A stretch of 64,000 nt of DNA from a virus (lineage: Duplodnaviria; Caudoviricetes), in IMG/VR virus record IMGVR_UViG_3300028833_000120, positions 20,978 through 84,977 of that record, one strand, 5' to 3'. The notes under the pieces were generated by a model, which searched no databases, had not been told where the DNA came from, and saw only the letters and a list, made by a program, of their open reading frames with translations. Below are positions 1 to 64,000 of this stretch, in pieces. Each line of letters starts with the position of its first letter. Positions within the stretch are counted from its first letter, which is position 1. The translations under genes and the position numbers were made by a program.

Positions 1-2
1 TC

Positions 3-1055
3 TCATAGTTTTTCTTTATAGTTTGTATATAATTCCATTACTGTGTCGAATCTCTTTCCCTCGACATCGTTGTCTTTCAGCCATTCCTCTATATATTGTT
101 CTTGTGTCTTTTTATCCACAGAATTTTCATCTTCATTCAACGATACAATATCTTCGTTATTTTCAGAATGTATGTTAAACTCTTTGAACACTCCGTTCAA
201 CTCATTCATCAAATCATCAAACTTACATTGTATGACATCATTCCCGTTAATATGTAAATCGACAAAACAATTTCTCCACATATCCTTTAATTCACCAACT
301 GTTTTGTCAAGTATCTCATATATAGAGAACTTTTTAAATTTTGGTGAATATGTGTTTTCAAAAAATGTTGTCTCACCCGTTTTTACATCAAGTATGGTTA
401 TTCCGTTCATACCATCCATATCACCACGTGTCATCTGATACGGTGTGCCAACATAATGAACATTTTTCATATCTTGTTTCTTATGAATATGACCGGCGTA
501 TACCACAGATTTCTTAAAATCTTTTGAATCTATTGCATTACTCGACATAGACTTAATACCACTTTTGTTCAACTGACAACCGGCAACATCTAAATGTCCA
601 AAGATATAATCGACATCAACTGACTCCAATAATTTTCTCTCAGTTTCCAATTCGTTAATCCAAGGATTGAATAAAACACTTTTTCCACTTATAACCTCAA
701 CCTCTGGTTTCTTATACACTGTAACATTTGGTATATTCTCCAACATTCTTATTGATGTAATATCGTTTGACGATTTATTGTAAATATCGTGATTTCCGAC
801 CACAATACGAATATCATCAAATATTTTAGACAAACTATTGAATATATCAATTGTTCTGCACATCGTATTAAGACCAACTGTACTTCTATTATCAAATACA
901 TCACCAAGATGGACAAGTATATCACCATCCTTATGTTCTTTCTTCATCAAAGGAATAACGACATCATTGAAATATCTTGTAAAATCGTTCAACCAATTCT
1001 CATTGTCGTTTTTCACACCAAAATGTGTATCTGCTAAAAACCATATTCTACTCAT
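3..1055 (-). CDS. Mre11/SbcD-like recombination endonuclease subunit (T4 gp47-like)
   Basis: Metallophosphoesterase motifs DTHFG, LGDVFD, GNHD, FGHL and GHIH. Likely start is ATG 1055 (MSRIWF), just after a promoter motif. The stop overlaps an ATG at 6 (ATGA), probably the gp46 partner outside the window. Confidence 0.85.
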   Translation of the reverse strand: MSRIWFLADTHFGVKNDNENWLNDFTRYFNDVVIPLMKKEHKDGDILVHLGDVFDNRSTVGLNTMCRTIDIFNSLSKIFDDIRIVVGNHDIYNKSSNDITSIRMLENIPNVTVYKKPEVEVISGKSVLFNPWINELETERKLLESVDVDYIFGHLDVAGCQLNKSGIKSMSSNAIDSKDFKKSVVYAGHIHKKQDMKNVHYVGTPYQMTRGDMDGMNGITILDVKTGETTFFENTYSPKFKKFSIYEILDKTVGELKDMWRNCFVDLHINGNDVIQCKFDDLMNELNGVFKEFNIHSENNEDIVSLNEDENSVDKKTQEQYIEEWLKDNDVEGKRFDTVMELYTNYKEKL

Positions 1056-1135
1056 ATTTAAAATATAACAAAAATAAAAAAGGTGTGATTCTTTTTTCAC
1101 ACCTTTCTAAAAAAACAATATGAACTTTTACAGTA

Positions 1136-2017
1136 TTAAGAAAACATAATCGGACCAATGACAACACTTGTTTTCACACAATTTTCTTCATCAAACGAAG
1201 AAAACTTTATTCTGTTACTATGAAACTCAATAGTATACAATTTGTCATTGTCAATGTACGAGAAATGTTGCTTATTGAAGCAGCCAAGGAACGAATCACT
1301 TCCACTGAAGTTTTCATAGCCTATATTACTCAATCTCTTGTTATATACCTTTTCGTAGTCTACGAACTCCTTAAATGCACCCTCATCACCTTCACGATAA
1401 CGATTGATAATTTCGTTTATCTCAGAACGAACATTTTCGTCGGTAGGTTCGATTTCGGAAACAAACACATCATCACCATTTTTATAGAAGAATACACGAG
1501 CAAACTCCTTATATAGACTGAAAAGGTTTTGTATATACTTAAACTCATTCTCATTAATATCAATTGAGAATTGTAAATTTGACGTATTCTCGAAAACGTT
1601 TTTCTTTTTGTCTTCCTCCATTGTAAGAAAATCAACTGCCTCTGGGTCTGCACAAACCACATTCAACTCGAATCCGTCTGTGTGGATTGACATCTTCTTT
1701 GCAAAGTTGTTGTCTTCAACATAGAATGTGATATTGACATTTTCGGAACCAATGAGTGGAAGGGCGGAGATAATCTTACTGGCATCACCGAACTGAATCT
1801 TCACACACTCATCATCACACTCGTTTTCATAACTTTCACAAATCTTTTCCAAATCTGACTCAACAGCCTTGACGGCGGTTTTTTGTTTGTTATAGGCGAT
1901 AGATTCATACTCACTACCCCTAACTGTGACGAACATCATTCTGTCCATACTCGAACTTCTCTTGACGAGATTAAGGAAACGCTTGGTTTCCACATTTTTT
2001 AGTGAAATCTTTCTCAT
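1136..2017 (-). CDS. Probable DNA polymerase sliding clamp (gp45-like)
   Basis: 293 aa, acidic, alternating beta/alpha pattern, adjacent to gp47. No diagnostic motif, so the call rests on size, composition and context. Confidence 0.4.
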   Translation of the reverse strand: MRKISLKNVETKRFLNLVKRSSSMDRMMFVTVRGSEYESIAYNKQKTAVKAVESDLEKICESYENECDDECVKIQFGDASKIISALPLIGSENVNITFYVEDNNFAKKMSIHTDGFELNVVCADPEAVDFLTMEEDKKKNVFENTSNLQFSIDINENEFKYIQNLFSLYKEFARVFFYKNGDDVFVSEIEPTDENVRSEINEIINRYREGDEGAFKEFVDYEKVYNKRLSNIGYENFSGSDSFLGCFNKQHFSYIDNDKLYTIEFHSNRIKFSSFDEENCVKTSVVIGPIMFS

Positions 2018-2069
2018 AAAATAAAACTAAATTAAAAATTAACTTCTTGAATTAAATATAACAAAAAAA

Positions 2070-2837
2070 TTACCACAATGGGAACATTTTTTCATTTTTT
2101 ATTTTTTCAATCCTCTTATTTGCAGTATTACAATATTCCGTGCTTATTTCTGCACCGATATATTTCCTATCTAAATTTTCACATACACAGCAAGTTGTTC
2201 CAACACCGGAAAACGGGTCAAACACAACATCACCTTTATATGTAAAAAGTTTCAAAATTCTTTCAACCAATTCTTCTGGAAACATCGCCGGATGACCAAA
2301 TTCTTTCATTCTTTTTTCAGGAGGTATCACCCACTTGGCCGTAGTGTATAACTTGAACTCCTCACCGGTTATGTCTATATTTTCTTTTAGTCCTTTATGT
2401 TTCGGAGAGTTTTTATAGAAGTATTCAACATATTCCCATGTGTATTTCAAATATGGTTGTGACGGACTCTTCCAACTACCCCATGTTGTATATGCACAAT
2501 TATAGTTATTCTTCTCCCAAAGTATCTCACCTCCCCAAGTAAGTCCAAGTTCGGTAAGAATTTTTGTAACGATATGATGTGTCGGATAGTTATTTGTAAA
2601 AACCGGTTGCACATTGACAAACATTCTTCCACCATCCTTTAAAACTCTAACACACCCTTTGAATATATTCGTTAAAAACTCCTCATATTTCTCAGGTTGA
2701 AACTTATCGTCATAATTATTATATTCCTTTTGGAACATATATGGTGGACTTGTAATGATACAATCGACAGACGAGTCACACATTTTTTCAATAATTGTGA
2801 TACAATCCTCGTTATATATTTTATTAAGTTCTATCAT
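2070..2837 (-). CDS. Beta-class DNA methyltransferase, probably N4-cytosine
   Basis: Motif IV TSPPY near the N-terminus, HPAMFP and motif I DPFSGVGTT. C-terminus is FPLW. Confidence 0.9.
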   Translation of the reverse strand: MIELNKIYNEDCITIIEKMCDSSVDCIITSPPYMFQKEYNNYDDKFQPEKYEEFLTNIFKGCVRVLKDGGRMFVNVQPVFTNNYPTHHIVTKILTELGLTWGGEILWEKNNYNCAYTTWGSWKSPSQPYLKYTWEYVEYFYKNSPKHKGLKENIDITGEEFKLYTTAKWVIPPEKRMKEFGHPAMFPEELVERILKLFTYKGDVVFDPFSGVGTTCCVCENLDRKYIGAEISTEYCNTANKRIEKIKNEKMFPLW

Positions 2838-2884
2838 ATATTAAATATAACAAAAAAGGAGAGATTTTTAAATCTCTCCTTTTT

Positions 2885-4993
2885 TTAAGACATGCTTCTT
2901 TTTGAATCAATAAGCGTTTTTTGAAGAATTAACATCTTCCACATTTTTTCACTATTTTCACTGCTCCCAATATATTTTCTCAAAGTTGTTATTGTTCTAA
3001 ATACAACTTTTCCGTATATTTCCGTCTCAGTATTATACTTTCCATCAACAATATCTTCCATATAACTCATAACATTATCAATGTCTGAACCTTCGGCCTT
3101 TCCTTTTTTTGGAAGAATTCTCATTTCGTCTGGAAGTTCTTCATTATTTATATCATCATATATCTTTCTTTTAATCCATTCCCAAACAACTCTTTGTGTT
3201 GGACTTATATCAATAACAGTCAAACGTGAAGAAAGTGCTCCCCAATGAGGGGCAATAAGTCTACTGTTTGAAAACTTTTCTATTGGTTTATTACTTACAA
3301 AAACTATAAAACCATTAAAAATAAACTGATTAGGAATAAGGGCACGTTGTTTTTGTTCAGCATATTTCTCAAAATTCTGTTCTGCTTGCAATCTCAAAGC
3401 GGCAGCACTCATTCCTGAATATTCTGGGTCTTTTTTCGTTTTTGCTTCATCTTCAGCTGTAAGTTTCTTTATTTCTTTTTTAATCCATATTCCTCTATCA
3501 TACTCAGATATTGAACCAACTTCTAAATAATATCTTTCACGTCTAGATAATCTTTCACCCATAACGTCGTAAAATTCAGATTTTTGGTCTCCAGCATTAA
3601 GACCTCTTGCTGTTGGAGCAGTAAGTTTTCTCTCCTTTTCCGTTTCAGATGTTGCTTTCTTGAAAAGAGAAATCTTATCATCATCATCCCATATATTTGG
3701 AGTGTCGTCATATATAAGTACCATATTATTAAACCTATATAGGTTTTTATATACAGCTTGTGGTGTTGATACTGCACCTATACTAATATAATGAATACCT
3801 TCTATTGCACCAGTATTTTTAATTGCTTTTTCTATACCGACAGATTTACCAATACCAGCAGTACCTGTGACAAGGATACCTCTTGTAAGTGCCATAATAC
3901 CTTCAAGTTTTTCGGTAGACCCTTCTTTACCGCCTTTCTTAACGTATTCTAACATTGCTTCAACAGACCGTCTTTCAAATTCCATACGTTCTTCCAAATC
4001 ATCAATTTTTTCATTGATGACACTTTCAGCCTCTCTAACATCCCAAAGACCATGTTCATTGATATATGTTGACAATCTACCACTCTTTCCTGCATTAAAA
4101 AACCACAAATCTTTCAATTCTTGTGCCTTATCATCAGTAAGACCATGTGTTGTTCCACACAATGCCATATGTACAAGTGTAATTGTTCTATGTCCATTTG
4201 TACTATCCAAATCGCCGGTAGATGTAATGAATAAAGCTCTCTGAACTTGATAAAGGTCTTCCGTTTCATCAAAAAAATCAGTAGTCATTATTTTAAGAAT
4301 ATCTGGGTCATCATATTTCTCAAAAAGTTTTAAAAATTCATTTGCAGATTCTCTTGAAATAGTGGTATCATCAGTCTCTCTTGTTCTTGAAGACTTACTT
4401 ACCAATTTTCCCATAAAGGCGGCTGTGATTTTTTTAGGAGAACCGTCTGAAATTTTTGTAACAGGTGATATTCCTATTTCCGCCTTCGGTGTAACTTCTC
4501 TTGCTTCAGATATAGGTGAATATTTGTTATTTATAACATTAAGTGTAGATATAAGTGTTCTTATCATCGACAACCAACCAAATTTTTTTGTAGATACAGA
4601 AAACACCGATTTAGCGTTACTATTTTCAAGTGGGTCTTCATTAAAGAAAATTATCACTTTATCGATACCACTTTTCGACAACACCAAATAAAATTCATCA
4701 CAATATATCATTGTAGCCTTTTTTCCATTAGCTGTGATTATATATGGATGAACATTCCAATCAATATTATCAAAATTATTCTTAAGATGTTTTAAAATAA
4801 TAGATGTTGCCTTCAACAAATACCTATTATCTGAAACAAATTCCGGTTTATCAAAGTCTTCTTCTGTATTGAAAACATCACCAATATTACTACCATTACC
4901 ATCTATACCTGGTACATAAACACCAGGTATACTATTTTCAAATAACGAAGTATAACCAGATTTTTTCAAAAATTCATTAAAACTTTCAATCAT
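2885..4993 (-). CDS. P-loop AAA-type ATPase, late gene with a capsid-targeting-like N-terminus
   Basis: Walker A GTAGIGKS, Walker B VLIYDD, sensor FVSN and ALSSR. N-terminus MIESFNEFL. CATAAATA lies upstream on the minus strand near 5023-5030. Confidence 0.7.
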   Translation of the reverse strand: MIESFNEFLKKSGYTSLFENSIPGVYVPGIDGNGSNIGDVFNTEEDFDKPEFVSDNRYLLKATSIILKHLKNNFDNIDWNVHPYIITANGKKATMIYCDEFYLVLSKSGIDKVIIFFNEDPLENSNAKSVFSVSTKKFGWLSMIRTLISTLNVINNKYSPISEAREVTPKAEIGISPVTKISDGSPKKITAAFMGKLVSKSSRTRETDDTTISRESANEFLKLFEKYDDPDILKIMTTDFFDETEDLYQVQRALFITSTGDLDSTNGHRTITLVHMALCGTTHGLTDDKAQELKDLWFFNAGKSGRLSTYINEHGLWDVREAESVINEKIDDLEERMEFERRSVEAMLEYVKKGGKEGSTEKLEGIMALTRGILVTGTAGIGKSVGIEKAIKNTGAIEGIHYISIGAVSTPQAVYKNLYRFNNMVLIYDDTPNIWDDDDKISLFKKATSETEKERKLTAPTARGLNAGDQKSEFYDVMGERLSRRERYYLEVGSISEYDRGIWIKKEIKKLTAEDEAKTKKDPEYSGMSAAALRLQAEQNFEKYAEQKQRALIPNQFIFNGFIVFVSNKPIEKFSNSRLIAPHWGALSSRLTVIDISPTQRVVWEWIKRKIYDDINNEELPDEMRILPKKGKAEGSDIDNVMSYMEDIVDGKYNTETEIYGKVVFRTITTLRKYIGSSENSEKMWKMLILQKTLIDSKRSMS

Positions 4994-5063
4994 ATTTTTT
5001 GTTTATATTATATTATTTAAAGTATTTATGAAAAAAGAAAAAGGAGGATAAACCTCCTTTTAA

Positions 5064-5933
5064 TCACCACAAACCATTATCATTGTTATAGTTTAAGTAA
5101 AGACTCTCATATACGATTGCATTTTTATCTTTACCGGTTGTTCTTTTGAAAGATGAGTTTCCACTTTTGATATAAAGATGTCTTCTGTAACACTTTTCTG
5201 GTACAGAGTATGTGTTGTCAATATCACCGGATTTCCCATCAAATGAAAGTGCAAACTTCACATTCATTTTCGAAACATTTTCAAGAAAAACAAAGAACGA
5301 CTCAAAGTCTATCCCTCCGAAATACATTCCCTTGGTGTTGAAATACGGTGGGTCCATATAAATGAAATCACCTTCTTTTATTTCATCAAGTATTTCTTCA
5401 TAGGAACGATGTACAAACTCGACGTTATTTTTTCTCAATTTGTCACTCCATTCATTTAATATGGGTTTCAACAATTCTGGTTTGATTCCATTTCTTGTTA
5501 TGTGAAAACTATTGTTGAACTCACCCATCTGATTATATCTCGGCATACCGTTTGTGGTTGTTCTCATTATGAAGAAAAACACAAGTGGGTCGTGGTTCTC
5601 GTTGTATATCTTCCTTTGTTCCTCAAAAAATTTCCTCTTACGGTCTATATCGTTGTCTTTGTTCAACTCTTCCCACAGTTTCACATAAGACTCATATATC
5701 TCATCCGGTGAATGCTTTACTTTTTTCCACAATTCAATAAGGTCTTGGTTTATGTCAGAACACACATATCTCTTCACAAATATTCCAGAGTTAATCAAAC
5801 CCATAAGCATCGAACAACCACCACAGAAAGGCTCGTAGTATGTGTCGATTGTCTGTGGGAAATACCCAAGAATATCTTCACACTGACTTCTTTTTGAACC
5901 ACTCCACTTTATAACCGGTTGAAACTTAACCAT
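5064..5933 (-). CDS. Alpha-class (Dam/D12 family) N6-adenine DNA methyltransferase
   Basis: KWSGSKR, YYEPFCGG, SDIN and YMDPPY. C-terminus is NGLW. Confidence 0.9.
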   Translation of the reverse strand: MVKFQPVIKWSGSKRSQCEDILGYFPQTIDTYYEPFCGGCSMLMGLINSGIFVKRYVCSDINQDLIELWKKVKHSPDEIYESYVKLWEELNKDNDIDRKRKFFEEQRKIYNENHDPLVFFFIMRTTTNGMPRYNQMGEFNNSFHITRNGIKPELLKPILNEWSDKLRKNNVEFVHRSYEEILDEIKEGDFIYMDPPYFNTKGMYFGGIDFESFFVFLENVSKMNVKFALSFDGKSGDIDNTYSVPEKCYRRHLYIKSGNSSFKRTTGKDKNAIVYESLYLNYNNDNGLW

Positions 5934-5936
5934 ATC

Positions 5937-6683
5937 TTAAATTCCTATTCTTTTTTCTGCAATATCGAAATATTTTTTATTCAATTCTATTCCAATAAAA
6001 TCCCTGTTCAAATTTCTGCAAGCGACTCCAGTGGTACCGCTACCCATAGTCATATCCATAACCAAATCACCCTCTTTTGTGTATGTTTTTACAAGATATT
6101 CGAGAAGAGCGATGGGTTTCTGTGTTGGATGCAAATGTGACTTGTCTGTATTGAACTCAAGTATATTGTATGGATATCTCAACGAAGTATCCCTGTCTTT
6201 GTGTCTGTATACACCGTTCTTGTGGTTTTCTGCAAATATCGAAGTTGTTTTACTCTCTTTCGGAAGAGTATATTTTTCACCTTTTATCATCTGTGGATAA
6301 TAAGGCATTTTCTTCTCACCATATCTTGCATAACCGTTTGAAAAAACAGAAATGATTTCTATATTGTTCAACGGTTGGTATGGCGCTTGTGGAAAATTTG
6401 ACTTCGTGTCTTTTTTCCAAATCCAGTCATACTTGAACTCATCGACATTTGACATTCTCAACATAGACGAAAACGGTTCCTTACCAAACAGTATAATGGG
6501 AATGTAATCTTTACGTAGTTGTTTTATACACCCCCACAATTCGTCAAACGGAATCACAAAATCCCATTTTTTGCATCGACTTGTACCATAAGGCAAATCA
6601 CATATAACTGCATCAACTTTCACACCCCATTCAATAAGTTTGTGCATAATATCTATACAATCACCATTATACAGTTCAAACAT
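5937..6683 (-). CDS. Beta-class N6/N4 DNA methyltransferase
   Basis: CDLPY, HPTQKP and DMTMGSGTTG. Confidence 0.9.
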   Translation of the reverse strand: MFELYNGDCIDIMHKLIEWGVKVDAVICDLPYGTSRCKKWDFVIPFDELWGCIKQLRKDYIPIILFGKEPFSSMLRMSNVDEFKYDWIWKKDTKSNFPQAPYQPLNNIEIISVFSNGYARYGEKKMPYYPQMIKGEKYTLPKESKTTSIFAENHKNGVYRHKDRDTSLRYPYNILEFNTDKSHLHPTQKPIALLEYLVKTYTKEGDLVMDMTMGSGTTGVACRNLNRDFIGIELNKKYFDIAEKRIGI

Positions 6684-6684
6684 A

Positions 6685-7419
6685 CTAAAAAAGTTTTATT
6701 GTATTTTCCACCTCATTCATTCTTTGTTCGACAATCTTAAAATAACCACAATCCAATTCAATACCTATAAAGTTACGGTTTGTATTGACACAGGCTACGC
6801 CGGTTGAACCACTACCCATTGTATTATCAAGAACCGTTTCTCCTTCATTGGTATATGTCTTTATAAGATACTCCAAAAGGTCTACCGGTTTCTCATTCGG
6901 ATGTTGTTTGCTGTAATTATCAACACACTTGTATTCAAGGAGATTGTTCGGATACCTTGTTGTATCTCCACCCTCATAATTCCTCTTGTTTCCACCATAA
7001 TAGATTTTACCGTTGGAACAACCCTTTGCACTGTTTGTCGGGATATGTCCATCGGACTTTTGTGGGTAATATTCGTGTTTGTAGAAAACACATATTTCCT
7101 CTATCTTTCTCAACGGCATCCGTTTGGCGTGGAAAAAATTTGTCGTCTGGTTTTTTGACCAATACCAGCAATATTTGAAATTTTTTATATTCGAATTTAT
7201 GAGTTTTGTTGTAAATGGTTGTGACGAAAACAACACAACCGGACAATCGTCCTTTCTTACCCTCTTATAATGATTCCACAACAAGTCAAGGTTTATCTCT
7301 TTATCCCACTCTTGTGCAGTGCAGTTATATGGAAGGTCACACAGAATCATATCAATGGATTTGTCTTGAATGCTATTCATAACATCAAAACAATCACTAT
7401 TAAATAACCTTGTACTCAT
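6685..7419 (-). CDS. Beta-class N6/N4 DNA methyltransferase
   Basis: CDLPY, HPNEKP and DNTMGSGSTG. Ends IKLF. Confidence 0.9.
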   Translation of the reverse strand: MSTRLFNSDCFDVMNSIQDKSIDMILCDLPYNCTAQEWDKEINLDLLWNHYKRVRKDDCPVVLFSSQPFTTKLINSNIKNFKYCWYWSKNQTTNFFHAKRMPLRKIEEICVFYKHEYYPQKSDGHIPTNSAKGCSNGKIYYGGNKRNYEGGDTTRYPNNLLEYKCVDNYSKQHPNEKPVDLLEYLIKTYTNEGETVLDNTMGSGSTGVACVNTNRNFIGIELDCGYFKIVEQRMNEVENTIKLF

Positions 7420-7639
7420 TATTCAAATATAAGTATTCTACTTTACATTTTTCACAAGTTTCCCATTTAATCCATTCGAGTGCCTTTTCAAATGTGTCAA
7501 ATTCAACATAGTCACTCCATTCACCAATATATCCAAAATAATGCCACCAACTCCACCAATGCTTATGTTGTGGGAAATAAGTAACCGAAATCTTTCCGTC
7601 GATTCCCTTTGATTTTACTTTCTTAATTCTATATTTCAT
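7400..7639 (-). CDS. Small hypothetical protein, Trp-rich
   Basis: ATG 7639 (MKYRIKK) lies 1 nt after the upstream MTase stop. Contains YFPQHKHWWSWW. Confidence 0.6.
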   Translation of the reverse strand: MKYRIKKVKSKGIDGKISVTYFPQHKHWWSWWHYFGYIGEWSDYVEFDTFEKALEWIKWETCEKCKVEYLYLNNEYKVI

Positions 7640-7640
7640 A

Positions 7641-8390
7641 CTAAAATAAAGTTTTATTATTCGACTCAGCTTCAATTATTCTCAGTTTTGCAATCTTGAA
7701 AAACCTTTCCTCGATTTCAAATCCTATAAATTTTCTGTTTGTATTGATGCAAGCGACAGCGGTCGTTCCACTACCTATACAATTGTCCAACACCAATCCA
7801 CCTTCCGGACAATACGACTTCACCAAAAATTCAATCAACTCAACCGGTTTCTGTGTAGGATGTATCTGGTCCTGTCTTCTCCATTTTTGTGGAAAGTCTA
7901 AAACCGTGATTGGATGACGTGTTCCTTTGTTGTCAGTCTCGACACCTTTTATCCCATATCCAAGATTATTCACTTTGTTTGGAGTATACTTTCTTTTATA
8001 TGGAGTTCCTTTTGACATCTGTGGTTCATAGTATGCTGCCGACTCACCGAATACAAGTATCATCTCGTGTTTCTTTAACGGCATATACTTTGCCGTAAGA
8101 GGAGACCCACACTTCGATTTCTTCCAAACCATATCATATCTGAAAAGTTTCTCATTTGAGATGGCAAGTTTAAATGCAAAAAGACCGGAACCGAAAAGAA
8201 TGATATTTCCTTTCGGTTTGATTATCCTCTCATATTGTCCCCACAACTTATCGACTGGGAGTTGAACATCCCAATTCATTGATGTTGATTGATAAGGTGG
8301 GTCACAAATGATACAGTCAACAGAATGGTCGTCAATCTTCTTCATCCCTTCAAGACAATCCTCGTTATATATTTTATTAATTTCTAACAT
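7641..8390 (-). CDS. Beta-class N6/N4 DNA methyltransferase
   Basis: CDPPY, HPTQKP and DNCIGSGTT. Ends KTLF. Confidence 0.9.
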   Translation of the reverse strand: MLEINKIYNEDCLEGMKKIDDHSVDCIICDPPYQSTSMNWDVQLPVDKLWGQYERIIKPKGNIILFGSGLFAFKLAISNEKLFRYDMVWKKSKCGSPLTAKYMPLKKHEMILVFGESAAYYEPQMSKGTPYKRKYTPNKVNNLGYGIKGVETDNKGTRHPITVLDFPQKWRRQDQIHPTQKPVELIEFLVKSYCPEGGLVLDNCIGSGTTAVACINTNRKFIGFEIEERFFKIAKLRIIEAESNNKTLF

Positions 8391-9174
8391 ATTAAAATAA
8401 ACTATATTCTTTTTCTTGCAATTCTTCTTTTATTCTCTTACAAGATTTATCATAATATTCTTTGTTCAATTCAAATCCGATAAAATTTCTATTTTCTCTT
8501 ATACAAGCGATAGCAGTTGTACCAGACCCCATGCAGTTGTCAAGAACCAAATCATCCTCGTTTGTATATGTACGAACCAAATATGCAACAAGGTCAACTG
8601 GTTTCTGTGTCGGATGGATTTTAGATTTATCACGATTATACTTCAGTATAGATGTCGGGTATCTATCTCCATTATTGACAGTTATAGTTTCTTTATTGTT
8701 CTTATAGTCATAATTTGTTCCGACACCACCTTGTTTGCATATATAAGGTTTTCCCGTTCCCATCTGTGGGTGGTATGTCATTGCATCATCAGAATTTTTC
8801 ACAAAACAAGCAGCCTTTTTGGAAAACACAAGTATATTCTCATGCTTCTTCAATGGGGCAAAATTACTGTTAAGATGACCTGTTCCGGAATCTTTTTCCC
8901 ATATCCACTCATATTTCAACATCTCAATATTACTTGCACCAAGTATTTTATCGAAAGGAGTCTGGGCAAACAACACAATTGCTCCAGCTGGTTTTATGAT
9001 ACGTTTATATTCAGTCCATAAAGAATCGAGTGGTATGACACTATCCCAACTATTCTTTGTTGTCCCATAAGGTAAATCACAAATGATACAATCAATTGAT
9101 TCATCATCTATCTTCTTCATCCCTTCAAGACAATCCTCGTTATATATTTTATTGATTTCTAACATATTAAAATA
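8335..9174. repeat. 65-bp direct repeat (8335-8399 and 9110-9174, 1 mismatch) spanning MTase gene junctions
   Basis: atcttcttcatcccttcaagacaatcctcgttatatattttatt(a/g)atttctaacatattaaaata is present at both positions. Confidence 0.9.
8392..9165 (-). CDS. Beta-class N6/N4 DNA methyltransferase
   Basis: CDLPYG, HPTQKP and DNCMGSGTT. Ends YSLF. Confidence 0.9.
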   Translation of the reverse strand: MLEINKIYNEDCLEGMKKIDDESIDCIICDLPYGTTKNSWDSVIPLDSLWTEYKRIIKPAGAIVLFAQTPFDKILGASNIEMLKYEWIWEKDSGTGHLNSNFAPLKKHENILVFSKKAACFVKNSDDAMTYHPQMGTGKPYICKQGGVGTNYDYKNNKETITVNNGDRYPTSILKYNRDKSKIHPTQKPVDLVAYLVRTYTNEDDLVLDNCMGSGTTAIACIRENRNFIGFELNKEYYDKSCKRIKEELQEKEYSLF

Positions 9175-9907
9175 CTTTTACTTCATTTTGTACTTCTGAA
9201 ATTCTTCTTTTTGCAATATCGTAAAATCCTTTGTCTATTTCAAATCCTATGAAATCACGACCGAGATTGAGACAAGCGACACCGGTACTTCCACTACCCA
9301 TACAACCGTCGAGTACAACATCACCTTCGTTTGTTGATATGAATACAATCCTCTCCATCAGTAAAACTGGTTTCTGTGTCGGGTGGTTTGTCTTTTCCTT
9401 TGAGTTGTGTGGAAGTGCCGGTATATCAGTCCATACATCCGACAGACTAACTCCGTCTTTCAACATACCTTCGGTGTATTCCTTTCTTTTTGTATCTGGT
9501 TTCACCTTTATATTATTAAAAACCGGTTCGCCTCCAGATTTGGAATAATAAGCAATCGGTTCGTAACCGGAAGCGAGGGAGTGACCCCTCGTATTGTTGA
9601 AACCTCTTTTCCTTGCCCAGATGATTATCCTTTTCTCAATCAGATATTTATCAAGCATGTTGCATATTTTCCTATTCATTTGTCTTGATGTGAAAAGAAA
9701 GATGTTTCCACCGGGTTTCAATACACGAACATACTGCACAATCAAAGACTCAACCCATTCAAGATAACCTTGTTCTGACGACCATTGGTTATCAAACTCC
9801 GCCTCAACAACACCAAAATAGGGCAAATCACAGATAATACAATCTATCGAACAATCTTTTATTTTGTTACGTATTCCGTCGACACAATCTTCATTATACA
9901 ATTCCAT
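9167..9907 (-). CDS. Beta-class N6/N4 DNA methyltransferase
   Basis: CDLPYF, SDVW, HPTQKP and DGCMGSGSTG. Ends VKVF. Confidence 0.9.
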   Translation of the reverse strand: MELYNEDCVDGIRNKIKDCSIDCIICDLPYFGVVEAEFDNQWSSEQGYLEWVESLIVQYVRVLKPGGNIFLFTSRQMNRKICNMLDKYLIEKRIIIWARKRGFNNTRGHSLASGYEPIAYYSKSGGEPVFNNIKVKPDTKRKEYTEGMLKDGVSLSDVWTDIPALPHNSKEKTNHPTQKPVLLMERIVFISTNEGDVVLDGCMGSGSTGVACLNLGRDFIGFEIDKGFYDIAKRRISEVQNEVKVF

Positions 9908-9911
9908 ACAC

Positions 9912-9985
9912 TAAATATAACAAATTACATAAATAACATATACATAAAAAAAAAATTACATAAATAACATATACATAAAAAAAAA
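9912..9985. promoter_or_regulatory. Divergent promoter cassette: TTGTTATATTTA (- strand, 9912-9923) back-to-back with CATAAATA (+, 9928-9935, duplicated at 9959-9966 in a 31-bp tandem repeat)
   Basis: Both motifs recur upstream of many genes. The tandem unit is aaattacataaataacatatacataaaaaaa. Confidence 0.75.
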
Positions 9986-9988
9986 GAT

Positions 9989-10456
9989 ATGATTAAGAAA
10001 TTTGAAAATTTTATAAACGAAAATGCATCAAATGGTATTTTTCCAAAAAAATTACAAGAACATATAGAGTTTATAATACAATCTCTAAAAAAATCAGAAG
10101 ATAAAGATAAAAATATATCTGCTTTCTTTACAAGTACAAAAGATGAAGAAAGAAATGAAATAAAACGAATGTTGGAAAAAGAACTTGGTGATGATTTATT
10201 CATAATCAATAAAGACATTGATTCAACTGAAGATATGGAAAAAACCATTGAAGAAAATAAAGGTAAAGTATTCTATTTCACTCATTTTAAATCAAAAGAA
10301 ATGTTGAAAGTAATATGTGCAACACCATTGAAACACAATTGTGTCATAAACATATGCACAACAAACGAACCAGAAGGAAAACTCTGGGGTGAAATATTTA
10401 AAGAACGTTTTACTTGGATTTGTAACATTTCAGAATTAAAAGATTTATGGAAATAA
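9989..10456 (+). CDS. Putative internal head protein (capsid-targeting N-terminus)
   Basis: N-terminus MIKKFENFINE resembles the T4 internal-protein CTS MKTYQEFIAE. Late motif upstream. Confidence 0.6.
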   Translation: MIKKFENFINENASNGIFPKKLQEHIEFIIQSLKKSEDKDKNISAFFTSTKDEERNEIKRMLEKELGDDLFIINKDIDSTEDMEKTIEENKGKVFYFTHFKSKEMLKVICATPLKHNCVINICTTNEPEGKLWGEIFKERFTWICNISELKDLWK

Positions 10457-10463
10457 ACAAAAT

Positions 10464-10490
10464 AAAAGGAGGTCGATTGACCTCCTTTTA
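10464..10490. terminator. Bidirectional intrinsic terminator
   Basis: aaaaggaggtc-gatt-gacctcctttt between convergent genes. Confidence 0.8.
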
Positions 10491-10495
10491 TTTTT

Positions 10496-11179
10496 CTACC
10501 ATAACGGAATGTCATCAACCTTTCCGTCGAACCTTTCCATATTTCCGGTGTCCCAATTCATTATTTTAGCAGGAATTTCAGTTTCCGGAAGACACATTGA
10601 CACTCCATCCATCCTGAAAAGGTTATAAGAGACGATTTCTGCCCATTTTTTTACCTCTGTGGGGTCTTTACCGAACTTTGTGGTAAAACTCTCCACAACG
10701 GCAGATAAAACGTTCTCACGGGCAAGAAACAATGAATCTTCCTGCCACTCGTATCCATAAGTTGATTTAAGTGCAAGTTCCGCCAATCGGTACCATTCTT
10801 TTTCATCATTGGTTTTTATTCTCTGAAGTTTTCTGTCAAGAATACCAACCCTCTTGTTGATTGGAATCTTCTCACCACTCGAAACATCATAGAGTGTTGT
10901 GAGATATGGTGCTTCACCACAAGTCACTTCAAGAACTTTTCTTTTGATATATTCCTCATCAGAACCTTTATATTCCTCATCAAACATATCATTCATTCTT
11001 TTCACCACCTCAATCGGAGTAAAAACCTCCGCTTTCTCTTTCGTCCTTGCAGTCTGTACATCGACATTCTTTAAGTAACGTGGTACAACTTCATCAACAT
11101 TTACATTGAGTTTTCCACCGGTTGTACGTTCTTCAAGTAAAATTTCTTTTATATTCTTATCTATATTCATTTCAAACAT
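10496..11179 (-). CDS. SAM-binding half of a split gamma-class (Eco57I/type IIG-like) adenine methyltransferase
   Basis: Motif X KAEVFTP, motif I VLEVTCGEAPY and motif II YGYEWQ. No NPPY. Ends IPLW. Confidence 0.75.
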   Translation of the reverse strand: MFEMNIDKNIKEILLEERTTGGKLNVNVDEVVPRYLKNVDVQTARTKEKAEVFTPIEVVKRMNDMFDEEYKGSDEEYIKRKVLEVTCGEAPYLTTLYDVSSGEKIPINKRVGILDRKLQRIKTNDEKEWYRLAELALKSTYGYEWQEDSLFLARENVLSAVVESFTTKFGKDPTEVKKWAEIVSYNLFRMDGVSMCLPETEIPAKIMNWDTGNMERFDGKVDDIPLW

Positions 11180-12039
11180 CTGTCTTTTCTTTTCCTTTCA
11201 AAATCAAATCCATTAACATATTCAAGTATTTCATCTACATCCTCTTCCTCACACCCGACACTAAACAGAAGTTCCCTCTCATTTTCAATCTTCGAGTAGT
11301 CAATATCAGGAAACAATCTCCACACCTTTCTTTTCATATTCCTATCGTCTTGACAAATCCACAGACAAAACCTCATAAGATTGGTATGAAGTAAATTCCA
11401 TACATTCTTTGCAGACTTTTTATCACAGAAACCGAGAACAACCTTCGTTGTTGTATCAGTCCTGAAAAACTTGTTTTCCTCTTCGAGACTCAACACACCG
11501 ACATTCTCCAAAGACTTCTGTGCAATCCACTTTCCGTTTTCCTTATAGTTTGCATAACTAACATTGATAAACCAAGAATATTGGTTCAACTTCTTCAAGT
11601 CTTTTGTTTTATTCCAGTTATAATAGTCCTTATTCCAACTACCATACATAGTGACGGTGTGTTTGTACATCTTCTCTTCTTTATCCATAAGAGAACATAT
11701 CTTTTTTTCTATGTGATTCAGAAGAATATTATCACCAAAATTCAGTCTGAAATCAAAATTCTTTGAACCTTTCTTGCAAAAATAGATTGCTGGGTCTGTC
11801 ATTTGTGTTTCTTGAAACAATACACTATCCACAATCTCTATCCTCTCACATCCGAGTCTTTTCAAGAACGTTCTCTCCCTCTCCATTCTCATATCATACA
11901 AACATTTAGATGGCATAATGAAACAGAGTTTGTCATCAAACACACAAGTACTTGACTTCATTATATTGAAATGAAGCAATCTACTTCCCACCTTATCATG
12001 TCCGTATGGTGGATTGCCCACGATTACATCAAATCTCAT
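11167..12039 (-). CDS. Catalytic/target-recognition half of a split gamma-class methyltransferase
   Basis: Begins directly with motif IV (MRFDVIVGNPPY), followed by LCFIMP and a TRD-like C-terminal region. No motif I. Confidence 0.75.
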   Translation of the reverse strand: MRFDVIVGNPPYGHDKVGSRLLHFNIMKSSTCVFDDKLCFIMPSKCLYDMRMERERTFLKRLGCERIEIVDSVLFQETQMTDPAIYFCKKGSKNFDFRLNFGDNILLNHIEKKICSLMDKEEKMYKHTVTMYGSWNKDYYNWNKTKDLKKLNQYSWFINVSYANYKENGKWIAQKSLENVGVLSLEEENKFFRTDTTTKVVLGFCDKKSAKNVWNLLHTNLMRFCLWICQDDRNMKRKVWRLFPDIDYSKIENERELLFSVGCEEEDVDEILEYVNGFDFERKRKDRCLK

Positions 12040-12043
12040 ATAC

Positions 12044-12066
12044 TAAATATAACAAATACATAAATA
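12044..12066. promoter_or_regulatory. Divergent early(-)/late(+) promoter cassette
   Basis: taaatataacaa-ata-cataaata. Confidence 0.75.
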
Positions 12067-12087
12067 ATATAAATCAAAACAAAATTT

Positions 12088-12474
12088 ATGGAACTTAAAA
12101 ATTTTGAAGAATTTATCAGTGAGAATGTAAATCAAAATTCAGATTTAATATTTTTCTGTAAACATTCTGACTTCTGTACATATTGTCCTCTGTTTCACGG
12201 TGGTAGTAGTAGAACTTGTCACGACCACGAAGGAATCTTTGTATCAAAAGACACAAGAATTGAAAACGGAAACGAACTCGTATGGGTTTGCATAAACGGT
12301 GAATGGAGTTGGCAGAAGAAAGATATAGAACCATCAAAATTCGACAACAGTAAAACTTCAAAAAGAAGAATCATAGACGGTAAAAAATGCAGATTCTACA
12401 AAGGTCATTGGGTTGATATTGATAACAAAGATGTTATAGTGAAAGACTATACAAACGATGTATTTGGTGAATAA
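12088..12474 (+). CDS. Putative internal head protein, Cys/His-rich
   Basis: N-terminus MELKNFEEFISE and a CKHSDFCTYC...CHDH cluster. Late motif upstream. Confidence 0.6.
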   Translation: MELKNFEEFISENVNQNSDLIFFCKHSDFCTYCPLFHGGSSRTCHDHEGIFVSKDTRIENGNELVWVCINGEWSWQKKDIEPSKFDNSKTSKRRIIDGKKCRFYKGHWVDIDNKDVIVKDYTNDVFGE

Positions 12475-12486
12475 AACTTATAAAAC

Positions 12487-12515
12487 AAAAAGGAGGTCAA
12501 ACGACCTCCTTTTTT
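12487..12515. terminator. Bidirectional intrinsic terminator, near-identical to the one at 10464
   Basis: aaaaggaggtc-aaac-gacctcctttt. Confidence 0.8.
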
Positions 12516-12877
12516 ATTGTAGTTGTTCCTTCCAAGTTTTCCCACACTTCCGGCAAGTGTAAACTCGATAAGTGTTGTGAACTTTATGTTTTCCGAACTC
12601 CGTCTTGTTTCCATTTTCATCAAGATATTCTTCCTCATACGAAATTGATGAGTTGTTGTAACAGTTGTGGTATATCTTATCTGGTAGTGAAAACTCTTCG
12701 TTGATTATCATAAGAATCACAAGTGCCCACGACATAAAGACACACAACAATATACCTGGTATCAAAAAACAACTTCGGATGGTCATAGTCTTTATACTCA
12801 CGAATTTTTTTGTTACCGAGCAAAGCGATAACGATACCTATTGTCCAAAAGATTATAAGTGCAAGTATGTTGTTCAT
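12514..12877 (-). CDS. Small membrane protein with a C-terminal CxxC, split over two frames at a T6 run (12764-12769)
   Basis: ORF 12677-12877 supplies TM1 and ORF 12514-12801 supplies TM2 plus CRKCG. A +1 join at TTG TTT TTT G gives about 120 aa. Confidence 0.5.
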
Positions 12878-12884
12878 ATTTTTA

Positions 12885-13184
12885 TTAAAATTTATATGTC
12901 CTACAATCCATCGGTGGATATTTTACTTCCAGAAGTCCCAACACAGACCTTACATTTTTTGATGCTTTCACGGCTTCATCGTAATTGTTATAAACCGCCC
13001 ATTGGTTTCCACCACGTACAACTTCCATTCTTTCGACCGTCATATTGTATCCACAATCGGCGAGGTTCTCCACAAGGAAATCGAGGTCTCTCAAATACCA
13101 CCAGTTCCCATATTTCTTGACAAATCTTTTTTTATTGTTCTTCGGTATCATTGTTCGTTTTATTTTTTGATAAAATATCTTCAA
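12885..13184 (-). CDS. Hypothetical protein
   Basis: ORF in an operon-like arrangement. The start may be the internal MIPKNN. Confidence 0.5.
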   Translation of the reverse strand: MKIFYQKIKRTMIPKNNKKRFVKKYGNWWYLRDLDFLVENLADCGYNMTVERMEVVRGGNQWAVYNNYDEAVKASKNVRSVLGLLEVKYPPMDCRTYKF

Positions 13185-13992
13185 ACTCTTTAATCATTTC
13201 ATCATTTATAAATTTATAACCATCTGCTTTTCTACTCTTTTTAATAAACCAACTAAACATTCTTCTTGTATTTGTATCACAAAAATCTGGCATCGAATAT
13301 GGGTTTGTTGAAACAAATGCTTTTATTACACTATGATAAAAATCATTTTTTTGTATATATAATTCGATTTCTTTACGATTTGCAACTCTAAATGATTTCT
13401 CATCATAGTCCAAATTTTGTAAATAATCATCTTTCCATTCAAAATCTTCATCATACCCAACAAGACTTTTGAAAAAATCATCACGTATATCTTCAAATTC
13501 AACCAAACATTTTCCTTTACAAGTATTTACAACATAAACAACAAACGGCATAATTTTCTTTCCATTTATTGTGATACCTTTTTTTCTTATACCTATTGGC
13601 ATTGTTTCATTACAATGAAACGCTGATAAATCATTCAATTTTATAGAAATATCATATAAACCTATAGCAGTCATTCGTAATTGTCCTTTGTGGTTTCCTA
13701 TGAAATACAATGTACCAAAATCACCCTCTTCAGTTACACCTTCAATCCAAATAAGATTATCACAACGAATATCAAACATATATTCATCATTTAATTTGAT
13801 GCAACCAGAATTTTTTGGATGAAAATCGGTTTCACCACTATCAATGAGTTTATTTTTTTCATAACAAAATAAACAATGTTTATCATCATCGTTTTCTAAA
13901 AACATTTTTGCTGTATCACTAAACTTTGACATCTTCTTCAATTCTGACATTATAGTTTCATCAGAAACTGATAAATAATTATAAATTTTCAT
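13132..13992 (-). CDS. Hypothetical protein
   Basis: 286-aa ORF, visibly more AT-rich than its neighbours. No motif recognised. Confidence 0.6.
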   Translation of the reverse strand: MKIYNYLSVSDETIMSELKKMSKFSDTAKMFLENDDDKHCLFCYEKNKLIDSGETDFHPKNSGCIKLNDEYMFDIRCDNLIWIEGVTEEGDFGTLYFIGNHKGQLRMTAIGLYDISIKLNDLSAFHCNETMPIGIRKKGITINGKKIMPFVVYVVNTCKGKCLVEFEDIRDDFFKSLVGYDEDFEWKDDYLQNLDYDEKSFRVANRKEIELYIQKNDFYHSVIKAFVSTNPYSMPDFCDTNTRRMFSWFIKKSRKADGYKFINDEMIKEFEDILSKNKTNNDTEEQ

Positions 13993-14016
13993 ATTCTTAT
14001 TTTTTTAGTTTATATC

Positions 14017-14769
14017 TTACCACAACCCTTCGACAGGTTCATCAACTTCCTTAATCAATCTTTCATTTGCAAATTTTACATACTCATCAGATATTTCAAA
14101 CCCTATGAAATTCCTTCCAGTCTGTTTTGCCGCCACGGCAGTCGTCCCACTCCCCATAAAGGGGTCGAGTATCAAATCACCTTCTTTCGAAAAAAGGGTT
14201 ATTAGTTTCTTTGCAAAATCAACAGGGAAACAAGCCCCATGAGTTGATGTGTTATTCTGTTTATGAAAACCAGAAATCACATTGTTTTGCATCCCACGAC
14301 CGAAATACGAGTTGTTTATCACACGACCTTTCTTATCGTCACCCTCCAAAATAACAACAAATTCGTAACAAGAGTTCAATACTTTGTCGTGCATCGCCGG
14401 TTGCCCCCCTTTGTGCCAAATCATAATGTCTTTTATATATGGTGAGAAATCACCAAGCAGTCTGAAGAACGCTTCCTTGGAACCCGTGACAATTTGGTAG
14501 TTGTAACACACAATCTTCGACACTCTCAACAACTCTGTCAAAACATCTTTGTGAAAATAATAGTATTCTTCAATAGGAAGGTCATCACCGAAATATTTAT
14601 ACTTCTTACTGAAGTGCTCACCGTGCTCTCTTACAGTATATTGTCCTTCACGGATACGAGTTCTCATGTTATAAGGTGGTGACGTAAGTACCATATCAAC
14701 AGACTTGTCTGGAAGTTTCTTCAACCCTTCAAGACAGTCTTGGCTATATATTTTGTTTATCTCCAACAT
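14017..14769 (-). CDS. Beta-class DNA methyltransferase, probably N4-cytosine
   Basis: Likely start is ATG 14769 (MLEINKIY). TSPPY, HGACFP and DPFMGSGTT. Ends EGLW. Confidence 0.9.
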   Translation of the reverse strand: MLEINKIYSQDCLEGLKKLPDKSVDMVLTSPPYNMRTRIREGQYTVREHGEHFSKKYKYFGDDLPIEEYYYFHKDVLTELLRVSKIVCYNYQIVTGSKEAFFRLLGDFSPYIKDIMIWHKGGQPAMHDKVLNSCYEFVVILEGDDKKGRVINNSYFGRGMQNNVISGFHKQNNTSTHGACFPVDFAKKLITLFSKEGDLILDPFMGSGTTAVAAKQTGRNFIGFEISDEYVKFANERLIKEVDEPVEGLW

Positions 14770-14773
14770 ACAA

Positions 14774-14808
14774 TAAATATAACAAAACATAAATAAGTTA
14801 TATAAATA
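14774..14808. promoter_or_regulatory. Divergent early(-)/late(+) promoter cassette
   Basis: taaatataacaa-aa-cataaata, with an additional TATAAATA at 14801-14808. Confidence 0.75.
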
Positions 14809-14818
14809 AAAAAGAAAC

Positions 14819-15040
14819 ATGATTAAAACATTTGAAGATTTCAGTAGAACAAAAATTGAACCAAAATTATACAGTGGTATATTACAATACAGTGGTGAGG
14901 AAACCACAGGACAACTTATAGTATTTAACAACAATATGTACATATTGTCGGATGAAAATATTTTTGAAGGTAACAACACAATTTTAATCGGTGCCGACGA
15001 AGAGACATTGGTAGACCCTAACACGGTAAAAGAACTATAA
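14819..15040 (+). CDS. Putative internal head protein
   Basis: N-terminus MIKTFEDF. Late motif upstream. Confidence 0.55.
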   Translation: MIKTFEDFSRTKIEPKLYSGILQYSGEETTGQLIVFNNNMYILSDENIFEGNNTILIGADEETLVDPNTVKEL

Positions 15041-15085
15041 GTGATAAACTATAAGACATAAACAAATTATATAAATAAAAAAACT

Positions 15086-15433
15086 ATGATTAAAAAATTT
15101 GAAGAATTTGTAAACGAATCTCTAAACCAATTAGATTTTGAACCAATTTTGTGGGGTGTTGAAATCTTTGATGATGAGATGGAGGATGACAAAGGTATTT
15201 CCGTAACTCTTGAAAGAGGTGCCGGTGGTGGTCGAGAACTTATTGAATCACACTGGAAAGTATATGCAATTGAGGATTTGGATGACAGATGGAACGTAAA
15301 GGCTATCTGCATCGATTCCGAAGATAGAAGATACCAACCAGATGATGAGATTGATTTTGAAGTCAATAAAGACGATGATGTTTGGGACCTTGAATCTTTA
15401 TTGCAAGATGCTCTTGATAAAGAAGGATTCTAG
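15086..15433 (+). CDS. Putative internal head protein, very acidic
   Basis: N-terminus MIKKFEEFVNE and TATAAATA upstream. D/E-rich. Confidence 0.6.
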   Translation: MIKKFEEFVNESLNQLDFEPILWGVEIFDDEMEDDKGISVTLERGAGGGRELIESHWKVYAIEDLDDRWNVKAICIDSEDRRYQPDDEIDFEVNKDDDVWDLESLLQDALDKEGF

Positions 15434-15434
15434 T

Positions 15435-15474
15435 AAAAAAGACAACACATGGTTGTCTTTTTTTGTTATATTTA
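15435..15474 (+). terminator. Terminator hairpin fused to a TTGTTATATTTA promoter
   Basis: aaaaaagacaac-acatg-gttgtctttttt runs directly into gttatatttaatat ATG. Confidence 0.75.
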
Positions 15475-15478
15475 ATAT

Positions 15479-16249
15479 ATGTTGGAAATAAACCGAATAT
15501 ATAACCAAAATTGTCTCGAAGGTATGAAAGAGATAGATGACAAGTCAATCGACTGCATCATCTGTGATTTACCTTATGAGGTTCTCAATAAATCGAATGA
15601 AAACGCCAAATGGGACGTTGTGATACCTTTTGACAAACTATGGGAACAATACAACAGAATAATCAAGGACAACGGTGCTATATTACTTTTTGGACAGGGT
15701 ATGTTCACTGCACAGTTGATGATGAGTAATTCTTCAATGTGGAGGTATAATCTTATATGGAAAAAAGGAAACCGTTCCACTGGTTTCCTGAATGCAAAAA
15801 GGATGCCTCTTCGTAACCACGAAGACATTGTTGTATTCTACAAGAAACTTCCGACATATAATCCACAGAAAACAGTTGGTGCCAAAAATCATTCACGTGG
15901 TTATATGAAAAACGAACAAAAAAACCAATGCTATGGTAAATTTGATGCTTCCTTATCCGAAAATGATTTTTCAGGTATGAAGTATCCGACGAGTATAATT
16001 GATGTTGAGAAAGAACATTGTAAGACATTCCACCCGACACAGAAACCGGTTGAACTTATATCATACTTGATAAAGACTTATACAAATGAAGGAGACTTGG
16101 TTCTAGACAATTGCATGGGAAGTGGAACAACTGCAATCGCCTGTATAAAAGAAAACAGAAACTTTATCGGATTTGAAACAAACGAAGAATATTTTGATAA
16201 AGCAAACAAAAGAATAAATGATGAAAAATCAATAGTAAAATTGTTTTAA
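15479..16249 (+). CDS. Beta-class N6/N4 DNA methyltransferase (inverted relative to the others)
   Basis: CDLPY, HPTQKP and DNCMGSGTT. Ends VKLF. Confidence 0.9.
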   Translation: MLEINRIYNQNCLEGMKEIDDKSIDCIICDLPYEVLNKSNENAKWDVVIPFDKLWEQYNRIIKDNGAILLFGQGMFTAQLMMSNSSMWRYNLIWKKGNRSTGFLNAKRMPLRNHEDIVVFYKKLPTYNPQKTVGAKNHSRGYMKNEQKNQCYGKFDASLSENDFSGMKYPTSIIDVEKEHCKTFHPTQKPVELISYLIKTYTNEGDLVLDNCMGSGTTAIACIKENRNFIGFETNEEYFDKANKRINDEKSIVKLF

Positions 16250-16250
16250 C

Positions 16251-16282
16251 AAAAAAGGTTGGAGTCATCTTCCAACCTTTTT
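16251..16282. terminator. Bidirectional intrinsic terminator
   Basis: aaaaaaggttgga-gtcatct-tccaacctttttt. Confidence 0.8.
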
Positions 16283-17143
16283 TGTTTTCCAACCATATTC
16301 TTTCATTTTCTCGTGAATATACTCCATGTCTTTTTTTGACAGTCCAAACTCATCCATCAACGACTCATCCGAATAGTCCACATTATTGGGTTGTGATGGA
16401 ATCATTTTTAACAGGGATTTAGGACATTTTGTAGATTTTTTGAAAAACATTATTACAAAAAGAACCAAGTCAGTATTCAACCATTCTATAAATTTTTTAC
16501 TGGAGTCCTCACTCGAGAATGTGAAAACGTTCCATTGTCCGTCAGATATTTCCTTATGTGGTGAAAGATTTTCTTGTGTAAATAAAGTTGGCCAGTCCCA
16601 TTCATAATTTCCACCATCACGGACATGACCACGATGAACCGATAGAAGACAATGCCAACCGAATGGTATATTGTATATTTTCTTAACTCTTTCCTCTCCA
16701 TGTATGTCAGCGAGTGACATAAACGACATCTCTTTTAAATCCAAACTTTTATGTTTGGAAATTTTTTCAATAATCTCCTTATTTTTGAAATGTTCCCCAC
16801 CAAACCGGATGTTCTTTACAAAGTCACTCGTTATTCCATATTTTCCTTTCTTTGAAAATGTAAAGATACCGACACCACGTATGATATCAACTGTTCCGAA
16901 TATATTCCTCAAACCTTCATCATATTCAAAACCAGATAGCATCAACGACGAATATTTCTCACAGAATCTTTTATAATGTGGGTCTTTTTCGTTCATATTG
17001 TCGACTACCGATGTCGGGTTTATCAGGCACATAACACTTTCATCATCCATATTGTTATCGTATATAGATTTGGTTATCTGTATATACAAAGGGTCCCAGT
17101 GACCTTGGTATGGTGGATTGCCTACTATAATATCAAATATCAT
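16265..17143 (-). CDS. Second catalytic/TRD half of a split gamma-class methyltransferase, with no adjacent SAM-binding gene
   Basis: Starts MIFDIIVGNPPY, followed by MCLINP. No motif I. Has its own promoter motif upstream. Confidence 0.75.
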   Translation of the reverse strand: MIFDIIVGNPPYQGHWDPLYIQITKSIYDNNMDDESVMCLINPTSVVDNMNEKDPHYKRFCEKYSSLMLSGFEYDEGLRNIFGTVDIIRGVGIFTFSKKGKYGITSDFVKNIRFGGEHFKNKEIIEKISKHKSLDLKEMSFMSLADIHGEERVKKIYNIPFGWHCLLSVHRGHVRDGGNYEWDWPTLFTQENLSPHKEISDGQWNVFTFSSEDSSKKFIEWLNTDLVLFVIMFFKKSTKCPKSLLKMIPSQPNNVDYSDESLMDEFGLSKKDMEYIHEKMKEYGWKTKKVGR

Positions 17144-17190
17144 ATATTAAAAATAACAAACGGAAGATTTTTTTAGTCTTCCGTTCTTAT

Positions 17191-18330
17191 TTATTTCAAT
17201 TTTTCGTGGTTTCCATAGGCAGTCTTTGGTATGATTGCAAGTGTGATTGGGAGGATGGATGCAACACCCCATTTCTGAAGTTCAAGACAGATGTCATCAA
17301 GTGTTGCACCGGAAGATATGTTGTCATCGAATATAACAACATGTTTTCCTTTAAGTTTAAGTCTCATATCTTTCAATTTTGGATTTATTACAAAAAGACC
17401 TTCGATAGACCTTCTGTGTTTATCATCCAAAGACTTGATTTCAAATTTCTTTGCCCTTCCGTTTTCGTCCTTTGTTTTATCTTTACCTCTTCTACCAAAA
17501 TTATGTCTCCTAATTTTTATGAGTTCCTCTATGGCCTTTATCTCATTTTTTTTATCCGTCACATCCCGTGTAGGTCTTCCTCTTTTTCCGATTGCATATG
17601 CAATAGAATCATTCAGTTCATCAACCCTGACCCTTAAATTATAAATGTCTGCATCGAATTGCCAATTCTCAATATCTTTTTGAAGTTTATGTATCTCCAT
17701 GTCTGTAAGACCGATACTCTTTGCAACATCTGTATTAACAACGACATTTTTTATATCTTTGATAAGCAAGTCTGGAATACACTTGATACCCGGTGAATCC
17801 TTGTATCTCTTCATTATATACTCAACCATATCCTTGTTGAAATCACTAGAACTCTGTGGAAAAGTTATTATATCGATTGGATTATCTTTTAAAAGATGAT
17901 ATATGTACAAAGATGTCCTCTTCATAAATTTGTCGATTGAATCAAAGTCTATATTTCTCTTTTCTATATTCTTGAACTTACTTGGGTGTTTCAAGGCCAT
18001 AGAAACTCTCATATCCGATATTTTATATAGGTTGTATGACATCACGTTACTTTTTGGTAGAAGTACTTCATGATATTCAAATTTTTTATCGTCATTGAAT
18101 ATTTCGGTAGATGTTGAATCTGTATCATTCTTACCTGGTGTAAATCTAAAAGTTCTGTCGCTTGAACGACCACGTGACCCGAAAGACCATCCTTCACTGC
18201 ATAAATCAATTTTATCATACCCCATCTCATGTTCCTCTTCCATAAGAAGTTCGATAAAATCAAATATAGACAATGAATCTTCAATTATAACATTATCTAC
18301 AAATTCATCATATGTTTTTATATTATTCAT
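17191..18330 (-). CDS. Type I phosphoribosyltransferase-domain protein with a capsid-targeting-like N-terminus
   Basis: PRPP-binding loop VVIFDDNISSGATL and FPQSSS. N-terminus MNNIKTYDEFVD. CATAAATA upstream on the minus strand near 18355-18362. Confidence 0.7.
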   Translation of the reverse strand: MNNIKTYDEFVDNVIIEDSLSIFDFIELLMEEEHEMGYDKIDLCSEGWSFGSRGRSSDRTFRFTPGKNDTDSTSTEIFNDDKKFEYHEVLLPKSNVMSYNLYKISDMRVSMALKHPSKFKNIEKRNIDFDSIDKFMKRTSLYIYHLLKDNPIDIITFPQSSSDFNKDMVEYIMKRYKDSPGIKCIPDLLIKDIKNVVVNTDVAKSIGLTDMEIHKLQKDIENWQFDADIYNLRVRVDELNDSIAYAIGKRGRPTRDVTDKKNEIKAIEELIKIRRHNFGRRGKDKTKDENGRAKKFEIKSLDDKHRRSIEGLFVINPKLKDMRLKLKGKHVVIFDDNISSGATLDDICLELQKWGVASILPITLAIIPKTAYGNHEKLK

Positions 18331-18401
18331 ATCATTAAAATAATCATTTTATAATATTTATGAGAAAGGGCTTGGAACAAAAGTCCCAAGTCCTTTCAAT
18401 A

Positions 18402-19622
18402 TTAAAACAGAGGAACATCGTGTGACATGCTTATGTCGATTGGTGAATATCCCATAGCCTCCACAATTCTGTTCATTGGTCCAAGAATAAGCAGGTCGAA
18501 CATTTTGTCGTAATCGATTTCAAAACCACTTGCCATATCCATTGGATAATTACCGGCTGGATATGAAAACGCCTGTATAGGTTCTTTCATCTGACAGTCT
18601 ATATAATAGTCAACATTCCCACGTTTTTCGATGATTCCACCTTTCGTGAATCTGACTTCTTGATGTTTTCTTACATTTGCAATGTCAGAAACCTTGATTT
18701 CACAACATTTCCAGTAAGTATACCTTTGTGTTGGTTTTATATATATCACACACAGTTTATCACTGTCAACAAGTGCCGTATATTTTCTTTTATACTTTTC
18801 ATTACTATTCAACAACCAGTTATAGAATGATGCACCCTGCACAGTCACCATCGCCTTTTGCATAAGTTCAATTTCACCAACGTCGGATAAGACATACTCT
18901 CCATATTTGTTCATTCCTTTGTTAACTGAAATCGTCTCAAAGTTCTGCATCATAAAACTTTTCTTGACTGCTTTCATCTGTTTGACAAAACCCTCGATTG
19001 TGAATTTTTCTTGTTTGAATATCCACTTAATCAAATCAGTCATCTGCTTCTTGACCCAAGTCGAACTAGATGTCTGTGCAATCTCAATACCGGTCGGTTT
19101 GATTTTAGTGCAAGAATCATAGTAAACATTTGGCTCAGCCCAAGTGGTATTCTTCACATACTTTTTCTTAGCGAGCCAGATACCAGCCTCATTGTATGCC
19201 TCCAACTCGAAGTCGAGAATATTAGGTGTTCCCTGCTTGGCGGCATAGTCCTCATGTATCTTCTTCAAGAAGTCCTTCATAAACACACGGTCAAGAGTAA
19301 GACAGAACTCACGACCTGCTGGTTCTATTTTATCAATCTCAAAATCATACTTTTCTTTATCGATTGAATCGACATCAAAATATTGTCTTGCATCATCTTC
19401 AGTCGGATAACCACCGGAAGACACATACACGAATTCTTTCTGGTCATTCGACTTGTTAATCTTGGTGAGTCTCCACACGTCGTGTAACATCCAATCAGTT
19501 GAATTTACAATCTCATAAAATGAACAGTATACACTATCAGTATCTATGTATCTACTTATAGGTGAGATAGTTACATTTTTATCTGGGATAAACACCCATT
19601 TTTTTATGTGTTTTTTCATCAA
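18402..19622 (-). CDS. Family B DNA polymerase, C-terminal part (palm motif C and thumb)
   Basis: YIDTDS, AKKKY and KPTGIE. Ends VPLF. Overlaps the N-terminal part in the +1 frame. Confidence 0.85.
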   Translation of the reverse strand: MMKKHIKKWVFIPDKNVTISPISRYIDTDSVYCSFYEIVNSTDWMLHDVWRLTKINKSNDQKEFVYVSSGGYPTEDDARQYFDVDSIDKEKYDFEIDKIEPAGREFCLTLDRVFMKDFLKKIHEDYAAKQGTPNILDFELEAYNEAGIWLAKKKYVKNTTWAEPNVYYDSCTKIKPTGIEIAQTSSSTWVKKQMTDLIKWIFKQEKFTIEGFVKQMKAVKKSFMMQNFETISVNKGMNKYGEYVLSDVGEIELMQKAMVTVQGASFYNWLLNSNEKYKRKYTALVDSDKLCVIYIKPTQRYTYWKCCEIKVSDIANVRKHQEVRFTKGGIIEKRGNVDYYIDCQMKEPIQAFSYPAGNYPMDMASGFEIDYDKMFDLLILGPMNRIVEAMGYSPIDISMSHDVPLF

Positions 19623-21342
19623 TAATCCAACCTTTTTGTGCCCATAGATTCATAAGTCTCTCGGCGTTCAAGATGGCGTGCTTACCTTGTTTCGTAACAG
19701 ATTCAGCAATATTCTTGTTATAGAAATAAAAACCGGAGAATCCGAAAGCGCCATAGATACCGTTAATTACGACCTTTGTACCAAGCTGATAGTTGTTGTA
19801 GATGTCTGCCTGTGTAGTACAGAAAGTAAGAACAACATCCATTTGTTTACCAATCAAATCACCAAGGTCGTTCTTTTTCATATAGTCTTCTATCTCTTCT
19901 TGACTTGCACCATTGTGCATAAGGTCTTTCAAGTCATAGTAGCACTGTGTGTATTTGAACGATGTCTTCTTGTATGCCTTTCTTTTGAAATAAAGGTCTG
20001 TGATAATCTTCTTCAAATTACCGTCCTCTTTCTCATAGACTGCACCGGAAGCACATACAATATAACCCTTATCTCTCCACTGTTGTTTCAGTTCCTCATC
20101 ATCTTCGGGAAGCATCTTGACAAGTGTTTCCGGACCGATATTGAACTGTCTCATCAAAGACGGATAAAGTGAGGCGTAGTCGTTACATGTGCAATACTTG
20201 TGAAGACCTGGAACAGGCTGCTTGACGAATGCCCCTTCATATTTCTCACCATCACCTTTCTTCTTTGGTTTCGGAGAAACTGCAAGGACACGACCTTGTT
20301 CAGCAAACTTCTGTCTTAAAAGATTTTCAGGAATATATGTAGTAGAGAAACAATCCATTGCACGGATATGACCCAACCATGCAGTGGTGATACCACAAGT
20401 CAATGCATTACACTTCTCGTGGATGAGTTTTACGAGACCACAGTCGATAGCGTTGTAATACACATACTTTTGAAAGTTATTATTGAACATATCATCGAGA
20501 CTCTCACTGTGCTGTACTTTTTTGATACCACAGAGTTTCTCCCCGATATAGTCGAGTTTGTAATTCTCATTGGAGTTCCAAGTCCATTTCTTGTATGCTT
20601 TCAAATAGTCGATAAGACCGACGTGACATGGACGCTCAAACTGACCAGTCATTTTATGAGTAGGTGACGAAATGTTTATATTTATTTCAAGTTTTTTCGC
20701 CCTGTTTATGATATACCTCCAGTCATATTCCTCAAAGTTCCAACCGGTCATCATAGCCATATTCGGAACAAGTTTGTTCAAGAAGAAATACAACATGTCA
20801 TATTCCGTATTAAAACAACGGAAAGCGAACTTGAACTTACGGTTTACTTGTGCAAAATGGTCGTCAATTTGCTTTTGAATATCCTCAATTTGTTTCCTGT
20901 TTAAGTTCTTGCCGGAAGAAAGAACCATGATAGTATCGTTTGGACAACACACACCGATAACCGTTATCGGTTTATCTGCCTTTTCTGGGTCTGGTTTTCC
21001 CTCTTGCATCAAGTTCTCAATATCGATAAAAAACATTTCAGGAAGATTATATGAGAATATCCTTTCCTTTACATCTTCCGGAAGATTGTCAACAATCTCA
21101 TACATCCTATATCTATTCAAGACATGTTTTGGATTTGTGAGATTTAACTTGTGTTTCCACACCTTGTCTTTGTTCCAGTTTTTGACCGTTCCACCGGGTT
21201 CATCTTTTTTATCGATGGGTTCTGTGAGCCAAGTGTACCAATCCTTTTCTTGAATTGGAATCACATCGATGTGTGTCTTGTGGTCATCCCCCCAATAGGA
21301 GATTTCCAAATTTGTTCCGTTTTGTACTAAATCTAATAACAT
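19579..21342 (-). CDS. Family B DNA polymerase (gp43-like), N-terminal part (exonuclease, motifs A and B)
   Basis: FIDIE, GWNFEEYD, YKLD, YNAID, YEGAFV, DYASLYPS and KVVINGIYG. Confidence 0.9.
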   Translation of the reverse strand: MLLDLVQNGTNLEISYWGDDHKTHIDVIPIQEKDWYTWLTEPIDKKDEPGGTVKNWNKDKVWKHKLNLTNPKHVLNRYRMYEIVDNLPEDVKERIFSYNLPEMFFIDIENLMQEGKPDPEKADKPITVIGVCCPNDTIMVLSSGKNLNRKQIEDIQKQIDDHFAQVNRKFKFAFRCFNTEYDMLYFFLNKLVPNMAMMTGWNFEEYDWRYIINRAKKLEININISSPTHKMTGQFERPCHVGLIDYLKAYKKWTWNSNENYKLDYIGEKLCGIKKVQHSESLDDMFNNNFQKYVYYNAIDCGLVKLIHEKCNALTCGITTAWLGHIRAMDCFSTTYIPENLLRQKFAEQGRVLAVSPKPKKKGDGEKYEGAFVKQPVPGLHKYCTCNDYASLYPSLMRQFNIGPETLVKMLPEDDEELKQQWRDKGYIVCASGAVYEKEDGNLKKIITDLYFKRKAYKKTSFKYTQCYYDLKDLMHNGASQEEIEDYMKKNDLGDLIGKQMDVVLTFCTTQADIYNNYQLGTKVVINGIYGAFGFSGFYFYNKNIAESVTKQGKHAILNAERLMNLWAQKGWIIDEKTHKKMGVYPR

Positions 21343-21361
21343 ATTACTTTTTATTTTTATG

Positions 21362-21381
21362 TGTCCGTTTAGAAGCGGACA
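21362..21381 (-). promoter_or_regulatory. 5'-UTR hairpin upstream of the DNA polymerase gene
   Basis: UGUCCG-CUUCUAAA-CGGACA lies between the promoter (21395-21406) and the ATG. Confidence 0.55.
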
Positions 21382-21394
21382 AGTTTAATCAATC

Positions 21395-21459
21395 TAAATA
21401 TAACAAATGGTCGTATAAAAAAATATTATTTTTTTTTTGTTATATTTAGACTATAAATA
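21395..21459. promoter_or_regulatory. Divergent TTGTTATATTTA promoters (- 21395-21406, + 21437-21448) plus TATAAATA at 21452-21459
   Basis: Exact motif matches between divergent genes. Confidence 0.7.
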
Positions 21460-21473
21460 AGATAAAAAAATAT

Positions 21474-22082
21474 ATGTGCAATACATACGAAGACTGGTAT
21501 GAAAAAGAATTTAACAAACATGAATCATTACTAGATGAAGAAATTGTCCTAAAGAATCATAAACTTGTTGATGAAAATGGTGTCGATATTTCAAAAAAGA
21601 AAAGTTCCGAAAAAACAGTAGAGGAAAGAATAAAGACATCAAGGTCGTTAAAAATCAAATATAACAAATGGAACCAAGTAGACTTCACAGAAGACAACTA
21701 CCAACAGGATAAGATAACAATAGACAAAGACTATTCCGAACAAAAAATGTCATCCTTCGACGATGTGGAGTTTGAACAGAAGTTCCATGAGATAATCAAA
21801 AATTCAAAATATAAAGCGATACTACTTGACGATGATTGTGAAAAGGTGGTCATCAATTATCAAATTATAAATGACATACTTCTATACATTTATGCACGTA
21901 TGAAAAACGAATACACATTGTCAAGAATATTTGTAATGGTCTGTGAATATTGTGGAATTAACATACAGACAATGTGGAAAAGACTAAGTTCATACATACA
22001 AAAAACCATACTTGAAGAACTCTCGGAATATAGTCCATTGGCAAGTTTGGAATTAGATAAAGAAGAAAACCAATTATTTTAA
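21474..22082 (+). CDS. Possible late-transcription coactivator (gp33-like C-terminal domain)
   Basis: C-terminal IFVMVCEYCGINIQTMWKRLSSYIQKTILEEL resembles the gp33 core pattern. Ends NQLF, like a clamp-binding tail. Confidence 0.4.
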   Translation: MCNTYEDWYEKEFNKHESLLDEEIVLKNHKLVDENGVDISKKKSSEKTVEERIKTSRSLKIKYNKWNQVDFTEDNYQQDKITIDKDYSEQKMSSFDDVEFEQKFHEIIKNSKYKAILLDDDCEKVVINYQIINDILLYIYARMKNEYTLSRIFVMVCEYCGINIQTMWKRLSSYIQKTILEELSEYSPLASLELDKEENQLF

Positions 22083-22087
22083 AAACT

Positions 22088-22345
22088 ATGGAAGATATAA
22101 AATTTTTTTCAGTAACAGTAAAGTTGGAAGAAGAGACCGACATGGTAGACAAAGTCGGCAATCCAAAAATCAAAAAGTGGTCTGAAGACTATCTCGTAAG
22201 AGCAACGACATCACACGAAGCAAACGAAATCGTCAAAAAAGAGATGGACGGTGTTACCGCCGAATGGAGAATCTCAAAAATTGCCGAAACAAAATTTCTT
22301 GCCGTACTTGATGTAAATGGAGAAGTTGAATGTGATATTCAATAA
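22088..22345 (+). CDS. DUF4494-like protein (Bacteroidota-associated)
   Basis: FFSVTVK...KKWSEDYLVRATTSHEA...EM...ISKIAE pattern. Confidence 0.6.
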   Translation: MEDIKFFSVTVKLEEETDMVDKVGNPKIKKWSEDYLVRATTSHEANEIVKKEMDGVTAEWRISKIAETKFLAVLDVNGEVECDIQ

Positions 22346-22346
22346 C

Positions 22347-22377
22347 AAAAAGACCGTGAATCGTCACGGTCTTTTTT
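22347..22377 (+). terminator. Intrinsic terminator
   Basis: aaaaagaccgtga-atcg-tcacggtcttttt. Confidence 0.8.
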
Positions 22378-22419
22378 ATTTTAATTCATAAATATAAATA
22401 GAATAAATCACTATCAATT

Positions 22420-22911
22420 ATGAATAACCTAAAAGATTATGAAGAATATATAAATGAGGCAAAATCTGTGAGAGAGATTGTGAGAGACCTTGCCCGCCGT
22501 TTGTCTTTTGACAAGGACGTTATTAAATTCTTGAACACGTCGAGAGCAAAAAGAACGATGGGTTGGAGAGAGCTTCTTCAAAGTAAACTACACGGTAACA
22601 ATCTTGATTACATAAACTATATCACAAAAAATATGGTCGCCGACTATAACCCACAGATTACCGGTTATATAAATGTAAGAGACGAAGAGGAAGGGGATTT
22701 CGATGAAGAGGAAGAAGAAAAGAACAAAGAAAGAAAAGGTGTCTTGGGTGATGATTTAGACGACATAGAAAGTAGGGTCGAAGATATTGAATATGTGTTA
22801 GGAATAGACCCAGACGACAGAGATACCATTGAATATGCAAAAGACACACTAGGTTTAAATACCGATGACAGTGACAGTGACGATGACGAAAACATCGTTG
22901 AGGAGGAATAA
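22420..22911 (+). CDS. Putative internal head protein with an acidic C-terminal half
   Basis: N-terminus MNNLKDYEEYINEA. CATAAATA at about 22387. Confidence 0.55.
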   Translation: MNNLKDYEEYINEAKSVREIVRDLARRLSFDKDVIKFLNTSRAKRTMGWRELLQSKLHGNNLDYINYITKNMVADYNPQITGYINVRDEEEGDFDEEEEEKNKERKGVLGDDLDDIESRVEDIEYVLGIDPDDRDTIEYAKDTLGLNTDDSDSDDDENIVEEE

Positions 22912-22913
22912 CA

Positions 22914-23831
22914 ATGAACGAATACAATAACAAATACAACAAAGATGACGTATTTATCAGAAATATGATAGTATGTTTCCTTGCTGAATTAAACAAAAAG
23001 ATTTATTATTATAACAGAGTTGACAACAACACGTTGAATAAAATAAATGTTCCGTGTATGTATTCCATCACCGGACAGGAGAAATTTTTAAAAGATGAAT
23101 TTTTTTATGACCCAATAAATATGGGAATGGCTATTGGTGATTATGAAAAAGTTCCACGTGTTATTGTAAATCTATCCGGACTCAATATCAATACGGCTGA
23201 ACAGACAAACAAATATAACCATACGAAAATTGTACGTGAGTCGAATGGAAAGATGAGAACATGTTATTTGAACGTGGAATGGATTCCTGTTCAGCTTTCA
23301 TTCGACTGCAATCTTGTTTGTTCAAACAACATAGAGTTATTTAAGATAACCGAATGTATCATTTCAAAAATTTACAAAAATCCAAATTACTTCAAAGTTG
23401 ATTTAGGGATGTGCAATGTCGATGGTGCATTTGAGGTACAAGAGAATTATTCAAACGAAATCCCAACGGAATTCGGTCTTAATGAAAAAAAAGAGTTCCG
23501 AATGAATTTCTCAATGGAAATGAAAAGTTTCATACCGGCGTTTGAACACGGACTTCTTCTTTGTGAGATTGACGAAATGCTCTCAAAGATACCGAAAGAA
23601 AACAATGGTATTGTCATGTTTCGTGCTGATGACTATGGAAACATGGGAATGAGAACAGGTGGTGTATTGGAAACTTTCCGTGTGTCTGAATATGCTTACA
23701 GAATAGAACCACCAGAATTATTGTCCAACACACATAAAGTTCCAATGCAAGCCTTTACCAAAGAAGAATTGGAACAAAAAGATATAAAAGAAGATTTAGT
23801 TGTCCGTTTTTACTATTCTCCAGATAAGTAA
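22914..23831 (+). CDS. Tail sheath stabiliser/terminator (T4 gp15-like)
   Basis: INVPCMY...EKF...VPRVIVNL...IPVQLSF pattern typical of gp15. Confidence 0.6.
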   Translation: MNEYNNKYNKDDVFIRNMIVCFLAELNKKIYYYNRVDNNTLNKINVPCMYSITGQEKFLKDEFFYDPINMGMAIGDYEKVPRVIVNLSGLNINTAEQTNKYNHTKIVRESNGKMRTCYLNVEWIPVQLSFDCNLVCSNNIELFKITECIISKIYKNPNYFKVDLGMCNVDGAFEVQENYSNEIPTEFGLNEKKEFRMNFSMEMKSFIPAFEHGLLLCEIDEMLSKIPKENNGIVMFRADDYGNMGMRTGGVLETFRVSEYAYRIEPPELLSNTHKVPMQAFTKEELEQKDIKEDLVVRFYYSPDK

Positions 23832-23872
23832 AATCCACATAAATACTATTATAACACATAAAAAGAAAGATA

Positions 23873-25630
23873 ATGTTAACTCTACAAAATATCTTGAACA
23901 CAGAAGGTCAAGAATTTATAAACAATCTTTTAAATAAGGAAGTTGTAGTTATCGAGAAATTAAATGCTGCAACATTATCGTTTAAAAAGAAACAATCGTC
24001 CGATATGGACTTGAATAGAAAACTCACATTCTATAAAGGTTCCGGTTCAAACAAAAAAGAGATAACCATTGCCGACAAAGTGATGACTACGTTCTATGCA
24101 AACGGGATGACTTACTTAAGTAATATGAGTAAACTAATCATAGACAGAATACCGGCGAACTGGACATTTGTATGTAGATATTTTCCAAACCATCAACCAA
24201 GTTTCATCAATTATTCAGTACTACCGAAAAACAACTTGGTTCTTTCGTGCATTATAACAAACGGAGGTACCAAGATTGACGACGTTGACGATTTAAGAAG
24301 TTGGGCAGAAATGTTTGATATTGCATATCAAGAACCTGTTTTTAAAGGATTTCTTTCTGAGTATCAGAAAGAAAGATTGACAGACTATATTAAAGACGGT
24401 TCAAACAACAAAGACTCTTTTGCAAGATTTGTAATCACTTTGTTGAACCCAAGTCTAACACATTCCATCTATCAAGATGATGGATTTGAATCGCCAATTG
24501 ACGGGTTTATTTTCAAATTCATATCAGATGATGGAATAACAAAACCAATCTCGGCCAAACTCATAGACCCATATATGTCAGGACTCATCGCCAAAAACAA
24601 GGCTAAAAAAGGATTTAATGACAACAAAGATGTTCTTTTATCCGATTTCACCATTTTTATGATGGGTCAAGATTTAAATTCAATCATACTCACAAGCAAT
24701 TCAAATGAAGACAGGTATCTAGAACTTTTCTATACATTGTTCAACAGATACATTAAGTATAAGAAAGCACAACTCGAAGACTTCGATATTGATACAAACG
24801 ATGTTGTCAAAGAGAGTATTGAAATAGATTTTTCAGTAGATTTAGATAAAATCTCAAATGAGACAACAAAAAAACTCTTGACTGAAAATCCAGAATATCG
24901 TAATATATTCAAAACACTTCTTGGAAGTTTCCGTACAAAGAAACCCGAGGATTACAAGTCTCTCGTAATGGCGCCAAATGTTGTCAGAATGTTTAATAGC
25001 ATGGTTGATAGTATTTCGGAAAAATCCAAAGTCGGTCATAAGAGTAAAAACATGACATTTTCAGATTATCTATCTGCAATCAGACCAAAAGATATCAACA
25101 CATTGGATATAAACAACGCTCCCGATGAAGTAAAGGATGAGATGGGAATTTCAGAACCAGAACCACAGAGGGAACCTTTGTCATTTGCAGACTTCAAGAA
25201 AAAAGACGAGAAAGAAGAAAAAAAAGAAAAAACCGATAAAAGGTTGATGAATATAGAAGATATGATTAAACAACTTAAAGATTCGGTGAAAGATATCACA
25301 GACGATGTGAAAAAGACAAGAAATGAGGAAGAGAAACAGTCAGAAGATATTGAAAATTTAAAGAATAAAGAAGAAAAAGAAGAAACCGACACAGAAAAAA
25401 AGGACGAAAAAGACGAAAAAAAATCAGATAATCATCCATCTAATGACAACCATGAATCAAAGTCAGATGAAAAAAATGATGATAATGGTTCTAAAGACGA
25501 CGACGGTTCTGAATCTGAAGACGACGAACCAAAAGACGAAAACAAGGACGACGAGTCAAAAGAAAAGGACAAAAAGGATGATTCTTCAAAAAAAGATGAT
25601 AAAAATGTTTCCCAATTCGGTGGTTTCTAA
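23873..25630 (+). CDS. RNA-ligase-like nucleotidyltransferase-fold protein with a charged low-complexity tail
   Basis: IEKLNA (motif I-like, D to N), PVFKG, IDGFIFK and AKLID. Late motif upstream. Confidence 0.45.
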   Translation: MLTLQNILNTEGQEFINNLLNKEVVVIEKLNAATLSFKKKQSSDMDLNRKLTFYKGSGSNKKEITIADKVMTTFYANGMTYLSNMSKLIIDRIPANWTFVCRYFPNHQPSFINYSVLPKNNLVLSCIITNGGTKIDDVDDLRSWAEMFDIAYQEPVFKGFLSEYQKERLTDYIKDGSNNKDSFARFVITLLNPSLTHSIYQDDGFESPIDGFIFKFISDDGITKPISAKLIDPYMSGLIAKNKAKKGFNDNKDVLLSDFTIFMMGQDLNSIILTSNSNEDRYLELFYTLFNRYIKYKKAQLEDFDIDTNDVVKESIEIDFSVDLDKISNETTKKLLTENPEYRNIFKTLLGSFRTKKPEDYKSLVMAPNVVRMFNSMVDSISEKSKVGHKSKNMTFSDYLSAIRPKDINTLDINNAPDEVKDEMGISEPEPQREPLSFADFKKKDEKEEKKEKTDKRLMNIEDMIKQLKDSVKDITDDVKKTRNEEEKQSEDIENLKNKEEKEETDTEKKDEKDEKKSDNHPSNDNHESKSDEKNDDNGSKDDDGSESEDDEPKDENKDDESKEKDKKDDSSKKDDKNVSQFGGF

Positions 25631-25663
25631 TTTTTCATAAATATATTAAAGTAAATTTATAAA

Positions 25664-27259
25664 ATGGATAATTTAAACAAAAACATGCTCAATTTGATTG
25701 CAAGTTTCAAGAAAACAGGTCAATCAGATGAAGTTATTAAACAAAGTTTATGGCAGATGGGTATGATTCCAGAATTGATAGATTCCCACATCGACTATTA
25801 CAATTCACATCAATCAGATGTCTATAAACCTTATGTTGGTCCGATAGTAAAAGAAAATAATAACAATATGGAATTGACGTTAGAAAATTTGTACAAAAGT
25901 ACACTTAAAGCAATAGACGCTTTAAAAGAAATGAGGAACGATGACAAGTTCGGTTTCTCGGCAGCTACAGCACAATCCATCATTGAGCACAATCTTTCAA
26001 AACTAAATATCTCAAACGATAACGAGGTTATTCTTAAAGAATGTATCAAAGAAGGAAAAGAGATTGAAGATACACTTGTAAATCCAATCTTAAAATATTC
26101 TGTAGCAGAGAATATGTTCTATGATTTGACACAATATGACTGGATTATGCCCGTCTCAGACCTCCGTAAGTCTCTATTCGAGACATTCAGTGGTGACAAA
26201 TGGGGTTATGTTACAGCAAAATTTGCAAAGAAAATTGCAAAGGATACAAGTAATAAAGCATTTGAAAATCTGTATGATTCACTCATTGACACTTTGATTG
26301 ATGAAGATAACAAGAGACTCGCCCTTAAAAATGTCTTGATGGAAAACACTTGGAATAGTGATGCAAAGGGAATCCTTAAGTCAATCATTGCAGAAGAAAA
26401 AGAAGAACAAGGTCAAATCGACACAAGAATTTATGAAAACAACAATTGTTCCATCCGTAAGAATATTTCTCCTTGTATTGTTGATGGTGAAAACAAAGTG
26501 TTCTTCTTGAATGGTAAGAACTATATATTCAATGGAAAAGAACTCAAAGAAGCGAAGGTTACTGACAGAAGATACCTTAACGTACTTGAGGGTCTTTCTT
26601 TGATGAAATATGAAGAAGACAAGAATCGTTTTGTATACTATGGAAAGAACAATATGCTTCTCGAATATAGTTGTGATACAGACAAATTCAATCTTACTGG
26701 TGTAGATAATTTCTCAGACATGAGTCTTATTGACATGAACGAAACTTTGAAGAGATGTGGTATCTTTGACCGTGAGACAATCCAAATTTGTGAGAAACTT
26801 ATCAAATTCTACGAAAGTAAAGACCTTCTCACAGAAATCGACACTATCACCACAATCAGTAGAAATGATGTCGCCGGTGTTATGGTCAGTATCATCAATG
26901 TTGAGGAAGGAATTATTGTTAACAAAGTAAATCTCCCATTCAACTATAACGAATTAGTTTCTTGCAAAACTGCAACAGAGGCTTGCAATATTATTAAGGA
27001 GTTCATCAAATACGATGCAACATCTATCCTTGAAGAGCAATTGAAGAAAGAGGGTGAAGAAAAAGCAATCATTGAGTCAAAAAGAAACGAGATTAAAGAT
27101 ACTCTTGCATTTTTGACAGAAAAGAGAGCAGAACTCATCAGTGCAATCCAAGAAACTAACAACAATGAGCAACTCAAAGAAGCATTGAAACTTGTCGAAG
27201 GTGAGATTCGTAAATTTGAAAAAGAACTTCAAGAATCTTACAACGAAAAAAAAAATTAA
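25664..27259 (+). CDS. Late structural protein, possibly prohead core, with a C-terminal coiled coil
   Basis: CATAAATA upstream and many I/L-x-E sites. Ends in an A10 run just before TAA. Confidence 0.55.
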   Translation: MDNLNKNMLNLIASFKKTGQSDEVIKQSLWQMGMIPELIDSHIDYYNSHQSDVYKPYVGPIVKENNNNMELTLENLYKSTLKAIDALKEMRNDDKFGFSAATAQSIIEHNLSKLNISNDNEVILKECIKEGKEIEDTLVNPILKYSVAENMFYDLTQYDWIMPVSDLRKSLFETFSGDKWGYVTAKFAKKIAKDTSNKAFENLYDSLIDTLIDEDNKRLALKNVLMENTWNSDAKGILKSIIAEEKEEQGQIDTRIYENNNCSIRKNISPCIVDGENKVFFLNGKNYIFNGKELKEAKVTDRRYLNVLEGLSLMKYEEDKNRFVYYGKNNMLLEYSCDTDKFNLTGVDNFSDMSLIDMNETLKRCGIFDRETIQICEKLIKFYESKDLLTEIDTITTISRNDVAGVMVSIINVEEGIIVNKVNLPFNYNELVSCKTATEACNIIKEFIKYDATSILEEQLKKEGEEKAIIESKRNEIKDTLAFLTEKRAELISAIQETNNNEQLKEALKLVEGEIRKFEKELQESYNEKKN

Positions 27260-27507
27260 GTGAATCGTTCATAGATGAACCTTCAGACCCAAGTCAATTG
27301 GACTTTAACAAAAAGAAAATGTTAAAGAACGGATATATGGAAATGATTGTAAAGATTCCAGTTGATGGACTCAAAGAAGGTGATGTGGTATTTGCCTTGA
27401 CAAATGAATTTGGACAAATAGGTGATGACGCTTCAATTGAAGTGTGGAAAAACGAGAAAGACGAAAAAGGTATTATAATACCGGTCAAAAATCTCGAGAT
27501 AAAATAA
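27253..27507 (+). CDS. -1 frame extension of the 25664 gene, or a separate small ORF from 27298
   Basis: The frame is open from the A10 run (KLSESFIDEPSDPSQLDFNKK...) to TAA at 27507. Confidence 0.5.
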   Translation, partial: KLSESFIDEPSDPSQLDFNKKKMLKNGYMEMIVKIPVDGLKEGDVVFALTNEFGQIGDDASIEVWKNEKDEKGIIIPVKNLEIK

Positions 27508-27508
27508 T

Positions 27509-27551
27509 AAAAACTGGGAATTATTTTTAATTCCCAGTTTTGTTATATTTA
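27509..27551 (+). terminator. Terminator fused to a TTGTTATATTTA promoter
   Basis: aaaactgggaatta-tttt-taattcccagtttt-gttatattta. Confidence 0.75.
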
Positions 27552-27573
27552 TATATATAATAAAATTTAGTCT

Positions 27574-27954
27574 ATGGGTAAGTCTAACACTAAGAAGTAC
27601 TACCTGGACAACGATGAGCTAAAAACAGAAATTCTAAAATGTAAAGACAGTAAGGTTGCAAGTGAAAAATTAGGACAAATGTTCTTTAAAATAGTTGAGA
27701 ATGTTTCTAGAAGTTTCTATTGGGAGAATAAAGACGATGGTGATGACTGTAAAGCAAACGCCTTGTTTGATTTATGCAAAAACTTCTGGAAATATGAACC
27801 GGAAAACGGAAATGCATTTGCTTTCTGCACACAAATAGCTTACTTCGGAATAGCAGGCGGGAAAAGGATTCTATACCCCAAAAAGTATGAAGGTACAGTT
27901 TCACTAACTTGTATCGATGATGACGGTAACAATTTTGAAATGTACAACATTTAA
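27574..27954 (+). CDS. Late-transcription sigma factor (T4 gp55-like)
   Basis: YLDNDEL...LGQMFFKI...KYEP...NAFAFCTQI pattern of gp55. Confidence 0.75.
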   Translation: MGKSNTKKYYLDNDELKTEILKCKDSKVASEKLGQMFFKIVENVSRSFYWENKDDGDDCKANALFDLCKNFWKYEPENGNAFAFCTQIAYFGIAGGKRILYPKKYEGTVSLTCIDDDGNNFEMYNI

Positions 27955-28018
27955 AGAGACAACAAAGTTGTCTCTTTTTTTTTTATAACCATAAATACAA
28001 TATATATTATATTTTATT

Positions 28019-29308
28019 ATGGGTAACAATTTGTTTCAAAACGACAACATAGTAGGAAATTCATTAATCGGTTTCGAATTTAAAGCCATTTTCGATATGG
28101 ACGACAATTCATTAATTGAAAAATTAAAAAATGTTCTAAATAGGGAAATCTCGTTTTCAAATATAGAATACAAGTTACTTGAACCAACTAATAGTACGGC
28201 TATCTTAATGAAAGACGGACAATATTCTATTATAAAAACCGCCCTCTATAATTATTATGAGGCGGTTTATGTAATGCCTAAGATTTTAGAACTTCTTAAA
28301 GAAATAAAAGAAGTAAGAAACACATACATACATTTCGATATTGGTTTCAATGAAGATTTCTGTGAAGTAAAAAATTTAAATATTGTTAAATTTATTTTGG
28401 AATTAAATGAAGACAGTATTTTAAAAAATATCGGTGATGTTACACAAAATGGTGAATTTAAGAAACTTACAGACATTAAACCAACTTCATACAATGATTG
28501 TACAGATAAAGTTCAAAAACAGATAGAATCTCTCAAACAACTTGATGAAGATGATTCAATCTACGGAATAGACTTTTCAAAAGTAAATACCGGTATCATA
28601 ATATTTAAATATGCTGAGAATATAGATTACAGAAACAAATGGGAAGGTATTCTGAAATCATTAAACCATACAATATCCACACTATATAATTCTACAAAAT
28701 ACAACGAACTCACAGATGAGCAAGTAAAAAAGATAGACGATTGGAATGAGCAGTACGATGAGTATGAAAAATCATTCAGATGTTTTGAACTTTTCAACGA
28801 AAGATTCAAATCAATAAAAATAACGGTAGATTTGAACGACGATAAATCTGTTATTGATGTGATATTTCCATCAATAAAGGAAAAATTATTCGACATAGTT
28901 ATCTGCAACAACATCCGTACAGCAGAAATAAACTACGATTCGGATGTATCCAAATTACAAGTTAAAGATATAACTCTAAAAGGTTGTTACCATTTAAAAG
29001 ATGTAGATATAGTTGATAGTGAGATACAAAATTCAAACATCAGAAAATGTGACATCTATGATACAAAGATTACAAATAGCAATATCATAGAATGTAACTT
29101 ATTCGGATATGCAAACTGCAAAGACTCAAAATTCAAAAATTGTTTTATCAGTAGAAACATAGAATTAAAAGATTGTGAAGTTACTGGTAAACTAGGAAAA
29201 TTTGGTGGTACGATGAAAGGAGGTACCTTGAAAAACACAACGGTTTTGGTAGATAGTGCAGACATACACGATGATGTTGAAAAAATAAATGTAAACGAGA
29301 TAATGTAA
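28019..29308 (+). CDS. Late protein with an amidoligase-like N-terminus and beta-helix-like C-terminal repeats
   Basis: IGFEF and YIHFDIG, followed by short I-x-x-S/C-x-I repeats. CATAAATA upstream. Confidence 0.4.
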   Translation: MGNNLFQNDNIVGNSLIGFEFKAIFDMDDNSLIEKLKNVLNREISFSNIEYKLLEPTNSTAILMKDGQYSIIKTALYNYYEAVYVMPKILELLKEIKEVRNTYIHFDIGFNEDFCEVKNLNIVKFILELNEDSILKNIGDVTQNGEFKKLTDIKPTSYNDCTDKVQKQIESLKQLDEDDSIYGIDFSKVNTGIIIFKYAENIDYRNKWEGILKSLNHTISTLYNSTKYNELTDEQVKKIDDWNEQYDEYEKSFRCFELFNERFKSIKITVDLNDDKSVIDVIFPSIKEKLFDIVICNNIRTAEINYDSDVSKLQVKDITLKGCYHLKDVDIVDSEIQNSNIRKCDIYDTKITNSNIIECNLFGYANCKDSKFKNCFISRNIELKDCEVTGKLGKFGGTMKGGTLKNTTVLVDSADIHDDVEKINVNEIM

Positions 29309-29309
29309 T

Positions 29310-29669
29310 ATGTTGAAAGAAATATATGCAATTCCAAACGGAGAAACTCGATATAAAAAAGACGTGATGGAATTGACAAGTGAATTAGATGTGATAATAC
29401 AGCAAGTTGACCTTTTACTATTCACAAACAAAGGTGATGTGTTGATGATGCCGGAATTTGGTTGCAACCTTGAACAATATCTATTCGAGACATCATTCAA
29501 CGAATCTGTCATAAAGTCGATAATTATGAACCAGATAAATACTTTCATTTACCTTAAAGGAACATATACGGTCGATGTAGATGTCAGTTTCATTAAATGG
29601 GATTTCAATGTCGCCATGGTGGTAGATTTAACAATCAACAATAAAAAGGTAGCAAGCTATCTAATTTAA
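29310..29669 (+). CDS. Baseplate wedge subunit (gp25-like)
   Basis: LLLFTNKGDVLMMPEFGCNLEQYLFE, the gp25/GPW signature. Confidence 0.85.
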   Translation: MLKEIYAIPNGETRYKKDVMELTSELDVIIQQVDLLLFTNKGDVLMMPEFGCNLEQYLFETSFNESVIKSIIMNQINTFIYLKGTYTVDVDVSFIKWDFNVAMVVDLTINNKKVASYLI

Positions 29670-29743
29670 AACAAAAAGGGATATTTTTAATAAATATCCC
29701 TTTTTGTTTCATAAATATACTATATAATCAATTATAGAATTTT

Positions 29744-31519
29744 ATGTTCTTATCGAAAGCAAGACTTAAAGCGTCAGAACTCATTGAACAAGCAGTTACA
29801 TTTTTAGTTTCCAAATATGAACAAGCAGCCCACGTTTTCACACCGGCATCACCATTCGGACAATTGTTGATTGTGATATCAAATATGGCCGAACTTATTT
29901 TCACGTACATCACACACTCGGCAGAAGAGTTGAATATTTCAACTGCACAAAATGTAGAAAGTATTCACGGCCTTGCAAGACTTACCGGACACGATGCTTA
30001 TCGTGGTGCTTCTGCATATGGTGTAATGCAGATAAAATTGAATAATTCATCACTTGATTATATTAAAGGAAATTATTTGACAATTAATAATTTCACAAAG
30101 TTTTCAATAGCAGAAACAAGTGCAAATTATTTCATAAATCTTCCTAACGACTATATCCGTATTTCAAAATCTGAAGACAATTTTATAAATATAAACTATA
30201 TCCAAGGTGATATTGATTCCCAAACATTTATTTCAGACGGAACACCTCTCCAAACATTTAACCCAGTTGTAAAAAATATGACTGACAATGATAATGTTAC
30301 AGTCACAGTAAATGGTAAAGAATGGAGAAAAGTTGAGAGTCTATATGACATGCCCGCCGACGATGGATATAATGAAGATTGTGAATGTTTTATGGTCAAG
30401 TCATCTGTAAATGTAGGATTGACAATTATATTCGGAAACGGACATTTTGGAAAGATTCCAGAAAATGGTTCAAATATAGAAGTCACATATATCAAGACAG
30501 TTGGATATGCCGGTAATGCACATTCCGACAATCTCACATTTGAATTTACAGACACGGGTATAGACGAGATGGGGAACGAAGTAGATTTGAATGAAGTACT
30601 CTTGATAAAAAGTGTGACACCACCGACGATGGGTTGTGACTATGAAGACCCAGAATTTACAAAACTTATTGCTCCAAAGACAAGTAAGTCATTCGTTCTA
30701 GCAACACCAGAAAACTATGTCAGTTTTCTTTCAAAATATAATCAATTCTCATTCATAGATGCTTATAACACAAAGGATGATGGAAACCTTGAAGATGATA
30801 ATATTGTTTATTTGAGACTTATTCCCAACATTAAAAAGAAACTATCTTCAACAGAAGACTATTTTCAACTTCCGGAAAAGGAATACTTCTTAACGGATGA
30901 TGAAAAATCAGCGGTTATACAAGCAATCGAAGACTCAGGTCAAATGTTGATTTCATCTGAGGTTTATATCGTAGACCCGGTTATTAAAAGATTTGCAATC
31001 AATGTAATTATCAGATATTTCGAAAATGCAAACAAAACTGCAATAAGAACCGACATCAGAAACATTTTCGGAAAGTATTTCTTGAATATAAACAGAAGAG
31101 ACATCATACCTTTGTCGGATTTGATTTCTATTGTAGAAGGTGTTGAAGGAGTCGATACATGTGATGTTTTCTTCACAACAGAGGAAAACGAGAATGCCAT
31201 CAAATACGGATACTACACAACAACCAAGCAAAGATGGAATAACTACACACTAAGATACGAAAGTGTCGATACAAGAATATATGTGAATACAGGTGAAGAC
31301 CCACAGGTAGGATTCGACAGTTTCGGAAACATAATAGTACCAGAAAACTGCATCTACATACCAAAAGGTGGTTGGAGAGACAGAAACGGTAACTACTACA
31401 CCGAAACACCGGAAACCGGAAAACTTGGTCCGTTGAACATATTCTTCACAGATGAAGTTGATGACACCATATATAATCAGACAATGCAAAAAAGATTTGC
31501 AAAATTATTGAACAAGTAA
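29744..31519 (+). CDS. Baseplate wedge protein (gp6/baseplate J-like)
   Basis: ISTAQ...SIHGLARLTG, IFGNGHFGKIP...IEVTY. Follows gp25. Confidence 0.8.
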   Translation: MFLSKARLKASELIEQAVTFLVSKYEQAAHVFTPASPFGQLLIVISNMAELIFTYITHSAEELNISTAQNVESIHGLARLTGHDAYRGASAYGVMQIKLNNSSLDYIKGNYLTINNFTKFSIAETSANYFINLPNDYIRISKSEDNFININYIQGDIDSQTFISDGTPLQTFNPVVKNMTDNDNVTVTVNGKEWRKVESLYDMPADDGYNEDCECFMVKSSVNVGLTIIFGNGHFGKIPENGSNIEVTYIKTVGYAGNAHSDNLTFEFTDTGIDEMGNEVDLNEVLLIKSVTPPTMGCDYEDPEFTKLIAPKTSKSFVLATPENYVSFLSKYNQFSFIDAYNTKDDGNLEDDNIVYLRLIPNIKKKLSSTEDYFQLPEKEYFLTDDEKSAVIQAIEDSGQMLISSEVYIVDPVIKRFAINVIIRYFENANKTAIRTDIRNIFGKYFLNINRRDIIPLSDLISIVEGVEGVDTCDVFFTTEENENAIKYGYYTTTKQRWNNYTLRYESVDTRIYVNTGEDPQVGFDSFGNIIVPENCIYIPKGGWRDRNGNYYTETPETGKLGPLNIFFTDEVDDTIYNQTMQKRFAKLLNK

Positions 31520-31520
31520 T

Positions 31521-31805
31521 ATGGATACAAGTAAGAACACAGATATAAACATTCTGAAATACAAAGGGTTTGATTCTATTTACGACCAAATTAATACAAG
31601 TAGATGGAAACTCAAAAACCTTGGATACAAATATGAAGACACACTCTTTGAGGACAATACGAGTAAGTATCTCCAAAGAAACACAATGATGGTAAGTATG
31701 TTTAAACATCTCAACAAAATAATGTCACATTTAATTAACAGTGTTAAATATTTGAGAAACTATAACAACTACGCCGTACCAAAAGATTATAAATTTATAA
31801 ACTAA
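31521..31805 (+). CDS. Small baseplate-region protein
   Basis: Tightly coupled ORF between baseplate genes. Confidence 0.55.
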   Translation: MDTSKNTDINILKYKGFDSIYDQINTSRWKLKNLGYKYEDTLFEDNTSKYLQRNTMMVSMFKHLNKIMSHLINSVKYLRNYNNYAVPKDYKFIN

Positions 31806-34642
31806 TGAATATAAAAAATTTAGTATTTTTCGACAATAGTGGATACAATTTGAACTTTGAGTGGAATAATTCACTAAAATTATGGGAAGGAAATATTTAT
31901 TTTCCAAAAGTGAGTGTTGGTCTATATGCAAATACCAACATATACATCATGGAAAAATTCACTGAAGGGTCTGGTTCAGACATTGAAGAGTATTACTATT
32001 TTCCACAAAAAGATGAGTCCGGCAACACTCTGACATTTTCGTGGGATATACTGAATACGTTTGTCGATGAATTTTTTATGTTCGATTTCGACACGACATA
32101 CTATGCCTTACACGACTATGAAACTTCGGCTTTAGAATATACACCAAACAACGGTCCGGAACTCGAGACATTGATTGTAAAAACATTTGACAAGTATGAA
32201 GTGGAGTTAGACGACAATCTTTCAACAAAGGCTCTACCTTTACATATTGCATTCTCATCGCCAGCCAAATTTGATGCAACAACATTCAAAAGAACATTGG
32301 ATATTTCTTATGGTTCAAGAAAAATTGCAAGAATAACATTTTTTGCTGAAACCGTAGAGGAAGACGAGCGTCTTAAAGTACTAAACAAAAACTTAGGGTA
32401 CAATATCAAACCGGAAGATACAATAATCTTTAAAGATGCAGATATCAAAGAAATTTATCCAGACTATAAGTTATTGAATGAAAAAAGAAAAGAACTTATG
32501 ATAGAGGGTCATAACATTTACCCGTATATAGGTTCATATAAAGCAATCATAAACGTAATCAAATATTTCGGTTATGAGAACTTGAATATAATAGAATATT
32601 GGAGAAACGTTGATTTCCAGAGTGAAAACTTCGGTAAGATATTTGCAACGTCAAAATACAAACTCACGAACAAAGAAACTATAAACGTGAGTGGTAAAAT
32701 TATACCCATACCAAACAAAAATTACAGGAAACTCAACAATATATCGCTTGTTTACACTATAAACCATCCGACAAAAGAGTTCGACCATCTTGAACTTCCA
32801 CTTGTTAAAGAAGATTTCGACTTTACTATGGAAGAGGTGTTAATTAAACTTTTCGCCCTCCGTAGAAAATTGAATGCCGAATTTATGCCATCATCATCAA
32901 GAATCGTCAACATTATCGGAGAAGGTTATTATTTTGGACTGGAAGATGTTATAAACAATGCCGTTACACCGGATGATGAGAAAACGTTTGAAAAGAAAAG
33001 ACTGCATCATCCAAGTATATCTATTTTCCCAAGCACTAAAATATTCACACCAAAAACCAAAGAGGTTGATTTTGTAGATTCTTATTCTTATGTTGAAGAC
33101 TTGACTGAGAACTTACCGGATGGGTTTGAATTTCACACATGTACAACACATATAACGGACAACAGACAATTCAGACAATATGCAATAGAACAATACTATG
33201 ATGTTGAAATAGAACCAAATTTCTATAAAATAAATTTGGAAACTCCAATATCAAATGTAAGTGATGTCCCAATCGAATTGGCAGAAGAAGAATATCTAGG
33301 TGGAGATTCTGATTTAGACGTATTGAATAATATATATTCATTTGAAAAAATACCTCTCGTCAATGACATATCGGACGATGAAAGTGATAGTGGATACTAC
33401 AAGAAAGGACTCACAGACTATTATGAAGAATACTACAACAAAGTAATGTCTGGAGAACTTCCAGAGATAGAGTTTGAACCAAATTTTCACAAGGATGAAA
33501 TGGATATAAAACCATCGGCAAAAGTCATCCTCGAAAACACATCATTCGATACGGTTAAATTCAGACAAATTTTGGACACATTCGGTGACTCTGATTTAAA
33601 CGGAATGACATTCGGAAACATAGACACCACATATTATGGGTTTGAAGAAATAAGATGGGTTGTAAAAACATCCGAAAACCAAGATGACGAGGATTTGAAA
33701 AAGATTGGTGAGGATTCCACATTTGAAGCACGTGATTTCACATACGACACCGATTTTCAAAGTATATATGATTTCAGAAAGATACTAGTTGAACTTCCAT
33801 TTGTTGGATATTATGATGTAGAAATGACATTCAAAAATGATGATGGGACTGTAAAATATACTTTCGAGAAAGCTATAAAGGTCGAACCATACAATCTTGA
33901 CATACGTGGTTTTTACTATGATGCAAGAAGTCTTCCGGAAGATTTACAATATGATTTTAAATCTTATGACATAGAAGTGGTTGATGGTAGTGACAGTGAT
34001 ACTACAAACGACTATATCGACTTCATCCATAGAAGACTAACCGACATGTCGAACTTTGCACTCAATGAAAGACTTTATGAGACAGACAGAGATAAATCGA
34101 TGCCATTGTATGGTATAGATGACGATGGTTTAAGATACACCATCAATTCTGGACCATATGGGGGTAGTTATATAAATGAAAGTTGGTATCTACTAGACAA
34201 TCTAAATTATGATATAACTTCACTTAATCCTGAATTAAATATTGAAAGTGCTAGATATATTAAAAATGCAGTGGATGTAAAACCATACACATGGTTCCTG
34301 TTAGGGTTTGATGAGTCAAAGATAACAAGTGTTGTCAATCCAAAATGGAAACTTACAAATCTCACAAGGGGAGAATCCGTTGAACATGAAGGAAGATACT
34401 TTACACTTCTTTTGAAAAAGGAAGGTGACTATATGATTGAACTCTCATTGGAAGATACTAACGGTAATAAATATAGTACAAAGAGAAATATCATCATAGT
34501 CGATAAAGATGCAAACTATAAGTTATACAAGTTATTCAAAGAAGACTACGATGCATCCGTAAAAGAAAACGAACAAAGAGATGCAATGTTTTATCAGAAT
34601 CTTGCACGACTGAGTACATCAATGACAATAGACAATGAATAA
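31805..34642 (+). CDS. Large baseplate wedge protein (gp7-like) with Ig/PKD-like domains
   Basis: YIGSYKAIINVIKYFGY tail-P2_I-like motif, plus GYYDVEMT and GDYMIELSLED. Confidence 0.55.
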   Translation: MNIKNLVFFDNSGYNLNFEWNNSLKLWEGNIYFPKVSVGLYANTNIYIMEKFTEGSGSDIEEYYYFPQKDESGNTLTFSWDILNTFVDEFFMFDFDTTYYALHDYETSALEYTPNNGPELETLIVKTFDKYEVELDDNLSTKALPLHIAFSSPAKFDATTFKRTLDISYGSRKIARITFFAETVEEDERLKVLNKNLGYNIKPEDTIIFKDADIKEIYPDYKLLNEKRKELMIEGHNIYPYIGSYKAIINVIKYFGYENLNIIEYWRNVDFQSENFGKIFATSKYKLTNKETINVSGKIIPIPNKNYRKLNNISLVYTINHPTKEFDHLELPLVKEDFDFTMEEVLIKLFALRRKLNAEFMPSSSRIVNIIGEGYYFGLEDVINNAVTPDDEKTFEKKRLHHPSISIFPSTKIFTPKTKEVDFVDSYSYVEDLTENLPDGFEFHTCTTHITDNRQFRQYAIEQYYDVEIEPNFYKINLETPISNVSDVPIELAEEEYLGGDSDLDVLNNIYSFEKIPLVNDISDDESDSGYYKKGLTDYYEEYYNKVMSGELPEIEFEPNFHKDEMDIKPSAKVILENTSFDTVKFRQILDTFGDSDLNGMTFGNIDTTYYGFEEIRWVVKTSENQDDEDLKKIGEDSTFEARDFTYDTDFQSIYDFRKILVELPFVGYYDVEMTFKNDDGTVKYTFEKAIKVEPYNLDIRGFYYDARSLPEDLQYDFKSYDIEVVDGSDSDTTNDYIDFIHRRLTDMSNFALNERLYETDRDKSMPLYGIDDDGLRYTINSGPYGGSYINESWYLLDNLNYDITSLNPELNIESARYIKNAVDVKPYTWFLLGFDESKITSVVNPKWKLTNLTRGESVEHEGRYFTLLLKKEGDYMIELSLEDTNGNKYSTKRNIIIVDKDANYKLYKLFKEDYDASVKENEQRDAMFYQNLARLSTSMTIDNE

Positions 34643-35297
34643 AATAAACAAAATAAAAAAAAATATGGAAGATATTATTTTTAATAAAAGAGACGATGAA
34701 ACACCAGTTTTAGTAACAGAACCTGAGACAACAGAAATAGTTCCATCAGTTGAACCGAATGACATTGTGATTCCAGAATCACCAGAATGTCGTGAAGGTG
34801 TACCTTGTGATTGCCCAACTTGTGACACTCCAACTTGTGATTGCCCAACTTGTGATTGTAACACGGAAAACATCCCAACTGAAAATTTAACCATTGGTGA
34901 ATTTTTCGGAACACTTATAGAAAGTATTCCAATTACATGGAAATACCATCTCAAATCAAGGAAACATTCTACACATGTTATTCTTGAAGAATATTATGAA
35001 GATGCACAAGAAATAATCGACAGAATCATTGAGAGTTACCAAGGTAAATTCAATATGGTAATATTTGAATATGGTAACCGTATATTCGACGATGAAAAAG
35101 AAGATATACTATATCTGTCAGAACTTAGAGATTTTATACAGAATGGTAGAGATATGTTTGATGAAATTGTATCGTCATCTGAAATAATGTCTGAGATTGA
35201 CACACTTTTAAGTTTGCTTGATTCAACATTATACAAACTAAAAAATCTCACAGAGTCAAAAAAACCATTCAAAACATTTGAAGAGTTTATAAAATAA
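34635..35297 (+). CDS. Dps/ferritin-like four-helix protein (DUF5856-like) with a Cys-rich linker
   Basis: WKYHLKS...HVILEEYYE...DRIIESYQG, CDCPTCDTPTCDCPTCDC and C-terminal FKTFEEFIK. Confidence 0.6.
   Translation: MNKINKIKKNMEDIIFNKRDDETPVLVTEPETTEIVPSVEPNDIVIPESPECREGVPCDCPTCDTPTCDCPTCDCNTENIPTENLTIGEFFGTLIESIPITWKYHLKSRKHSTHVILEEYYEDAQEIIDRIIESYQGKFNMVIFEYGNRIFDDEKEDILYLSELRDFIQNGRDMFDEIVSSSEIMSEIDTLLSLLDSTLYKLKNLTESKKPFKTFEEFIK
34806..34859 (+). repeat. 15-bp tandem repeats encoding CDCPT
   Basis: tgtgattgcccaact / tgtgacactccaact / tgtgattgcccaact / tgtgattgt. Confidence 0.8.
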
Positions 35298-35330
35298 AAA
35301 AAAAAAGAATCCCATTGGGATTCTTTTTTT
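35296..35330. terminator. Bidirectional terminator
   Basis: aaaaaagaatccca-t-tgggattcttttttt. Confidence 0.75.
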
Positions 35331-35895
35331 ATACTCTTGATGGTTCCATTTCTATGTTTATCTTGTTAGCCGCCCAACTTGTAGTGATAATTTTCTGGTC
35401 TATTGTATTGGAACTGAAATCAAATTCAAGACCGGAAACACCAGTAAAAAGTAAATCGACAAAACTTATTCTATACAACACTTTATGATTACAGTCAAGT
35501 ATTTCCATACCGGGTGGTTTTGGAAGATATTTATCCTTAATTTCGTAATAGTATATAAACAAATCACATAAAATACTCCAGATAATATACGATTGGTCTA
35601 ATTCAAATGTTATCGTCATCTCTTTCCTGAATAGATAGTCTGGATATGCATCAGAACGTGAAATTCTTCCGTATGGAGTTCCGGAATCTACTTGAAGAAT
35701 AGGTTCATAATTCTGTGGATTGACTTGAAGTTCAACTGACTTAATTTGAAGATTGATGAAATCTATGACAGTATCACACATAATACCTGGTATCCTTTTC
35801 AGAACAGGTCTATATTTCTCTTCAATCTCATCCGGTACAAAAACCTTTGGAAAATGAAACCTAAAATTATTATTTTTTCCAGATAAAAATGCCAT
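35329..35895 (-). CDS. Tail tube-fold protein (gp3/gp19-like)
   Basis: MTITFELD...EILD...ISFVDLLFTGVSGLEFD. CATAAATA upstream. Confidence 0.55.
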   Translation of the reverse strand: MAFLSGKNNNFRFHFPKVFVPDEIEEKYRPVLKRIPGIMCDTVIDFINLQIKSVELQVNPQNYEPILQVDSGTPYGRISRSDAYPDYLFRKEMTITFELDQSYIIWSILCDLFIYYYEIKDKYLPKPPGMEILDCNHKVLYRISFVDLLFTGVSGLEFDFSSNTIDQKIITTSWAANKINIEMEPSRV

Positions 35896-35986
35896 CTTTA
35901 ATATCTAATTTTAATATATTTATGAGATATAAAAAGGGTGTGGAATATTTCCACACCCTTGAAACAAAACAAGAAAGAGTACTCTT

Positions 35987-37168
35987 TTAATCCGTAATAA
36001 TCCTAACCGTCTTTTTCACGGTATCGACATTCGATACACCGAAATGTACTTCCTTACCAATCTCAACGTTGTTCATATCGACAACCTTTCTTGACAAGAA
36101 GAATGTAATATTATTGAAATTTGGAGCAGACACCACGACACCATTATCAAATGTATTCTTGATGACACCGGTAAGGACATACTTATTATCCTTATCGACA
36201 GTTTCCTTCAAATTGTTCCAACCCTCACTCTTACTGTTTGTCTGGGTTATAGTAATCCTGTCGTTAACAACACTCTCGACATAGAACTTAATCGATTCAC
36301 CAACTTTGATTTCACCATTCTTGAATTTATTCTCAGTCTCTTCATTCATCTCACTTACAGACAAAAGTGTAGGAACACATTCGTCGATGAGGATGAATAC
36401 ACCGAAAGGTTTGATGGATGAAACAATACCTTCTATAAGGGATGCCTTATCTGCATTTTCAAGATTATAAAGTACATCATCTTTTTTAGTATTCAAGAAC
36501 TCCTTGTGTGATACGACAATACTATCTTTCACTTTAGCAACAGGCATAACATACATTGACTTACCAATCAAAGTGTTATAATCTTCGAGAGGTACAACAT
36601 CCGATTCACTTCCTGGCATGAAACATTTCAAACCACTAACATCGACAATGAATCCATTGAACACTTTGGAAGAATTGAACACAATATCCTTGACAACACC
36701 GACATATGCTGAAGTTGGTGTTTCAATCTGCTTAATTAGTTCAATACGAAGTCTTTCCAACTGAGCACTCTTGGAAGCTGCATCGGCGATAATCTTACCA
36801 TCCTGTTTGGTTACTACAACTTCAATAGGTTTACCAATCTCCATCTCATCCTTGATGGAAGATGTGTTCTTTGACGAAAGGTCAATTGTCGTAGAATGTT
36901 TTTTGGAAAGTGAAATGTCTGCAACATTGTCGTTAAATGAATTTACGACACCTGTACAAATACCCTTGTATGAAGAATTGTCATAAGATGAAATCACCTT
37001 AATATCATCTGAGTTAAATGAAGCATCATACATCTTCATCAAATCCAACACATACGGTTCTTTACAAAGGATTTTTTGATGTCCGTTGATTGGGACAACC
37101 ACTTTCTTGGATTCAAGTGGATTTTCCGGATTTATAATTTCAATCGTTTGAGTCTTTATTTTACTCAT
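35987..37168 (-). CDS. Ribosomal protein S1-like protein (multiple S1/OB domains)
   Basis: GFIVDVSGLKCFMPGSE, EGIVSSIKPFGVFI and GVIKNTFDNGVVV repeats. Confidence 0.75.
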   Translation of the reverse strand: MSKIKTQTIEIINPENPLESKKVVVPINGHQKILCKEPYVLDLMKMYDASFNSDDIKVISSYDNSSYKGICTGVVNSFNDNVADISLSKKHSTTIDLSSKNTSSIKDEMEIGKPIEVVVTKQDGKIIADAASKSAQLERLRIELIKQIETPTSAYVGVVKDIVFNSSKVFNGFIVDVSGLKCFMPGSESDVVPLEDYNTLIGKSMYVMPVAKVKDSIVVSHKEFLNTKKDDVLYNLENADKASLIEGIVSSIKPFGVFILIDECVPTLLSVSEMNEETENKFKNGEIKVGESIKFYVESVVNDRITITQTNSKSEGWNNLKETVDKDNKYVLTGVIKNTFDNGVVVSAPNFNNITFFLSRKVVDMNNVEIGKEVHFGVSNVDTVKKTVRIITD

Positions 37169-37183
37169 CTAAAAAAATTTTAT

Positions 37184-37197
37184 GTGTCTTTCGACAC
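37184..37197 (-). promoter_or_regulatory. 5'-UTR GAAA-tetraloop hairpin upstream of the S1-like gene
   Basis: GUGUC-GAAA-GACAC, 15 nt before the ATG and downstream of CATAAATA. Confidence 0.55.
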
Positions 37198-37267
37198 TGG
37201 TTAAACACTACAAGTTATTTATGATTGGTGTGTTTTGGTTTTAAACACACCAATCACATAATTAAAG

Positions 37268-38050
37268 TTAAGCAGAAACCTCTTCCTTTGTAGTCATTTC
37301 TTCTGGAATATCATTCTCACTCTGAGAAAACTCAGTATCAATATTCTGCAAATACTTTGCATACTCACGAGCAGTCTCATATTCATTCTGAATCTGACGG
37401 ACGGTTTCACCGATGTTCTTACCACAGTTTGCCCAGCAAGAAAGGAACTCCTTGGCGGTATTCCAACCCTTACCCTCAATCTTGTTCAACATGAAATCTT
37501 GAAGTGCAAGTACGTTACCTGAACGTAACATAATAATACCATCAAAATCCTTTGAACGGACGAAACCACGATTCTCTTCGAGATTCTTTGTAAGTGTCAT
37601 AAGTGCAGGAGCCGTCTTGGAAGTCCACACCATAGAATGGTTGCAGAAGTCAAGAAGTTGATTGAACGTCCTACTGTTAACAATATTAATATGATACTCA
37701 CGAGACACTTGTGCTGTTCTTTCATTGTCAAACAACTCGGTTGCTGCATCAAGATATGGTTTCAACTCAGACTGTTTAAAAGACAAAGATGCAATCTCAT
37801 CCTCAAGTTTCTTCAGTTCAGAATCAGCGATTTCAACAACACCTTTCTTTGCTTCAAACTGTTTAGATGTTTCACCATAAAGAGTCTTTATACTCTCAAG
37901 GTCTTTAAGATGAACATCGAACTCACTTTGTTTTGTTTCGAGTTCTCTTCTTTTCTGATTAAGAGTCTCGATTCGATTAGAAACCTCTTCTATTTGTTCC
38001 TTAGTAATTTTTTCGACCTCTGTCGTTTCTGTTTTGATTTCTTCACTCAT
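37268..38050 (-). CDS. Coiled-coil hypothetical protein
   Basis: Heptad-rich N-terminal half. TTGTTATATTTA upstream. Confidence 0.65.
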   Translation of the reverse strand: MSEEIKTETTEVEKITKEQIEEVSNRIETLNQKRRELETKQSEFDVHLKDLESIKTLYGETSKQFEAKKGVVEIADSELKKLEDEIASLSFKQSELKPYLDAATELFDNERTAQVSREYHINIVNSRTFNQLLDFCNHSMVWTSKTAPALMTLTKNLEENRGFVRSKDFDGIIMLRSGNVLALQDFMLNKIEGKGWNTAKEFLSCWANCGKNIGETVRQIQNEYETAREYAKYLQNIDTEFSQSENDIPEEMTTKEEVSA

Positions 38051-38096
38051 AGTTTAAAATATTAAAAAATTCTATATTAAATATAACAAAAAATTA

Positions 38097-38333
38097 TTAC
38101 TTTTCTTTTAAAGATTTTACCAATTCATCCAAAGTTTTGTATAAATCACCAGGATGATAATCTGCATAACCGCCTAATTTGTAAGTTTCCTCTTCTATAA
38201 TTCCACCATCAAGAAAAAATCCTTTCGATTTCTCCTTCGTAAATAATATAGATTCTATTCTCTCTTTTCTAATTTTATTGTCAAAAAGAAAATAAACGAT
38301 ATCACCTAAATTAAAAGTCGTATTATATGTCAT
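38097..38333 (-). CDS. Small hypothetical protein (paralogue-like of the next ORF)
   Basis: TFNLGDIVYFLFDN...LYKTLDELVKSL. Confidence 0.6.
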   Translation of the reverse strand: MTYNTTFNLGDIVYFLFDNKIRKERIESILFTKEKSKGFFLDGGIIEEETYKLGGYADYHPGDLYKTLDELVKSLKEK

Positions 38334-38578
38334 AATTCTTTAAAAATTTTTTTTATCAAAGAGTTAATAAGTTCATCTTTTGTATCAAACACATCTTTAT
38401 CATACACCTCTATGTTATACTCATAACCACACCTAATACCTATATATTTTACAGAGAGTCTACTAGTAGATTGTAACGTAGCATATACTTCTATTTTTTT
38501 AATGAGTATCTCCACTGGCATATTATTAACCATACACCAACATTTATCACCAATATCGTATTTTGTACTTATTTCCAT
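38330..38578 (-). CDS. Small hypothetical protein
   Basis: KYDIGDKCWCMVNN...VFDTKDELINSL. ATGA overlap with the next gene. Confidence 0.6.
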   Translation of the reverse strand: MEISTKYDIGDKCWCMVNNMPVEILIKKIEVYATLQSTSRLSVKYIGIRCGYEYNIEVYDKDVFDTKDELINSLIKKIFKEL

Positions 38579-38580
38579 GA

Positions 38581-39057
38581 TTAAAACAATGTTTCTTCCT
38601 CTTTTTTATTTTTTGTTTCTTTTTTATTTGTCTTTTTAACTATGACACAATCTTTATTATCAAAAAAATTCTTTTTTATAAGGTCAAGTGTTTTAGTAAT
38701 AGTTTCTTCGTCAAACATATATGCTTCCTCCAACTCTCTCATCCCAATCTCGTTTATCTCCATATATTTCTCCAAAACACAATCCTCATATTCACTGAGG
38801 ATTTTATCCTTCTTTTTCTTTTGTGAAATTTTCAATTTCAAGAAAGGAGGTAAATCCGTGTATCTTGTTGCAAGCATTGCCACAAGATTAGAAGAAAGTT
38901 CTGGGTCGGAATCAAGATTATTTACAAGATTACACTGAATCGGATATTGGGCAGAAAACAGTCTCTTTAACATAAACGAGTGCTTTCTTTTGTCTACACT
39001 CGACACTGCACCGGAATTTCTGTGACAGAAACAATTTAATACTTCGAATAGTTCCAT
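38581..39057 (-). CDS. Probable clamp-loader small subunit (gp62-like)
   Basis: LFEVLN...SFMLKRLFS...N pattern. Ends ETLF. Confidence 0.45.
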   Translation of the reverse strand: MELFEVLNCFCHRNSGAVSSVDKRKHSFMLKRLFSAQYPIQCNLVNNLDSDPELSSNLVAMLATRYTDLPPFLKLKISQKKKKDKILSEYEDCVLEKYMEINEIGMRELEEAYMFDEETITKTLDLIKKNFFDNKDCVIVKKTNKKETKNKKEEETLF

Positions 39058-39077
39058 ATCTTAAATATAACAAAAAA

Positions 39078-40259
39078 TTAATCTTGAATAAAAGATAAAT
39101 CACCATCATCCTTAACATCTTTCAAGGCGTTTATCTGAATGGTACTTTTATAATCTTTGAATCTTGATTTTGAGAATATTTTCTCTTTCGTTATCTTTGA
39201 AATAACAGCATTGTTTTTCAACATCTCTTCATTTATGTTTGCATCCATGTCTTTAATGATATAATCGGGAATACTTTCCTCCGTCAAAGCAACAAGTTTT
39301 GCATTTGTCTTGATGTTTTCAAAAAGCATTCTCTTTGTGAAATTATCATCCTTTATCTTTGCAATATCATATATAACATTACAGAGTATTTTCAACGCTT
39401 CGTCGTTTGAATAGATTGTATAGTTAAACTTACATCCTAGTCTCTTTATAAATTCCTCATATATTTTTTCAGTGGTTTTGATACCGATACCCTTAGACCT
39501 TGTTGCCCCGTCACCTTGTTTATAATACACGGGATAGATATTGTCAGACTGGTCTCCGGAAACGACTTTTGTAAATCTAACGACCTCTGGTTCCACAACC
39601 TCAACATCAACACTCGATACAAACTTTCTAAATGGGTCACTCTCAATGGAAACTGCAAAAACTTCACCAAATAAATTCTCAGACGAAAGATTTGTCTTTT
39701 TTTCCAAATCTTTGATAAAGTCATCACTTTCTTTGCTAACATATAACTTATTGGTCAATGGAGCATATTGAATTATTTGCACACCATCGACACATTTAAC
39801 CAATTGGGTTAAATCCCTGTCGGTGGAAAAAATGAGAGAAGACTTTCCATTTTTAAAAAGAGACTCACTCCAGACATAAATCAAATCGTCACCCTCACTA
39901 TGCTCAACTTGTGAAACCTTAATCCCAAGATTCTTTATAGTTTCGGTAAAAGAATTTGTTACTTCAGCGAAACTTTCCTTATTAATATTATCTTGAACTT
40001 TCTTACGATTTCCTTTGTATTCCCTTTGTAGCAACAAATCTTTTCTCCATGGATGTGGTGAATCCTTCACGAATACTATATCGTTGATAATCGGATTCAT
40101 CTGTTTCACAATATTACAGAAATCCACCATCAGTTTCTTCTCATAAGCGTCTTTGTCTTTTTGTGTGTTCAAAACTTTTGTACTCCCTTGTTTAAACACA
40201 CCCCACAAACTTCTGAAAAAGAAGTTATGTCCATCTATTATCAAAGTAAATCTTTTCAT
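39078..40259 (-). CDS. 5'-3' exonuclease / RNase H (T4 rnh-like, FEN family)
   Basis: IIDGHN, WRK...YKGNR, EGDDLI, STDRDLTQL and GDQSDNI. Start at ATG 40259. Confidence 0.85.
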   Translation of the reverse strand: MKRFTLIIDGHNFFFRSLWGVFKQGSTKVLNTQKDKDAYEKKLMVDFCNIVKQMNPIINDIVFVKDSPHPWRKDLLLQREYKGNRKKVQDNINKESFAEVTNSFTETIKNLGIKVSQVEHSEGDDLIYVWSESLFKNGKSSLIFSTDRDLTQLVKCVDGVQIIQYAPLTNKLYVSKESDDFIKDLEKKTNLSSENLFGEVFAVSIESDPFRKFVSSVDVEVVEPEVVRFTKVVSGDQSDNIYPVYYKQGDGATRSKGIGIKTTEKIYEEFIKRLGCKFNYTIYSNDEALKILCNVIYDIAKIKDDNFTKRMLFENIKTNAKLVALTEESIPDYIIKDMDANINEEMLKNNAVISKITKEKIFSKSRFKDYKSTIQINALKDVKDDGDLSFIQD

Positions 40260-40281
40260 ATTACTAAATATAACAAAACTT

Positions 40282-40995
40282 TTACAAGTCAATATAATTT
40301 GTTATAAGTCTAACCTTCGGTTTATGATAGGTCATAATCGTTGGAAAACTTGTCAAAAAATCAATCCCGTCTTCTCCTATTGTTTGTATTAAATCATAAT
40401 TATTAGAAAGCACCATATTCATAAAACTAACATAATCATCAAAATCGAAATCAACATAAAACTTCCTATTCATATAATCATTCGGAATATACCCATAGAA
40501 AATAAACATATTGTTAAAAAAATCGACAGCATTCTTATCCAAAGAATCACTCAGATACATCTCTATTTTCTTGACTTTATATATATTGTTAAAAAAATCA
40601 TGCTTTTTTTCTTCATCCAATTCAGATTCAGATTCAGAATTTAAGGCATTTTCAAACAAATTCAAATAATTGTCATCATTAACAAATGTAACTGTTATAC
40701 ATCGTAAATTACGGAAGACCCTGAAAATACTGAAAATACACTCCAATCCAAACAGAGGAATTTTATTTTCTTTACATTCATTATAGCAATTCATCAAAAC
40801 ATTCACAACGTCATTGGAATGTAGATTCATAAATTTTACACAATCATTTTCTTCCAATATAGTGAATACAATCCCACTATTTTTCAAAGAATTATAAAAT
40901 TTTAAAATAGAAACATTCAGCAAAGGAACTTTAACATCGATTTCATAAACTTGAAGAAGTCTGAATACAAACTTATTATTTTCCATTTTACCCAT
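40282..40995 (-). CDS. Hypothetical protein
   Basis: 237-aa ORF with a promoter-motif variant at 41021-41032. Confidence 0.55.
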   Translation of the reverse strand: MGKMENNKFVFRLLQVYEIDVKVPLLNVSILKFYNSLKNSGIVFTILEENDCVKFMNLHSNDVVNVLMNCYNECKENKIPLFGLECIFSIFRVFRNLRCITVTFVNDDNYLNLFENALNSESESELDEEKKHDFFNNIYKVKKIEMYLSDSLDKNAVDFFNNMFIFYGYIPNDYMNRKFYVDFDFDDYVSFMNMVLSNNYDLIQTIGEDGIDFLTSFPTIMTYHKPKVRLITNYIDL

Positions 40996-41036
40996 AAATA
41001 TAAAATAAAACCATTCACTTAAAATATAACAAAACT

Positions 41037-41525
41037 ATGGACATTAAATCACTAAAACCGGTAGCTTACGGAAAATTTAGACAAGGATACTATAATCCGA
41101 TTCATCCGGAAAAATATGTAACAAACAAAAATCAAATCATTTATAGAAGTTCGTGGGAACTTCGTTTTATGAAATGGTTGGATACATGTATTGATGTTAT
41201 CGAATGGGCATCGGAACCGGTTTCAATAAAATATTTCTATACCATAGACCAAAGAATACATACATACTATCCAGATTTTTATTTTTCATACAAGAAGCAA
41301 GACGGAAGAATACTAAAATATATAGTTGAGTGTAAACCATCTAACCAATTAAAAGAACCAGAACCTCCAAAAAGAAGAACGATAAACTCAATAAAAAACT
41401 ATAATTACTTAATGGAATGTTGCATCAAAAACTCTTGTAAGAGAATAGCAGCTAAAAAATGGTGTGAAGAAAACGGATATCACTTTGTATACTTGACTGA
41501 AAAGTCAAATTTAAATTTCTTGTAA
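41037..41525 (+). CDS. Head completion nuclease (T4 gp4-like, TnsA fold)
   Basis: YNPIHPEKY, IYRSSWE, WASEP, HTYYPDF and VECKP. Confidence 0.85.
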   Translation: MDIKSLKPVAYGKFRQGYYNPIHPEKYVTNKNQIIYRSSWELRFMKWLDTCIDVIEWASEPVSIKYFYTIDQRIHTYYPDFYFSYKKQDGRILKYIVECKPSNQLKEPEPPKRRTINSIKNYNYLMECCIKNSCKRIAAKKWCEENGYHFVYLTEKSNLNFL

Positions 41526-41611
41526 AAACTTTTATATTATGATATAAACAAATGAGCCATAATTTTTGTTTGTATTAATCATAAATATATTACATAAAAA
41601 CAATCATTTAG

Positions 41612-44600
41612 ATGCCAAAAGCAGTAAGTTTGAACGATGTCGCCGGTATGTTGTCTACTAGGGGTGACATATCTACAATAGGTGGTGCAATCGGATGTAT
41701 GTCGGCAATGATAAGTGGTGACGCCAGGGATAAGGAAAACACCACTAGTAACGACATTAAAAAAATACAAGAATTTATTCTCGGTGACGGTGGAAGTCTG
41801 TCATCGATGATTGATAGTATACATGAGGCTATAGCAGACCAAACTATTGAAATTCAAAAAATAATTGAAGGAAACAGAGAAAAGAAACTTGTAAAGTCTG
41901 ATATTTCTAAGATGATTAAGACTGCAACCGATGGTCTTGAAAAAAGACTTGACCGAATTATAGACTCGTTAAGAAAGATTGGTAAAGACCAAGGTGGAAG
42001 TATGAAATGGGGTAAAACAAAAAGAGAAAAGGATTCTATCGAACAATTCAGACTTTCATTGAATGACAAGAAAAAAATGAAAGAAAGCAAGATAGGAAAA
42101 CTTGTTTCTATGCTCAGTGAATTGAAAGCGGTTTCCCTCAAAGACCTTTTGACATTCAGACCGAAACTTAAACTTCTTGATAATCTTAATCCACAGATTA
42201 ATTCACTCGCTAAGAGTATAAATTCAAAAAATGTTGCAAAGGTTTCTGATTTCTTGGAGAAAAGTCCAAAGATGTTCGAGAATTTAAATCTTTCGATTAG
42301 GTTGGCGAGATTTATAAAACAGAAAGAACTTGACAAGTTTTACGACATACTCGGTGTAGGTGATGAGAAAAAACCACGAAAGAGGTCCATTTTAGGCCTT
42401 CTGACGAGTTTTAGTGAGTTGAATGAGGCAACATTAAACAAATCCAAAAAGAACGTCGCCACGGTCTTTAAAATGGTCCGTGATATTTGTTCCGGAGTTG
42501 CAGTGTTGGTTGTTGCCACACCCGTGATACTCGCCGCCGGTATTTTGTCAAAACCTTTAGAATGGGCTTTCTTTGGTTTCAATAAGAAGGGTGATGGTGG
42601 AATAATGGGATTGTTAACTAAACTTTCAAAGAAAAGAAAGGTTATAAGGAATGCCAATGAAGCCATCGTGTCGATGAGTTTTGGATTTGTTGCACTCGGT
42701 GCCGGTCTCGGTCTGTTGTTCTCACTCACCAAGAAGATAGAGTGGGTGCAACTTGCAAGAGTTGCCGCTACAACTGTTGTCTTTGGTACACTTACTACTT
42801 TACTGGGTAAGTTTAAGAAACCTATTAAAACGGGTGTAGAGTCGATGTTGATGTTGTCGGCGGGTATGGCCGGTCTTGGAATTGGTCTCGGTCTGTTGTT
42901 TAAATTGACCAAAGGTGTCGATTGGGAGCAGATGGCGATAGTCGGAACATCAGTTCTTGGATTTGGACTTATCGCTGCAACATTCGGTAAGTTCGACAGA
43001 ACTATACAGAAAGGTTCTATTGCAATGGTTATGATGAGTCTCGGAATAACCACACTCGGTCTTGGAATGGGTGTGTTGTTCGGATTGACAAAGAATATAA
43101 CATGGAAGCAGATGGCCGTCGTTGGTGCAAGTATGGCAATGTTAGGTGTCGTGACACTTGGTCTCGGTGCAATAAACAAGACCGGTATGGTTGTTGAGGG
43201 TGCAATCGCTATGGGTGTTCTTGGGTTGGCTTTGATACCATTTGGTCTTTCCATGAAACTTCTTATGAGTTCAGTAAGAGGTTTGAAGTGGAGTGAGTTT
43301 GGTATGTTTGCATCAACAACGCTTCTACTCGGAGGTGCAGTAATAGGACTCGGTGCATTGATGTGTACCGGTGTCGGTGCAATCGCTTGGACGGCGGGTC
43401 TCGCTGCAATAGGAGGTCTTGGTCTCGCTCTTATACCATTCGGTAAAGGAATGCAGCAAGTTTCAAAAGCAGCAAAGGGAGTAGACAACAAGGCAATTGA
43501 AAATTTGGTAGATTCCGCTAAAAGGATAATAGTTACATTGAGTAGTGCAGCAACGAGAAAAGAAAGACGTAATGCAAGAAAGAATGCAAGGTTGATGAAG
43601 TCGATAGGTGGTAGTCTTAACAGTGTTGCTAAAAGTCTTAAAACATTTAACGAAGTATCTTCATCGTCAATAGAGAAAGCAATAGATTCTATCAAGAAAA
43701 TATCTGAATTTTTCTTCGGTGAGAAAGGTATGACCAAATATGGACTTGATTGGAAAAAGAGAGTAAAGGCTAAAAAAGAAGCAGACACAATTGGACAAGT
43801 TTCTAGTATAATGCACAGACTTTCAACTGGATTAAAGATATTCAATGAAGTTGCACCATCATCGATAGACAAGGCTATGGATGCAGTCAAGAAGATTGCT
43901 GAGTTTTTCTTCTCACCGAATAGTGGGTTGAACAAACTCAATGCAAGTTGGTCTAACAGACGTAAGGCAAGAAAGACATCAGATACCATCGTTCAAATCT
44001 CAAACTGTATCTTTAAATTATCAAAGGGGTTGAAAGATTTCAATGAAGTCAGTGAGAGTTCGATAAGTAAGGCAAAGAAAGCAATACACAGTATTGCCCA
44101 TTATTTCTTCTCACCAAGTAGTTCGTTGAATAAGATGAATGTCGATTGGATGAAGAGAAAGAAAGGTAAGAAAAATGCAGACGCTATCGGTGCAATCGGT
44201 GATTCAATGTATAAAATATCAAAGGCATTGAAAGAATTTAATGAGATAGGTGATAAGGCGGTTAACAGAATGATGGAAAGTGTCGATAAGATTGCAAACT
44301 ATTTCTTCGACAACAAGAAAAAGGTGAATACCGGAAAGTCTTGGAAGATTCAACGTTCTATGGAATATATTGCAGACGGACTTAGTTACTTCGACGATAA
44401 GACAAAAGATATTGATAGTAAGAGATTACTTGAAAACTTCGATGTATTTAATAAAGTGTCTTCACAAATTCTTGACAAATGGAAGACCGATTATAGAGAC
44501 ACTGCAACCGACATCAATAAGAGTATGAGTATTCTTGTTAATTCTTTCAATGATGCCGGTAGAAATTACAGAAAGAGTGTGAAAGCAACTACAACTCTTT

Positions 44601-45073
44601 TTAAACAGATGTCTAATCCGAATTTCGCCGCTTCGGGAAAGACTATGAGAATTGCATCTAACTTTGTCAGAAGTGTAAATGCAGTTGATATTGATAGAGC
44701 ATCTTCATTAACTGACATGTTTAAGTCGTTTGCTTCAATAGGTAAAGCGGGAAATGTTTTTAGTAGGTTTGACAAACGAGTCAAACAATTTACGGAAGCA
44801 TGTATCGAACTTGTCAATGCAATTAACGGTAATACTGAAGCTTTGAACAATAGTGACGAAGTTGTCACTGTTAAGAATGAGTTCGGAGAACAAGAAACCG
44901 TGAAGAGAAAGGATGCAGAACTCATGCCTAAACAGATGGTTATATTGAATGTCGGAGACCTTGCAAACGCTATTGCAGACCAATTGAATAGTTTAAGTGT
45001 TGATTGTGATGCAAATATCAATCTCCAAATCAACAGTGAATCTGGAAATGAATGGAGAATTTCAAGAATGTAA
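41612..45073 (+). CDS. Tape measure protein
   Basis: 1153 aa, helical, with Gly/Ala-rich hydrophobic repeats (W.QMA.VG...LG) and amphipathic FNEV/FF repeats. CATAAATA upstream. Confidence 0.7.
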   Translation: MPKAVSLNDVAGMLSTRGDISTIGGAIGCMSAMISGDARDKENTTSNDIKKIQEFILGDGGSLSSMIDSIHEAIADQTIEIQKIIEGNREKKLVKSDISKMIKTATDGLEKRLDRIIDSLRKIGKDQGGSMKWGKTKREKDSIEQFRLSLNDKKKMKESKIGKLVSMLSELKAVSLKDLLTFRPKLKLLDNLNPQINSLAKSINSKNVAKVSDFLEKSPKMFENLNLSIRLARFIKQKELDKFYDILGVGDEKKPRKRSILGLLTSFSELNEATLNKSKKNVATVFKMVRDICSGVAVLVVATPVILAAGILSKPLEWAFFGFNKKGDGGIMGLLTKLSKKRKVIRNANEAIVSMSFGFVALGAGLGLLFSLTKKIEWVQLARVAATTVVFGTLTTLLGKFKKPIKTGVESMLMLSAGMAGLGIGLGLLFKLTKGVDWEQMAIVGTSVLGFGLIAATFGKFDRTIQKGSIAMVMMSLGITTLGLGMGVLFGLTKNITWKQMAVVGASMAMLGVVTLGLGAINKTGMVVEGAIAMGVLGLALIPFGLSMKLLMSSVRGLKWSEFGMFASTTLLLGGAVIGLGALMCTGVGAIAWTAGLAAIGGLGLALIPFGKGMQQVSKAAKGVDNKAIENLVDSAKRIIVTLSSAATRKERRNARKNARLMKSIGGSLNSVAKSLKTFNEVSSSSIEKAIDSIKKISEFFFGEKGMTKYGLDWKKRVKAKKEADTIGQVSSIMHRLSTGLKIFNEVAPSSIDKAMDAVKKIAEFFFSPNSGLNKLNASWSNRRKARKTSDTIVQISNCIFKLSKGLKDFNEVSESSISKAKKAIHSIAHYFFSPSSSLNKMNVDWMKRKKGKKNADAIGAIGDSMYKISKALKEFNEIGDKAVNRMMESVDKIANYFFDNKKKVNTGKSWKIQRSMEYIADGLSYFDDKTKDIDSKRLLENFDVFNKVSSQILDKWKTDYRDTATDINKSMSILVNSFNDAGRNYRKSVKATTTLFKQMSNPNFAASGKTMRIASNFVRSVNAVDIDRASSLTDMFKSFASIGKAGNVFSRFDKRVKQFTEACIELVNAINGNTEALNNSDEVVTVKNEFGEQETVKRKDAELMPKQMVILNVGDLANAIADQLNSLSVDCDANINLQINSESGNEWRISRM

Positions 45074-45113
45074 TTTTTTTTGTTATATTTAATGTAATAA
45101 TAAAAATATTTTT

Positions 45114-46115
45114 ATGGAAGATAATATAAATTTGACTTACGAAGAGCAAGTAGAAAGAGAGTTTAACTTGTCACAGGAACCACAACAAAATGATATTATA
45201 AAAGATTTGGGTAAGGTGGATATTACAAAAGGAACTCATAGTGATGGTGTGCAAGATGATGAGAATGTTAAGAGAATCAACAATATGATTGGTTATTTAA
45301 ACGTTCCATTGGAAACACTTCCTTCACAAGGAAGATACTATCCGGAAAATACAAGAATCAGTATCAGGGCTGCCCGTGTCGGTGAGATACGTGAGTTCTC
45401 AACTATTGATGAGGAAGACCCAAAAGATGTCGCCGACAAACTTACATATATCATTTCACAATGTTGTAAGATTTATTATGGCAATGTACCAGGTCATTAT
45501 AAAGACATTATTGTCGCTGACCGTATTGTATTAATTTTCAAGATTCGTGAATTGACATTTGTTGATGGTCAGTCATCAATTAAAATTCCGGTTCCAAACG
45601 GGGCGTGTAAAACGGTTGGTTGTAAACCACAGGAACATATTTTGTTTAATTCAAATATGTTCAAATTTATGAAACCGGATGAGGAACTTGAAAAGTATTA
45701 TGACCCAATTAATCGTTGTTATAACGTACACACAAAAAGCTTTGGGATGATTACTCTATATATCCCTACAATCGGTACTTGGACTGCTGTGTCTGATTAT
45801 GTGAGGAATGAATTGCAGAATAATCGTAAGATTGAAGAGACTGTTTCAGAAATGGTTCAGTTTCTTGTAAAGGATTGGAGGGGTCTTGGTGAGAGGTCAA
45901 TCTTCAACAAGATTTCTGAAATTTCAGGATGGGATACTAAGAAGTTTAACCTTGTATATAGACTCATTGAAAAAATCAATGTAGGTATTGAGTTTGAGGT
46001 TACTGATACCTGTGAAAATTGTGGAGGTGAAATAAAAGTTCCTATTTCCTTTCCCGACGGATATAAATCAATATTTGTTCAGACAATTTCAGATATCGGA
46101 GACGAACTTCTATGA
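45114..46115 (+). CDS. Baseplate hub/tail assembly chaperone (gp26-like)
   Basis: LPSQGRYY, DRIVLIFKIRELTF and CENCG. Adjacent to the tape measure gene. Confidence 0.6.
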   Translation: MEDNINLTYEEQVEREFNLSQEPQQNDIIKDLGKVDITKGTHSDGVQDDENVKRINNMIGYLNVPLETLPSQGRYYPENTRISIRAARVGEIREFSTIDEEDPKDVADKLTYIISQCCKIYYGNVPGHYKDIIVADRIVLIFKIRELTFVDGQSSIKIPVPNGACKTVGCKPQEHILFNSNMFKFMKPDEELEKYYDPINRCYNVHTKSFGMITLYIPTIGTWTAVSDYVRNELQNNRKIEETVSEMVQFLVKDWRGLGERSIFNKISEISGWDTKKFNLVYRLIEKINVGIEFEVTDTCENCGGEIKVPISFPDGYKSIFVQTISDIGDELL

Positions 46116-46359
46116 TAACGTAATCATAGCAATGGAGAATCTTCACATGGACTATGCTACGATAATGAATCTTTGGATGTATGATTTTCAGAACATACTA
46201 GAAAGATATGGTAAGATGATTGAAGAAAGAAAGGAAGATGAGAAAAAACAAAATGAAGAATTTGAGAAAGCTCATCCACTACCATCACCAGATAAGTATC
46301 TGAGGGGATATGGTTCTAATGTTCCGAAGATTCCAAATATGAATAACATAAAACTATAA
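46075..46359 (+). CDS. gp51-like small assembly protein, or +1 frame extension of the chaperone
   Basis: NFYDNVIIAMENLHMDYATIMNLWMYDF pattern. Overlaps the upstream gene in the +1 frame. Confidence 0.5.
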   Translation: MFRQFQISETNFYDNVIIAMENLHMDYATIMNLWMYDFQNILERYGKMIEERKEDEKKQNEEFEKAHPLPSPDKYLRGYGSNVPKIPNMNNIKL

Positions 46360-46396
46360 AAAAAAAAGAGAGGTGTTTTAAACACCTCTCTTTTTT
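46360..46396. terminator. Bidirectional terminator
   Basis: aaaaaagagaggtgttt-t-aaacacctctctttttt. Confidence 0.8.
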
Positions 46397-49300
46397 ATAC
46401 TTTACCCAAATCATTTACATCTTTTGTCACTCTTTTCTTTTCAGAAAGTTTATCTAGTTTTTTCAAAACATTTCCAATCTTTTCACTTGTGTCAAGTTTT
46501 CCAAGATTTCTTATATTCTCTTGTGTTCCTTGATTTGGATATATATTCTCAATTTCTTCCACTATCGGTCTGTTTGGGTCATCTTGAATAACATCTCCGA
46601 TATATTCTTGAGTGTGACTTCTACTATCTGTAGGATAGATGTTTCCAAGTTGTGAGACATTCGGTCTTGTTGTTTCATCCGGTGTAACGTCACCAATATG
46701 TCCTTGAACAAGTGGAGTACTTTGTTGTGGATATATGTTGTCTATAACTTCCACTATTGGTCTGTTTGGGTCATTTGGTAATACATCACCCAAGTTACTT
46801 ACGTTTTTACTATTACCATCCGTAGGATATATATTTCCAATGTTTGTTGTGTTTGGAACTTGTGGTTCGTCTGGCAACACATCACCCAAGTTACTTACAT
46901 TTACACTAGATTGTTGATTTGGATATATATTTCCAATGTTTGTTGTGTTTGGAACTTGTGGTTCGTCGGGTAATACATCTCCAATATATCTTTGTCTTCT
47001 TGGTGTGGTAAGTGTCGGATAAACATTTCCAATCTGTGTAACATTTGGTACCTGTGGGTCATCCGGTAATACGTCTCCTATATAACCTTCTATCGGTGGA
47101 GTAGTATTTGGTGGATACACATTTCCTATATTATCGATTGGTGGAACTTGTGGTTCGTCGGGTAATACATCATCGATATAACCTTGAATTGTCGTTCTTC
47201 CATTTGGTGGATACACATTTCCTAACTGTGTAATATCTGGTCCAGGAATATCATCTGGAAGTACATCATCTATCGTGTTGATTATATATGATGGATTGTC
47301 ATCCGGTAACACGTCACCCAAACCGGTGACTATTCCGTTTGACATTGTTGTATTTACACCATTTATAACAACTCCACTTCCATGTTCCATAGGTACTGTT
47401 TCCAAGTTGTCATTATCATTGACATTACCTATTCGTTTTACATATCCATTTGCAATGACAGATGTTACACCGTCGAGTTGTGGAACACCAAGATTAATTG
47501 TTGTGTTGTTTGTATCCGGAGAAGCGTTATAGTCTATTGCACCAACAGTACTTGTATTGTTACCTGGGAAAACTATATGTTCTATTTCTTCCAAATATGC
47601 ACTATACACATTACCTCTATCTTGTCCAACTGAGGCGGCCACACTTGTGGCGAGATATTTGAATAATCGTTCAAACTCTTTTCTTGATTCGGTTAAATTC
47701 TCATTTACAGATTCAATTGCACCATGTGTTGCAATACCTTCCATATATCTGTCTCTCATCTCAATGCCTCTGTCTCTATTTAACCTTAGTCTTCTATACT
47801 CTTCATAATCGTCATTATTGACATTACCTAATGGAGAATTATCGAAATATCCATGTTTAACAACCTCATAATTTTGTGAACCATCATCTTTTGGTGTATT
47901 TTCGAGTGGGTCGTTGATATTCACATTTCCAAGACTTGAATACTTGTTTCCTTTGGTTCTTGAAATAATTCCGACCATATTTGGAACTTCTCTGTCATCT
48001 TTTATTGATTTTTCCAACATGTCGTTTTCATTCACATTACCTATTGATGAAACCATATAGTCTTGTACGGTTGAATTTATTCCATTGAGTTGTGGTTCGT
48101 CTATCTGTGTACTTGAACGTTCTTTCGCCGAGTCGTTAAGATTGACGTTACCAAGTGGAGAGTTCAACATATAGTTCATCTTATTAAACAAAGTTTCAGG
48201 ATGTTCTGATTTCTGTTGTGGAACGGTACTATGTCCGTCAAGTCCCTCCAAGTCACCTGTAAATTCTATCTTGTTTTCTTGAACTTTAATTCTTCTATTG
48301 TTGTCATTGACGTTTAAAAGACCATTTAATTTTGGTTTTCTTTCATCAAACTTTTCGGAAGTCATTGTATATGTCTTTGTTCCAAGTGGATATTTCAACT
48401 CATCAAGTTTTTTGGCGTTTCTATTGGAAATACTTACAGATGGTCTATGTGGTCCTTTTGAAAGATTTCTTAGAAGATTATGTTTCATATCCTCGAAAGG
48501 TAGATAATTTATCACACAGTCACTATAACTGAATGTGAAATTGGTCATTCTCATATCACCACGGTCTGCATTAGAAACATTTTCGAAGATACTTCCGGTT
48601 TCTTCGGGTATGATTTCACATCCAAAGAATTTAAACTCGATTGCAGACATTGAATTGAGTGCAACTTCTACAATCTTTGGAATATTGAGCTGTCCACTTT
48701 TTCTTATTGCTCTACCCAATGATGTTGTCATCTTATAGAAGTTTCTTATGTCATGTACAAAAACAGAACAATTGAATCTTCTGAGATTGACTGGTACACG
48801 TTCTCGACGATATTGTGCATCATATACGGCATTAAAGTATTTGTTGAACATTCCACTAACTTTTAAATCGAGTGATTCGTAGATTGTTATAGATATTTTA
48901 TTATCAATGGAACCACGAAAACTATCCTTTACACCATAATTGTTTTTGTATGCTTCGTCTAGACCGGTTATAGTCTGCATAAGATATGGATACTCTGTTG
49001 TGAGTCTTGTCATACCTCGAATAAAACCAAGCATGTCATATACAGTTTGTGGGGCATCTGGTATGGTTGTTTTGTTACTATTTTGGAATGTTTGGTCATC
49101 TTCTACTCCGGATGACACATCACCCGTATGGAGTCTTGCATCCTCACTTGCCCTTCTAGAACCATTATATTTAATTTCTATATCATCTTCTATGACCGAT
49201 ATTGATTCATTTACATCAATTAAATCGTTCTTTACATTTTCCAAATCCTTTTCTCTCTGTGAATATTGGTCATTCTCATATTTGGCAGTTGTCTCTCTTA

Positions 49301-50696
49301 CTTTCTGTATCAACTCACGTTCTTTTGATTCAAGGTTTTCAAGTTGTTTTTTATAGTCTGAAAGTTTTGCAAGAGTGTCTGATTCATTGACATCTACTGT
49401 TATTGTTATTTTTATCTTTCTATACTTACCACCTTTTTTGTATGCTTCAGAACCATCGAAAGTAGACTTGCTGTTATCTATTGGGAGTGCCGTATATGAA
49501 CTATAATCAGATGGTTCTTCCGTCTTTATTGTACACGATGTGACTTTTACAGTAGAGGAATCAACAGATGAAACAATAGACTGAACATTGTCAGGATTCC
49601 TGTCATATTGTGAAATTGTTGTCTGCAACATGGAATCCAACGATGAAATCGTATTGACAATATTGTTATATTGTTCCAATGAATGTGAAGACCGGTTTCC
49701 GGTTGGTTTGAGATTTATGACAGCATTGTCCATTCTGTTAAGAAGTTCTTTCAACTTATTACGGACGGCTGTTTCGAAAGTTTCTTTGTTGGCGGATGTT
49801 GATTGGTTTTCAAGTGCTTTGATTTGCCTTCTTATTTTTGACATTTCGTCTTGCACACGTTTCAGTTCATTCTCTGCATTTTTCTTTTCGTTTTCAATCT
49901 GTCTGTGGGCAGCCTTGTTCTCTTCATTGTCTAAATATTCTTGAAGTTCAACCATTTGACCAGATAATAACGAAGCGTTCTCTTGTAAATCTTCTTTTGA
50001 AATATAATCCGAAATCGACTTGGTTTCAGAACCGTCACCAAGTGAGAAGTGTCCACCTTTGTCTTGTGATGAACCAAAGTCTTTCACTTGTTTATCAACC
50101 ATGTAAATATATTCAGTTGCACCGTATGGAAGTCCATCTACATATACATTATGTTGCATTCCATATCCTATCTCGGAATTGTTCGGAAATTTTTCTTTGG
50201 TGAGTATGGCAGATATATCATACGAATTGACAGAAGAACGAATCAATGCAGAATAGTTGTTTCTCAAACAGTTCTCAATTTCGTCAGCAATGTTTCTGAC
50301 AGAACTTCTATCGTCTGTTTTGGTTCTGCCTGATGCAATACCGTCATATTCTCCGATTGTATAGAACAAAGGAGAATTTAATTTGTCGATGGATAATGTG
50401 AAACCGGTAAAGATAGGGTCTTCTATGTCGGCATTTGAATTTCTGTATGAGAAATCATGTGAATACTGAGCACCCCAAAATCTTTCTCTGGCTTTATGAC
50501 CATTGGATGAAAACATAAATGTGTTGTCCAAATTTGAAAAACTTGGTCTGAAGTCTTCATCCAGCATATCTCTATGTGATTCATCAAGATTTATATTACC
50601 ATTAGGATTACTAACTGGTGATGGTTCATCTATATTTGCTGTAGGATGGACATAAGTACCATTTTTTTGGTCATTATATTTTATATCTTCTGCCAT
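46395..50696 (-). CDS. Large virion protein: tube/hub-like domain interrupted by a coiled coil, plus a long C-terminal repeat region
   Basis: 1433 aa. ITIYESLDLKV...RRFNCSVFVHD, with many LGNV/IGNIYP/GDVLPD repeats. Confidence 0.55.
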   Translation of the reverse strand: MAEDIKYNDQKNGTYVHPTANIDEPSPVSNPNGNINLDESHRDMLDEDFRPSFSNLDNTFMFSSNGHKARERFWGAQYSHDFSYRNSNADIEDPIFTGFTLSIDKLNSPLFYTIGEYDGIASGRTKTDDRSSVRNIADEIENCLRNNYSALIRSSVNSYDISAILTKEKFPNNSEIGYGMQHNVYVDGLPYGATEYIYMVDKQVKDFGSSQDKGGHFSLGDGSETKSISDYISKEDLQENASLLSGQMVELQEYLDNEENKAAHRQIENEKKNAENELKRVQDEMSKIRRQIKALENQSTSANKETFETAVRNKLKELLNRMDNAVINLKPTGNRSSHSLEQYNNIVNTISSLDSMLQTTISQYDRNPDNVQSIVSSVDSSTVKVTSCTIKTEEPSDYSSYTALPIDNSKSTFDGSEAYKKGGKYRKIKITITVDVNESDTLAKLSDYKKQLENLESKERELIQKVRETTAKYENDQYSQREKDLENVKNDLIDVNESISVIEDDIEIKYNGSRRASEDARLHTGDVSSGVEDDQTFQNSNKTTIPDAPQTVYDMLGFIRGMTRLTTEYPYLMQTITGLDEAYKNNYGVKDSFRGSIDNKISITIYESLDLKVSGMFNKYFNAVYDAQYRRERVPVNLRRFNCSVFVHDIRNFYKMTTSLGRAIRKSGQLNIPKIVEVALNSMSAIEFKFFGCEIIPEETGSIFENVSNADRGDMRMTNFTFSYSDCVINYLPFEDMKHNLLRNLSKGPHRPSVSISNRNAKKLDELKYPLGTKTYTMTSEKFDERKPKLNGLLNVNDNNRRIKVQENKIEFTGDLEGLDGHSTVPQQKSEHPETLFNKMNYMLNSPLGNVNLNDSAKERSSTQIDEPQLNGINSTVQDYMVSSIGNVNENDMLEKSIKDDREVPNMVGIISRTKGNKYSSLGNVNINDPLENTPKDDGSQNYEVVKHGYFDNSPLGNVNNDDYEEYRRLRLNRDRGIEMRDRYMEGIATHGAIESVNENLTESRKEFERLFKYLATSVAASVGQDRGNVYSAYLEEIEHIVFPGNNTSTVGAIDYNASPDTNNTTINLGVPQLDGVTSVIANGYVKRIGNVNDNDNLETVPMEHGSGVVINGVNTTMSNGIVTGLGDVLPDDNPSYIINTIDDVLPDDIPGPDITQLGNVYPPNGRTTIQGYIDDVLPDEPQVPPIDNIGNVYPPNTTPPIEGYIGDVLPDDPQVPNVTQIGNVYPTLTTPRRQRYIGDVLPDEPQVPNTTNIGNIYPNQQSSVNVSNLGDVLPDEPQVPNTTNIGNIYPTDGNSKNVSNLGDVLPNDPNRPIVEVIDNIYPQQSTPLVQGHIGDVTPDETTRPNVSQLGNIYPTDSRSHTQEYIGDVIQDDPNRPIVEEIENIYPNQGTQENIRNLGKLDTSEKIGNVLKKLDKLSEKKRVTKDVNDLGKV
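46480..47330 (-). repeat. 96-bp (32-aa) tandem coding repeats made of two ~16-aa subunits
   Basis: Identical 47-mers at 46825-46871 and 46921-46967. Alternating GNIYP and GDVLPDEP units. Confidence 0.8.
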
Positions 50697-50717
50697 TTTA
50701 TTTTTTCTTTGTATTAT

Positions 50718-52550
50718 TTATTCACTTCCACCATTGTCCATATTATTGAACCATGAACCGGTAGTGTTATCGAATCTATATTTTTCGTTTATTGCTCTCC
50801 TTGCAAGGTCATATTCTGATTTTAAGTTTGGTTTATATTCTATTCTATTTAAAACCAGTTCTGTTTGGAGGCGTTTTTTATTCTTGTTATATACTATTTT
50901 CATTTCTGTTACAACATACCAACCGGATAATGCTCTGTTAAATACACCTTTTAATGGGTCTTTTCTTTCACCCGATTCATCATCGAAGAAAAGAATGTCG
51001 TCGTTGTTTTCTTGGACCATTTCCTTATAATTTTCGTTCCAATATTCCCTTATTTCTCTTCCTTTTAACTTATTTGATGAGATTGGGTTTTTGTCGAAAA
51101 TATCAACCCATATTCTACTGAACTTTGTAATACTTGGATTGTAGTTCTGAAGACGAACATGGAGACCACATTTTTTCAAACATCTCATTTGAAAATCATT
51201 TTGGTATTTTGCAAAATAATAATGTTTGAAAGTGTTTGTTGTATCCACCTCTCCGACATTTACAAACGACTCCATTGAAGCGAGATTGTCCGGAGAACTC
51301 ATATCTGTATCAAGATACACATGGTTTGTTGTCTGTGTGAGATTTAATGGAATGTATGATGATTGTGACACCTCGTCCGGTAGTTCGGAAATCTGTTGAC
51401 CGTCACCATCACGTTCAAGATTGTCTATCGGTGCTATCACAAATTCACAATTTCTGCAACCCCAGTCACCTGTGTTTGAATCAGCATAGGCGAGATGTAT
51501 ACGATATCCGTCATTAAGAGAACTACTTCCGTTATTGACTTCTGAATAAACTTCTATGAAGTTCGTCCATCCTGAAAAATATTCGTTGTTAGTTAAAAAG
51601 TAATAGCTCACTTGTTGTTCTGTATTGAATAAATCATCGTGTCCATCTTTTATAACTATTTCGTTTTCTGTGAGTTTTTCTTTATTATCTGGTGGTTCAT
51701 TCTCTGGTCTTGACGCCTGCTGAATGTTTGAATATATTATTGCCGGTGTGTCGGTTTTTTCTCCACCATGTGAAAGAAGACTGTGACATTCTATGAAATT
51801 GAATACATAGTATTGGTCGATAAATGAGGTGAAGAATGAATATTGACTATAACAAGCATGATTTGCAATACTTTTCATAAAGTCAAGAAGTGTTTTGTTC
51901 TGCTCATTGTTCCACTGCATTTCATCTATGTTGTTGTCTTTTGTGAAGTTGGTTGCAAATCCAAGACCGGTGTATACTGAAAGGTTGAACAATGCTTGTC
52001 TTGCATTGGTTTTTGAATCACACCAAGACTCTTTCCTAGAACCACCTGGTACAGAAAGTGTTCCTGTTATCTTATATTTTAGAACACCACCTGTGTTCTG
52101 TGTTGCACCTGGATTTCCACTTCTGTTTATACTTGTGATTATGAAGTCTTGACGTATTGGTTTATAATACATTTCGTCACCATATCCACCTATATATATC
52201 TGTACGGTACTACCTTCTTTCGGAAACGCTGTCGAAAGAAATGTATTGTCCATGTCATAAAATTCAACCATCATTGTAGGCAAGAATGAAGAGTAGTCCA
52301 AATTAAAATTAACAAGACTCGTTTGTGGAATCCTGTATTCGTTAATTGTGACCAAAGGGAGTCTGAACGATATTCTTTCAGGATAGTTGTTTGGTCCCTT
52401 GTGTTCCAATTCACTTATGTTCATCTGTGTCACAGCCAATGATGGTTCAATTAATTGTGCAGTAGATATTTCTCCACCATTTATGTTTATGTAATTACTG
52501 TTCAAATCCCCGACGGGAAAAATCTTACTTATAACTTCTTGGTCTGTCAT
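50718..52550 (-). CDS. Probable baseplate hub protein (gp27-like)
   Basis: 610 aa with C-terminal LSGWYVVTEMKIVY, typical of hub proteins. Context supports the call. Confidence 0.5.
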   Translation of the reverse strand: MTDQEVISKIFPVGDLNSNYININGGEISTAQLIEPSLAVTQMNISELEHKGPNNYPERISFRLPLVTINEYRIPQTSLVNFNLDYSSFLPTMMVEFYDMDNTFLSTAFPKEGSTVQIYIGGYGDEMYYKPIRQDFIITSINRSGNPGATQNTGGVLKYKITGTLSVPGGSRKESWCDSKTNARQALFNLSVYTGLGFATNFTKDNNIDEMQWNNEQNKTLLDFMKSIANHACYSQYSFFTSFIDQYYVFNFIECHSLLSHGGEKTDTPAIIYSNIQQASRPENEPPDNKEKLTENEIVIKDGHDDLFNTEQQVSYYFLTNNEYFSGWTNFIEVYSEVNNGSSSLNDGYRIHLAYADSNTGDWGCRNCEFVIAPIDNLERDGDGQQISELPDEVSQSSYIPLNLTQTTNHVYLDTDMSSPDNLASMESFVNVGEVDTTNTFKHYYFAKYQNDFQMRCLKKCGLHVRLQNYNPSITKFSRIWVDIFDKNPISSNKLKGREIREYWNENYKEMVQENNDDILFFDDESGERKDPLKGVFNRALSGWYVVTEMKIVYNKNKKRLQTELVLNRIEYKPNLKSEYDLARRAINEKYRFDNTTGSWFNNMDNGGSE

Positions 52551-54883
52551 TATCTTACTCTGTATCTTTGTCCTTCAACTATAACATAGTCTCCGGATTT
52601 AATTCCAAAATCATTGACAAAAACTCTTCTTCCATCTTCGAGTTCCACCAATGTTCCATTTTCTGTTGTCATAATTGGACTTACAACATCATCGTGATTG
52701 TCTATATCAACTCCATCAATTCCTCTGTCAAGACTATCGTCGGTTGGTTCTGTTGTCCATTTTGTGTACCAGTAGAAAGCATCGTATGCCTTTGGTTTGT
52801 ATTCAACTTTTCCATCGATTGTCATTCCATAATGAAGTTTGAATACATTTTTGGACTTCAACATATTGACTCCACCTTTTTTTCTATTACCGGTTTTTGC
52901 TGCTCTCTTCATAATCATACGAGAAAAAAACCGTTTAAGTTTTTGATTACTTGCATACTTGTTGTCAATATTTTCATAATAGTAAATCCAACCTTTAAAA
53001 TCAGTACCATCTTCATTTAAAATAGGAGATTTGTATGCACAGATTTCATTTCCACGTTCTTCTAACTCATCGATTCTTTCTTGTAATTTTTCCGCCTTTT
53101 TCTTTTGTTTGTCTTCATTTATTTCAGATACTTGTGTCTCTAATGCTTCCATCTGTTGCTCATAACTGTCAGTCTCATTATAGTATATTGGAGATAAAGT
53201 ATTCTCTATTAGTTCTTTACCTTCGAGACATTTTCCAGTAAATAGTTCAATTATAGAATCTATAAAGTCAAGTAACCATTTGATATTCAATATATCAATA
53301 ATTTTTTCCTTTATAATTTTTGCACTATTTAGTCCATTGAGCATTATTTTAACGAGATTGTCTATCTGTTTAATGATGTCTATACCGAAGTTTATAACTC
53401 TTCTTAATTCGTTGAATATCACTTTTGCACATTCAAACCATCTTAAAACTTTATACAATGGGTTGTCGAAACAAGGACCAAGTGATGTGGGACATGGAAT
53501 TTGTGCAATCGTTACTGAGATAGTTACGGTTAAGTTTTTAAGGGTTTCTTTGATTGAATCACAATCCATTTCTATAGCATCACAACAATCGTCGATATAT
53601 TTTGAACCACTCATCTTATTCGGGTCTCCTGTGAAAAATTCCTTTATTTCAAATATGGATTGCTTATATTGGTTTTCCATAATTGTCCATTCATCTTTAA
53701 TGTTCATTCCGAACATCTTGATGTCTTGTTCAAATCGTTTAAGTTCAACAAGTGCAGTCTCTTTCATCTTCTGTGCCATTTTGGCTTTCTTAGCCTGTAG
53801 TTTAGCCTTTCTAATATCTTTGGCGACACTTCTTTTTGCAATCTTTTCTTCTTCTGTAAGAGATTGCATACTTTTTCTTCTTTCTTGTGCAGAAGATTTT
53901 CTTTTTTCTCTGAGTATTGCTCTTATTTTCTTTTTGTCCCCTTCGGCTTCTTCCACGATTCTCTTATACTCATCAGACTCTTTGAACTCTCTTGTTTTTT
54001 CTGATATTGTATTATGGGTGTCGTCTAGTTTTGCTTTACCAAAAGCTAGAACCGTATCAAGATTAAGATATGGTAACTTATCTATACCGGCAACAATAAG
54101 ACCTATCTGAGTTGCAAATCCAATGAAACCTGTTGTTATTTTTCCAATGTTGAAATTTCTTGCAATGGTTGAAACTGTATCTGTTGCAACTGAAGCAAGT
54201 TCTCCACCCATAGAACCATCTCTACTTGATTCTGAAATCATATCAAGTTGTTTTGTGGTATCTTCTTTTACCATATATTCACTGAATGCTTCGTTCAAAT
54301 AGTCGTTGGTTTTTTTCATTGTATCGTTTATCGTATCAATAACGGGTTGTAGTTTGCTTTTGACTCCTTTATTTAACTCATTTCCATTATCAACAATGTT
54401 ATTAACACTATTTGAAATATCGTTCAATCCCTCGTGTATATCTTCCACACTATCTTCAAGAAGATGTGATGCATCATTTGAATCAATGGCGGCATCTTCC
54501 AACAATCCTGTTGTACTTGTTGTCAAATAGTCTATGTTGTCGGTTGCATGGTGCAGGGCGTTTACCATACCTTGTGTTGCATCAGTGGCTACATTGGCAT
54601 AATTGGTGAGTGTTCCCATGATGTTATTCACACTTCCTTCTAAAAAGTCTGATGGAAAATTTGTATATGCTTCTAGTATAATGTTTATACGTTCCGAAAA
54701 ATCCTTAATTTTACATAATAGAATAGTTACCTCATCAATAACTTGTGAAGCAAATTCTTCTGGACTTGGAATAAGAACGACACTTTTGGCAATCTGATTC
54801 ATATATGCCATCCTTTTGATTGCCGTCCTTACACTTGGTTTTATATACTTTCCACCCTTACTTTTATTTTCTACTGTTTCCAT
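52550..54883 (-). CDS. Helical hypothetical virion protein
   Basis: 777-aa ORF coupled to its neighbours in a late operon. Confidence 0.55.
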   Translation of the reverse strand: METVENKSKGGKYIKPSVRTAIKRMAYMNQIAKSVVLIPSPEEFASQVIDEVTILLCKIKDFSERINIILEAYTNFPSDFLEGSVNNIMGTLTNYANVATDATQGMVNALHHATDNIDYLTTSTTGLLEDAAIDSNDASHLLEDSVEDIHEGLNDISNSVNNIVDNGNELNKGVKSKLQPVIDTINDTMKKTNDYLNEAFSEYMVKEDTTKQLDMISESSRDGSMGGELASVATDTVSTIARNFNIGKITTGFIGFATQIGLIVAGIDKLPYLNLDTVLAFGKAKLDDTHNTISEKTREFKESDEYKRIVEEAEGDKKKIRAILREKRKSSAQERRKSMQSLTEEEKIAKRSVAKDIRKAKLQAKKAKMAQKMKETALVELKRFEQDIKMFGMNIKDEWTIMENQYKQSIFEIKEFFTGDPNKMSGSKYIDDCCDAIEMDCDSIKETLKNLTVTISVTIAQIPCPTSLGPCFDNPLYKVLRWFECAKVIFNELRRVINFGIDIIKQIDNLVKIMLNGLNSAKIIKEKIIDILNIKWLLDFIDSIIELFTGKCLEGKELIENTLSPIYYNETDSYEQQMEALETQVSEINEDKQKKKAEKLQERIDELEERGNEICAYKSPILNEDGTDFKGWIYYYENIDNKYASNQKLKRFFSRMIMKRAAKTGNRKKGGVNMLKSKNVFKLHYGMTIDGKVEYKPKAYDAFYWYTKWTTEPTDDSLDRGIDGVDIDNHDDVVSPIMTTENGTLVELEDGRRVFVNDFGIKSGDYVIVEGQRYRVR

Positions 54884-54886
54884 TTT

Positions 54887-56821
54887 TTAACTCCATTTGT
54901 AATTTACAAGTAACTCATTCTTTGCATTATCGACAATGAGTGTGTTGTGTGTGTCATCAATTATAAATTGACTTAGTATAACGTTATGTAATTCTTCCTC
55001 ACATAATTTGTTCCAAAGTCTAAAGTTGGTGATGTTATGTCTAGAAGATATTAAGTCATAGTAACACGTTTCTCCAAAATCAAATGAACCGGTGTCATTT
55101 GAACTTACTCCAACCAACTTGAATACTGATTTTGTGTTTTCAAGTTTTTCAGAACCGGAGACATCATACAACCATATATTTGAATGTCCTTTGTTCATTC
55201 CAAGTAAAACAACATACCATTTATCTTCAAAACCATCGAAATCAAATGAGTACATAAATCTCTCATCGTTCAACGTCATAAGTATTTGTGTAGGTGTTTG
55301 TTTTAATACTAATGTATTATTCTCACCATTAAATCTCAATATCTCATTCACATCGTGTGCAATAACTTTTGAACAATTTATTACTGAACAATTTGAATCA
55401 AAAGTTCCTTCAACATCAACAATGTTTTTTGCTTTATTGACACTTGTTATCATCCTATATCCGTCAGCACTTCCGGATTTTGTTATTTTCAAATAATTTC
55501 CGACGACTATATTGTTGTCCCATCCATTTAATGTGAGACGGATATTCCCTTCTCCGTTATCTGAAATAGACTTTATCAAAATGTTGTTTGATATGTTTTT
55601 ATCCGTGAATCTTGGTCGTAGTAAGAAACTAACCATTCTTTGGTTATCACTTGAAAATCCTTCGGTGTATTTGTATTCTACCGCCACTTTTCCTTTATCG
55701 ATAGTTGTCATATCATAGAATCTGTCTGCAACCATAGTGTAGTCGTTAAATACTTTTTCTTCAACAATTCGGAGATTTACATCAAGTTTTCTTCTCAACC
55801 AGTCTTGTCCTTCAGCCAAATCACCAAGGTCGTTCAATTGGTTGTCTTTTCTGTTATCTGCATATTCTTCTTTAATTTCTTCCTCAAATTTTCCTTCCGC
55901 TGAGAAAATAAGTGTATTGGTATCTTCTTTTAATTCTTCATCTGCAAATCCGACAGAAGACATCTGTTCGTAAGGTGTCAAGGAAACTCTCCAATATGTC
56001 CCTAAATAACCGAAATCATCAGGTTCGGATACAGAATCCACTCTGTACATTTTATTCATGTAGGATTGAAAATAGAGGTAGTCGTGAGGGTCTGGATGTG
56101 TACCTTCACCGAACACATTCCAAAATTCCTGTTTTACGATATGAACCTCGAATTGGACAGGGTAATCCATCATCATAGAGTTGAACTGAATTTCCCTTGT
56201 TGGAAGTTGATTGTCTGGAATAAGAACCTTCACGTTCTTTTTATCGACAACATTCTCGAGACTATACTCTTTCAATACAACGTCACGAGACCTTTTGTCC
56301 GCTTCTGTTTTGAAATATAGACAACAGATACCAAACATATTACTTACCAACTTACACATCTGTTGGTATATTGAAAGTGAATTTCCAAGTGCATAAGGAT
56401 TAAACAAATTCTTACCGTCACCACATCCACAGTCATATACAATCTGAGGTTTACAACAGTTTCCACCGGTACCTTGTCCAGCTGGTGTGTTCCAATAACA
56501 TGCCGGTATAGGTGATTGGATGTTGTTCATATATTCAACATCGAGTGTTATTGATTCGACACTCAGTTCTACATCATCTGAACCTATCTTTGTAAACTTG
56601 TATTGTATATATAAAATTGGGGAGACACTTATCTTTGATAAGTTTTTATTTGTAAGTTCCTTATAATCTGACCAAAGAATTTTATCAACGGAATATCTGA
56701 ACTCTTTTTTATAGTAGTTGTTTTCGTCTTCGTTTTTCACAATACAATCAAATCCAGATATACTTTTGATGTCCTTATATTCTATCACATTGGATGTGAT
56801 ATAGTTTTTTTCATCCATCAC
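54887..56821 (-). CDS. Neck protein (gp14-like) with added domains
   Basis: CLYFK...DVVLKEY...FEVHI...FG..P...DYLYF...KMYRV. CATAAATA upstream near 56841-56848. Confidence 0.55.
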   Translation of the reverse strand: MMDEKNYITSNVIEYKDIKSISGFDCIVKNEDENNYYKKEFRYSVDKILWSDYKELTNKNLSKISVSPILYIQYKFTKIGSDDVELSVESITLDVEYMNNIQSPIPACYWNTPAGQGTGGNCCKPQIVYDCGCGDGKNLFNPYALGNSLSIYQQMCKLVSNMFGICCLYFKTEADKRSRDVVLKEYSLENVVDKKNVKVLIPDNQLPTREIQFNSMMMDYPVQFEVHIVKQEFWNVFGEGTHPDPHDYLYFQSYMNKMYRVDSVSEPDDFGYLGTYWRVSLTPYEQMSSVGFADEELKEDTNTLIFSAEGKFEEEIKEEYADNRKDNQLNDLGDLAEGQDWLRRKLDVNLRIVEEKVFNDYTMVADRFYDMTTIDKGKVAVEYKYTEGFSSDNQRMVSFLLRPRFTDKNISNNILIKSISDNGEGNIRLTLNGWDNNIVVGNYLKITKSGSADGYRMITSVNKAKNIVDVEGTFDSNCSVINCSKVIAHDVNEILRFNGENNTLVLKQTPTQILMTLNDERFMYSFDFDGFEDKWYVVLLGMNKGHSNIWLYDVSGSEKLENTKSVFKLVGVSSNDTGSFDFGETCYYDLISSRHNITNFRLWNKLCEEELHNVILSQFIIDDTHNTLIVDNAKNELLVNYKWS

Positions 56822-56852
56822 ATAATGCTGTTATATATGGTATTTATGTATA

Positions 56853-56884
56853 AAAAAAGGACAACGACTATTCGTTGTCCTTTC
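56853..56884 (-). terminator. Intrinsic terminator
   Basis: aaaaggacaacga-ctat-tcgttgtcctttt. Confidence 0.75.
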
Positions 56885-56888
56885 AATT

Positions 56889-57428
56889 TTATATATCGAG
56901 TTTTAAATTGTATTTTTCAAAAACATCACCGAAACCGATTGAATTTATTCTCTTATAGAACATTTCTTTTTGGTTTTCGAAAATAGGTTGGTTGGCGAGA
57001 AAACTTCTATTGCATAATGTAAACAATCTTTTGTAATGATAGTTTATGATGTATTTTACAAACCTATTATATAAATCATACAATCCTTCTTTGTCTAGTG
57101 TTATGAACACATCTTCGATAAAAAAAGTTTTTTTATCCAAAAATGCAAGTAGGTCTCCCATACCTTTAAATCCTTCCATTTCCGTTTTTTTGATGAGTTG
57201 CATTTTTTCAGTTCTCAGATTACATGAAACTTTAAACCCTATTAAATGTTCTTTCAACAAGTCAAAATCAGTTTCATATATGTCTTTGATTTTGACTTTA
57301 TATGTTGTTCTTTCGTTAAAAGTGTGTTTTTCAAGTATGATTATTTTTATCGGGAGTAGAAATTCTGGGTCTGTTACTGAATTAAGAATTGCATAACATT
57401 CAGTACCGATATTAAACGTTCTAACCAT
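56889..57428 (-). CDS. Hypothetical protein
   Basis: 179-aa ORF overlapping the upstream gene. Confidence 0.6.
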   Translation of the reverse strand: MVRTFNIGTECYAILNSVTDPEFLLPIKIIILEKHTFNERTTYKVKIKDIYETDFDLLKEHLIGFKVSCNLRTEKMQLIKKTEMEGFKGMGDLLAFLDKKTFFIEDVFITLDKEGLYDLYNRFVKYIINYHYKRLFTLCNRSFLANQPIFENQKEMFYKRINSIGFGDVFEKYNLKLDI

Positions 57429-58143
57429 TTACTTTTTCTTTAAGTTCTTCGAATTTACTTTCCATATCTTTTTTAGATGATGAAACTCCATTTCTACCAT
57501 AATTCTCAAGTTCTTTCAATTCTTTATCTGACAATACAAAACCATCAAGTTCTCTTGGTTGTTTTTTACTAGTGAGTTTCTTCACTTCCTTTTTTTCATC
57601 TTCGTCAAATTCTTCTTCGTCAAGTTCTTTTTCTGTTATTACATTTGGTTTTGGTGTGTCTGTTTTTTCAACTTTTATTTCTTCTTTTTTTTCTTCTTCT
57701 TGTTGCTCGTTGCTGTTTAGATAATCGGTGAGACATTTTATGAAACCAAGTGCAATCAATGGGAGTATGGCACCTGATATACCGGCAATAATTCTTTTTT
57801 GGTCAATCGGTTCCATTTCTGTGAGTCCGAACAATTCTGACCAACTAATATATTCTCCTAGTCCGACATATGCAGCGTATGTGTTCGCCATACACTGGAA
57901 TAATGTCAAGATGACGAACATAATCCATACTATGTCAAACCCTTTTTTTCTTCTTGTCAATGCACCGAATAAACATGCCATCTGACCGATTTCAAATGAG
58001 CAAGCGAGTACGGTACTCATCCAACCTTGGTGTGCAAGGTTGAAGAAGTGAATACTTGAAATAAGACTCACTATAGCCACGATGACGTATAACAACAGGT
58101 ATGAACCCATTGTTGAATATTTAATAATCTTCTCTTTATTCAT
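57421..58143 (-). CDS. Late membrane protein with about four TM helices and a charged tail (possibly lysis-related)
   Basis: Four hydrophobic segments. CATAAATA upstream near 58164-58171. Confidence 0.55.
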   Translation of the reverse strand: MNKEKIIKYSTMGSYLLLYVIVAIVSLISSIHFFNLAHQGWMSTVLACSFEIGQMACLFGALTRRKKGFDIVWIMFVILTLFQCMANTYAAYVGLGEYISWSELFGLTEMEPIDQKRIIAGISGAILPLIALGFIKCLTDYLNSNEQQEEEKKEEIKVEKTDTPKPNVITEKELDEEEFDEDEKKEVKKLTSKKQPRELDGFVLSDKELKELENYGRNGVSSSKKDMESKFEELKEKVNG

Positions 58144-58172
58144 ATACTATTTTCATATTTTTTTATTTATGG

Positions 58173-58199
58173 AAAAAGGTGGTCTTTTGACCACCTTTT
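58173..58199 (-). terminator. Intrinsic terminator
   Basis: aaaaggtggtc-tttt-gaccacctttt. Confidence 0.75.
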
Positions 58200-58208
58200 C
58201 TTGTTTTG

Positions 58209-58850
58209 TTACCCGTTCATTTCTTTCTGACAAAAAATTGATAACCTTTCAAATGCATCGCTGTAAATTTTTTTTACAACAGGTAGTGGTACTTCAAGTT
58301 CATCGGCCATGAATTGAAAGTTGTTATGTTTCAATTCTTTGTATTCATCTAGTTTAAGTTTTATCTTGATAGTTTTCTGACCGGCTGGACTAAGGGTTTT
58401 TATTCCTTTTCTAATAATCTCGTCCCTTTCGTTCTTGAAAGCGTCGTTTGAACATTCACCAAGATTATCATAGTCTTCAATATCAATACTTTGATAAGAT
58501 ATATCAGTACCTTCTTTTGCTTCACTTCCTTTTCTAAATCCTTTTTGGTGATTCACTGGAACATGTACGAGGTTGGTCTGTCTATTTACAAAGTTCATCA
58601 TTTCTCCTCGTACAAACATAGAACATGCTTTTACAAATGAATCGTGTTTTGTTGGGTCAAATTTTTTCTCGACTTTTTTCATGGCTTCTGTCCCGACTGC
58701 TATCAAGTCGTTCTCATCTGCTCCGGTTTCTTTGGCAACATTTATTGCAACCTTTACCACATATAAAAGGTTCTGGGTGGTTAAATCACCACCGTGTATT
58801 TTTGCCTGCTCGACGGCTTTTCCAATTTCTTCATAATATCTAGAATCCAT
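58209..58850 (-). CDS. Sigma70-family RNA polymerase sigma factor
   Basis: Region 2 NLLYVVKVA...DLIAVG..AMKK...KFDP...FVRGEM, then VHVP and a region 4-like HTH FQFMADELEV. Confidence 0.75.
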   Translation of the reverse strand: MDSRYYEEIGKAVEQAKIHGGDLTTQNLLYVVKVAINVAKETGADENDLIAVGTEAMKKVEKKFDPTKHDSFVKACSMFVRGEMMNFVNRQTNLVHVPVNHQKGFRKGSEAKEGTDISYQSIDIEDYDNLGECSNDAFKNERDEIIRKGIKTLSPAGQKTIKIKLKLDEYKELKHNNFQFMADELEVPLPVVKKIYSDAFERLSIFCQKEMNG

Positions 58851-58949
58851 TTAAACTATTTTAACTTGTATAACTTTAAAACTTATTTGAAATTTTGGTT
58901 TTGAAATATCTATAAAGATACTATTTTTTCTATTAAAAAAATTAAAATA

Positions 58950-59489
58950 TTAAACAAATGATTTAAACTTTTTGATATTTGATTTAACCAAATCAATATC
59001 AATGGGTTTAAAATCCCATTTGGAAGCATTACAACACACATTGTTGTTGTTCATGTTTGTATTTTCAAACATTCCGTGAAAACATAGAGAATCGTTCTTT
59101 TTCCCATACCAATCAATTAATGGAAAGTAACTTAGAACAATGTCTTTATCTTTTAATATTTCTATTTGATTTGGTGAAAACGAAATCTTTTCTTTTAATA
59201 AGTTATTGATACTTTTGTCTATATATTTTTTAAGAATGTTTTTTGAATCGATTTCGTCTTCAGAATAGAAATTGTTCAGAAAAATTATCTTTTTACCATT
59301 TAGTTGAAATATGGTGTCGTATATATCACAAATACCGAATCCACCAAGAACGTAAACAATATCTTCGTTTGTTACGACACTATTCCAATTGGAAATGACT
59401 TTCATGTTATATTCCAAATGATTTTCACCATAATGTTTCTCACAAGGTCTGTTAATCCAAGTGTCGCTTATAACAAATATCTTTCTCAA
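58950..59489 (-). CDS. Calcineurin-like phosphoesterase homologue with degenerate metal ligands
   Basis: FVISDTW, WNSVV...DIVYVLGGF, FLNNFY, LSYFPL and FHGM keep the family spacing but lack most His/Asp ligands. The TTG start at 59489 is uncertain. Confidence 0.6.
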   Translation of the reverse strand: MRKIFVISDTWINRPCEKHYGENHLEYNMKVISNWNSVVTNEDIVYVLGGFGICDIYDTIFQLNGKKIIFLNNFYSEDEIDSKNILKKYIDKSINNLLKEKISFSPNQIEILKDKDIVLSYFPLIDWYGKKNDSLCFHGMFENTNMNNNNVCCNASKWDFKPIDIDLVKSNIKKFKSFV

Positions 59490-59552
59490 AATAAAAAATA
59501 TTTTATGTGAGGGACCCAAAATGAATCCCTCACACAAGGTTAAACATAAGAA

Positions 59553-60542
59553 TTAATTACCAAGAACTGAGTTCAACCACGCTTCGTCAGCATCTGGATT
59601 AATTGTCTCGACATTTTCACTTGTCTCGACAGTTTTTACCGATGGAGTTTCCGATTGAACCACACTACTTTGACTTTCGATAATTTGATTTACAGTCTCA
59701 GTAGCACTTGCAACAGAAGTACGTGGTGCTGAATAATTTGAAGAATATGTGGCGAGAAGTGCATTCACCTTATCGACAGTCTCTTGATTCCATTCCTTCC
59801 ACTGATAATCGTTGATTTTTGGGGCGTCGGTTTTGAGCCACTCAACATACTCGTTCATAGACTCACGTGTTTGTTCCAATGTTTTTCCTTCACCGAAATG
59901 GAGGGGAGCTTTTCTGTCGGTAATGAATTTGCAAGCACTGTACTCAGCAACTTCACGACCACCATCCATCTTCTGGGCGGATTTAGTCAAGTTGATTTCA
60001 AACAATGGAGCTGAAATTGGTTGGAACGGATTAATTGGATTTGTAAACTCAGAACCCTTCAAAGCATCTTCAATCTTATCGTAGATTTTCTTTCCAAACT
60101 GGTAAATCATAAACTTACCATCATATTCAGGATGTTGAACATCTTTTACAACTTCGACAAGTGCATACCATTGCTGATATACATTAATTTTCTTAGAGTT
60201 TGCCTTATCGATGGCAGAATCACTTGAATAGAGTTTCCAACCCAACTCACGGATAGGACATTTTAAACCAGCAGTCTTCGGAGATACGACGAAAATACCA
60301 TTTTCACCATTTACATCTTTCAAGTAACACTCCCATCTCTCAATGGTTGTTTGAAGCTTATCTTGATAGATGAAAGGCATGAAACGAATCACGGCACGAT
60401 AGTTACCATCCTTACACTTCTCATCCTTAATACTCGGTTTGTAGAGATTTTCATTCAAACTTGTTTTTTTCTTACTCTCGGTCAATGTGAGAGCATCTTC
60501 TGTGGTCATAGTGAATAGACCAGTAAAATCTAAATTTCCCAT
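59553..60542 (-). CDS. Single-stranded DNA-binding protein (T4 gp32-like)
   Basis: LYKP...DGNYRAVIRFMP, CPI and FGKKIYDKI, with an acidic/low-complexity tail. Confidence 0.85.
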   Translation of the reverse strand: MGNLDFTGLFTMTTEDALTLTESKKKTSLNENLYKPSIKDEKCKDGNYRAVIRFMPFIYQDKLQTTIERWECYLKDVNGENGIFVVSPKTAGLKCPIRELGWKLYSSDSAIDKANSKKINVYQQWYALVEVVKDVQHPEYDGKFMIYQFGKKIYDKIEDALKGSEFTNPINPFQPISAPLFEINLTKSAQKMDGGREVAEYSACKFITDRKAPLHFGEGKTLEQTRESMNEYVEWLKTDAPKINDYQWKEWNQETVDKVNALLATYSSNYSAPRTSVASATETVNQIIESQSSVVQSETPSVKTVETSENVETINPDADEAWLNSVLGN

Positions 60543-60584
60543 AACTTTTTAAACTTTTTTGACTTATTTTATTATTATAAACTA

Positions 60585-60598
60585 TGTCCTTTCGGACA
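60585..60598 (-). promoter_or_regulatory. 5'-UTR GAAA-tetraloop hairpin upstream of the SSB gene
   Basis: UGUCC-GAAA-GGACA followed by an A/U-rich unstructured leader. Confidence 0.55.
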
Positions 60599-60651
60599 AA
60601 TTGTTTCAAACTTTATCAACTACAATATAAATATAACAAAAAAATTATAGA

Positions 60652-61572
60652 TTATTTCAAAATTCTATTTTTGTCTATCTTTATTTTTCCAGTATTGTTT
60701 GCATTACTCAAATTTAGTTTTCCACCTATTGTCATAACATTATTTAATTGACTGGTTTTCAATTTTTCTTCAAGTTGTTTTTCAGTTAATATTATCTTAC
60801 CGCCTTCTATTTTTTTAGACAATTCTTTTTTAATTGGATTTCCGTTTTTATCAACTTCAACATCTCCTTTGTAATATTGGTATGTTGCATTGTCGGATAT
60901 GACAACGGATGTAAATTCATTTGAGTTTTCATATTCTGAAAGTTGTGTCTGCATCTCTTCGTTTTCCGCTTCAAGTGTGGCAACCCTTTCTTGCAAATTG
61001 GAATTTTCGTTTAACAAAGAATCTATCTGTAAACGATTTTCATTCAAAGTTTGGTTCAATGACAATATCTGTGCATTTGCACTTTCCAACTGCTTTTTCA
61101 AAGAATTGACCATTGCTGTCAATGATGATGTCGACCATTTGCTTTCATCTGCCCAGTTTCCAATGAATATCACTTCTTCACCGGATGTGTATATCATATT
61201 TCCATCACCATCATAACACTCAAACACTCTGGTTATATAGAATGTGTTTGTTGACATTGCAAGAATGTTGTTGGCATCTTCTTTTGATATTTTAAAGAGC
61301 ACTTCACCGTTTGACCTATCGACTTGGAAATTTGAACCAGAGTTGTCATATTCTGATATACGGATTTCAGTTTTCTTGTTTTTGAAAACAAGAAATAGTC
61401 TCTGTCCGTTATCTGACAGATTAAGTAGTGTTTTGGAATCGGTGTTCCAATTGTTATATACTCTGAACAAATGATATGTGTCGAATGGATTTATCAAGAG
61501 ACATGTGTCTCCTTTTGCATATATAGTCTCATCAATGGTTCCATTTACATGGATTATATTTTCTTCACTCAT
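60652..61572 (-). CDS. Hypothetical protein with a coiled coil
   Basis: 306-aa ORF with a heptad region. Confidence 0.6.
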   Translation of the reverse strand: MSEENIIHVNGTIDETIYAKGDTCLLINPFDTYHLFRVYNNWNTDSKTLLNLSDNGQRLFLVFKNKKTEIRISEYDNSGSNFQVDRSNGEVLFKISKEDANNILAMSTNTFYITRVFECYDGDGNMIYTSGEEVIFIGNWADESKWSTSSLTAMVNSLKKQLESANAQILSLNQTLNENRLQIDSLLNENSNLQERVATLEAENEEMQTQLSEYENSNEFTSVVISDNATYQYYKGDVEVDKNGNPIKKELSKKIEGGKIILTEKQLEEKLKTSQLNNVMTIGGKLNLSNANNTGKIKIDKNRILK

Positions 61573-61586
61573 CTTATTCTATTGTT

Positions 61587-62492
61587 TTATTCTCTTGTAA
61601 GAAATACTGAGATAGGTACATAAGTGGATTCACCTTCATCAGAATTTCTGGTTAAAATATATGATGTTGATTTGTTTTCATCGAATGAAGAATCAACTTG
61701 GAAACCAAGAGATTCTATTCTATTCATCGTATCATATACTTCTACAATATTTGGAAGTGGTCTTCCAATAATAGACAATACATCGTCTTTTGAATTTGAA
61801 ATCAATAATTTATAAATAAATAGTTCAACAATATCAATTGTATCGTTTGAAAGAAATCTCAATAATTCACAGTATTTGAAGTCATCCTTTGTCTCACAAT
61901 ATCCATCCATTGTAACAAAATTATCGTCAAATATTGCATCGTTGTCATCAATTGTCTGAAATACAAATTCAACGATTGATGACATATTTTTCATTCTACG
62001 TTCATCAATCTTTATATATATTGTTTTCTCGGTTTTTTTATTTTCCACGACAAAAGTTGCTTCGACAATTTTTCTATCTATGCATTCTGCAACAATAGAT
62101 ATCATTTTGTCATAAATGTCGAGCCATGAATTACCATCGAACCTGAACACTAAAGAATTTTCGTCAGATTTCTGTACTTTAAAGAATCCGTTTTCGTCAA
62201 TATATATTCCAGATTCCCCATCTATTTTTAATGATATTGAACCATTTGAATCGACTATCATTCCTTTACCCGGCATCATAAGACCGATTTTATTTTCTTT
62301 TGCAATTCCAATAGATGGTATTACTGGTGTACCGGTTAAGTCACTATATCTTCCAGTCTTTGCAACTTGTTTTAGGTCTGTTATATCTTTTACTGTATGC
62401 TTATGGTCTTTTATGGCAAGTCTCTCTTTCAATTGTCTTAGAACTTGCTCAAGTCCTTCCAAAGTTAAAAAATTTCCCATATTATTATCCAA
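61587..62492 (-). CDS. Tail-fibre-like protein
   Basis: HKHTVKDITDL and VAKTGRYSDLTGTP fibre repeats. Confidence 0.5.
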   Translation of the reverse strand: MDNNMGNFLTLEGLEQVLRQLKERLAIKDHKHTVKDITDLKQVAKTGRYSDLTGTPVIPSIGIAKENKIGLMMPGKGMIVDSNGSISLKIDGESGIYIDENGFFKVQKSDENSLVFRFDGNSWLDIYDKMISIVAECIDRKIVEATFVVENKKTEKTIYIKIDERRMKNMSSIVEFVFQTIDDNDAIFDDNFVTMDGYCETKDDFKYCELLRFLSNDTIDIVELFIYKLLISNSKDDVLSIIGRPLPNIVEVYDTMNRIESLGFQVDSSFDENKSTSYILTRNSDEGESTYVPISVFLTRE

Positions 62493-63999
62493 AAATTTCT
62501 TGTATTGTCAAGTCGATTTGTTCATCTGTGATTGCAGAATCATCAGATGGACCTGTGTTTCCCGAACTTCCAGTTGTACCAGATGTCGAACATTCATATA
62601 TGAATGATGGTTTGGTCTGTTTCATAATAGTATCTACACACACAAGTTCTATCGTTGGTGTTTCGGATATATCTTCACCAGATATTACTATGTTTTGATT
62701 CCATTCGTTGTTTTCAAGACCAGTGTGAATATAAAGAAGTTTTCCATCAAAGTCTATATACTTCTTTATTTTCAATTTAAATGTCTGTCCTTCTTTCCAC
62801 GAAACTTTGCTGTCATCAATATAAATGTTCAGATTATTTGTACATGTGTCACCATCTACATAAAGAACAGCGAGGTTTGGACCCTCTTCCAAAACCGTAT
62901 ATGCACAAGGTATTTCGTTTAAATCTTGTCTGTGTATCGATAGTGGTGTATCTTCTGTAATCTCACTTCCCTCTATTTCAATTCCATCCTCTACGATATT
63001 AACATTAAGAAAATTATTTATCGAATATGATGAAAGTGTGGAATCTATTGTTATCATACCATCAGTTGACTTGTTTACCCTGATACCATATCCACTTGGT
63101 AAGATTGTTGATGTGTTGTCTTGTGATGATAAAAAGTTATCAACCTTTTGATTGACTTCTCCGATAAGGTCTGTCAGTGCATATTGGTCGGCGATTCCCG
63201 AACCATCGATTCTTGTTTCGAGAAGATTCAACCTGTCGGCGACAGATGTTACGGAATCCATACCATACAGAAGTGTTTCAAGTTCATGTACTCTTTTTTG
63301 AAGACTTGAAATCTCGGACTGCTGTCTATTGAAAATATCTATTGTTTTTTGTAATTTTACCATATCGTCCATATATTCTTGAAATGTATCTAACAAATCT
63401 TGGTTGTTGTTCTCATAGGAACCGGTCATATTACTTGTTGGATAGGCATCTATCTTAATATCAACTTTTAAAGCAAAGGAATTACCATTTGACAGATTTG
63501 TTGTCTTGTGTTTTGGATAACATTGGATATGATTTCTAGTATTGCCGCTTGTACCTTCTGATGTAACTTCTTCCAAGAACAAAACACCATATAGGTTTGT
63601 AACGGTTTCACCCGTTGCATTGTCTGTGAAATCATAATAGATTAGAATACAATTAAATTCAAAATTGTCGGGTGACAATTCATTCATTGTCATAATATCA
63701 GAATATCCGACAATATCATTCATATAGAATGAATCCCTGAAATCAATCATATATCCGTTGTCACTCGTATATGTGTTGTTCAAGGTTTCTTGGTTTCCCT
63801 CGTCGGTCGAAGTGTCAAAATCATAAATTGCAAGGGAACTTAAATCATTCGGTGTTCTGTTTCCATTACTTCTATCCCAACCAATTATATATTCATCATT
63901 AAGTGTATAGTTACCACCATTATAGTTATCATCGTTTACTGTGGTAAATCTCACTTCATAACTTGCACCAACTGTACTAGGAATATGAAGATATAATTC
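62485..63999 (-). CDS. Structural protein (baseplate/tail region), 5' end outside the window
   Basis: The frame stays open from GTG 63954 to the window edge (ELYLHIPSTVG...). Confidence 0.55.
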   Translation of the reverse strand, partial: ELYLHIPSTVGASYEVRFTTVNDDNYNGGNYTLNDEYIIGWDRSNGNRTPNDLSSLAIYDFDTSTDEGNQETLNNTYTSDNGYMIDFRDSFYMNDIVGYSDIMTMNELSPDNFEFNCILIYYDFTDNATGETVTNLYGVLFLEEVTSEGTSGNTRNHIQCYPKHKTTNLSNGNSFALKVDIKIDAYPTSNMTGSYENNNQDLLDTFQEYMDDMVKLQKTIDIFNRQQSEISSLQKRVHELETLLYGMDSVTSVADRLNLLETRIDGSGIADQYALTDLIGEVNQKVDNFLSSQDNTSTILPSGYGIRVNKSTDGMITIDSTLSSYSINNFLNVNIVEDGIEIEGSEITEDTPLSIHRQDLNEIPCAYTVLEEGPNLAVLYVDGDTCTNNLNIYIDDSKVSWKEGQTFKLKIKKYIDFDGKLLYIHTGLENNEWNQNIVISGEDISETPTIELVCVDTIMKQTKPSFIYECSTSGTTGSSGNTGPSDDSAITDEQIDLTIQEIFG

Positions 64000-64000
64000 A

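Follow-up and report, generated by a model that had tools for sequence, protein, structure and literature searches.

A C-terminal Leu-Phe/Leu-Trp tail shared by DNA methylases and the replicative polymerase of a giant phage, and its possible docking on a PCNA-like sliding clamp

Introduction

The genome of an uncultured giant phage, represented by a contig of 84,977 bp, raises the question of why DNA methylases of unrelated classes should end in the same two residues as the replicative DNA polymerase. We analysed a 64,000-nt stretch that forms part of this contig (here called the window), for which an earlier note had quoted 12 C-termini of this kind, most of them Leu followed by Phe or Trp (L[FW]), and had proposed that they tether methylation to the replisome. 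Two precedents make such a proposal reasonable. According to the available portion of PMC2988020, T4 gp43, gp55 and gp33 bind the gp45 clamp through interchangeable acidic-hydrophobic C-termini on a variable linker; and, in the available portion of PMC11139829, the bacterial beta-clamp motif QL[SD]LF has Leu-Phe as its last two residues and can lie at the C-terminus.

Results

Occurrence and form of the tail

Each of the 12 quoted C-termini was found in the window sequence where the earlier note had placed it. Twelve window proteins, the polymerase among them, have in common an L[FW] end that follows charged residues and is kept in orthologues. Greedy, non-overlapping calling of ORFs of at least 40 aa over the whole contig gave 85 ORFs, 12 of which end in L[FW] against 0.41 expected from the internal frequency of the dipeptide (0.0048; binomial P = 1.4e-14); 13 end in [LVIM][FW]. 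For two near-complete relatives (G002 and G003, from the five clade genomes G000 to G004 that were compared), the corresponding counts were 16/476 ORFs (2.3 expected) and 14/515 (2.2 expected), while overlapping ORFs rejected during calling ended in this way in 13/1899 and 15/1659 cases, a rate of 0.7 to 0.9%. Binomial P values ran from 1e-14 to 1e-7 across four genomes. The shared tail is real and far above chance expectation, and the proteome-wide count that the earlier note had suggested finds it rare outside the carriers in the contig, G002 and G003. The codon for the tail Leu varies between genes (TTG, CTT, TTA or CTG, with GTA for the Val of VKVF), which rules out the copying of a single stretch of DNA as their origin.

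Judged by sequence, the L[FW] tail agrees at most in part with any established clamp motif. It does not qualify as a PIP box, because the canonical pattern Qxx[LIVM]xx[FY][FY] occurs in 0/12 window tails, which have neither Gln nor paired aromatics. Nor is it the bacterial motif QL[SD]LF or QxxL(x)F, because Gln stands at position -4 in 0/12; the terminal LF is the only overlap. The T4 sequence SLDFL[FY] is likewise absent from the window tails. Two proteins of the replication type end otherwise: the 5'-3' exonuclease (39078-40292), a usual clamp client, in ...SFIQD, and an AAA protein (contig 9465-10574) with a weak match to a clamp-loader PHROG (phrog_168, E = 2.7e-8) in ...KKIGF. A Nuc_deoxyri_tr2-like protein ends in TGLF; this end is not conserved in orthologues and is probably due to chance.

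The carriers and their tail-less counterparts

The standalone methylases of the window are as follows.

2070..2837, minus strand: beta-class N6/N4 DNA methylase (PF01555, E = 2.2e-46); tail FPLW, orthologues FRLW or FQLW
5064..5933, minus strand: D12 (alpha-class) adenine methylase (PF02086, E = 6.1e-30); tail NGLW
5937..6683, minus strand: beta-class methylase (PF01555, E = 1e-28); tail absent, C-terminus ...AEKRIGI
6685..7419, minus strand: beta-class methylase (PF01555, E = 2.9e-25); tail IKLF
7641..8390, minus strand: beta-class methylase (PF01555, E = 1.3e-32); tail KTLF
8392..9165, minus strand: beta-class methylase (PF01555, E = 1.4e-32); tail YSLF
9167..9907, minus strand: beta-class methylase (PF01555, E = 4.7e-50); tail VKVF
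14017..15024, minus strand: beta-class methylase (PF01555, E = 4.7e-35, residues 109-321); tail EGLW
15479..16249, plus strand: beta-class methylase (PF01555, E = 1.4e-34); tail VKLF, gene ending at 16249

Eight window ORFs score above the gathering threshold for PF01555 and one for PF02086; by Pfam, seven of the nine tailed methylases are N6_N4_Mtase enzymes (beta class) and 5064-5933 is a D12 enzyme (alpha class). The tail-less 5937-6683 provides an internal contrast, as it stops where the catalytic domain does, 10 to 12 residues short of the ends of its tailed paralogues. Similarly, a second D12 methylase outside the window (contig 8625-9464) ends without a tail in ESLYWN, and 5064-5933 extends 8 residues past that point to ...NGLW. 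For 9167-9907, 78 of its best 120 metagenomic homologues have [LVIM][FW] termini. The first 85 residues of 14017-15024 align with nothing in its paralogues; its annotated start is probably some 85 codons too early, the true start lying near 14769.

The remaining tailed methylase is half of a split enzyme.

10496..11179, minus strand: N-terminal half of a split Eco57I-like gamma methylase, no Pfam match of its own; tail IPLW
11167..12039, minus strand: gamma methylase C-terminal half, no tail; starts MRFDVIVGNPPY, weak Eco57I match over residues 1-17
16265..17143, minus strand: second gamma methylase C-terminal half, no tail; starts MIFDIIVGNPPY, weak Eco57I and phrog_3689 matches

We assign 10496-11179 to the gamma class because in all five long relatives (629-666 aa) that carry this region at their N terminus PF07669 follows (5/5). 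The catalytic NPPY halves fall below the Pfam cut-off, yet start ...GNPPY. The claim that a single standalone methylase lacks the tail thus holds for the whole methylases of the window (5937-6683) but not more widely, given the two tail-less gamma C-halves and the second D12 enzyme.

Three further proteins carry the tail.

18402..21342, minus strand: T4-type family B DNA polymerase, in two ORFs (19579-21342 and 18402-19622); tail VPLF
21474..22082, plus strand: 202-aa conserved protein, family not assigned; tail NQLF
38581..39057, minus strand: 158-aa conserved protein, family not assigned (phrog_35599, unknown function, E = 3.7e-6); tail ETLF

The N part of the polymerase matches PF00136 and PF03104 and its C part phrog_262, and the protein is about 30% identical to KVP40 and cyanophage gp43. 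We rejected the reading of a split polymerase: compared with the intact 980-aa gene of G001 (a 93%-identical relative), the sequence is 2 nt short within an A-run, and the two ORFs result from this frameshift. That the polymerase shares the methylase tail was borne out in every relative examined; the tail is present in G000 to G003, orthologues ending VPLF, EGLW or AGLW, and at 7 further loci of relatives the large ORFs taken for the polymerase by size and position all end GLW.

The two conserved proteins had been called gp33-like (21474-22082) and gp62-like (38581-39057), names that our searches do not sustain. The former had no match in Pfam, PHROGs, NCBIfam or the PDB (by sequence or profile), no usable match in the ESM Atlas and, by tblastn, none in 50,697 phage records; the latter showed no homology to T4 gp33, gp55 or gp62 in family or PDB searches. 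Their tails are nonetheless kept, as NQLF or VKLF in orthologues of the former at 58-98% identity and as ETLF, EGLF or KTLF in those of the latter.

The tail across relatives and cellular homologues

Over a range of clamp identity from 98% to 47%, the tail persists on the polymerase, the two conserved proteins and the gamma half, even though codons and upstream residues differ. Among PF01555 methylases it is found on 7/8 in G000, 2/2 in G001, 7/8 in G002, 1/1 in G003 and 1/3 in G004, and on one of two D12 methylases in each of the five genomes, the core conserved D12 enzyme being tail-less in every one. Entries called at C5 hits have it in 0/7 (G002) and 3/7 cases (G003), as do 4/7 C5 pieces of G004; in G003 and G004 it occurs on C5 methylase N-pieces and on several alternative C-pieces. 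The tail is therefore not universal on the methylases of the clade, although it is, as the earlier note held, borne by alpha, beta and gamma types alike, and in distant relatives by C5 enzymes too.

Counting among homologues from cellular genomes, another check suggested by that note, showed the tail to be rare there: 6/79 beta methylases with a complete C-terminus end in LF, against 17/19 tailed in the clade (Fisher P = 3e-12). Four of these six have Gln at -4 or -5 (QVSLF, QGSLF, QTRLF and QTESLF). A FastTree phylogeny covered 24 phage and 59 cellular beta methylases, each without its last 12 residues; it requires at least 12 changes of tail state, and on account of well-supported branches the phage label must change at least 6 times. 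The beta-class tree needs several independent gains, in keeping with the convergence proposed earlier.

Exact QL[SD]LF occurs in 20 of 150 representative relatives of the gamma N-half (mean 0.07 and maximum 2 in 200 shuffles). In three of four aligned short split forms, QL[SD]LF or QLLLF is terminal or lies no more than 8 residues from the C-terminus, and in two of these three it aligns with the L[FW] tail; in a distant clade, the tail of the gamma half is ELSLF, which differs from QLSLF at a single residue. The occurrence of QL[SD]LF or QLLLF in some relatives and L[FW] in others suggests one family using different clamp motifs by lineage.

The clamp and its predicted complex

The proposed hub is encoded next to these genes.

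1136..2017, minus strand: PCNA-like sliding clamp, 293 aa (from predicted fold and Foldseek)

The AlphaFold2 model (pLDDT 90.6, pTM 0.86, from a 34-sequence alignment) consists of repeated strand-helix-strand units. All matches listed by Foldseek against the PDB were PCNA or 9-1-1 clamp entries (best E = 4.5e-13, probability 1.00; TM normalised to target 0.66-0.78), with the PCNA-client peptide complexes 1rxm, 1isq and 3p83 among the best. The prediction is of a PCNA-like clamp fold with two tandem clamp-fold domains per subunit, which upholds the earlier reading of this protein as a clamp. By sequence it has no match in Pfam, PHROG or NCBIfam, and none in the PDB by sequence or profile; the gp45 models DNA_PPF and gp45-slide_C (PF02916 and PF09116) gave nothing above cut-off in G000 to G004. 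The single sub-threshold gp45-model match in these genomes lies in an unrelated, non-conserved ORF. The clamp is present in one copy per genome, is the only clamp detected, and synteny links it to the polymerase and the tailed gamma half; it adjoins the polymerase in distant relatives, and the gamma N-half bears a tail and adjoins clamp or polymerase in 8/8 aligned clade members.

One complex prediction joined a trimer of this clamp to the C-terminal 30 aa of methylase 2070-2837. The three clamp copies folded together at pLDDT 89-90, runs agreed in at least 70% of contacts, and the partner had a pLDDT of at least 47. Modelling of this kind, which the earlier note had proposed, put the one tail above its controls (median ipSAE 0.38, best control 0.00), and the tool's verdict was 'weak support'. 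In the tool's calibration its mark was reached by 58/80 solved complexes and 2/110 mismatched pairs; only 7/80 solved complexes and both mismatches reached it at a score of 0.60 or below, and a score of 0.38 lies in a range where, by the tool's own account, wrong predictions outnumber right ones except when the pairing is likely beforehand.

Discussion

The reading that we favour, and consider rather probable, is that the L[FW] tail is this clade's sliding-clamp docking peptide, that the phage clamp binds it, and that methylation is in this way coupled to replication. L[FW], on a short charged extension past the catalytic domain, would insert into a hydrophobic pocket of the PCNA-like clamp (1136-2017). 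On this model, the clamps that are placed on DNA at phage forks would bring a set of methylases with them, and these would act on nascent phage DNA. Many sites might thereby be shielded from host restriction shortly after they are made, with methylation directed to phage rather than host DNA. The clients would be the polymerase, the two conserved proteins, the gamma N-half, most beta methylases and one D12 enzyme, with C5 pieces in distant relatives.

It is also conceivable, though we think it unlikely, that the tail is a docking or sorting signal for some other partner, such as the phage SSB, a helicase, a protease adaptor (a degron timing the removal of early proteins) or the packaging machinery. 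Short acidic-hydrophobic C-termini do serve hubs other than clamps, as in the SSB tail ending IPF; two of the conserved carriers match no family of known function, and the clamp complex prediction is weak. Against this, the carriers centre on the replicative polymerase and DNA-acting enzymes, the clamp lies in the same gene cluster, and a genuine clamp motif occupies the equivalent position in relatives of the gamma half. Moreover, no virion protein was recognised among the L[FW]-ending ORFs listed in G002 and G003, a minority of which were family-tested. A different prospect is that the tails dock on the host beta clamp, instead of or besides the phage clamp, which would recruit the enzymes to any host-loaded clamp. 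The beta-clamp consensus likewise ends in LF (available portion of PMC11139829), gamma-family relatives, some in bacterial genomes, have it exactly, the ELSLF tail comes close to it, and most of the LF-ending cellular beta methylases have the upstream Gln. This we judge distinctly improbable, as the window tails lack Gln at -4 and often end in Trp, the phage has its own clamp adjoining a tailed polymerase, and the T4-type precedent is a polymerase tail on a phage clamp (available portion of PMC2988020).

There is only a slim chance that the tails have no shared function and reflect paralogue descent, tight gene-junction constraints or coincidence. Such an account could draw on the 14/24 phage beta methylases in the tree that form one paralogous group, in which a single tail may have been inherited, and on four tailed genes that finish ...TTT TAA/TAG T ATG, in an overlap with the following start codon. 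However, the polymerase and 202-aa protein genes have no overlapping downstream start, and the carriers are otherwise unrelated (polymerase, D12, PF01555, C5, gamma half and two family-less proteins). The binomial P values, the low rate in rejected ORFs and the survival of the tails from 98% to 47% clamp identity, despite varying codons and preceding residues, also speak against it.

If the tail is indeed a docking peptide for the phage clamp, one functional parallel would be DNMT1, which in eukaryotes binds PCNA through a PIP box, so that methylation follows the replication fork. In both cases a DNA methylase would be tethered to a replication clamp. DNMT1, however, is a single maintenance enzyme with an internal PIP box that acts on hemimethylated CpG, whereas the phage has a panel of at least nine small orphan methylases of several classes, with an extreme C-terminal dipeptide and a presumed role in anti-restriction protection. 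The highlights of PMC5264654 count DNMT1 among PCNA clients. The tail also resembles the C-terminal PIP boxes of archaeal and eukaryotic FEN-1, RFC large subunit and RNase HII in being a hydrophobic C-terminal peptide that would serve a PCNA-fold clamp, albeit without the PIP pattern. As in the T4 gp45 'toolbelt', a T4-type polymerase and other proteins share an acidic-hydrophobic C-terminal peptide, and the gene neighbourhood (polymerase ... clamp ... gp47/SbcD) is similar. Unlike T4, where gp43 ends SLDFLFG and gp55 SLDFLYEAND, the phage has L[FW]-COOH as its motif, its clamp resembles PCNA and fits no gp45 model, and most of its putative clients are DNA methylases; in T4 itself, Dam and the alpha- and beta-glucosyltransferases do not carry the clamp tail. 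No gp55 or gp33 homologue was recognised in the phage. With the beta-clamp motif the tail shares its terminal LF, and some gamma-half relatives have the motif itself, while the window tails differ in having no Gln and often ending in Trp.

Our literature search found no description of methylases tethered by a clamp tail in phages or bacteria, in agreement with the earlier remark that such a system seems undescribed. The available portion of a 2024 beta-clamp review (PMC11139829) contains no word beginning 'methyl', and hence that portion lists no methylase as a client. It is possible, although we regard it as doubtful, that clamp-tethered methylation is a general and overlooked strategy in prokaryotes and their phages, in which the clamp also scaffolds the halves of split enzymes. 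Were this true, the predicted trimeric PCNA-like clamp of this jumbo-phage clade would take along, behind the fork, a set of orphan methylases that spans all classes and can change in make-up, and would assemble separately encoded halves, the gamma N-half and the C5 N- and C-pieces (G003 and G004) being tailed. The same logic would operate elsewhere through the host motif, in Eco57I-like methylases, some of them bacterial, with exact QL[SD]LF, and in cellular beta-class methylases, some of which end in QxSLF.

Results

The window spans bases 20978-84977 of contig G000 (84,977 bp), which CheckV places at 31% completeness. Related IMG/VR contigs were picked up via the 1136-2017 protein: G001 (133.6 kb, 98% identity in that protein), G002 (363 kb, 62% identity, 96% complete), G003 (345 kb, 47% identity, 94% complete) and G004 (412 kb). 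Given relatives of 133.6 to 412 kb, the window is part of an uncultured jumbo phage. The features that concern us are the following.

Features in and upstream of the window
3-1100: SbcD/gp47 homologue
1136-2017 (-): 293-aa protein, putative clamp
2070-2837, 6685-7419, 7641-8390, 8392-9165, 9167-9907, 14017-15024, 15479-16249: beta-class N6/N4 methylases (PF01555), tailed
5064-5933: D12 methylase, tailed
5937-6683: beta-class methylase without tail
10496-11179 (-): putative N-terminal half of a gamma-class methylase, tailed
11167-12039 (-) and 16265-17143 (-): putative catalytic halves
18402-21342 (-): polymerase (ORFs 19579-21342 and 18402-19622), tailed
21474-22082 (+): 202-aa protein, tailed
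38581-39057 (-): 158-aa protein, tailed
39078-40292: 5'-3' exonuclease
upstream of the window: DnaB-type helicase and UvsX recombinase
upstream of the window: AAA protein with a weak clamp-loader match

The polymerase is of the T4-type family B, with ~30% identity to gp43 of KVP40 and T4-like cyanophages; the closest polymerase among GenBank phages (36.6% identity) is that of the 462-kb uncultured phage LR756500.1, where the arrangement is broken or intein-like. In GenBank phages, neither the 1136-2017 protein nor the 202-aa protein has a relative, and the polymerase region has no DNA match. The apparent split of the polymerase did not withstand comparison with G001, in which the gene is intact (980 aa, 93% identical). 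The gene reads as two overlapping ORFs because an A-run at their junction (19579-19622; ...CATAAAAAAATGGG...) is 2 nt shorter than in G001. Either the phage has a genuine frameshift there or the sequencing or assembly is at fault; the gene is not naturally split.

Other genes were seen in passing. Upstream of the window, contig positions 15483-19114 encode a 612-aa RimK-like ATP-grasp protein, and the protein two ORFs further on gives weak matches to Zn-protease and GNAT. The product of 41037-41525 has a TnsA-like/PD-(D/E)XK endonuclease domain and also matches a "head closure" PHROG, and 35987-37168 encodes a 393-aa protein with an S1 RNA-binding domain.

The earlier note had remarked on an L[FW] dipeptide (VF once) at the extreme C-terminus of 12 proteins, and all 12 of the termini that it quoted are present in the sequence. 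When 22 beta-class enzymes of the phage and its relatives are aligned, the tail-less enzyme stops where the catalytic domain ends (...AEKRIGI), and the remaining enzymes run on for 10 to 12 extra residues, mostly charged, before closing with L[FW] or, once, VF. Of the D12 pair, the copy without a tail stops at ESLYWN and the tailed copy is 8 residues longer (...NGLW). For the methylase at 14017-15024, the longest-ORF start (GTG) adds ~85 residues that cannot be aligned to its paralogues, and translation probably begins at an internal Met (MLEINKIY...), near 14769. Since C-termini are set by stop codons alone, the choice of start codon is irrelevant to the counts of tails. These counts, made on a greedy non-overlapping set of ORFs and compared with the number expected from the internal frequency of the dipeptide (0.0043 to 0.0048), show an excess of terminal L[FW] in all four genomes, with P values from 1.4e-14 to 2.7e-6. 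The Leu codons of the tails vary from gene to gene, and the tails are therefore not copies of one DNA stretch.

ORFs ending in L[FW] (rejected ORFs are overlapping ORFs discarded by the greedy call)
G000: 12/85; expected 0.41; binomial P 1.4e-14
G001: 7/128; expected 0.59; binomial P 2.7e-6; rejected ORFs 7/622
G002: 16/476; expected 2.3; binomial P 2.5e-9; rejected ORFs 13/1899
G003: 14/515; expected 2.2; binomial P 9e-8; rejected ORFs 15/1659

The tail belongs to the phage lineage rather than to the methylase fold. Among beta methylases from cellular genomes with a complete C-terminus, only 6 of 79 end in LF, a rarity in keeping with the earlier proposal. Of the 120 top-scoring metagenomic homologues of 9167-9907, 78 have an [LVIM][FW] end, and most of the others terminate with the domain or have P[IL]W close to the C-terminus; for the P[IL]W-tailed methylase homologues 11 viral contigs were found, and the 10 examined lack that tail. 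We trimmed the last 12 residues from 24 phage and 59 cellular beta methylases and built a FastTree phylogeny, a rapid tree in which some branches are long. It requires the tail state to change at least 12 times and, going by its well-supported branches, the phage label at least 6 times. We read this as several independent gains, without relying on the exact number, which agrees with the convergence suggested in the earlier note.

Four of the six LF-ending cellular enzymes (L079, L098, L124 and L128) have Gln at -4 or -5 (QVSLF, QTESLF, QTRLF and QGSLF), and these ends resemble the C-terminal beta-clamp motif. The closest cellular homologues of 2070-2837 (L059-L063, 51-53% identity), on contigs of Methanoregula, Methanolinea, Methanomicrobiales and Anaerolineae, extend further at the C-terminus, and in four of the five hydrophobic-x-Trp (LVTW, VLHW, ILTW and LIVW) stands a few positions short of the end.

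Across G000 to G003, over which clamp identity falls from 98% to 47%, the orthologues of four carriers keep the tail through changes in the preceding residues. GLW also ends the large ORF at the polymerase position, assigned by size and position, in seven more loci from relatives. The labels "gp33-like" and "gp62-like" that the small carriers had been given are unsupported; the 202-aa protein has no significant PDB match in sequence or profile searches and no usable lead in the ESM Atlas.

Orthologue tails (in order, G000, G001, G002, G003)
polymerase: VPLF, VPLF, EGLW, AGLW
202-aa protein: NQLF, NQLF, NQLF, VKLF
158-aa protein: ETLF, ETLF, EGLF, KTLF
10496-11179 family: IPLW, IPLW, IPLW, LSLF

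Tailed methylases per genome (C5 rows take in split pieces and, in G002 and G003, also small or opposite-strand ORFs greedily placed under a match)
G000: PF01555 7/8; D12 1/2; C5 none found
G001: PF01555 2/2; D12 1/2; C5 none found
G002: PF01555 7/8; D12 1/2; C5 rows 0/7
G003: PF01555 1/1; D12 1/2; C5 rows 3/7
G004: PF01555 1/3; D12 1/2; C5 pieces 4/7

By these per-genome counts the tail is common among methylases without being universal; in G000 to G004 it is always absent from the conserved core D12 enzyme. The methylase island (2070-17143) is highly variable, with eight PF01555 matches in G000 versus two in G001, the clamps of the two being 98% identical. In G003 (129728-133487) and G004 (284944-291401), C5 methylases are encoded piecemeal, with several alternative C-pieces to one catalytic N-piece; L[FW] ends the majority of the pieces, and tails occur on both N- and C-pieces. 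Single further carriers are an NT5C-like nucleotidase (G002) and an IspD-like protein (G003); about two L[FW] ends per genome are expected by chance. A Nuc_deoxyri_tr2-like protein upstream of the window (contig 8056-8607) ends in TGLF; its orthologues in G001 to G003 do not, and we dropped this tail as probably due to chance.

The 10496-11179 protein had no significant PDB match by sequence or profile. Its profile, run against 1.84 billion representatives, returned 1546 relatives. Five long ones (629-666 aa) have the corresponding region at their N-terminus, and in all five an Eco57I methylase domain comes next, which identifies the window protein as the N-terminal half of a split gamma-class enzyme. 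Both 11167-12039 and 16265-17143 begin with M[RI]FD[VI]IVGNPPY and look like matching catalytic halves, an apparent case of one N-terminal half with two different C-terminal halves of an Eco57I-like enzyme. The G003 counterpart of 11167-12039 is embedded in a 1795-aa protein.

The beta-clamp consensus is QL(S/D)LF according to a 2024 review of clamp partners (PMC11139829), which contains no word beginning with "methyl." The exact motif QL[SD]LF, the consensus for binding the E. coli beta clamp, is found in 20 of the 150 best relatives of the gamma half (P0174-P0323) versus a mean of 0.07 (maximum, 2) in 200 shuffles, and a looser pattern is found in 36 of the 150 versus 3.7. In the long enzymes the motif sits in an acidic stretch directly past the shared region. 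Four short split forms were aligned. Three of them have QL[SD]LF or QLLLF at the C-terminus or no more than 8 residues from it, and in two of these the motif aligns with the phage L[FW] tail. A single methylase family thus bears an established clamp motif in certain lineages and ends in L[FW] where the lineage has its own PCNA-like clamp. Some of the relatives with QL[SD]LF are annotated in bacterial genomes (Ignavigranum and Jeotgalibaca), which suggests that clamp-tethered methylases occur in bacteria as well.

The 1136-2017 protein has no family match and no significant PDB match by sequence or profile search. AF2 modeled it with a pLDDT of 90.6 from a 34-sequence alignment versus an uninformative 34 from the single sequence, and the PDB matches listed by Foldseek for the model are all PCNA or 9-1-1 clamp entries (best E, 4.5e-13; TM by target, 0.66-0.78). 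The predicted fold is that of a PCNA-like clamp. The PCNA-like gene is present once in each genome; in the window it is flanked by a tailed methylase and gp47. In T4, gene 45 sits between genes 43 and 46/47. Genomes of the distant clade have the polymerase first, then the tailed gamma half and then the clamp.

Other clamp candidates were set aside. The gp45 Pfam models gave nothing above cutoff in G000 to G004, and a subthreshold gp45-slide_C match in G002 (310865-311623) was dismissed as chance, falling on an unrelated, nonconserved ORF with no counterpart in G000, G001 or G003. For the 237-aa product of 40282-40995, considered for its size as a gp45-like clamp, we found no supporting evidence; PDB sequence and profile searches gave nothing significant, and the ESM Atlas gave no usable lead.

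The proposed complex of clamp and tail was modeled from three clamp copies and the last 30 residues of methylase 2070-2837. The median ipSAE was 0.38 (best of three controls, 0.00), the runs shared at least 70% of contacts, and partner pLDDT was at least 47. The tool grades this as "weak support"; in its calibration 58 of the 80 solved complexes reached the mark, as did 2 of the 110 mismatched pairs, and scores of 0.60 or lower took in only 7 of the 80 solved complexes and both mismatches. We take the prediction as a slight positive at most.

Discussion

The L[FW] tail is best read as a clamp-binding tail, given the T4 precedent, its specificity to the phage lineage, the gamma-half family and, slightly, the complex prediction. 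As described in PMC2988020, the T4 polymerase, gp55 and gp33 bind gp45 through interchangeable acidic-hydrophobic C-termini common to all three. The T4 proteins end in SLDFLFG (gp43) and SLDFLYEAND (gp55), whereas T4 Dam and the two glucosyltransferases have no such ends.

The analysis establishes the existence, specificity and conservation of the tails, the fold of the clamp and the family memberships of the proteins; from these we infer that the tails bind the clamp and thereby couple methylation to replication. The tail would insert into a hydrophobic pocket of the clamp, and the methylases would ride clamps loaded on phage DNA; nascent DNA would therefore be methylated at many motifs before host restriction acts, and the phage clamp would steer the enzymes to phage rather than host DNA. 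A clamp trimer would offer three sites and, more speculatively, could also unite the halves of split enzymes.

The tails could instead bind the host beta clamp, whose motif likewise ends in LF and which the gamma tail of the distant clade (ELSLF) approaches; however, Gln is missing from all window tails, many of them end in Trp, and the phage encodes its own clamp beside a tailed polymerase. It may also be that the tails serve a different hub or act as a degron. That they reflect chance, shared descent or constraints at gene junctions is disfavored by the counts, by the unrelated families that carry them and by the diversity of their codons.

Clamp-binding tails and the clamp "toolbelt" are a known kind of system, of which methylases as carriers would be a new variant. 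We found no description of clamp-tailed methylases of phages or bacteria in the literature covered (main texts, mostly outside subscription journals), and word searches of a comparative review of jumbo phages (PMC7824862) and of a viral replicase survey (PMC3201878) brought up no passage that links methylases to clamp tails. An earlier report may nevertheless exist.

Encoding methylases is one of the main ways in which phages evade host restriction, and to our knowledge the mechanism by which every new site on a 300-400-kb phage genome is modified in time is not understood. If clamp binding is the correct reading, a docking tail would be a simple answer, placing the methylases on the replication clamp, and it would explain how such enzymes are aimed at phage rather than host DNA. 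In eukaryotes the link between DNMT1 and PCNA is a functional analogue, of which the phage tails would be the prokaryotic counterpart. A two-residue recruitment code would be legible in sequence, could find clamp clients in uncultured phages and could be tested with peptides; the occurrence of QL[SD]LF in bacterial Eco57I-like methylases suggests that the principle extends beyond this phage clade.

Follow-up and report, generated by a model that had tools for sequence, protein, structure and literature searches.

In Type I restriction-modification systems, a constant HsdM subunit works with alternative HsdS subunits. The Type IIB enzyme BcgI (A2B1) likewise joins a constant methylase subunit to an exchangeable specificity subunit (PMC3592470). 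In both systems, the whole catalytic domain resides in one subunit, whereas in the phage genes described here the catalytic NPPY loop goes with the recognition domain. Active DNA methyltransferases composed of two separately encoded polypeptides are exemplified by M.AquI and M.EcoHK31I (PMC3404938). The background section of that paper, which describes no alternative partners for them, presents both as cytosine-C5 enzymes whose chain is divided at motif IX or within or close to the variable region; the phage split, by contrast, is predicted to set apart the cofactor half of an N6-adenine enzyme from its catalytic half.

Close counterparts are single-chain proteins of Streptococcus, Prevotella and Enterococcus (~625–665 aa), named Eco57I restriction-modification methylase domain-containing proteins at NCBI. 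They share with the phage proteins the order of motifs X, I, II, III and IV followed by a recognition domain, but they are single polypeptides, while the phage has separate genes, in reversed order, and two alternative C-terminal halves. MmeI (Type IIL) and DnmA (YeeA) of Bacillus subtilis are also single chains, unlike the phage proteins. DnmA is an MmeI homologue flanked by the helicase YeeB and the T5orf172 protein YeeC (PMC9973331), a neighborhood that resembles the context of certain bacterial gene pairs. In these pairs, a cofactor-half gene precedes a catalytic-half gene, one of each, and a gene for a T5orf172-ResIII helicase follows, so that gene order and number of catalytic halves differ from those in the phage. 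In Finegoldia magna, the pair consists of a "restriction endonuclease subunit M" (303–308 aa) and an "Eco57I ... domain-containing protein" (341 aa), divided at the same break point as in the phage; the second protein of such pairs starts at MKKFDFVIGNPPY, as the phage proteins start at motif IV. Our literature search retrieved no description of the bacterial pairs as a split enzyme and no split N6-adenine methylase of this kind, which is weak evidence given that most subscription journals and REBASE lay outside the search.

Gene arrangement and motifs of A, B1 and B2

The three genes, here called A, B1 and B2, lie on the minus strand of the window, that is, the whole 64,000-nucleotide stretch of phage DNA that was analyzed. 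The features referred to below are as follows.

10459–10494, minus strand: terminator-like hairpin 3′ of A, 16 pairs followed by a T-rich tail
10496–11179, minus strand: A, putative S-adenosylmethionine (SAM)-binding half, 227 aa, with motifs X, I, II and a III-like motif and a C-terminal IPLW tail
11167–12039, minus strand: B1, putative catalytic half (from motif IV, NPPY, onward) and recognition domain, 290 aa, without motif I
12037–12055, minus strand: promoter-like motif TTGTTATATTTAGTATATG, exact copy, ending in the B1 start codon
16251–16277, minus strand: inverted repeat GGTTGGA...TCCAACC followed by TTTTTT, with the B2 stop codon in the loop, read directly from the sequence
16265–17143, minus strand: B2, putative second catalytic half and recognition domain, 292 aa, without motif I
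17141–17159, minus strand: promoter-like motif TTGTTATTTTTAATATATG, exact copy, ending in the B2 start codon
17159–17185, no strand assigned (plus strand in the scan): hairpin between the upstream gene (17191–18330) and B2, from the terminator scan and the sequence

The initial annotation had described A as an open reading frame with motifs X, I and II and an LW tail, and all of these were recovered: KAEVFTP (X), LEVTCGEAPY (I) and YGYEWQ (II) are present, and the C-terminus reads DDIPLW, LW-type tails being enriched on DNA enzymes. In addition, A contains NLFRMDG, which we take to be motif III on the basis of gamma-class motifs. Across 32 A-family sequences, residues E51–P55, L83, E84, T86–E89, P91, E144 and D191 are invariant, and LEVTCGEAP, YGYE and MDG show little or no variation. 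Motifs I–III with their acidic residues are thus present in A, which is predicted to bind the cofactor. Most database gene calls for A use the second ATG (11170), which yields a protein of 224 aa and reduces the B1/A overlap from 13 nt to a 4-nt ATGA.

In both B proteins, motif IV (M.FD.IVGNPPY) forms the beginning and a TaqI-like recognition domain follows, the N-termini being MRFDVIVGNPPY in B1 and MIFDIIVGNPPY in B2. NPPY occupies residues 9–12 in each, and N9, P10 and P11 do not vary among 26 sequences; a putative catalytic (N/D)PP(Y/F) motif after strand β4 is hence present in both. The initial annotation had noted divergent recognition regions; B1 and B2 can be aligned over their first 57 residues only (37% identity).

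B1 lies 5′ of A, and its stop codon overlaps the start of A within ATGTTTGAAATGA. This B-before-A order rules out a simple frameshift of one gene, as the initial annotation had argued. The same annotation had assigned B1 and B2 promoters of their own. What we observed at both genes is an exact copy of the 19-nt motif TTGTTATWTTTARTATATG, the end of which is the start codon itself, and the role of this motif as a promoter is presumptive. Allowing up to three mismatches, we counted 12 sites in the window where 0.42 would be expected, and none of 100 shuffled sequences reached 12. The motif is absent at A in this record; A carries its own copy in four relatives. Each of the three genes forms a unit by itself in relatives, with a motif copy of its own. 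B2 lies 5 kb away in a transcription unit of its own; the inverted repeat at its end was not listed by the terminator scan.

All three genes are under purifying selection. In comparisons with relatives, dN/dS of A was 0.09–0.18 and that of B2 against the G006 copy was 0.07; for B1, pN was 0.25 with pS saturated. Between the same pairs of genomes, A retained 75–76% identity and B 61–63%; the B genes diverge faster than A.

Relation to single-chain methylases and the modeled complex

Residues 31–218 of A correspond to residues 68–281 of P0133, a 628-aa single-chain protein from Streptococcus (41% identity), and residue 1 of B1 and of B2 aligns to M290-KFDVVIGNPPY of the same protein. Placed on P0133, A and B therefore lie end to end, with a junction that shows neither overlap nor gap and a break just before motif IV. 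Judged by these alignments, the order X, I, II, III, IV–VIII and recognition domain is complete only in A and B taken together. The gamma class keeps its catalytic domain within a single polypeptide; in the phage the halves are encoded by separate genes, with B before A.

A gave no significant match in Pfam, PHROGs, NCBIfam or a search against solved structures, and it was not matched by the Pfam Eco57I family PF07669. Both B proteins fell below the gathering cut-off of that family (25.3 bits), with 21.5 bits for B1 and 19.8 bits for B2, the match being limited to residues 1–17 and 3–16, respectively. A did match the PADLOC profile PDLC03390 (MTase_II, A-type half) with an E-value of 9.7e-50 in two stretches; the better one aligned A residues 75–200 to profile positions 139–268 of 327, while in bacterial A proteins the match extends over the full profile. 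Neither B1 nor B2 matched the B-type counterpart PDLC03375 (MTase_II) at E ≤ 0.001, but bacterial B proteins are detected with a profile derived from B1, B2 and sequences related to them, which makes B1 and B2 distant relatives of the bacterial proteins. The B profile also detected B1 in the phage record, where a protein search with B2 had missed it. At the DNA level, comparison of the region with deposited phages yielded PF01555-type methylase genes only, leaving A and B unmatched.

The structure model of A (pLDDT 91.2) gave nothing at E ≤ 0.001 in Foldseek, and it was solely in a full structural scan that gamma-class methylases ranked first. The best match there was MmeI (5hr4; Z 9.9, rmsd 2.7, 144 residues aligned), with 9% sequence identity over the aligned part, followed by LlaBIII (Z 7.7), DrdV (7.1), EcoKI M (6.3) and CamA (6.3); the scan rated these non-MmeI matches, at Z 5.4–7.7, as middling. 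With the B2 model (pLDDT 90.5), Foldseek returned 38 chains at E ≤ 0.001, all of them CamA, BrxX/PglX or M.TaqI. By these matches, the modeled folds of A and of B2 are of the class I methyltransferase type and akin to those of solved gamma-class enzymes.

The complex of A and B2 was modeled in three runs, each of which scored 0.86, a mark attained in 58 cases among 80 solved complexes and in two among 110 mismatched pairs; the best of three controls reached 0.01. At least 93% of contacts were common to the runs, with a partner pLDDT of at least 81. The closest contacts join A residues 80–85 to B2 residues 3–8, and strand β1 of A pairs with β4 of B2, so that in the model A completes the central sheet. 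The score may nevertheless reflect likeness to solved single-chain enzymes, through which the halves of a split gene can pass, so that the model indicates fit rather than binding.

Distribution of A and B in phages and bacteria

The record that contains the window has one A and two B genes. No second A was found in the window, in line with the initial annotation, or in the whole 84,977-bp record, which is estimated to be only 31% complete. Close relatives also have a single A with one or two B genes. G007 (363 kb, 96% complete) and G006 each combine one A with one gene of the B2 type, and G011 and G012 have one A and two B matches each, one of those in G011 being a partial gene at the contig end. 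B content thus varies between close relatives while A stays single, and an A at least 71% identical was always accompanied by a B in the records examined (the window itself, G006, G007, G011 and G012). The search of viral contigs for relatives of B comprised eight loci, the short pattern having matched too widely. B1 has 25 homologue clusters, mostly of 290–308 aa, and B2 has 102 homologue representatives; for A, the number of homologue clusters is about 5000. A 907-aa protein contains two tandem A-like domains and no B.

The A/B split is not peculiar to this phage; it is common in bacteria, in A-then-B order. Among the 80 best of more than 583 bacterial relatives, A and B are fused at 18 loci, A adjoins a small B at 15 and a giant B-bearing helicase-methylase at 25, and 12 further B-bearing open reading frames lie 0.2–2.3 kb downstream on the same strand. 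Altogether, B is found in the same reading frame as A or downstream on the same strand at 69 of the 80 loci, and 11 have A only. In Finegoldia magna, the same break separates neighboring genes whose products have 308 and 341 aa. In the giant partners, the Eco57I match begins upstream of NPPY, and A may therefore not supply a missing half there; the stretch preceding NPPY in such a partner showed no similarity to the bacterial A beside it and gave nothing in a structure-sequence search. A search of five bacterial genomes with an A-only locus for a stray B yielded matches in open frames of 356–1415 aa.

A different picture emerged in phages of ~57–58 kb, which provided 71 loci among the best 80 of 474 viral relatives: at all 71, an A-like gene stands without a B within 10 kb. 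G001 and G005 (both 100% complete) and G002 (91%) contain neither an Eco57I match nor a B-profile match, and in G001 and G005 there is no credible reading frame for a methylase with (D/N/S)PP(Y/F/W/H). A-like genes that occur alone in complete phages of this size indicate that A is not only a partner of B, and the A family therefore also functions, at least elsewhere, without a phage-encoded B.

Possible roles of the A and B genes

The interpretation we favor, with a probability of roughly 65%, is that A, B1 and B2 constitute a naturally split gamma-class (Eco57I/TaqI/MmeI-like) N6-adenine DNA methyltransferase in which one A is common to both B proteins. A would contribute strands β1–β3 with the SAM-binding motifs X and I–III, and each B would contribute strands β4–β7 together with the catalytic loop bearing NPPY and, at the C-terminus, a recognition domain of its own. 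Pairing of β1 of A with β4 of B would create one active site from two polypeptides, and the single A, by serving B1 and B2, would give rise to two enzymes of different sequence specificity. B1 and A would be co-transcribed and probably translationally coupled, and B2 would stand apart as a unit, with a promoter-like motif and hairpins to itself. The resulting enzymes would join at least nine other methylases of the phage, presumably shielding its DNA from host restriction. The analysis shows homology, the break position, conservation, gene counts in relatives and a docking model; assembly in the cell, activity, differing specificities and the protective role are inferred. The proposal of one A with swappable B modules, made in the initial annotation, thus gains from the single-chain match, the A–B2 model, the gene counts in relatives and the faster divergence of B; it has to be amended in that the split itself is not specific to the phage and A also occurs without B.

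This last observation leaves room for a different role, in which A functions without a phage B, by pairing with B-type modules or restriction-modification enzymes of the host or by anti-restriction, and its closeness to B1 is secondary. The B-less ~57-kb phages, including G001, G002 and G005, the 11 A-only bacterial loci, the excess of A clusters (~5000, against 25 for B1 and 102 representatives for B2) and the tandem 907-aa protein would all agree with such a role. We nonetheless regard it as unlikely, because B accompanies every A of at least 71% identity in the clade records examined, B1 overlaps A, and 69 of the 80 bacterial loci have B in the same frame or downstream. By what is established for class I methyltransferases, a B devoid of β1–β3 would also have no known means of binding the cofactor. 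Less likely again would be an enzyme of B1 and A alone, with a B2 that is inactive or relies on a further A encoded outside the sequenced portion of the genome. The 5 kb and the separate transcription unit that set B2 apart, together with the ~31% completeness of the record, speak for this, yet the 96%-complete G007 has one A and a B2-type gene only, purifying selection on B2 is strong (dN/dS 0.07), and B2 docks on A in the model. Moreover, each of the three genes is a unit by itself in relatives and has a motif copy of its own, so the distance of B2 from A says little.

That each reading frame has half the single-chain length might suggest decaying fragments of broken single-chain methylase genes. 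This we consider very improbable: B precedes A and the two cannot be joined by one frameshift, intact orthologues occur in many contigs, dN/dS is 0.07–0.18, bacteria keep the same break point, and each B gene begins at a promoter-like motif of its own. A pseudogene reading of A, B1 and B2 was rejected in view of gene order, conservation and dN/dS. As a speculation, slightly less probable in our view than an inactive or separately served B2, A could be a portable, near-universal cofactor adaptor that fits many B proteins; phages with A only would then borrow B or recognition modules of the host, among them those of its restriction-modification enzymes, and methylate incoming phage DNA with the host's specificity, and in the present phage A would serve a changeable set of B proteins and be held at the replication fork by its LW tail.

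If the pairs are active, they would represent a natural N6-adenine methylase whose active site spans two polypeptides and whose cofactor half is common to exchangeable catalytic and recognition halves, and the natural split point may be of use in building split methylases. If true, the split would also explain thousands of database proteins that are unnamed or called just "restriction endonuclease subunit M" or "Eco57I domain-containing protein", and annotation pipelines and methylome assignments in which a half counts as an entire enzyme or as a fragment would be corrected. For the phage, active pairs would mean that a methylation specificity can be gained or swapped with one small gene.

Layout of the three genes within a methylase island

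The record of 84,977 bp was estimated to be 31% complete (CheckV) and is therefore part of a larger phage, perhaps of 270 kb. Among the genes of the window (bases 20978-84977; GC 30-40%) are a family B DNA polymerase in two pieces and a tail sheath stabiliser of the T4 type. The first 17 kb of the window (2070-17143) constitute a methylase island with eight PF01555-type genes, one D12 gene and A, B1 and B2, the putative halves of a methylase. The N-terminus MLEINKIYN is common to several of the PF01555 genes.

Genes of the island and further genes discussed in the text
10496-11179, minus strand: A, open frame; KAEVFTP, LEVTCGEAPY, YGYEWQ, NLFRMDG; C-terminal IPLW
11167-12039, minus strand: B1, open frame; N-terminus MRFDVIVGNPPY
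16265-17143, minus strand: B2, open frame; N-terminus MIFDIIVGNPPY
2070-2837, 5937-6683, 6685-7419, 7641-8390, 8392-9165, 9167-9907, 14017-14769, 15479-16249: PF01555-type methylase genes (n = 8)
5064-5933: D12 (Dam-like) methylase gene
17191-18330, minus strand, upstream of B2: 379 aa; weak C-terminal phosphoribosyltransferase match (E 2e-4, below cut-off)
19579-21342, minus strand: polymerase, exonuclease and beginning of the polymerase domain
18402-19622, minus strand: remainder of the polymerase; tail carrier
21474-22082: unassigned gene; tail carrier
38581-39057: unassigned gene; tail carrier

The four motifs of A are those which we take to be gamma-class motifs X, I, II and III. In agreement with the initial annotation, A carries motifs X, I and II, and B1 and B2 begin at motif IV; all three frames are open. 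The claim that the NPPY gene B1 lies upstream of the motif-I gene also held, with the B1 stop overlapping the A start; most database gene calls start A at its second ATG, which gives 224 aa and an ATGA overlap with B1. A strong hairpin lies 3' of A, and hairpins flank B2 on both sides.

The promoter previously assigned to each of B1 and B2 corresponds to a 19-nt promoter-like motif ending in the start codon, found at 12 sites in the window (0.42 expected), exactly at both starts and at several other methylase genes. This motif, TTGTTAT(A/T)TTTA(A/G)TAT, directly abuts the start codons and is kept in the relatives' loci L003-L005 and L011, which suggests promoters with leaderless or nearly leaderless transcripts. 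In all four of these loci A has its own such motif, and in two of them, L005 and L011, a hairpin lies 3' of the B1-type gene; therefore, the B1/A overlap of the window is a local change, the usual state being three independent small units.

A C-terminal [LIVMF][FW] tail was found on 12 of the 62 predicted genes in the window: eight of the nine single-chain methylases, A, the C-terminal polymerase piece and two unassigned genes. Roughly one gene would be expected by chance, a rough estimate from amino-acid frequencies and not a computed control. The tail is absent from B1 and B2; in the relatives' locus L009 the same tails occur on the polymerase and the methylases. It may be a shared docking peptide, and could bind the sliding clamp, by analogy with T4-type polymerases, whose C-terminal tails are examples of such binding. 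The two polymerase ORFs overlap by 44 nt, and the C-terminal part is likewise a separate ORF in L009.

Homology and predicted folds of the two halves

Homologues of A form about 5000 clusters of similar length, very well conserved, and no Pfam domain was matched in A or in any of these clusters. In longer relatives, A corresponds to the N-terminal half of bacterial 'Eco57I restriction-modification methylase domain-containing' proteins of ~625-665 aa. In particular, A 31-218 is 41% identical to residues 68-281 of P0133, a 628-aa single-chain Streptococcus protein, and the first residue of both B1 and B2 aligns to M290-KFDVVIGNPPY of the same protein; the joint alignment shows a junction with neither overlap nor gap. 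The Pfam Eco57I match in B1 and B2 is limited to their first 17 residues and below cut-off. Pairwise, B1 and B2 are alike only across the first 57 residues (37% identity); a wider alignment reveals a common C-terminal pattern as well.

The confident AlphaFold model of A (pLDDT 91.2, pTM 0.89) gave nothing significant with Foldseek; in a full structural scan MmeI ranked first (Z 9.9, rmsd 2.7, 144 aligned), ahead of LlaBIII, DrdV, EcoKI M, CamA and PglX (Z 5.4-7.7). For the B2 model (pLDDT 90.5), 38 chains matched at E <= 0.001, from CamA, BrxX/PglX and M.TaqI. From the homology to single-chain proteins together with these matches, A is predicted to be the cofactor-binding half, and B the catalytic half with a TaqI-like recognition domain.

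About a third of 102 representative B2 relatives begin at the NPPY motif; others carry 70-160 extra N-terminal residues lacking the motif-I consensus used as query, which only one of the 102 matched, or place this part C-terminally in proteins of 815-1754 aa. Among A homologues, the 907-aa P0121 contains an A-like domain twice in tandem, with the EVFTP and CGEAP motifs missing from the first copy, and others (P0046-P0068) have N-terminal extensions of 100-150 residues with repeated VSHE-like units.

Probable partnership of A and B, and A without B

We consider it probable, at about two in three, that A and B form a two-subunit methylase. A had a dN/dS of 0.09-0.18 and B2 one of 0.07; for B1, pN was 0.25 and the synonymous sites were saturated. 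Over the same genome pairs, identity is 75-76% for A and 61-63% for the B genes. The predicted A + B2 complex scored 0.86 in each of three runs (best of three controls, 0.01). Of 80 solved complexes, 58 attained that mark, as did 2 of 110 mismatched pairs. At least 93% of contacts were common to the runs, and partner pLDDT was at least 81; the closest contacts, A 80-85 to B2 3-8, set strand beta1 against strand beta4. This model shows fit, not binding, because split-gene halves can pass via likeness to solved single-chain enzymes.

The record itself holds one A and two B genes. Among the relatives' genomes, G007 (96% complete) carries a single A and a single B, the latter of B2 type, with a PF01555 methylase gene between them; G006 likewise carries one A along with one B2-type gene; and G011 and G012 have one A and two B matches each, one of those in G011 being partial at a contig end. 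The proposal of a combinatorial heterodimer sharing one A is thus sustained in part: the single A with one or two B genes and the docking fit agree with it, and the occurrence of the A family in phages without B speaks against it.

In phages of ~57 kb and 49% GC, the A-like gene ends at the same point in 71 of 71 loci, none of which has a B within 10 kb. Eco57I and B-profile searches of three complete or nearly complete records of this type gave no match, and in two of them, G001 and G005, neither a credible methylase motif nor a catalytic partner was found genome-wide. The lone gene (L012-L082; G001, G005) encodes about 260-270 aa and lies among small early genes, near a replicative helicase gene. 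Nor does a B adjoin A in the more distantly related large phages, and a giant bacterial partner of A-like proteins carries its own stretch before NPPY, scored by Pfam as Eco57I and without similarity to A. The A family is thus more than the missing half of an adjacent gene, which keeps alive the reading that A has a function of its own needing no phage-encoded B, although we regard this as unlikely beside the two-subunit methylase. On the same grounds rests a further, improbable reading, in which A would be a portable cofactor-binding adaptor that docks onto many different B modules, including host-encoded ones.

The same split in bacteria and comparison with known systems

The A-like protein encoded at phage locus L015 has at least 583 bacterial relatives, of which the loci of the best 80 were examined. 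A and B were fused in 18 of these loci, A directly preceded a small B beginning at the same motif in 15 and a protein longer than 900 aa in 25, and A stood alone in 11. A further 12 B-bearing ORFs were located downstream, at a distance of 0.2-2.3 kb and on the same strand. The giant partner, in the one case examined with Pfam, combines a ResIII helicase with an Eco57I domain; a viral homologue gave a MUG113 match below the Pfam cut-off (E 0.00031). In Finegoldia, the downstream helicase gene has a T5orf172 domain. In NCBI, the A of bacteria goes under 'restriction endonuclease subunit M' and their B under 'Eco57I ... domain-containing protein'; PADLOC models each half and the giant by a profile of its own, labelling the giant a Type IIG enzyme ('REase_MTase_IIG'). 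Thus, the split is ancient or recurrent, and common.

Layouts with an A-like gene directly before a ~1330-aa ResIII-helicase/Eco57I protein, or before B and a T5orf172-helicase gene, were seen in L101 (5413-10366; MUG113 match weak), L183 (5944-10908) and L160 (5986-11283). They recall dnmA-yeeB-yeeC of Bacillus subtilis (PMC9973331).

No description of a split N6-adenine methylase of this design was found in the literature searched, the coverage of which was incomplete; both halves are already in databases under generic names. Type I systems pair a constant methylase subunit with exchangeable specificity subunits. Type IIB systems such as BcgI (PMC3592470) also combine a constant methylase subunit with exchangeable specificity subunits. 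Natural two-polypeptide methylases are known among cytosine-C5 enzymes, namely M.AquI and M.EcoHK31I (PMC3404938). In contrast to the latter, the phage cut separates the cofactor half from the catalytic half of a putative N6-adenine enzyme, so that the catalytic loop goes with the recognition domain, unlike in Type I and Type IIB systems. Within the phage clade, moreover, a single A accompanies B genes of varying number, and the gene order is reversed.
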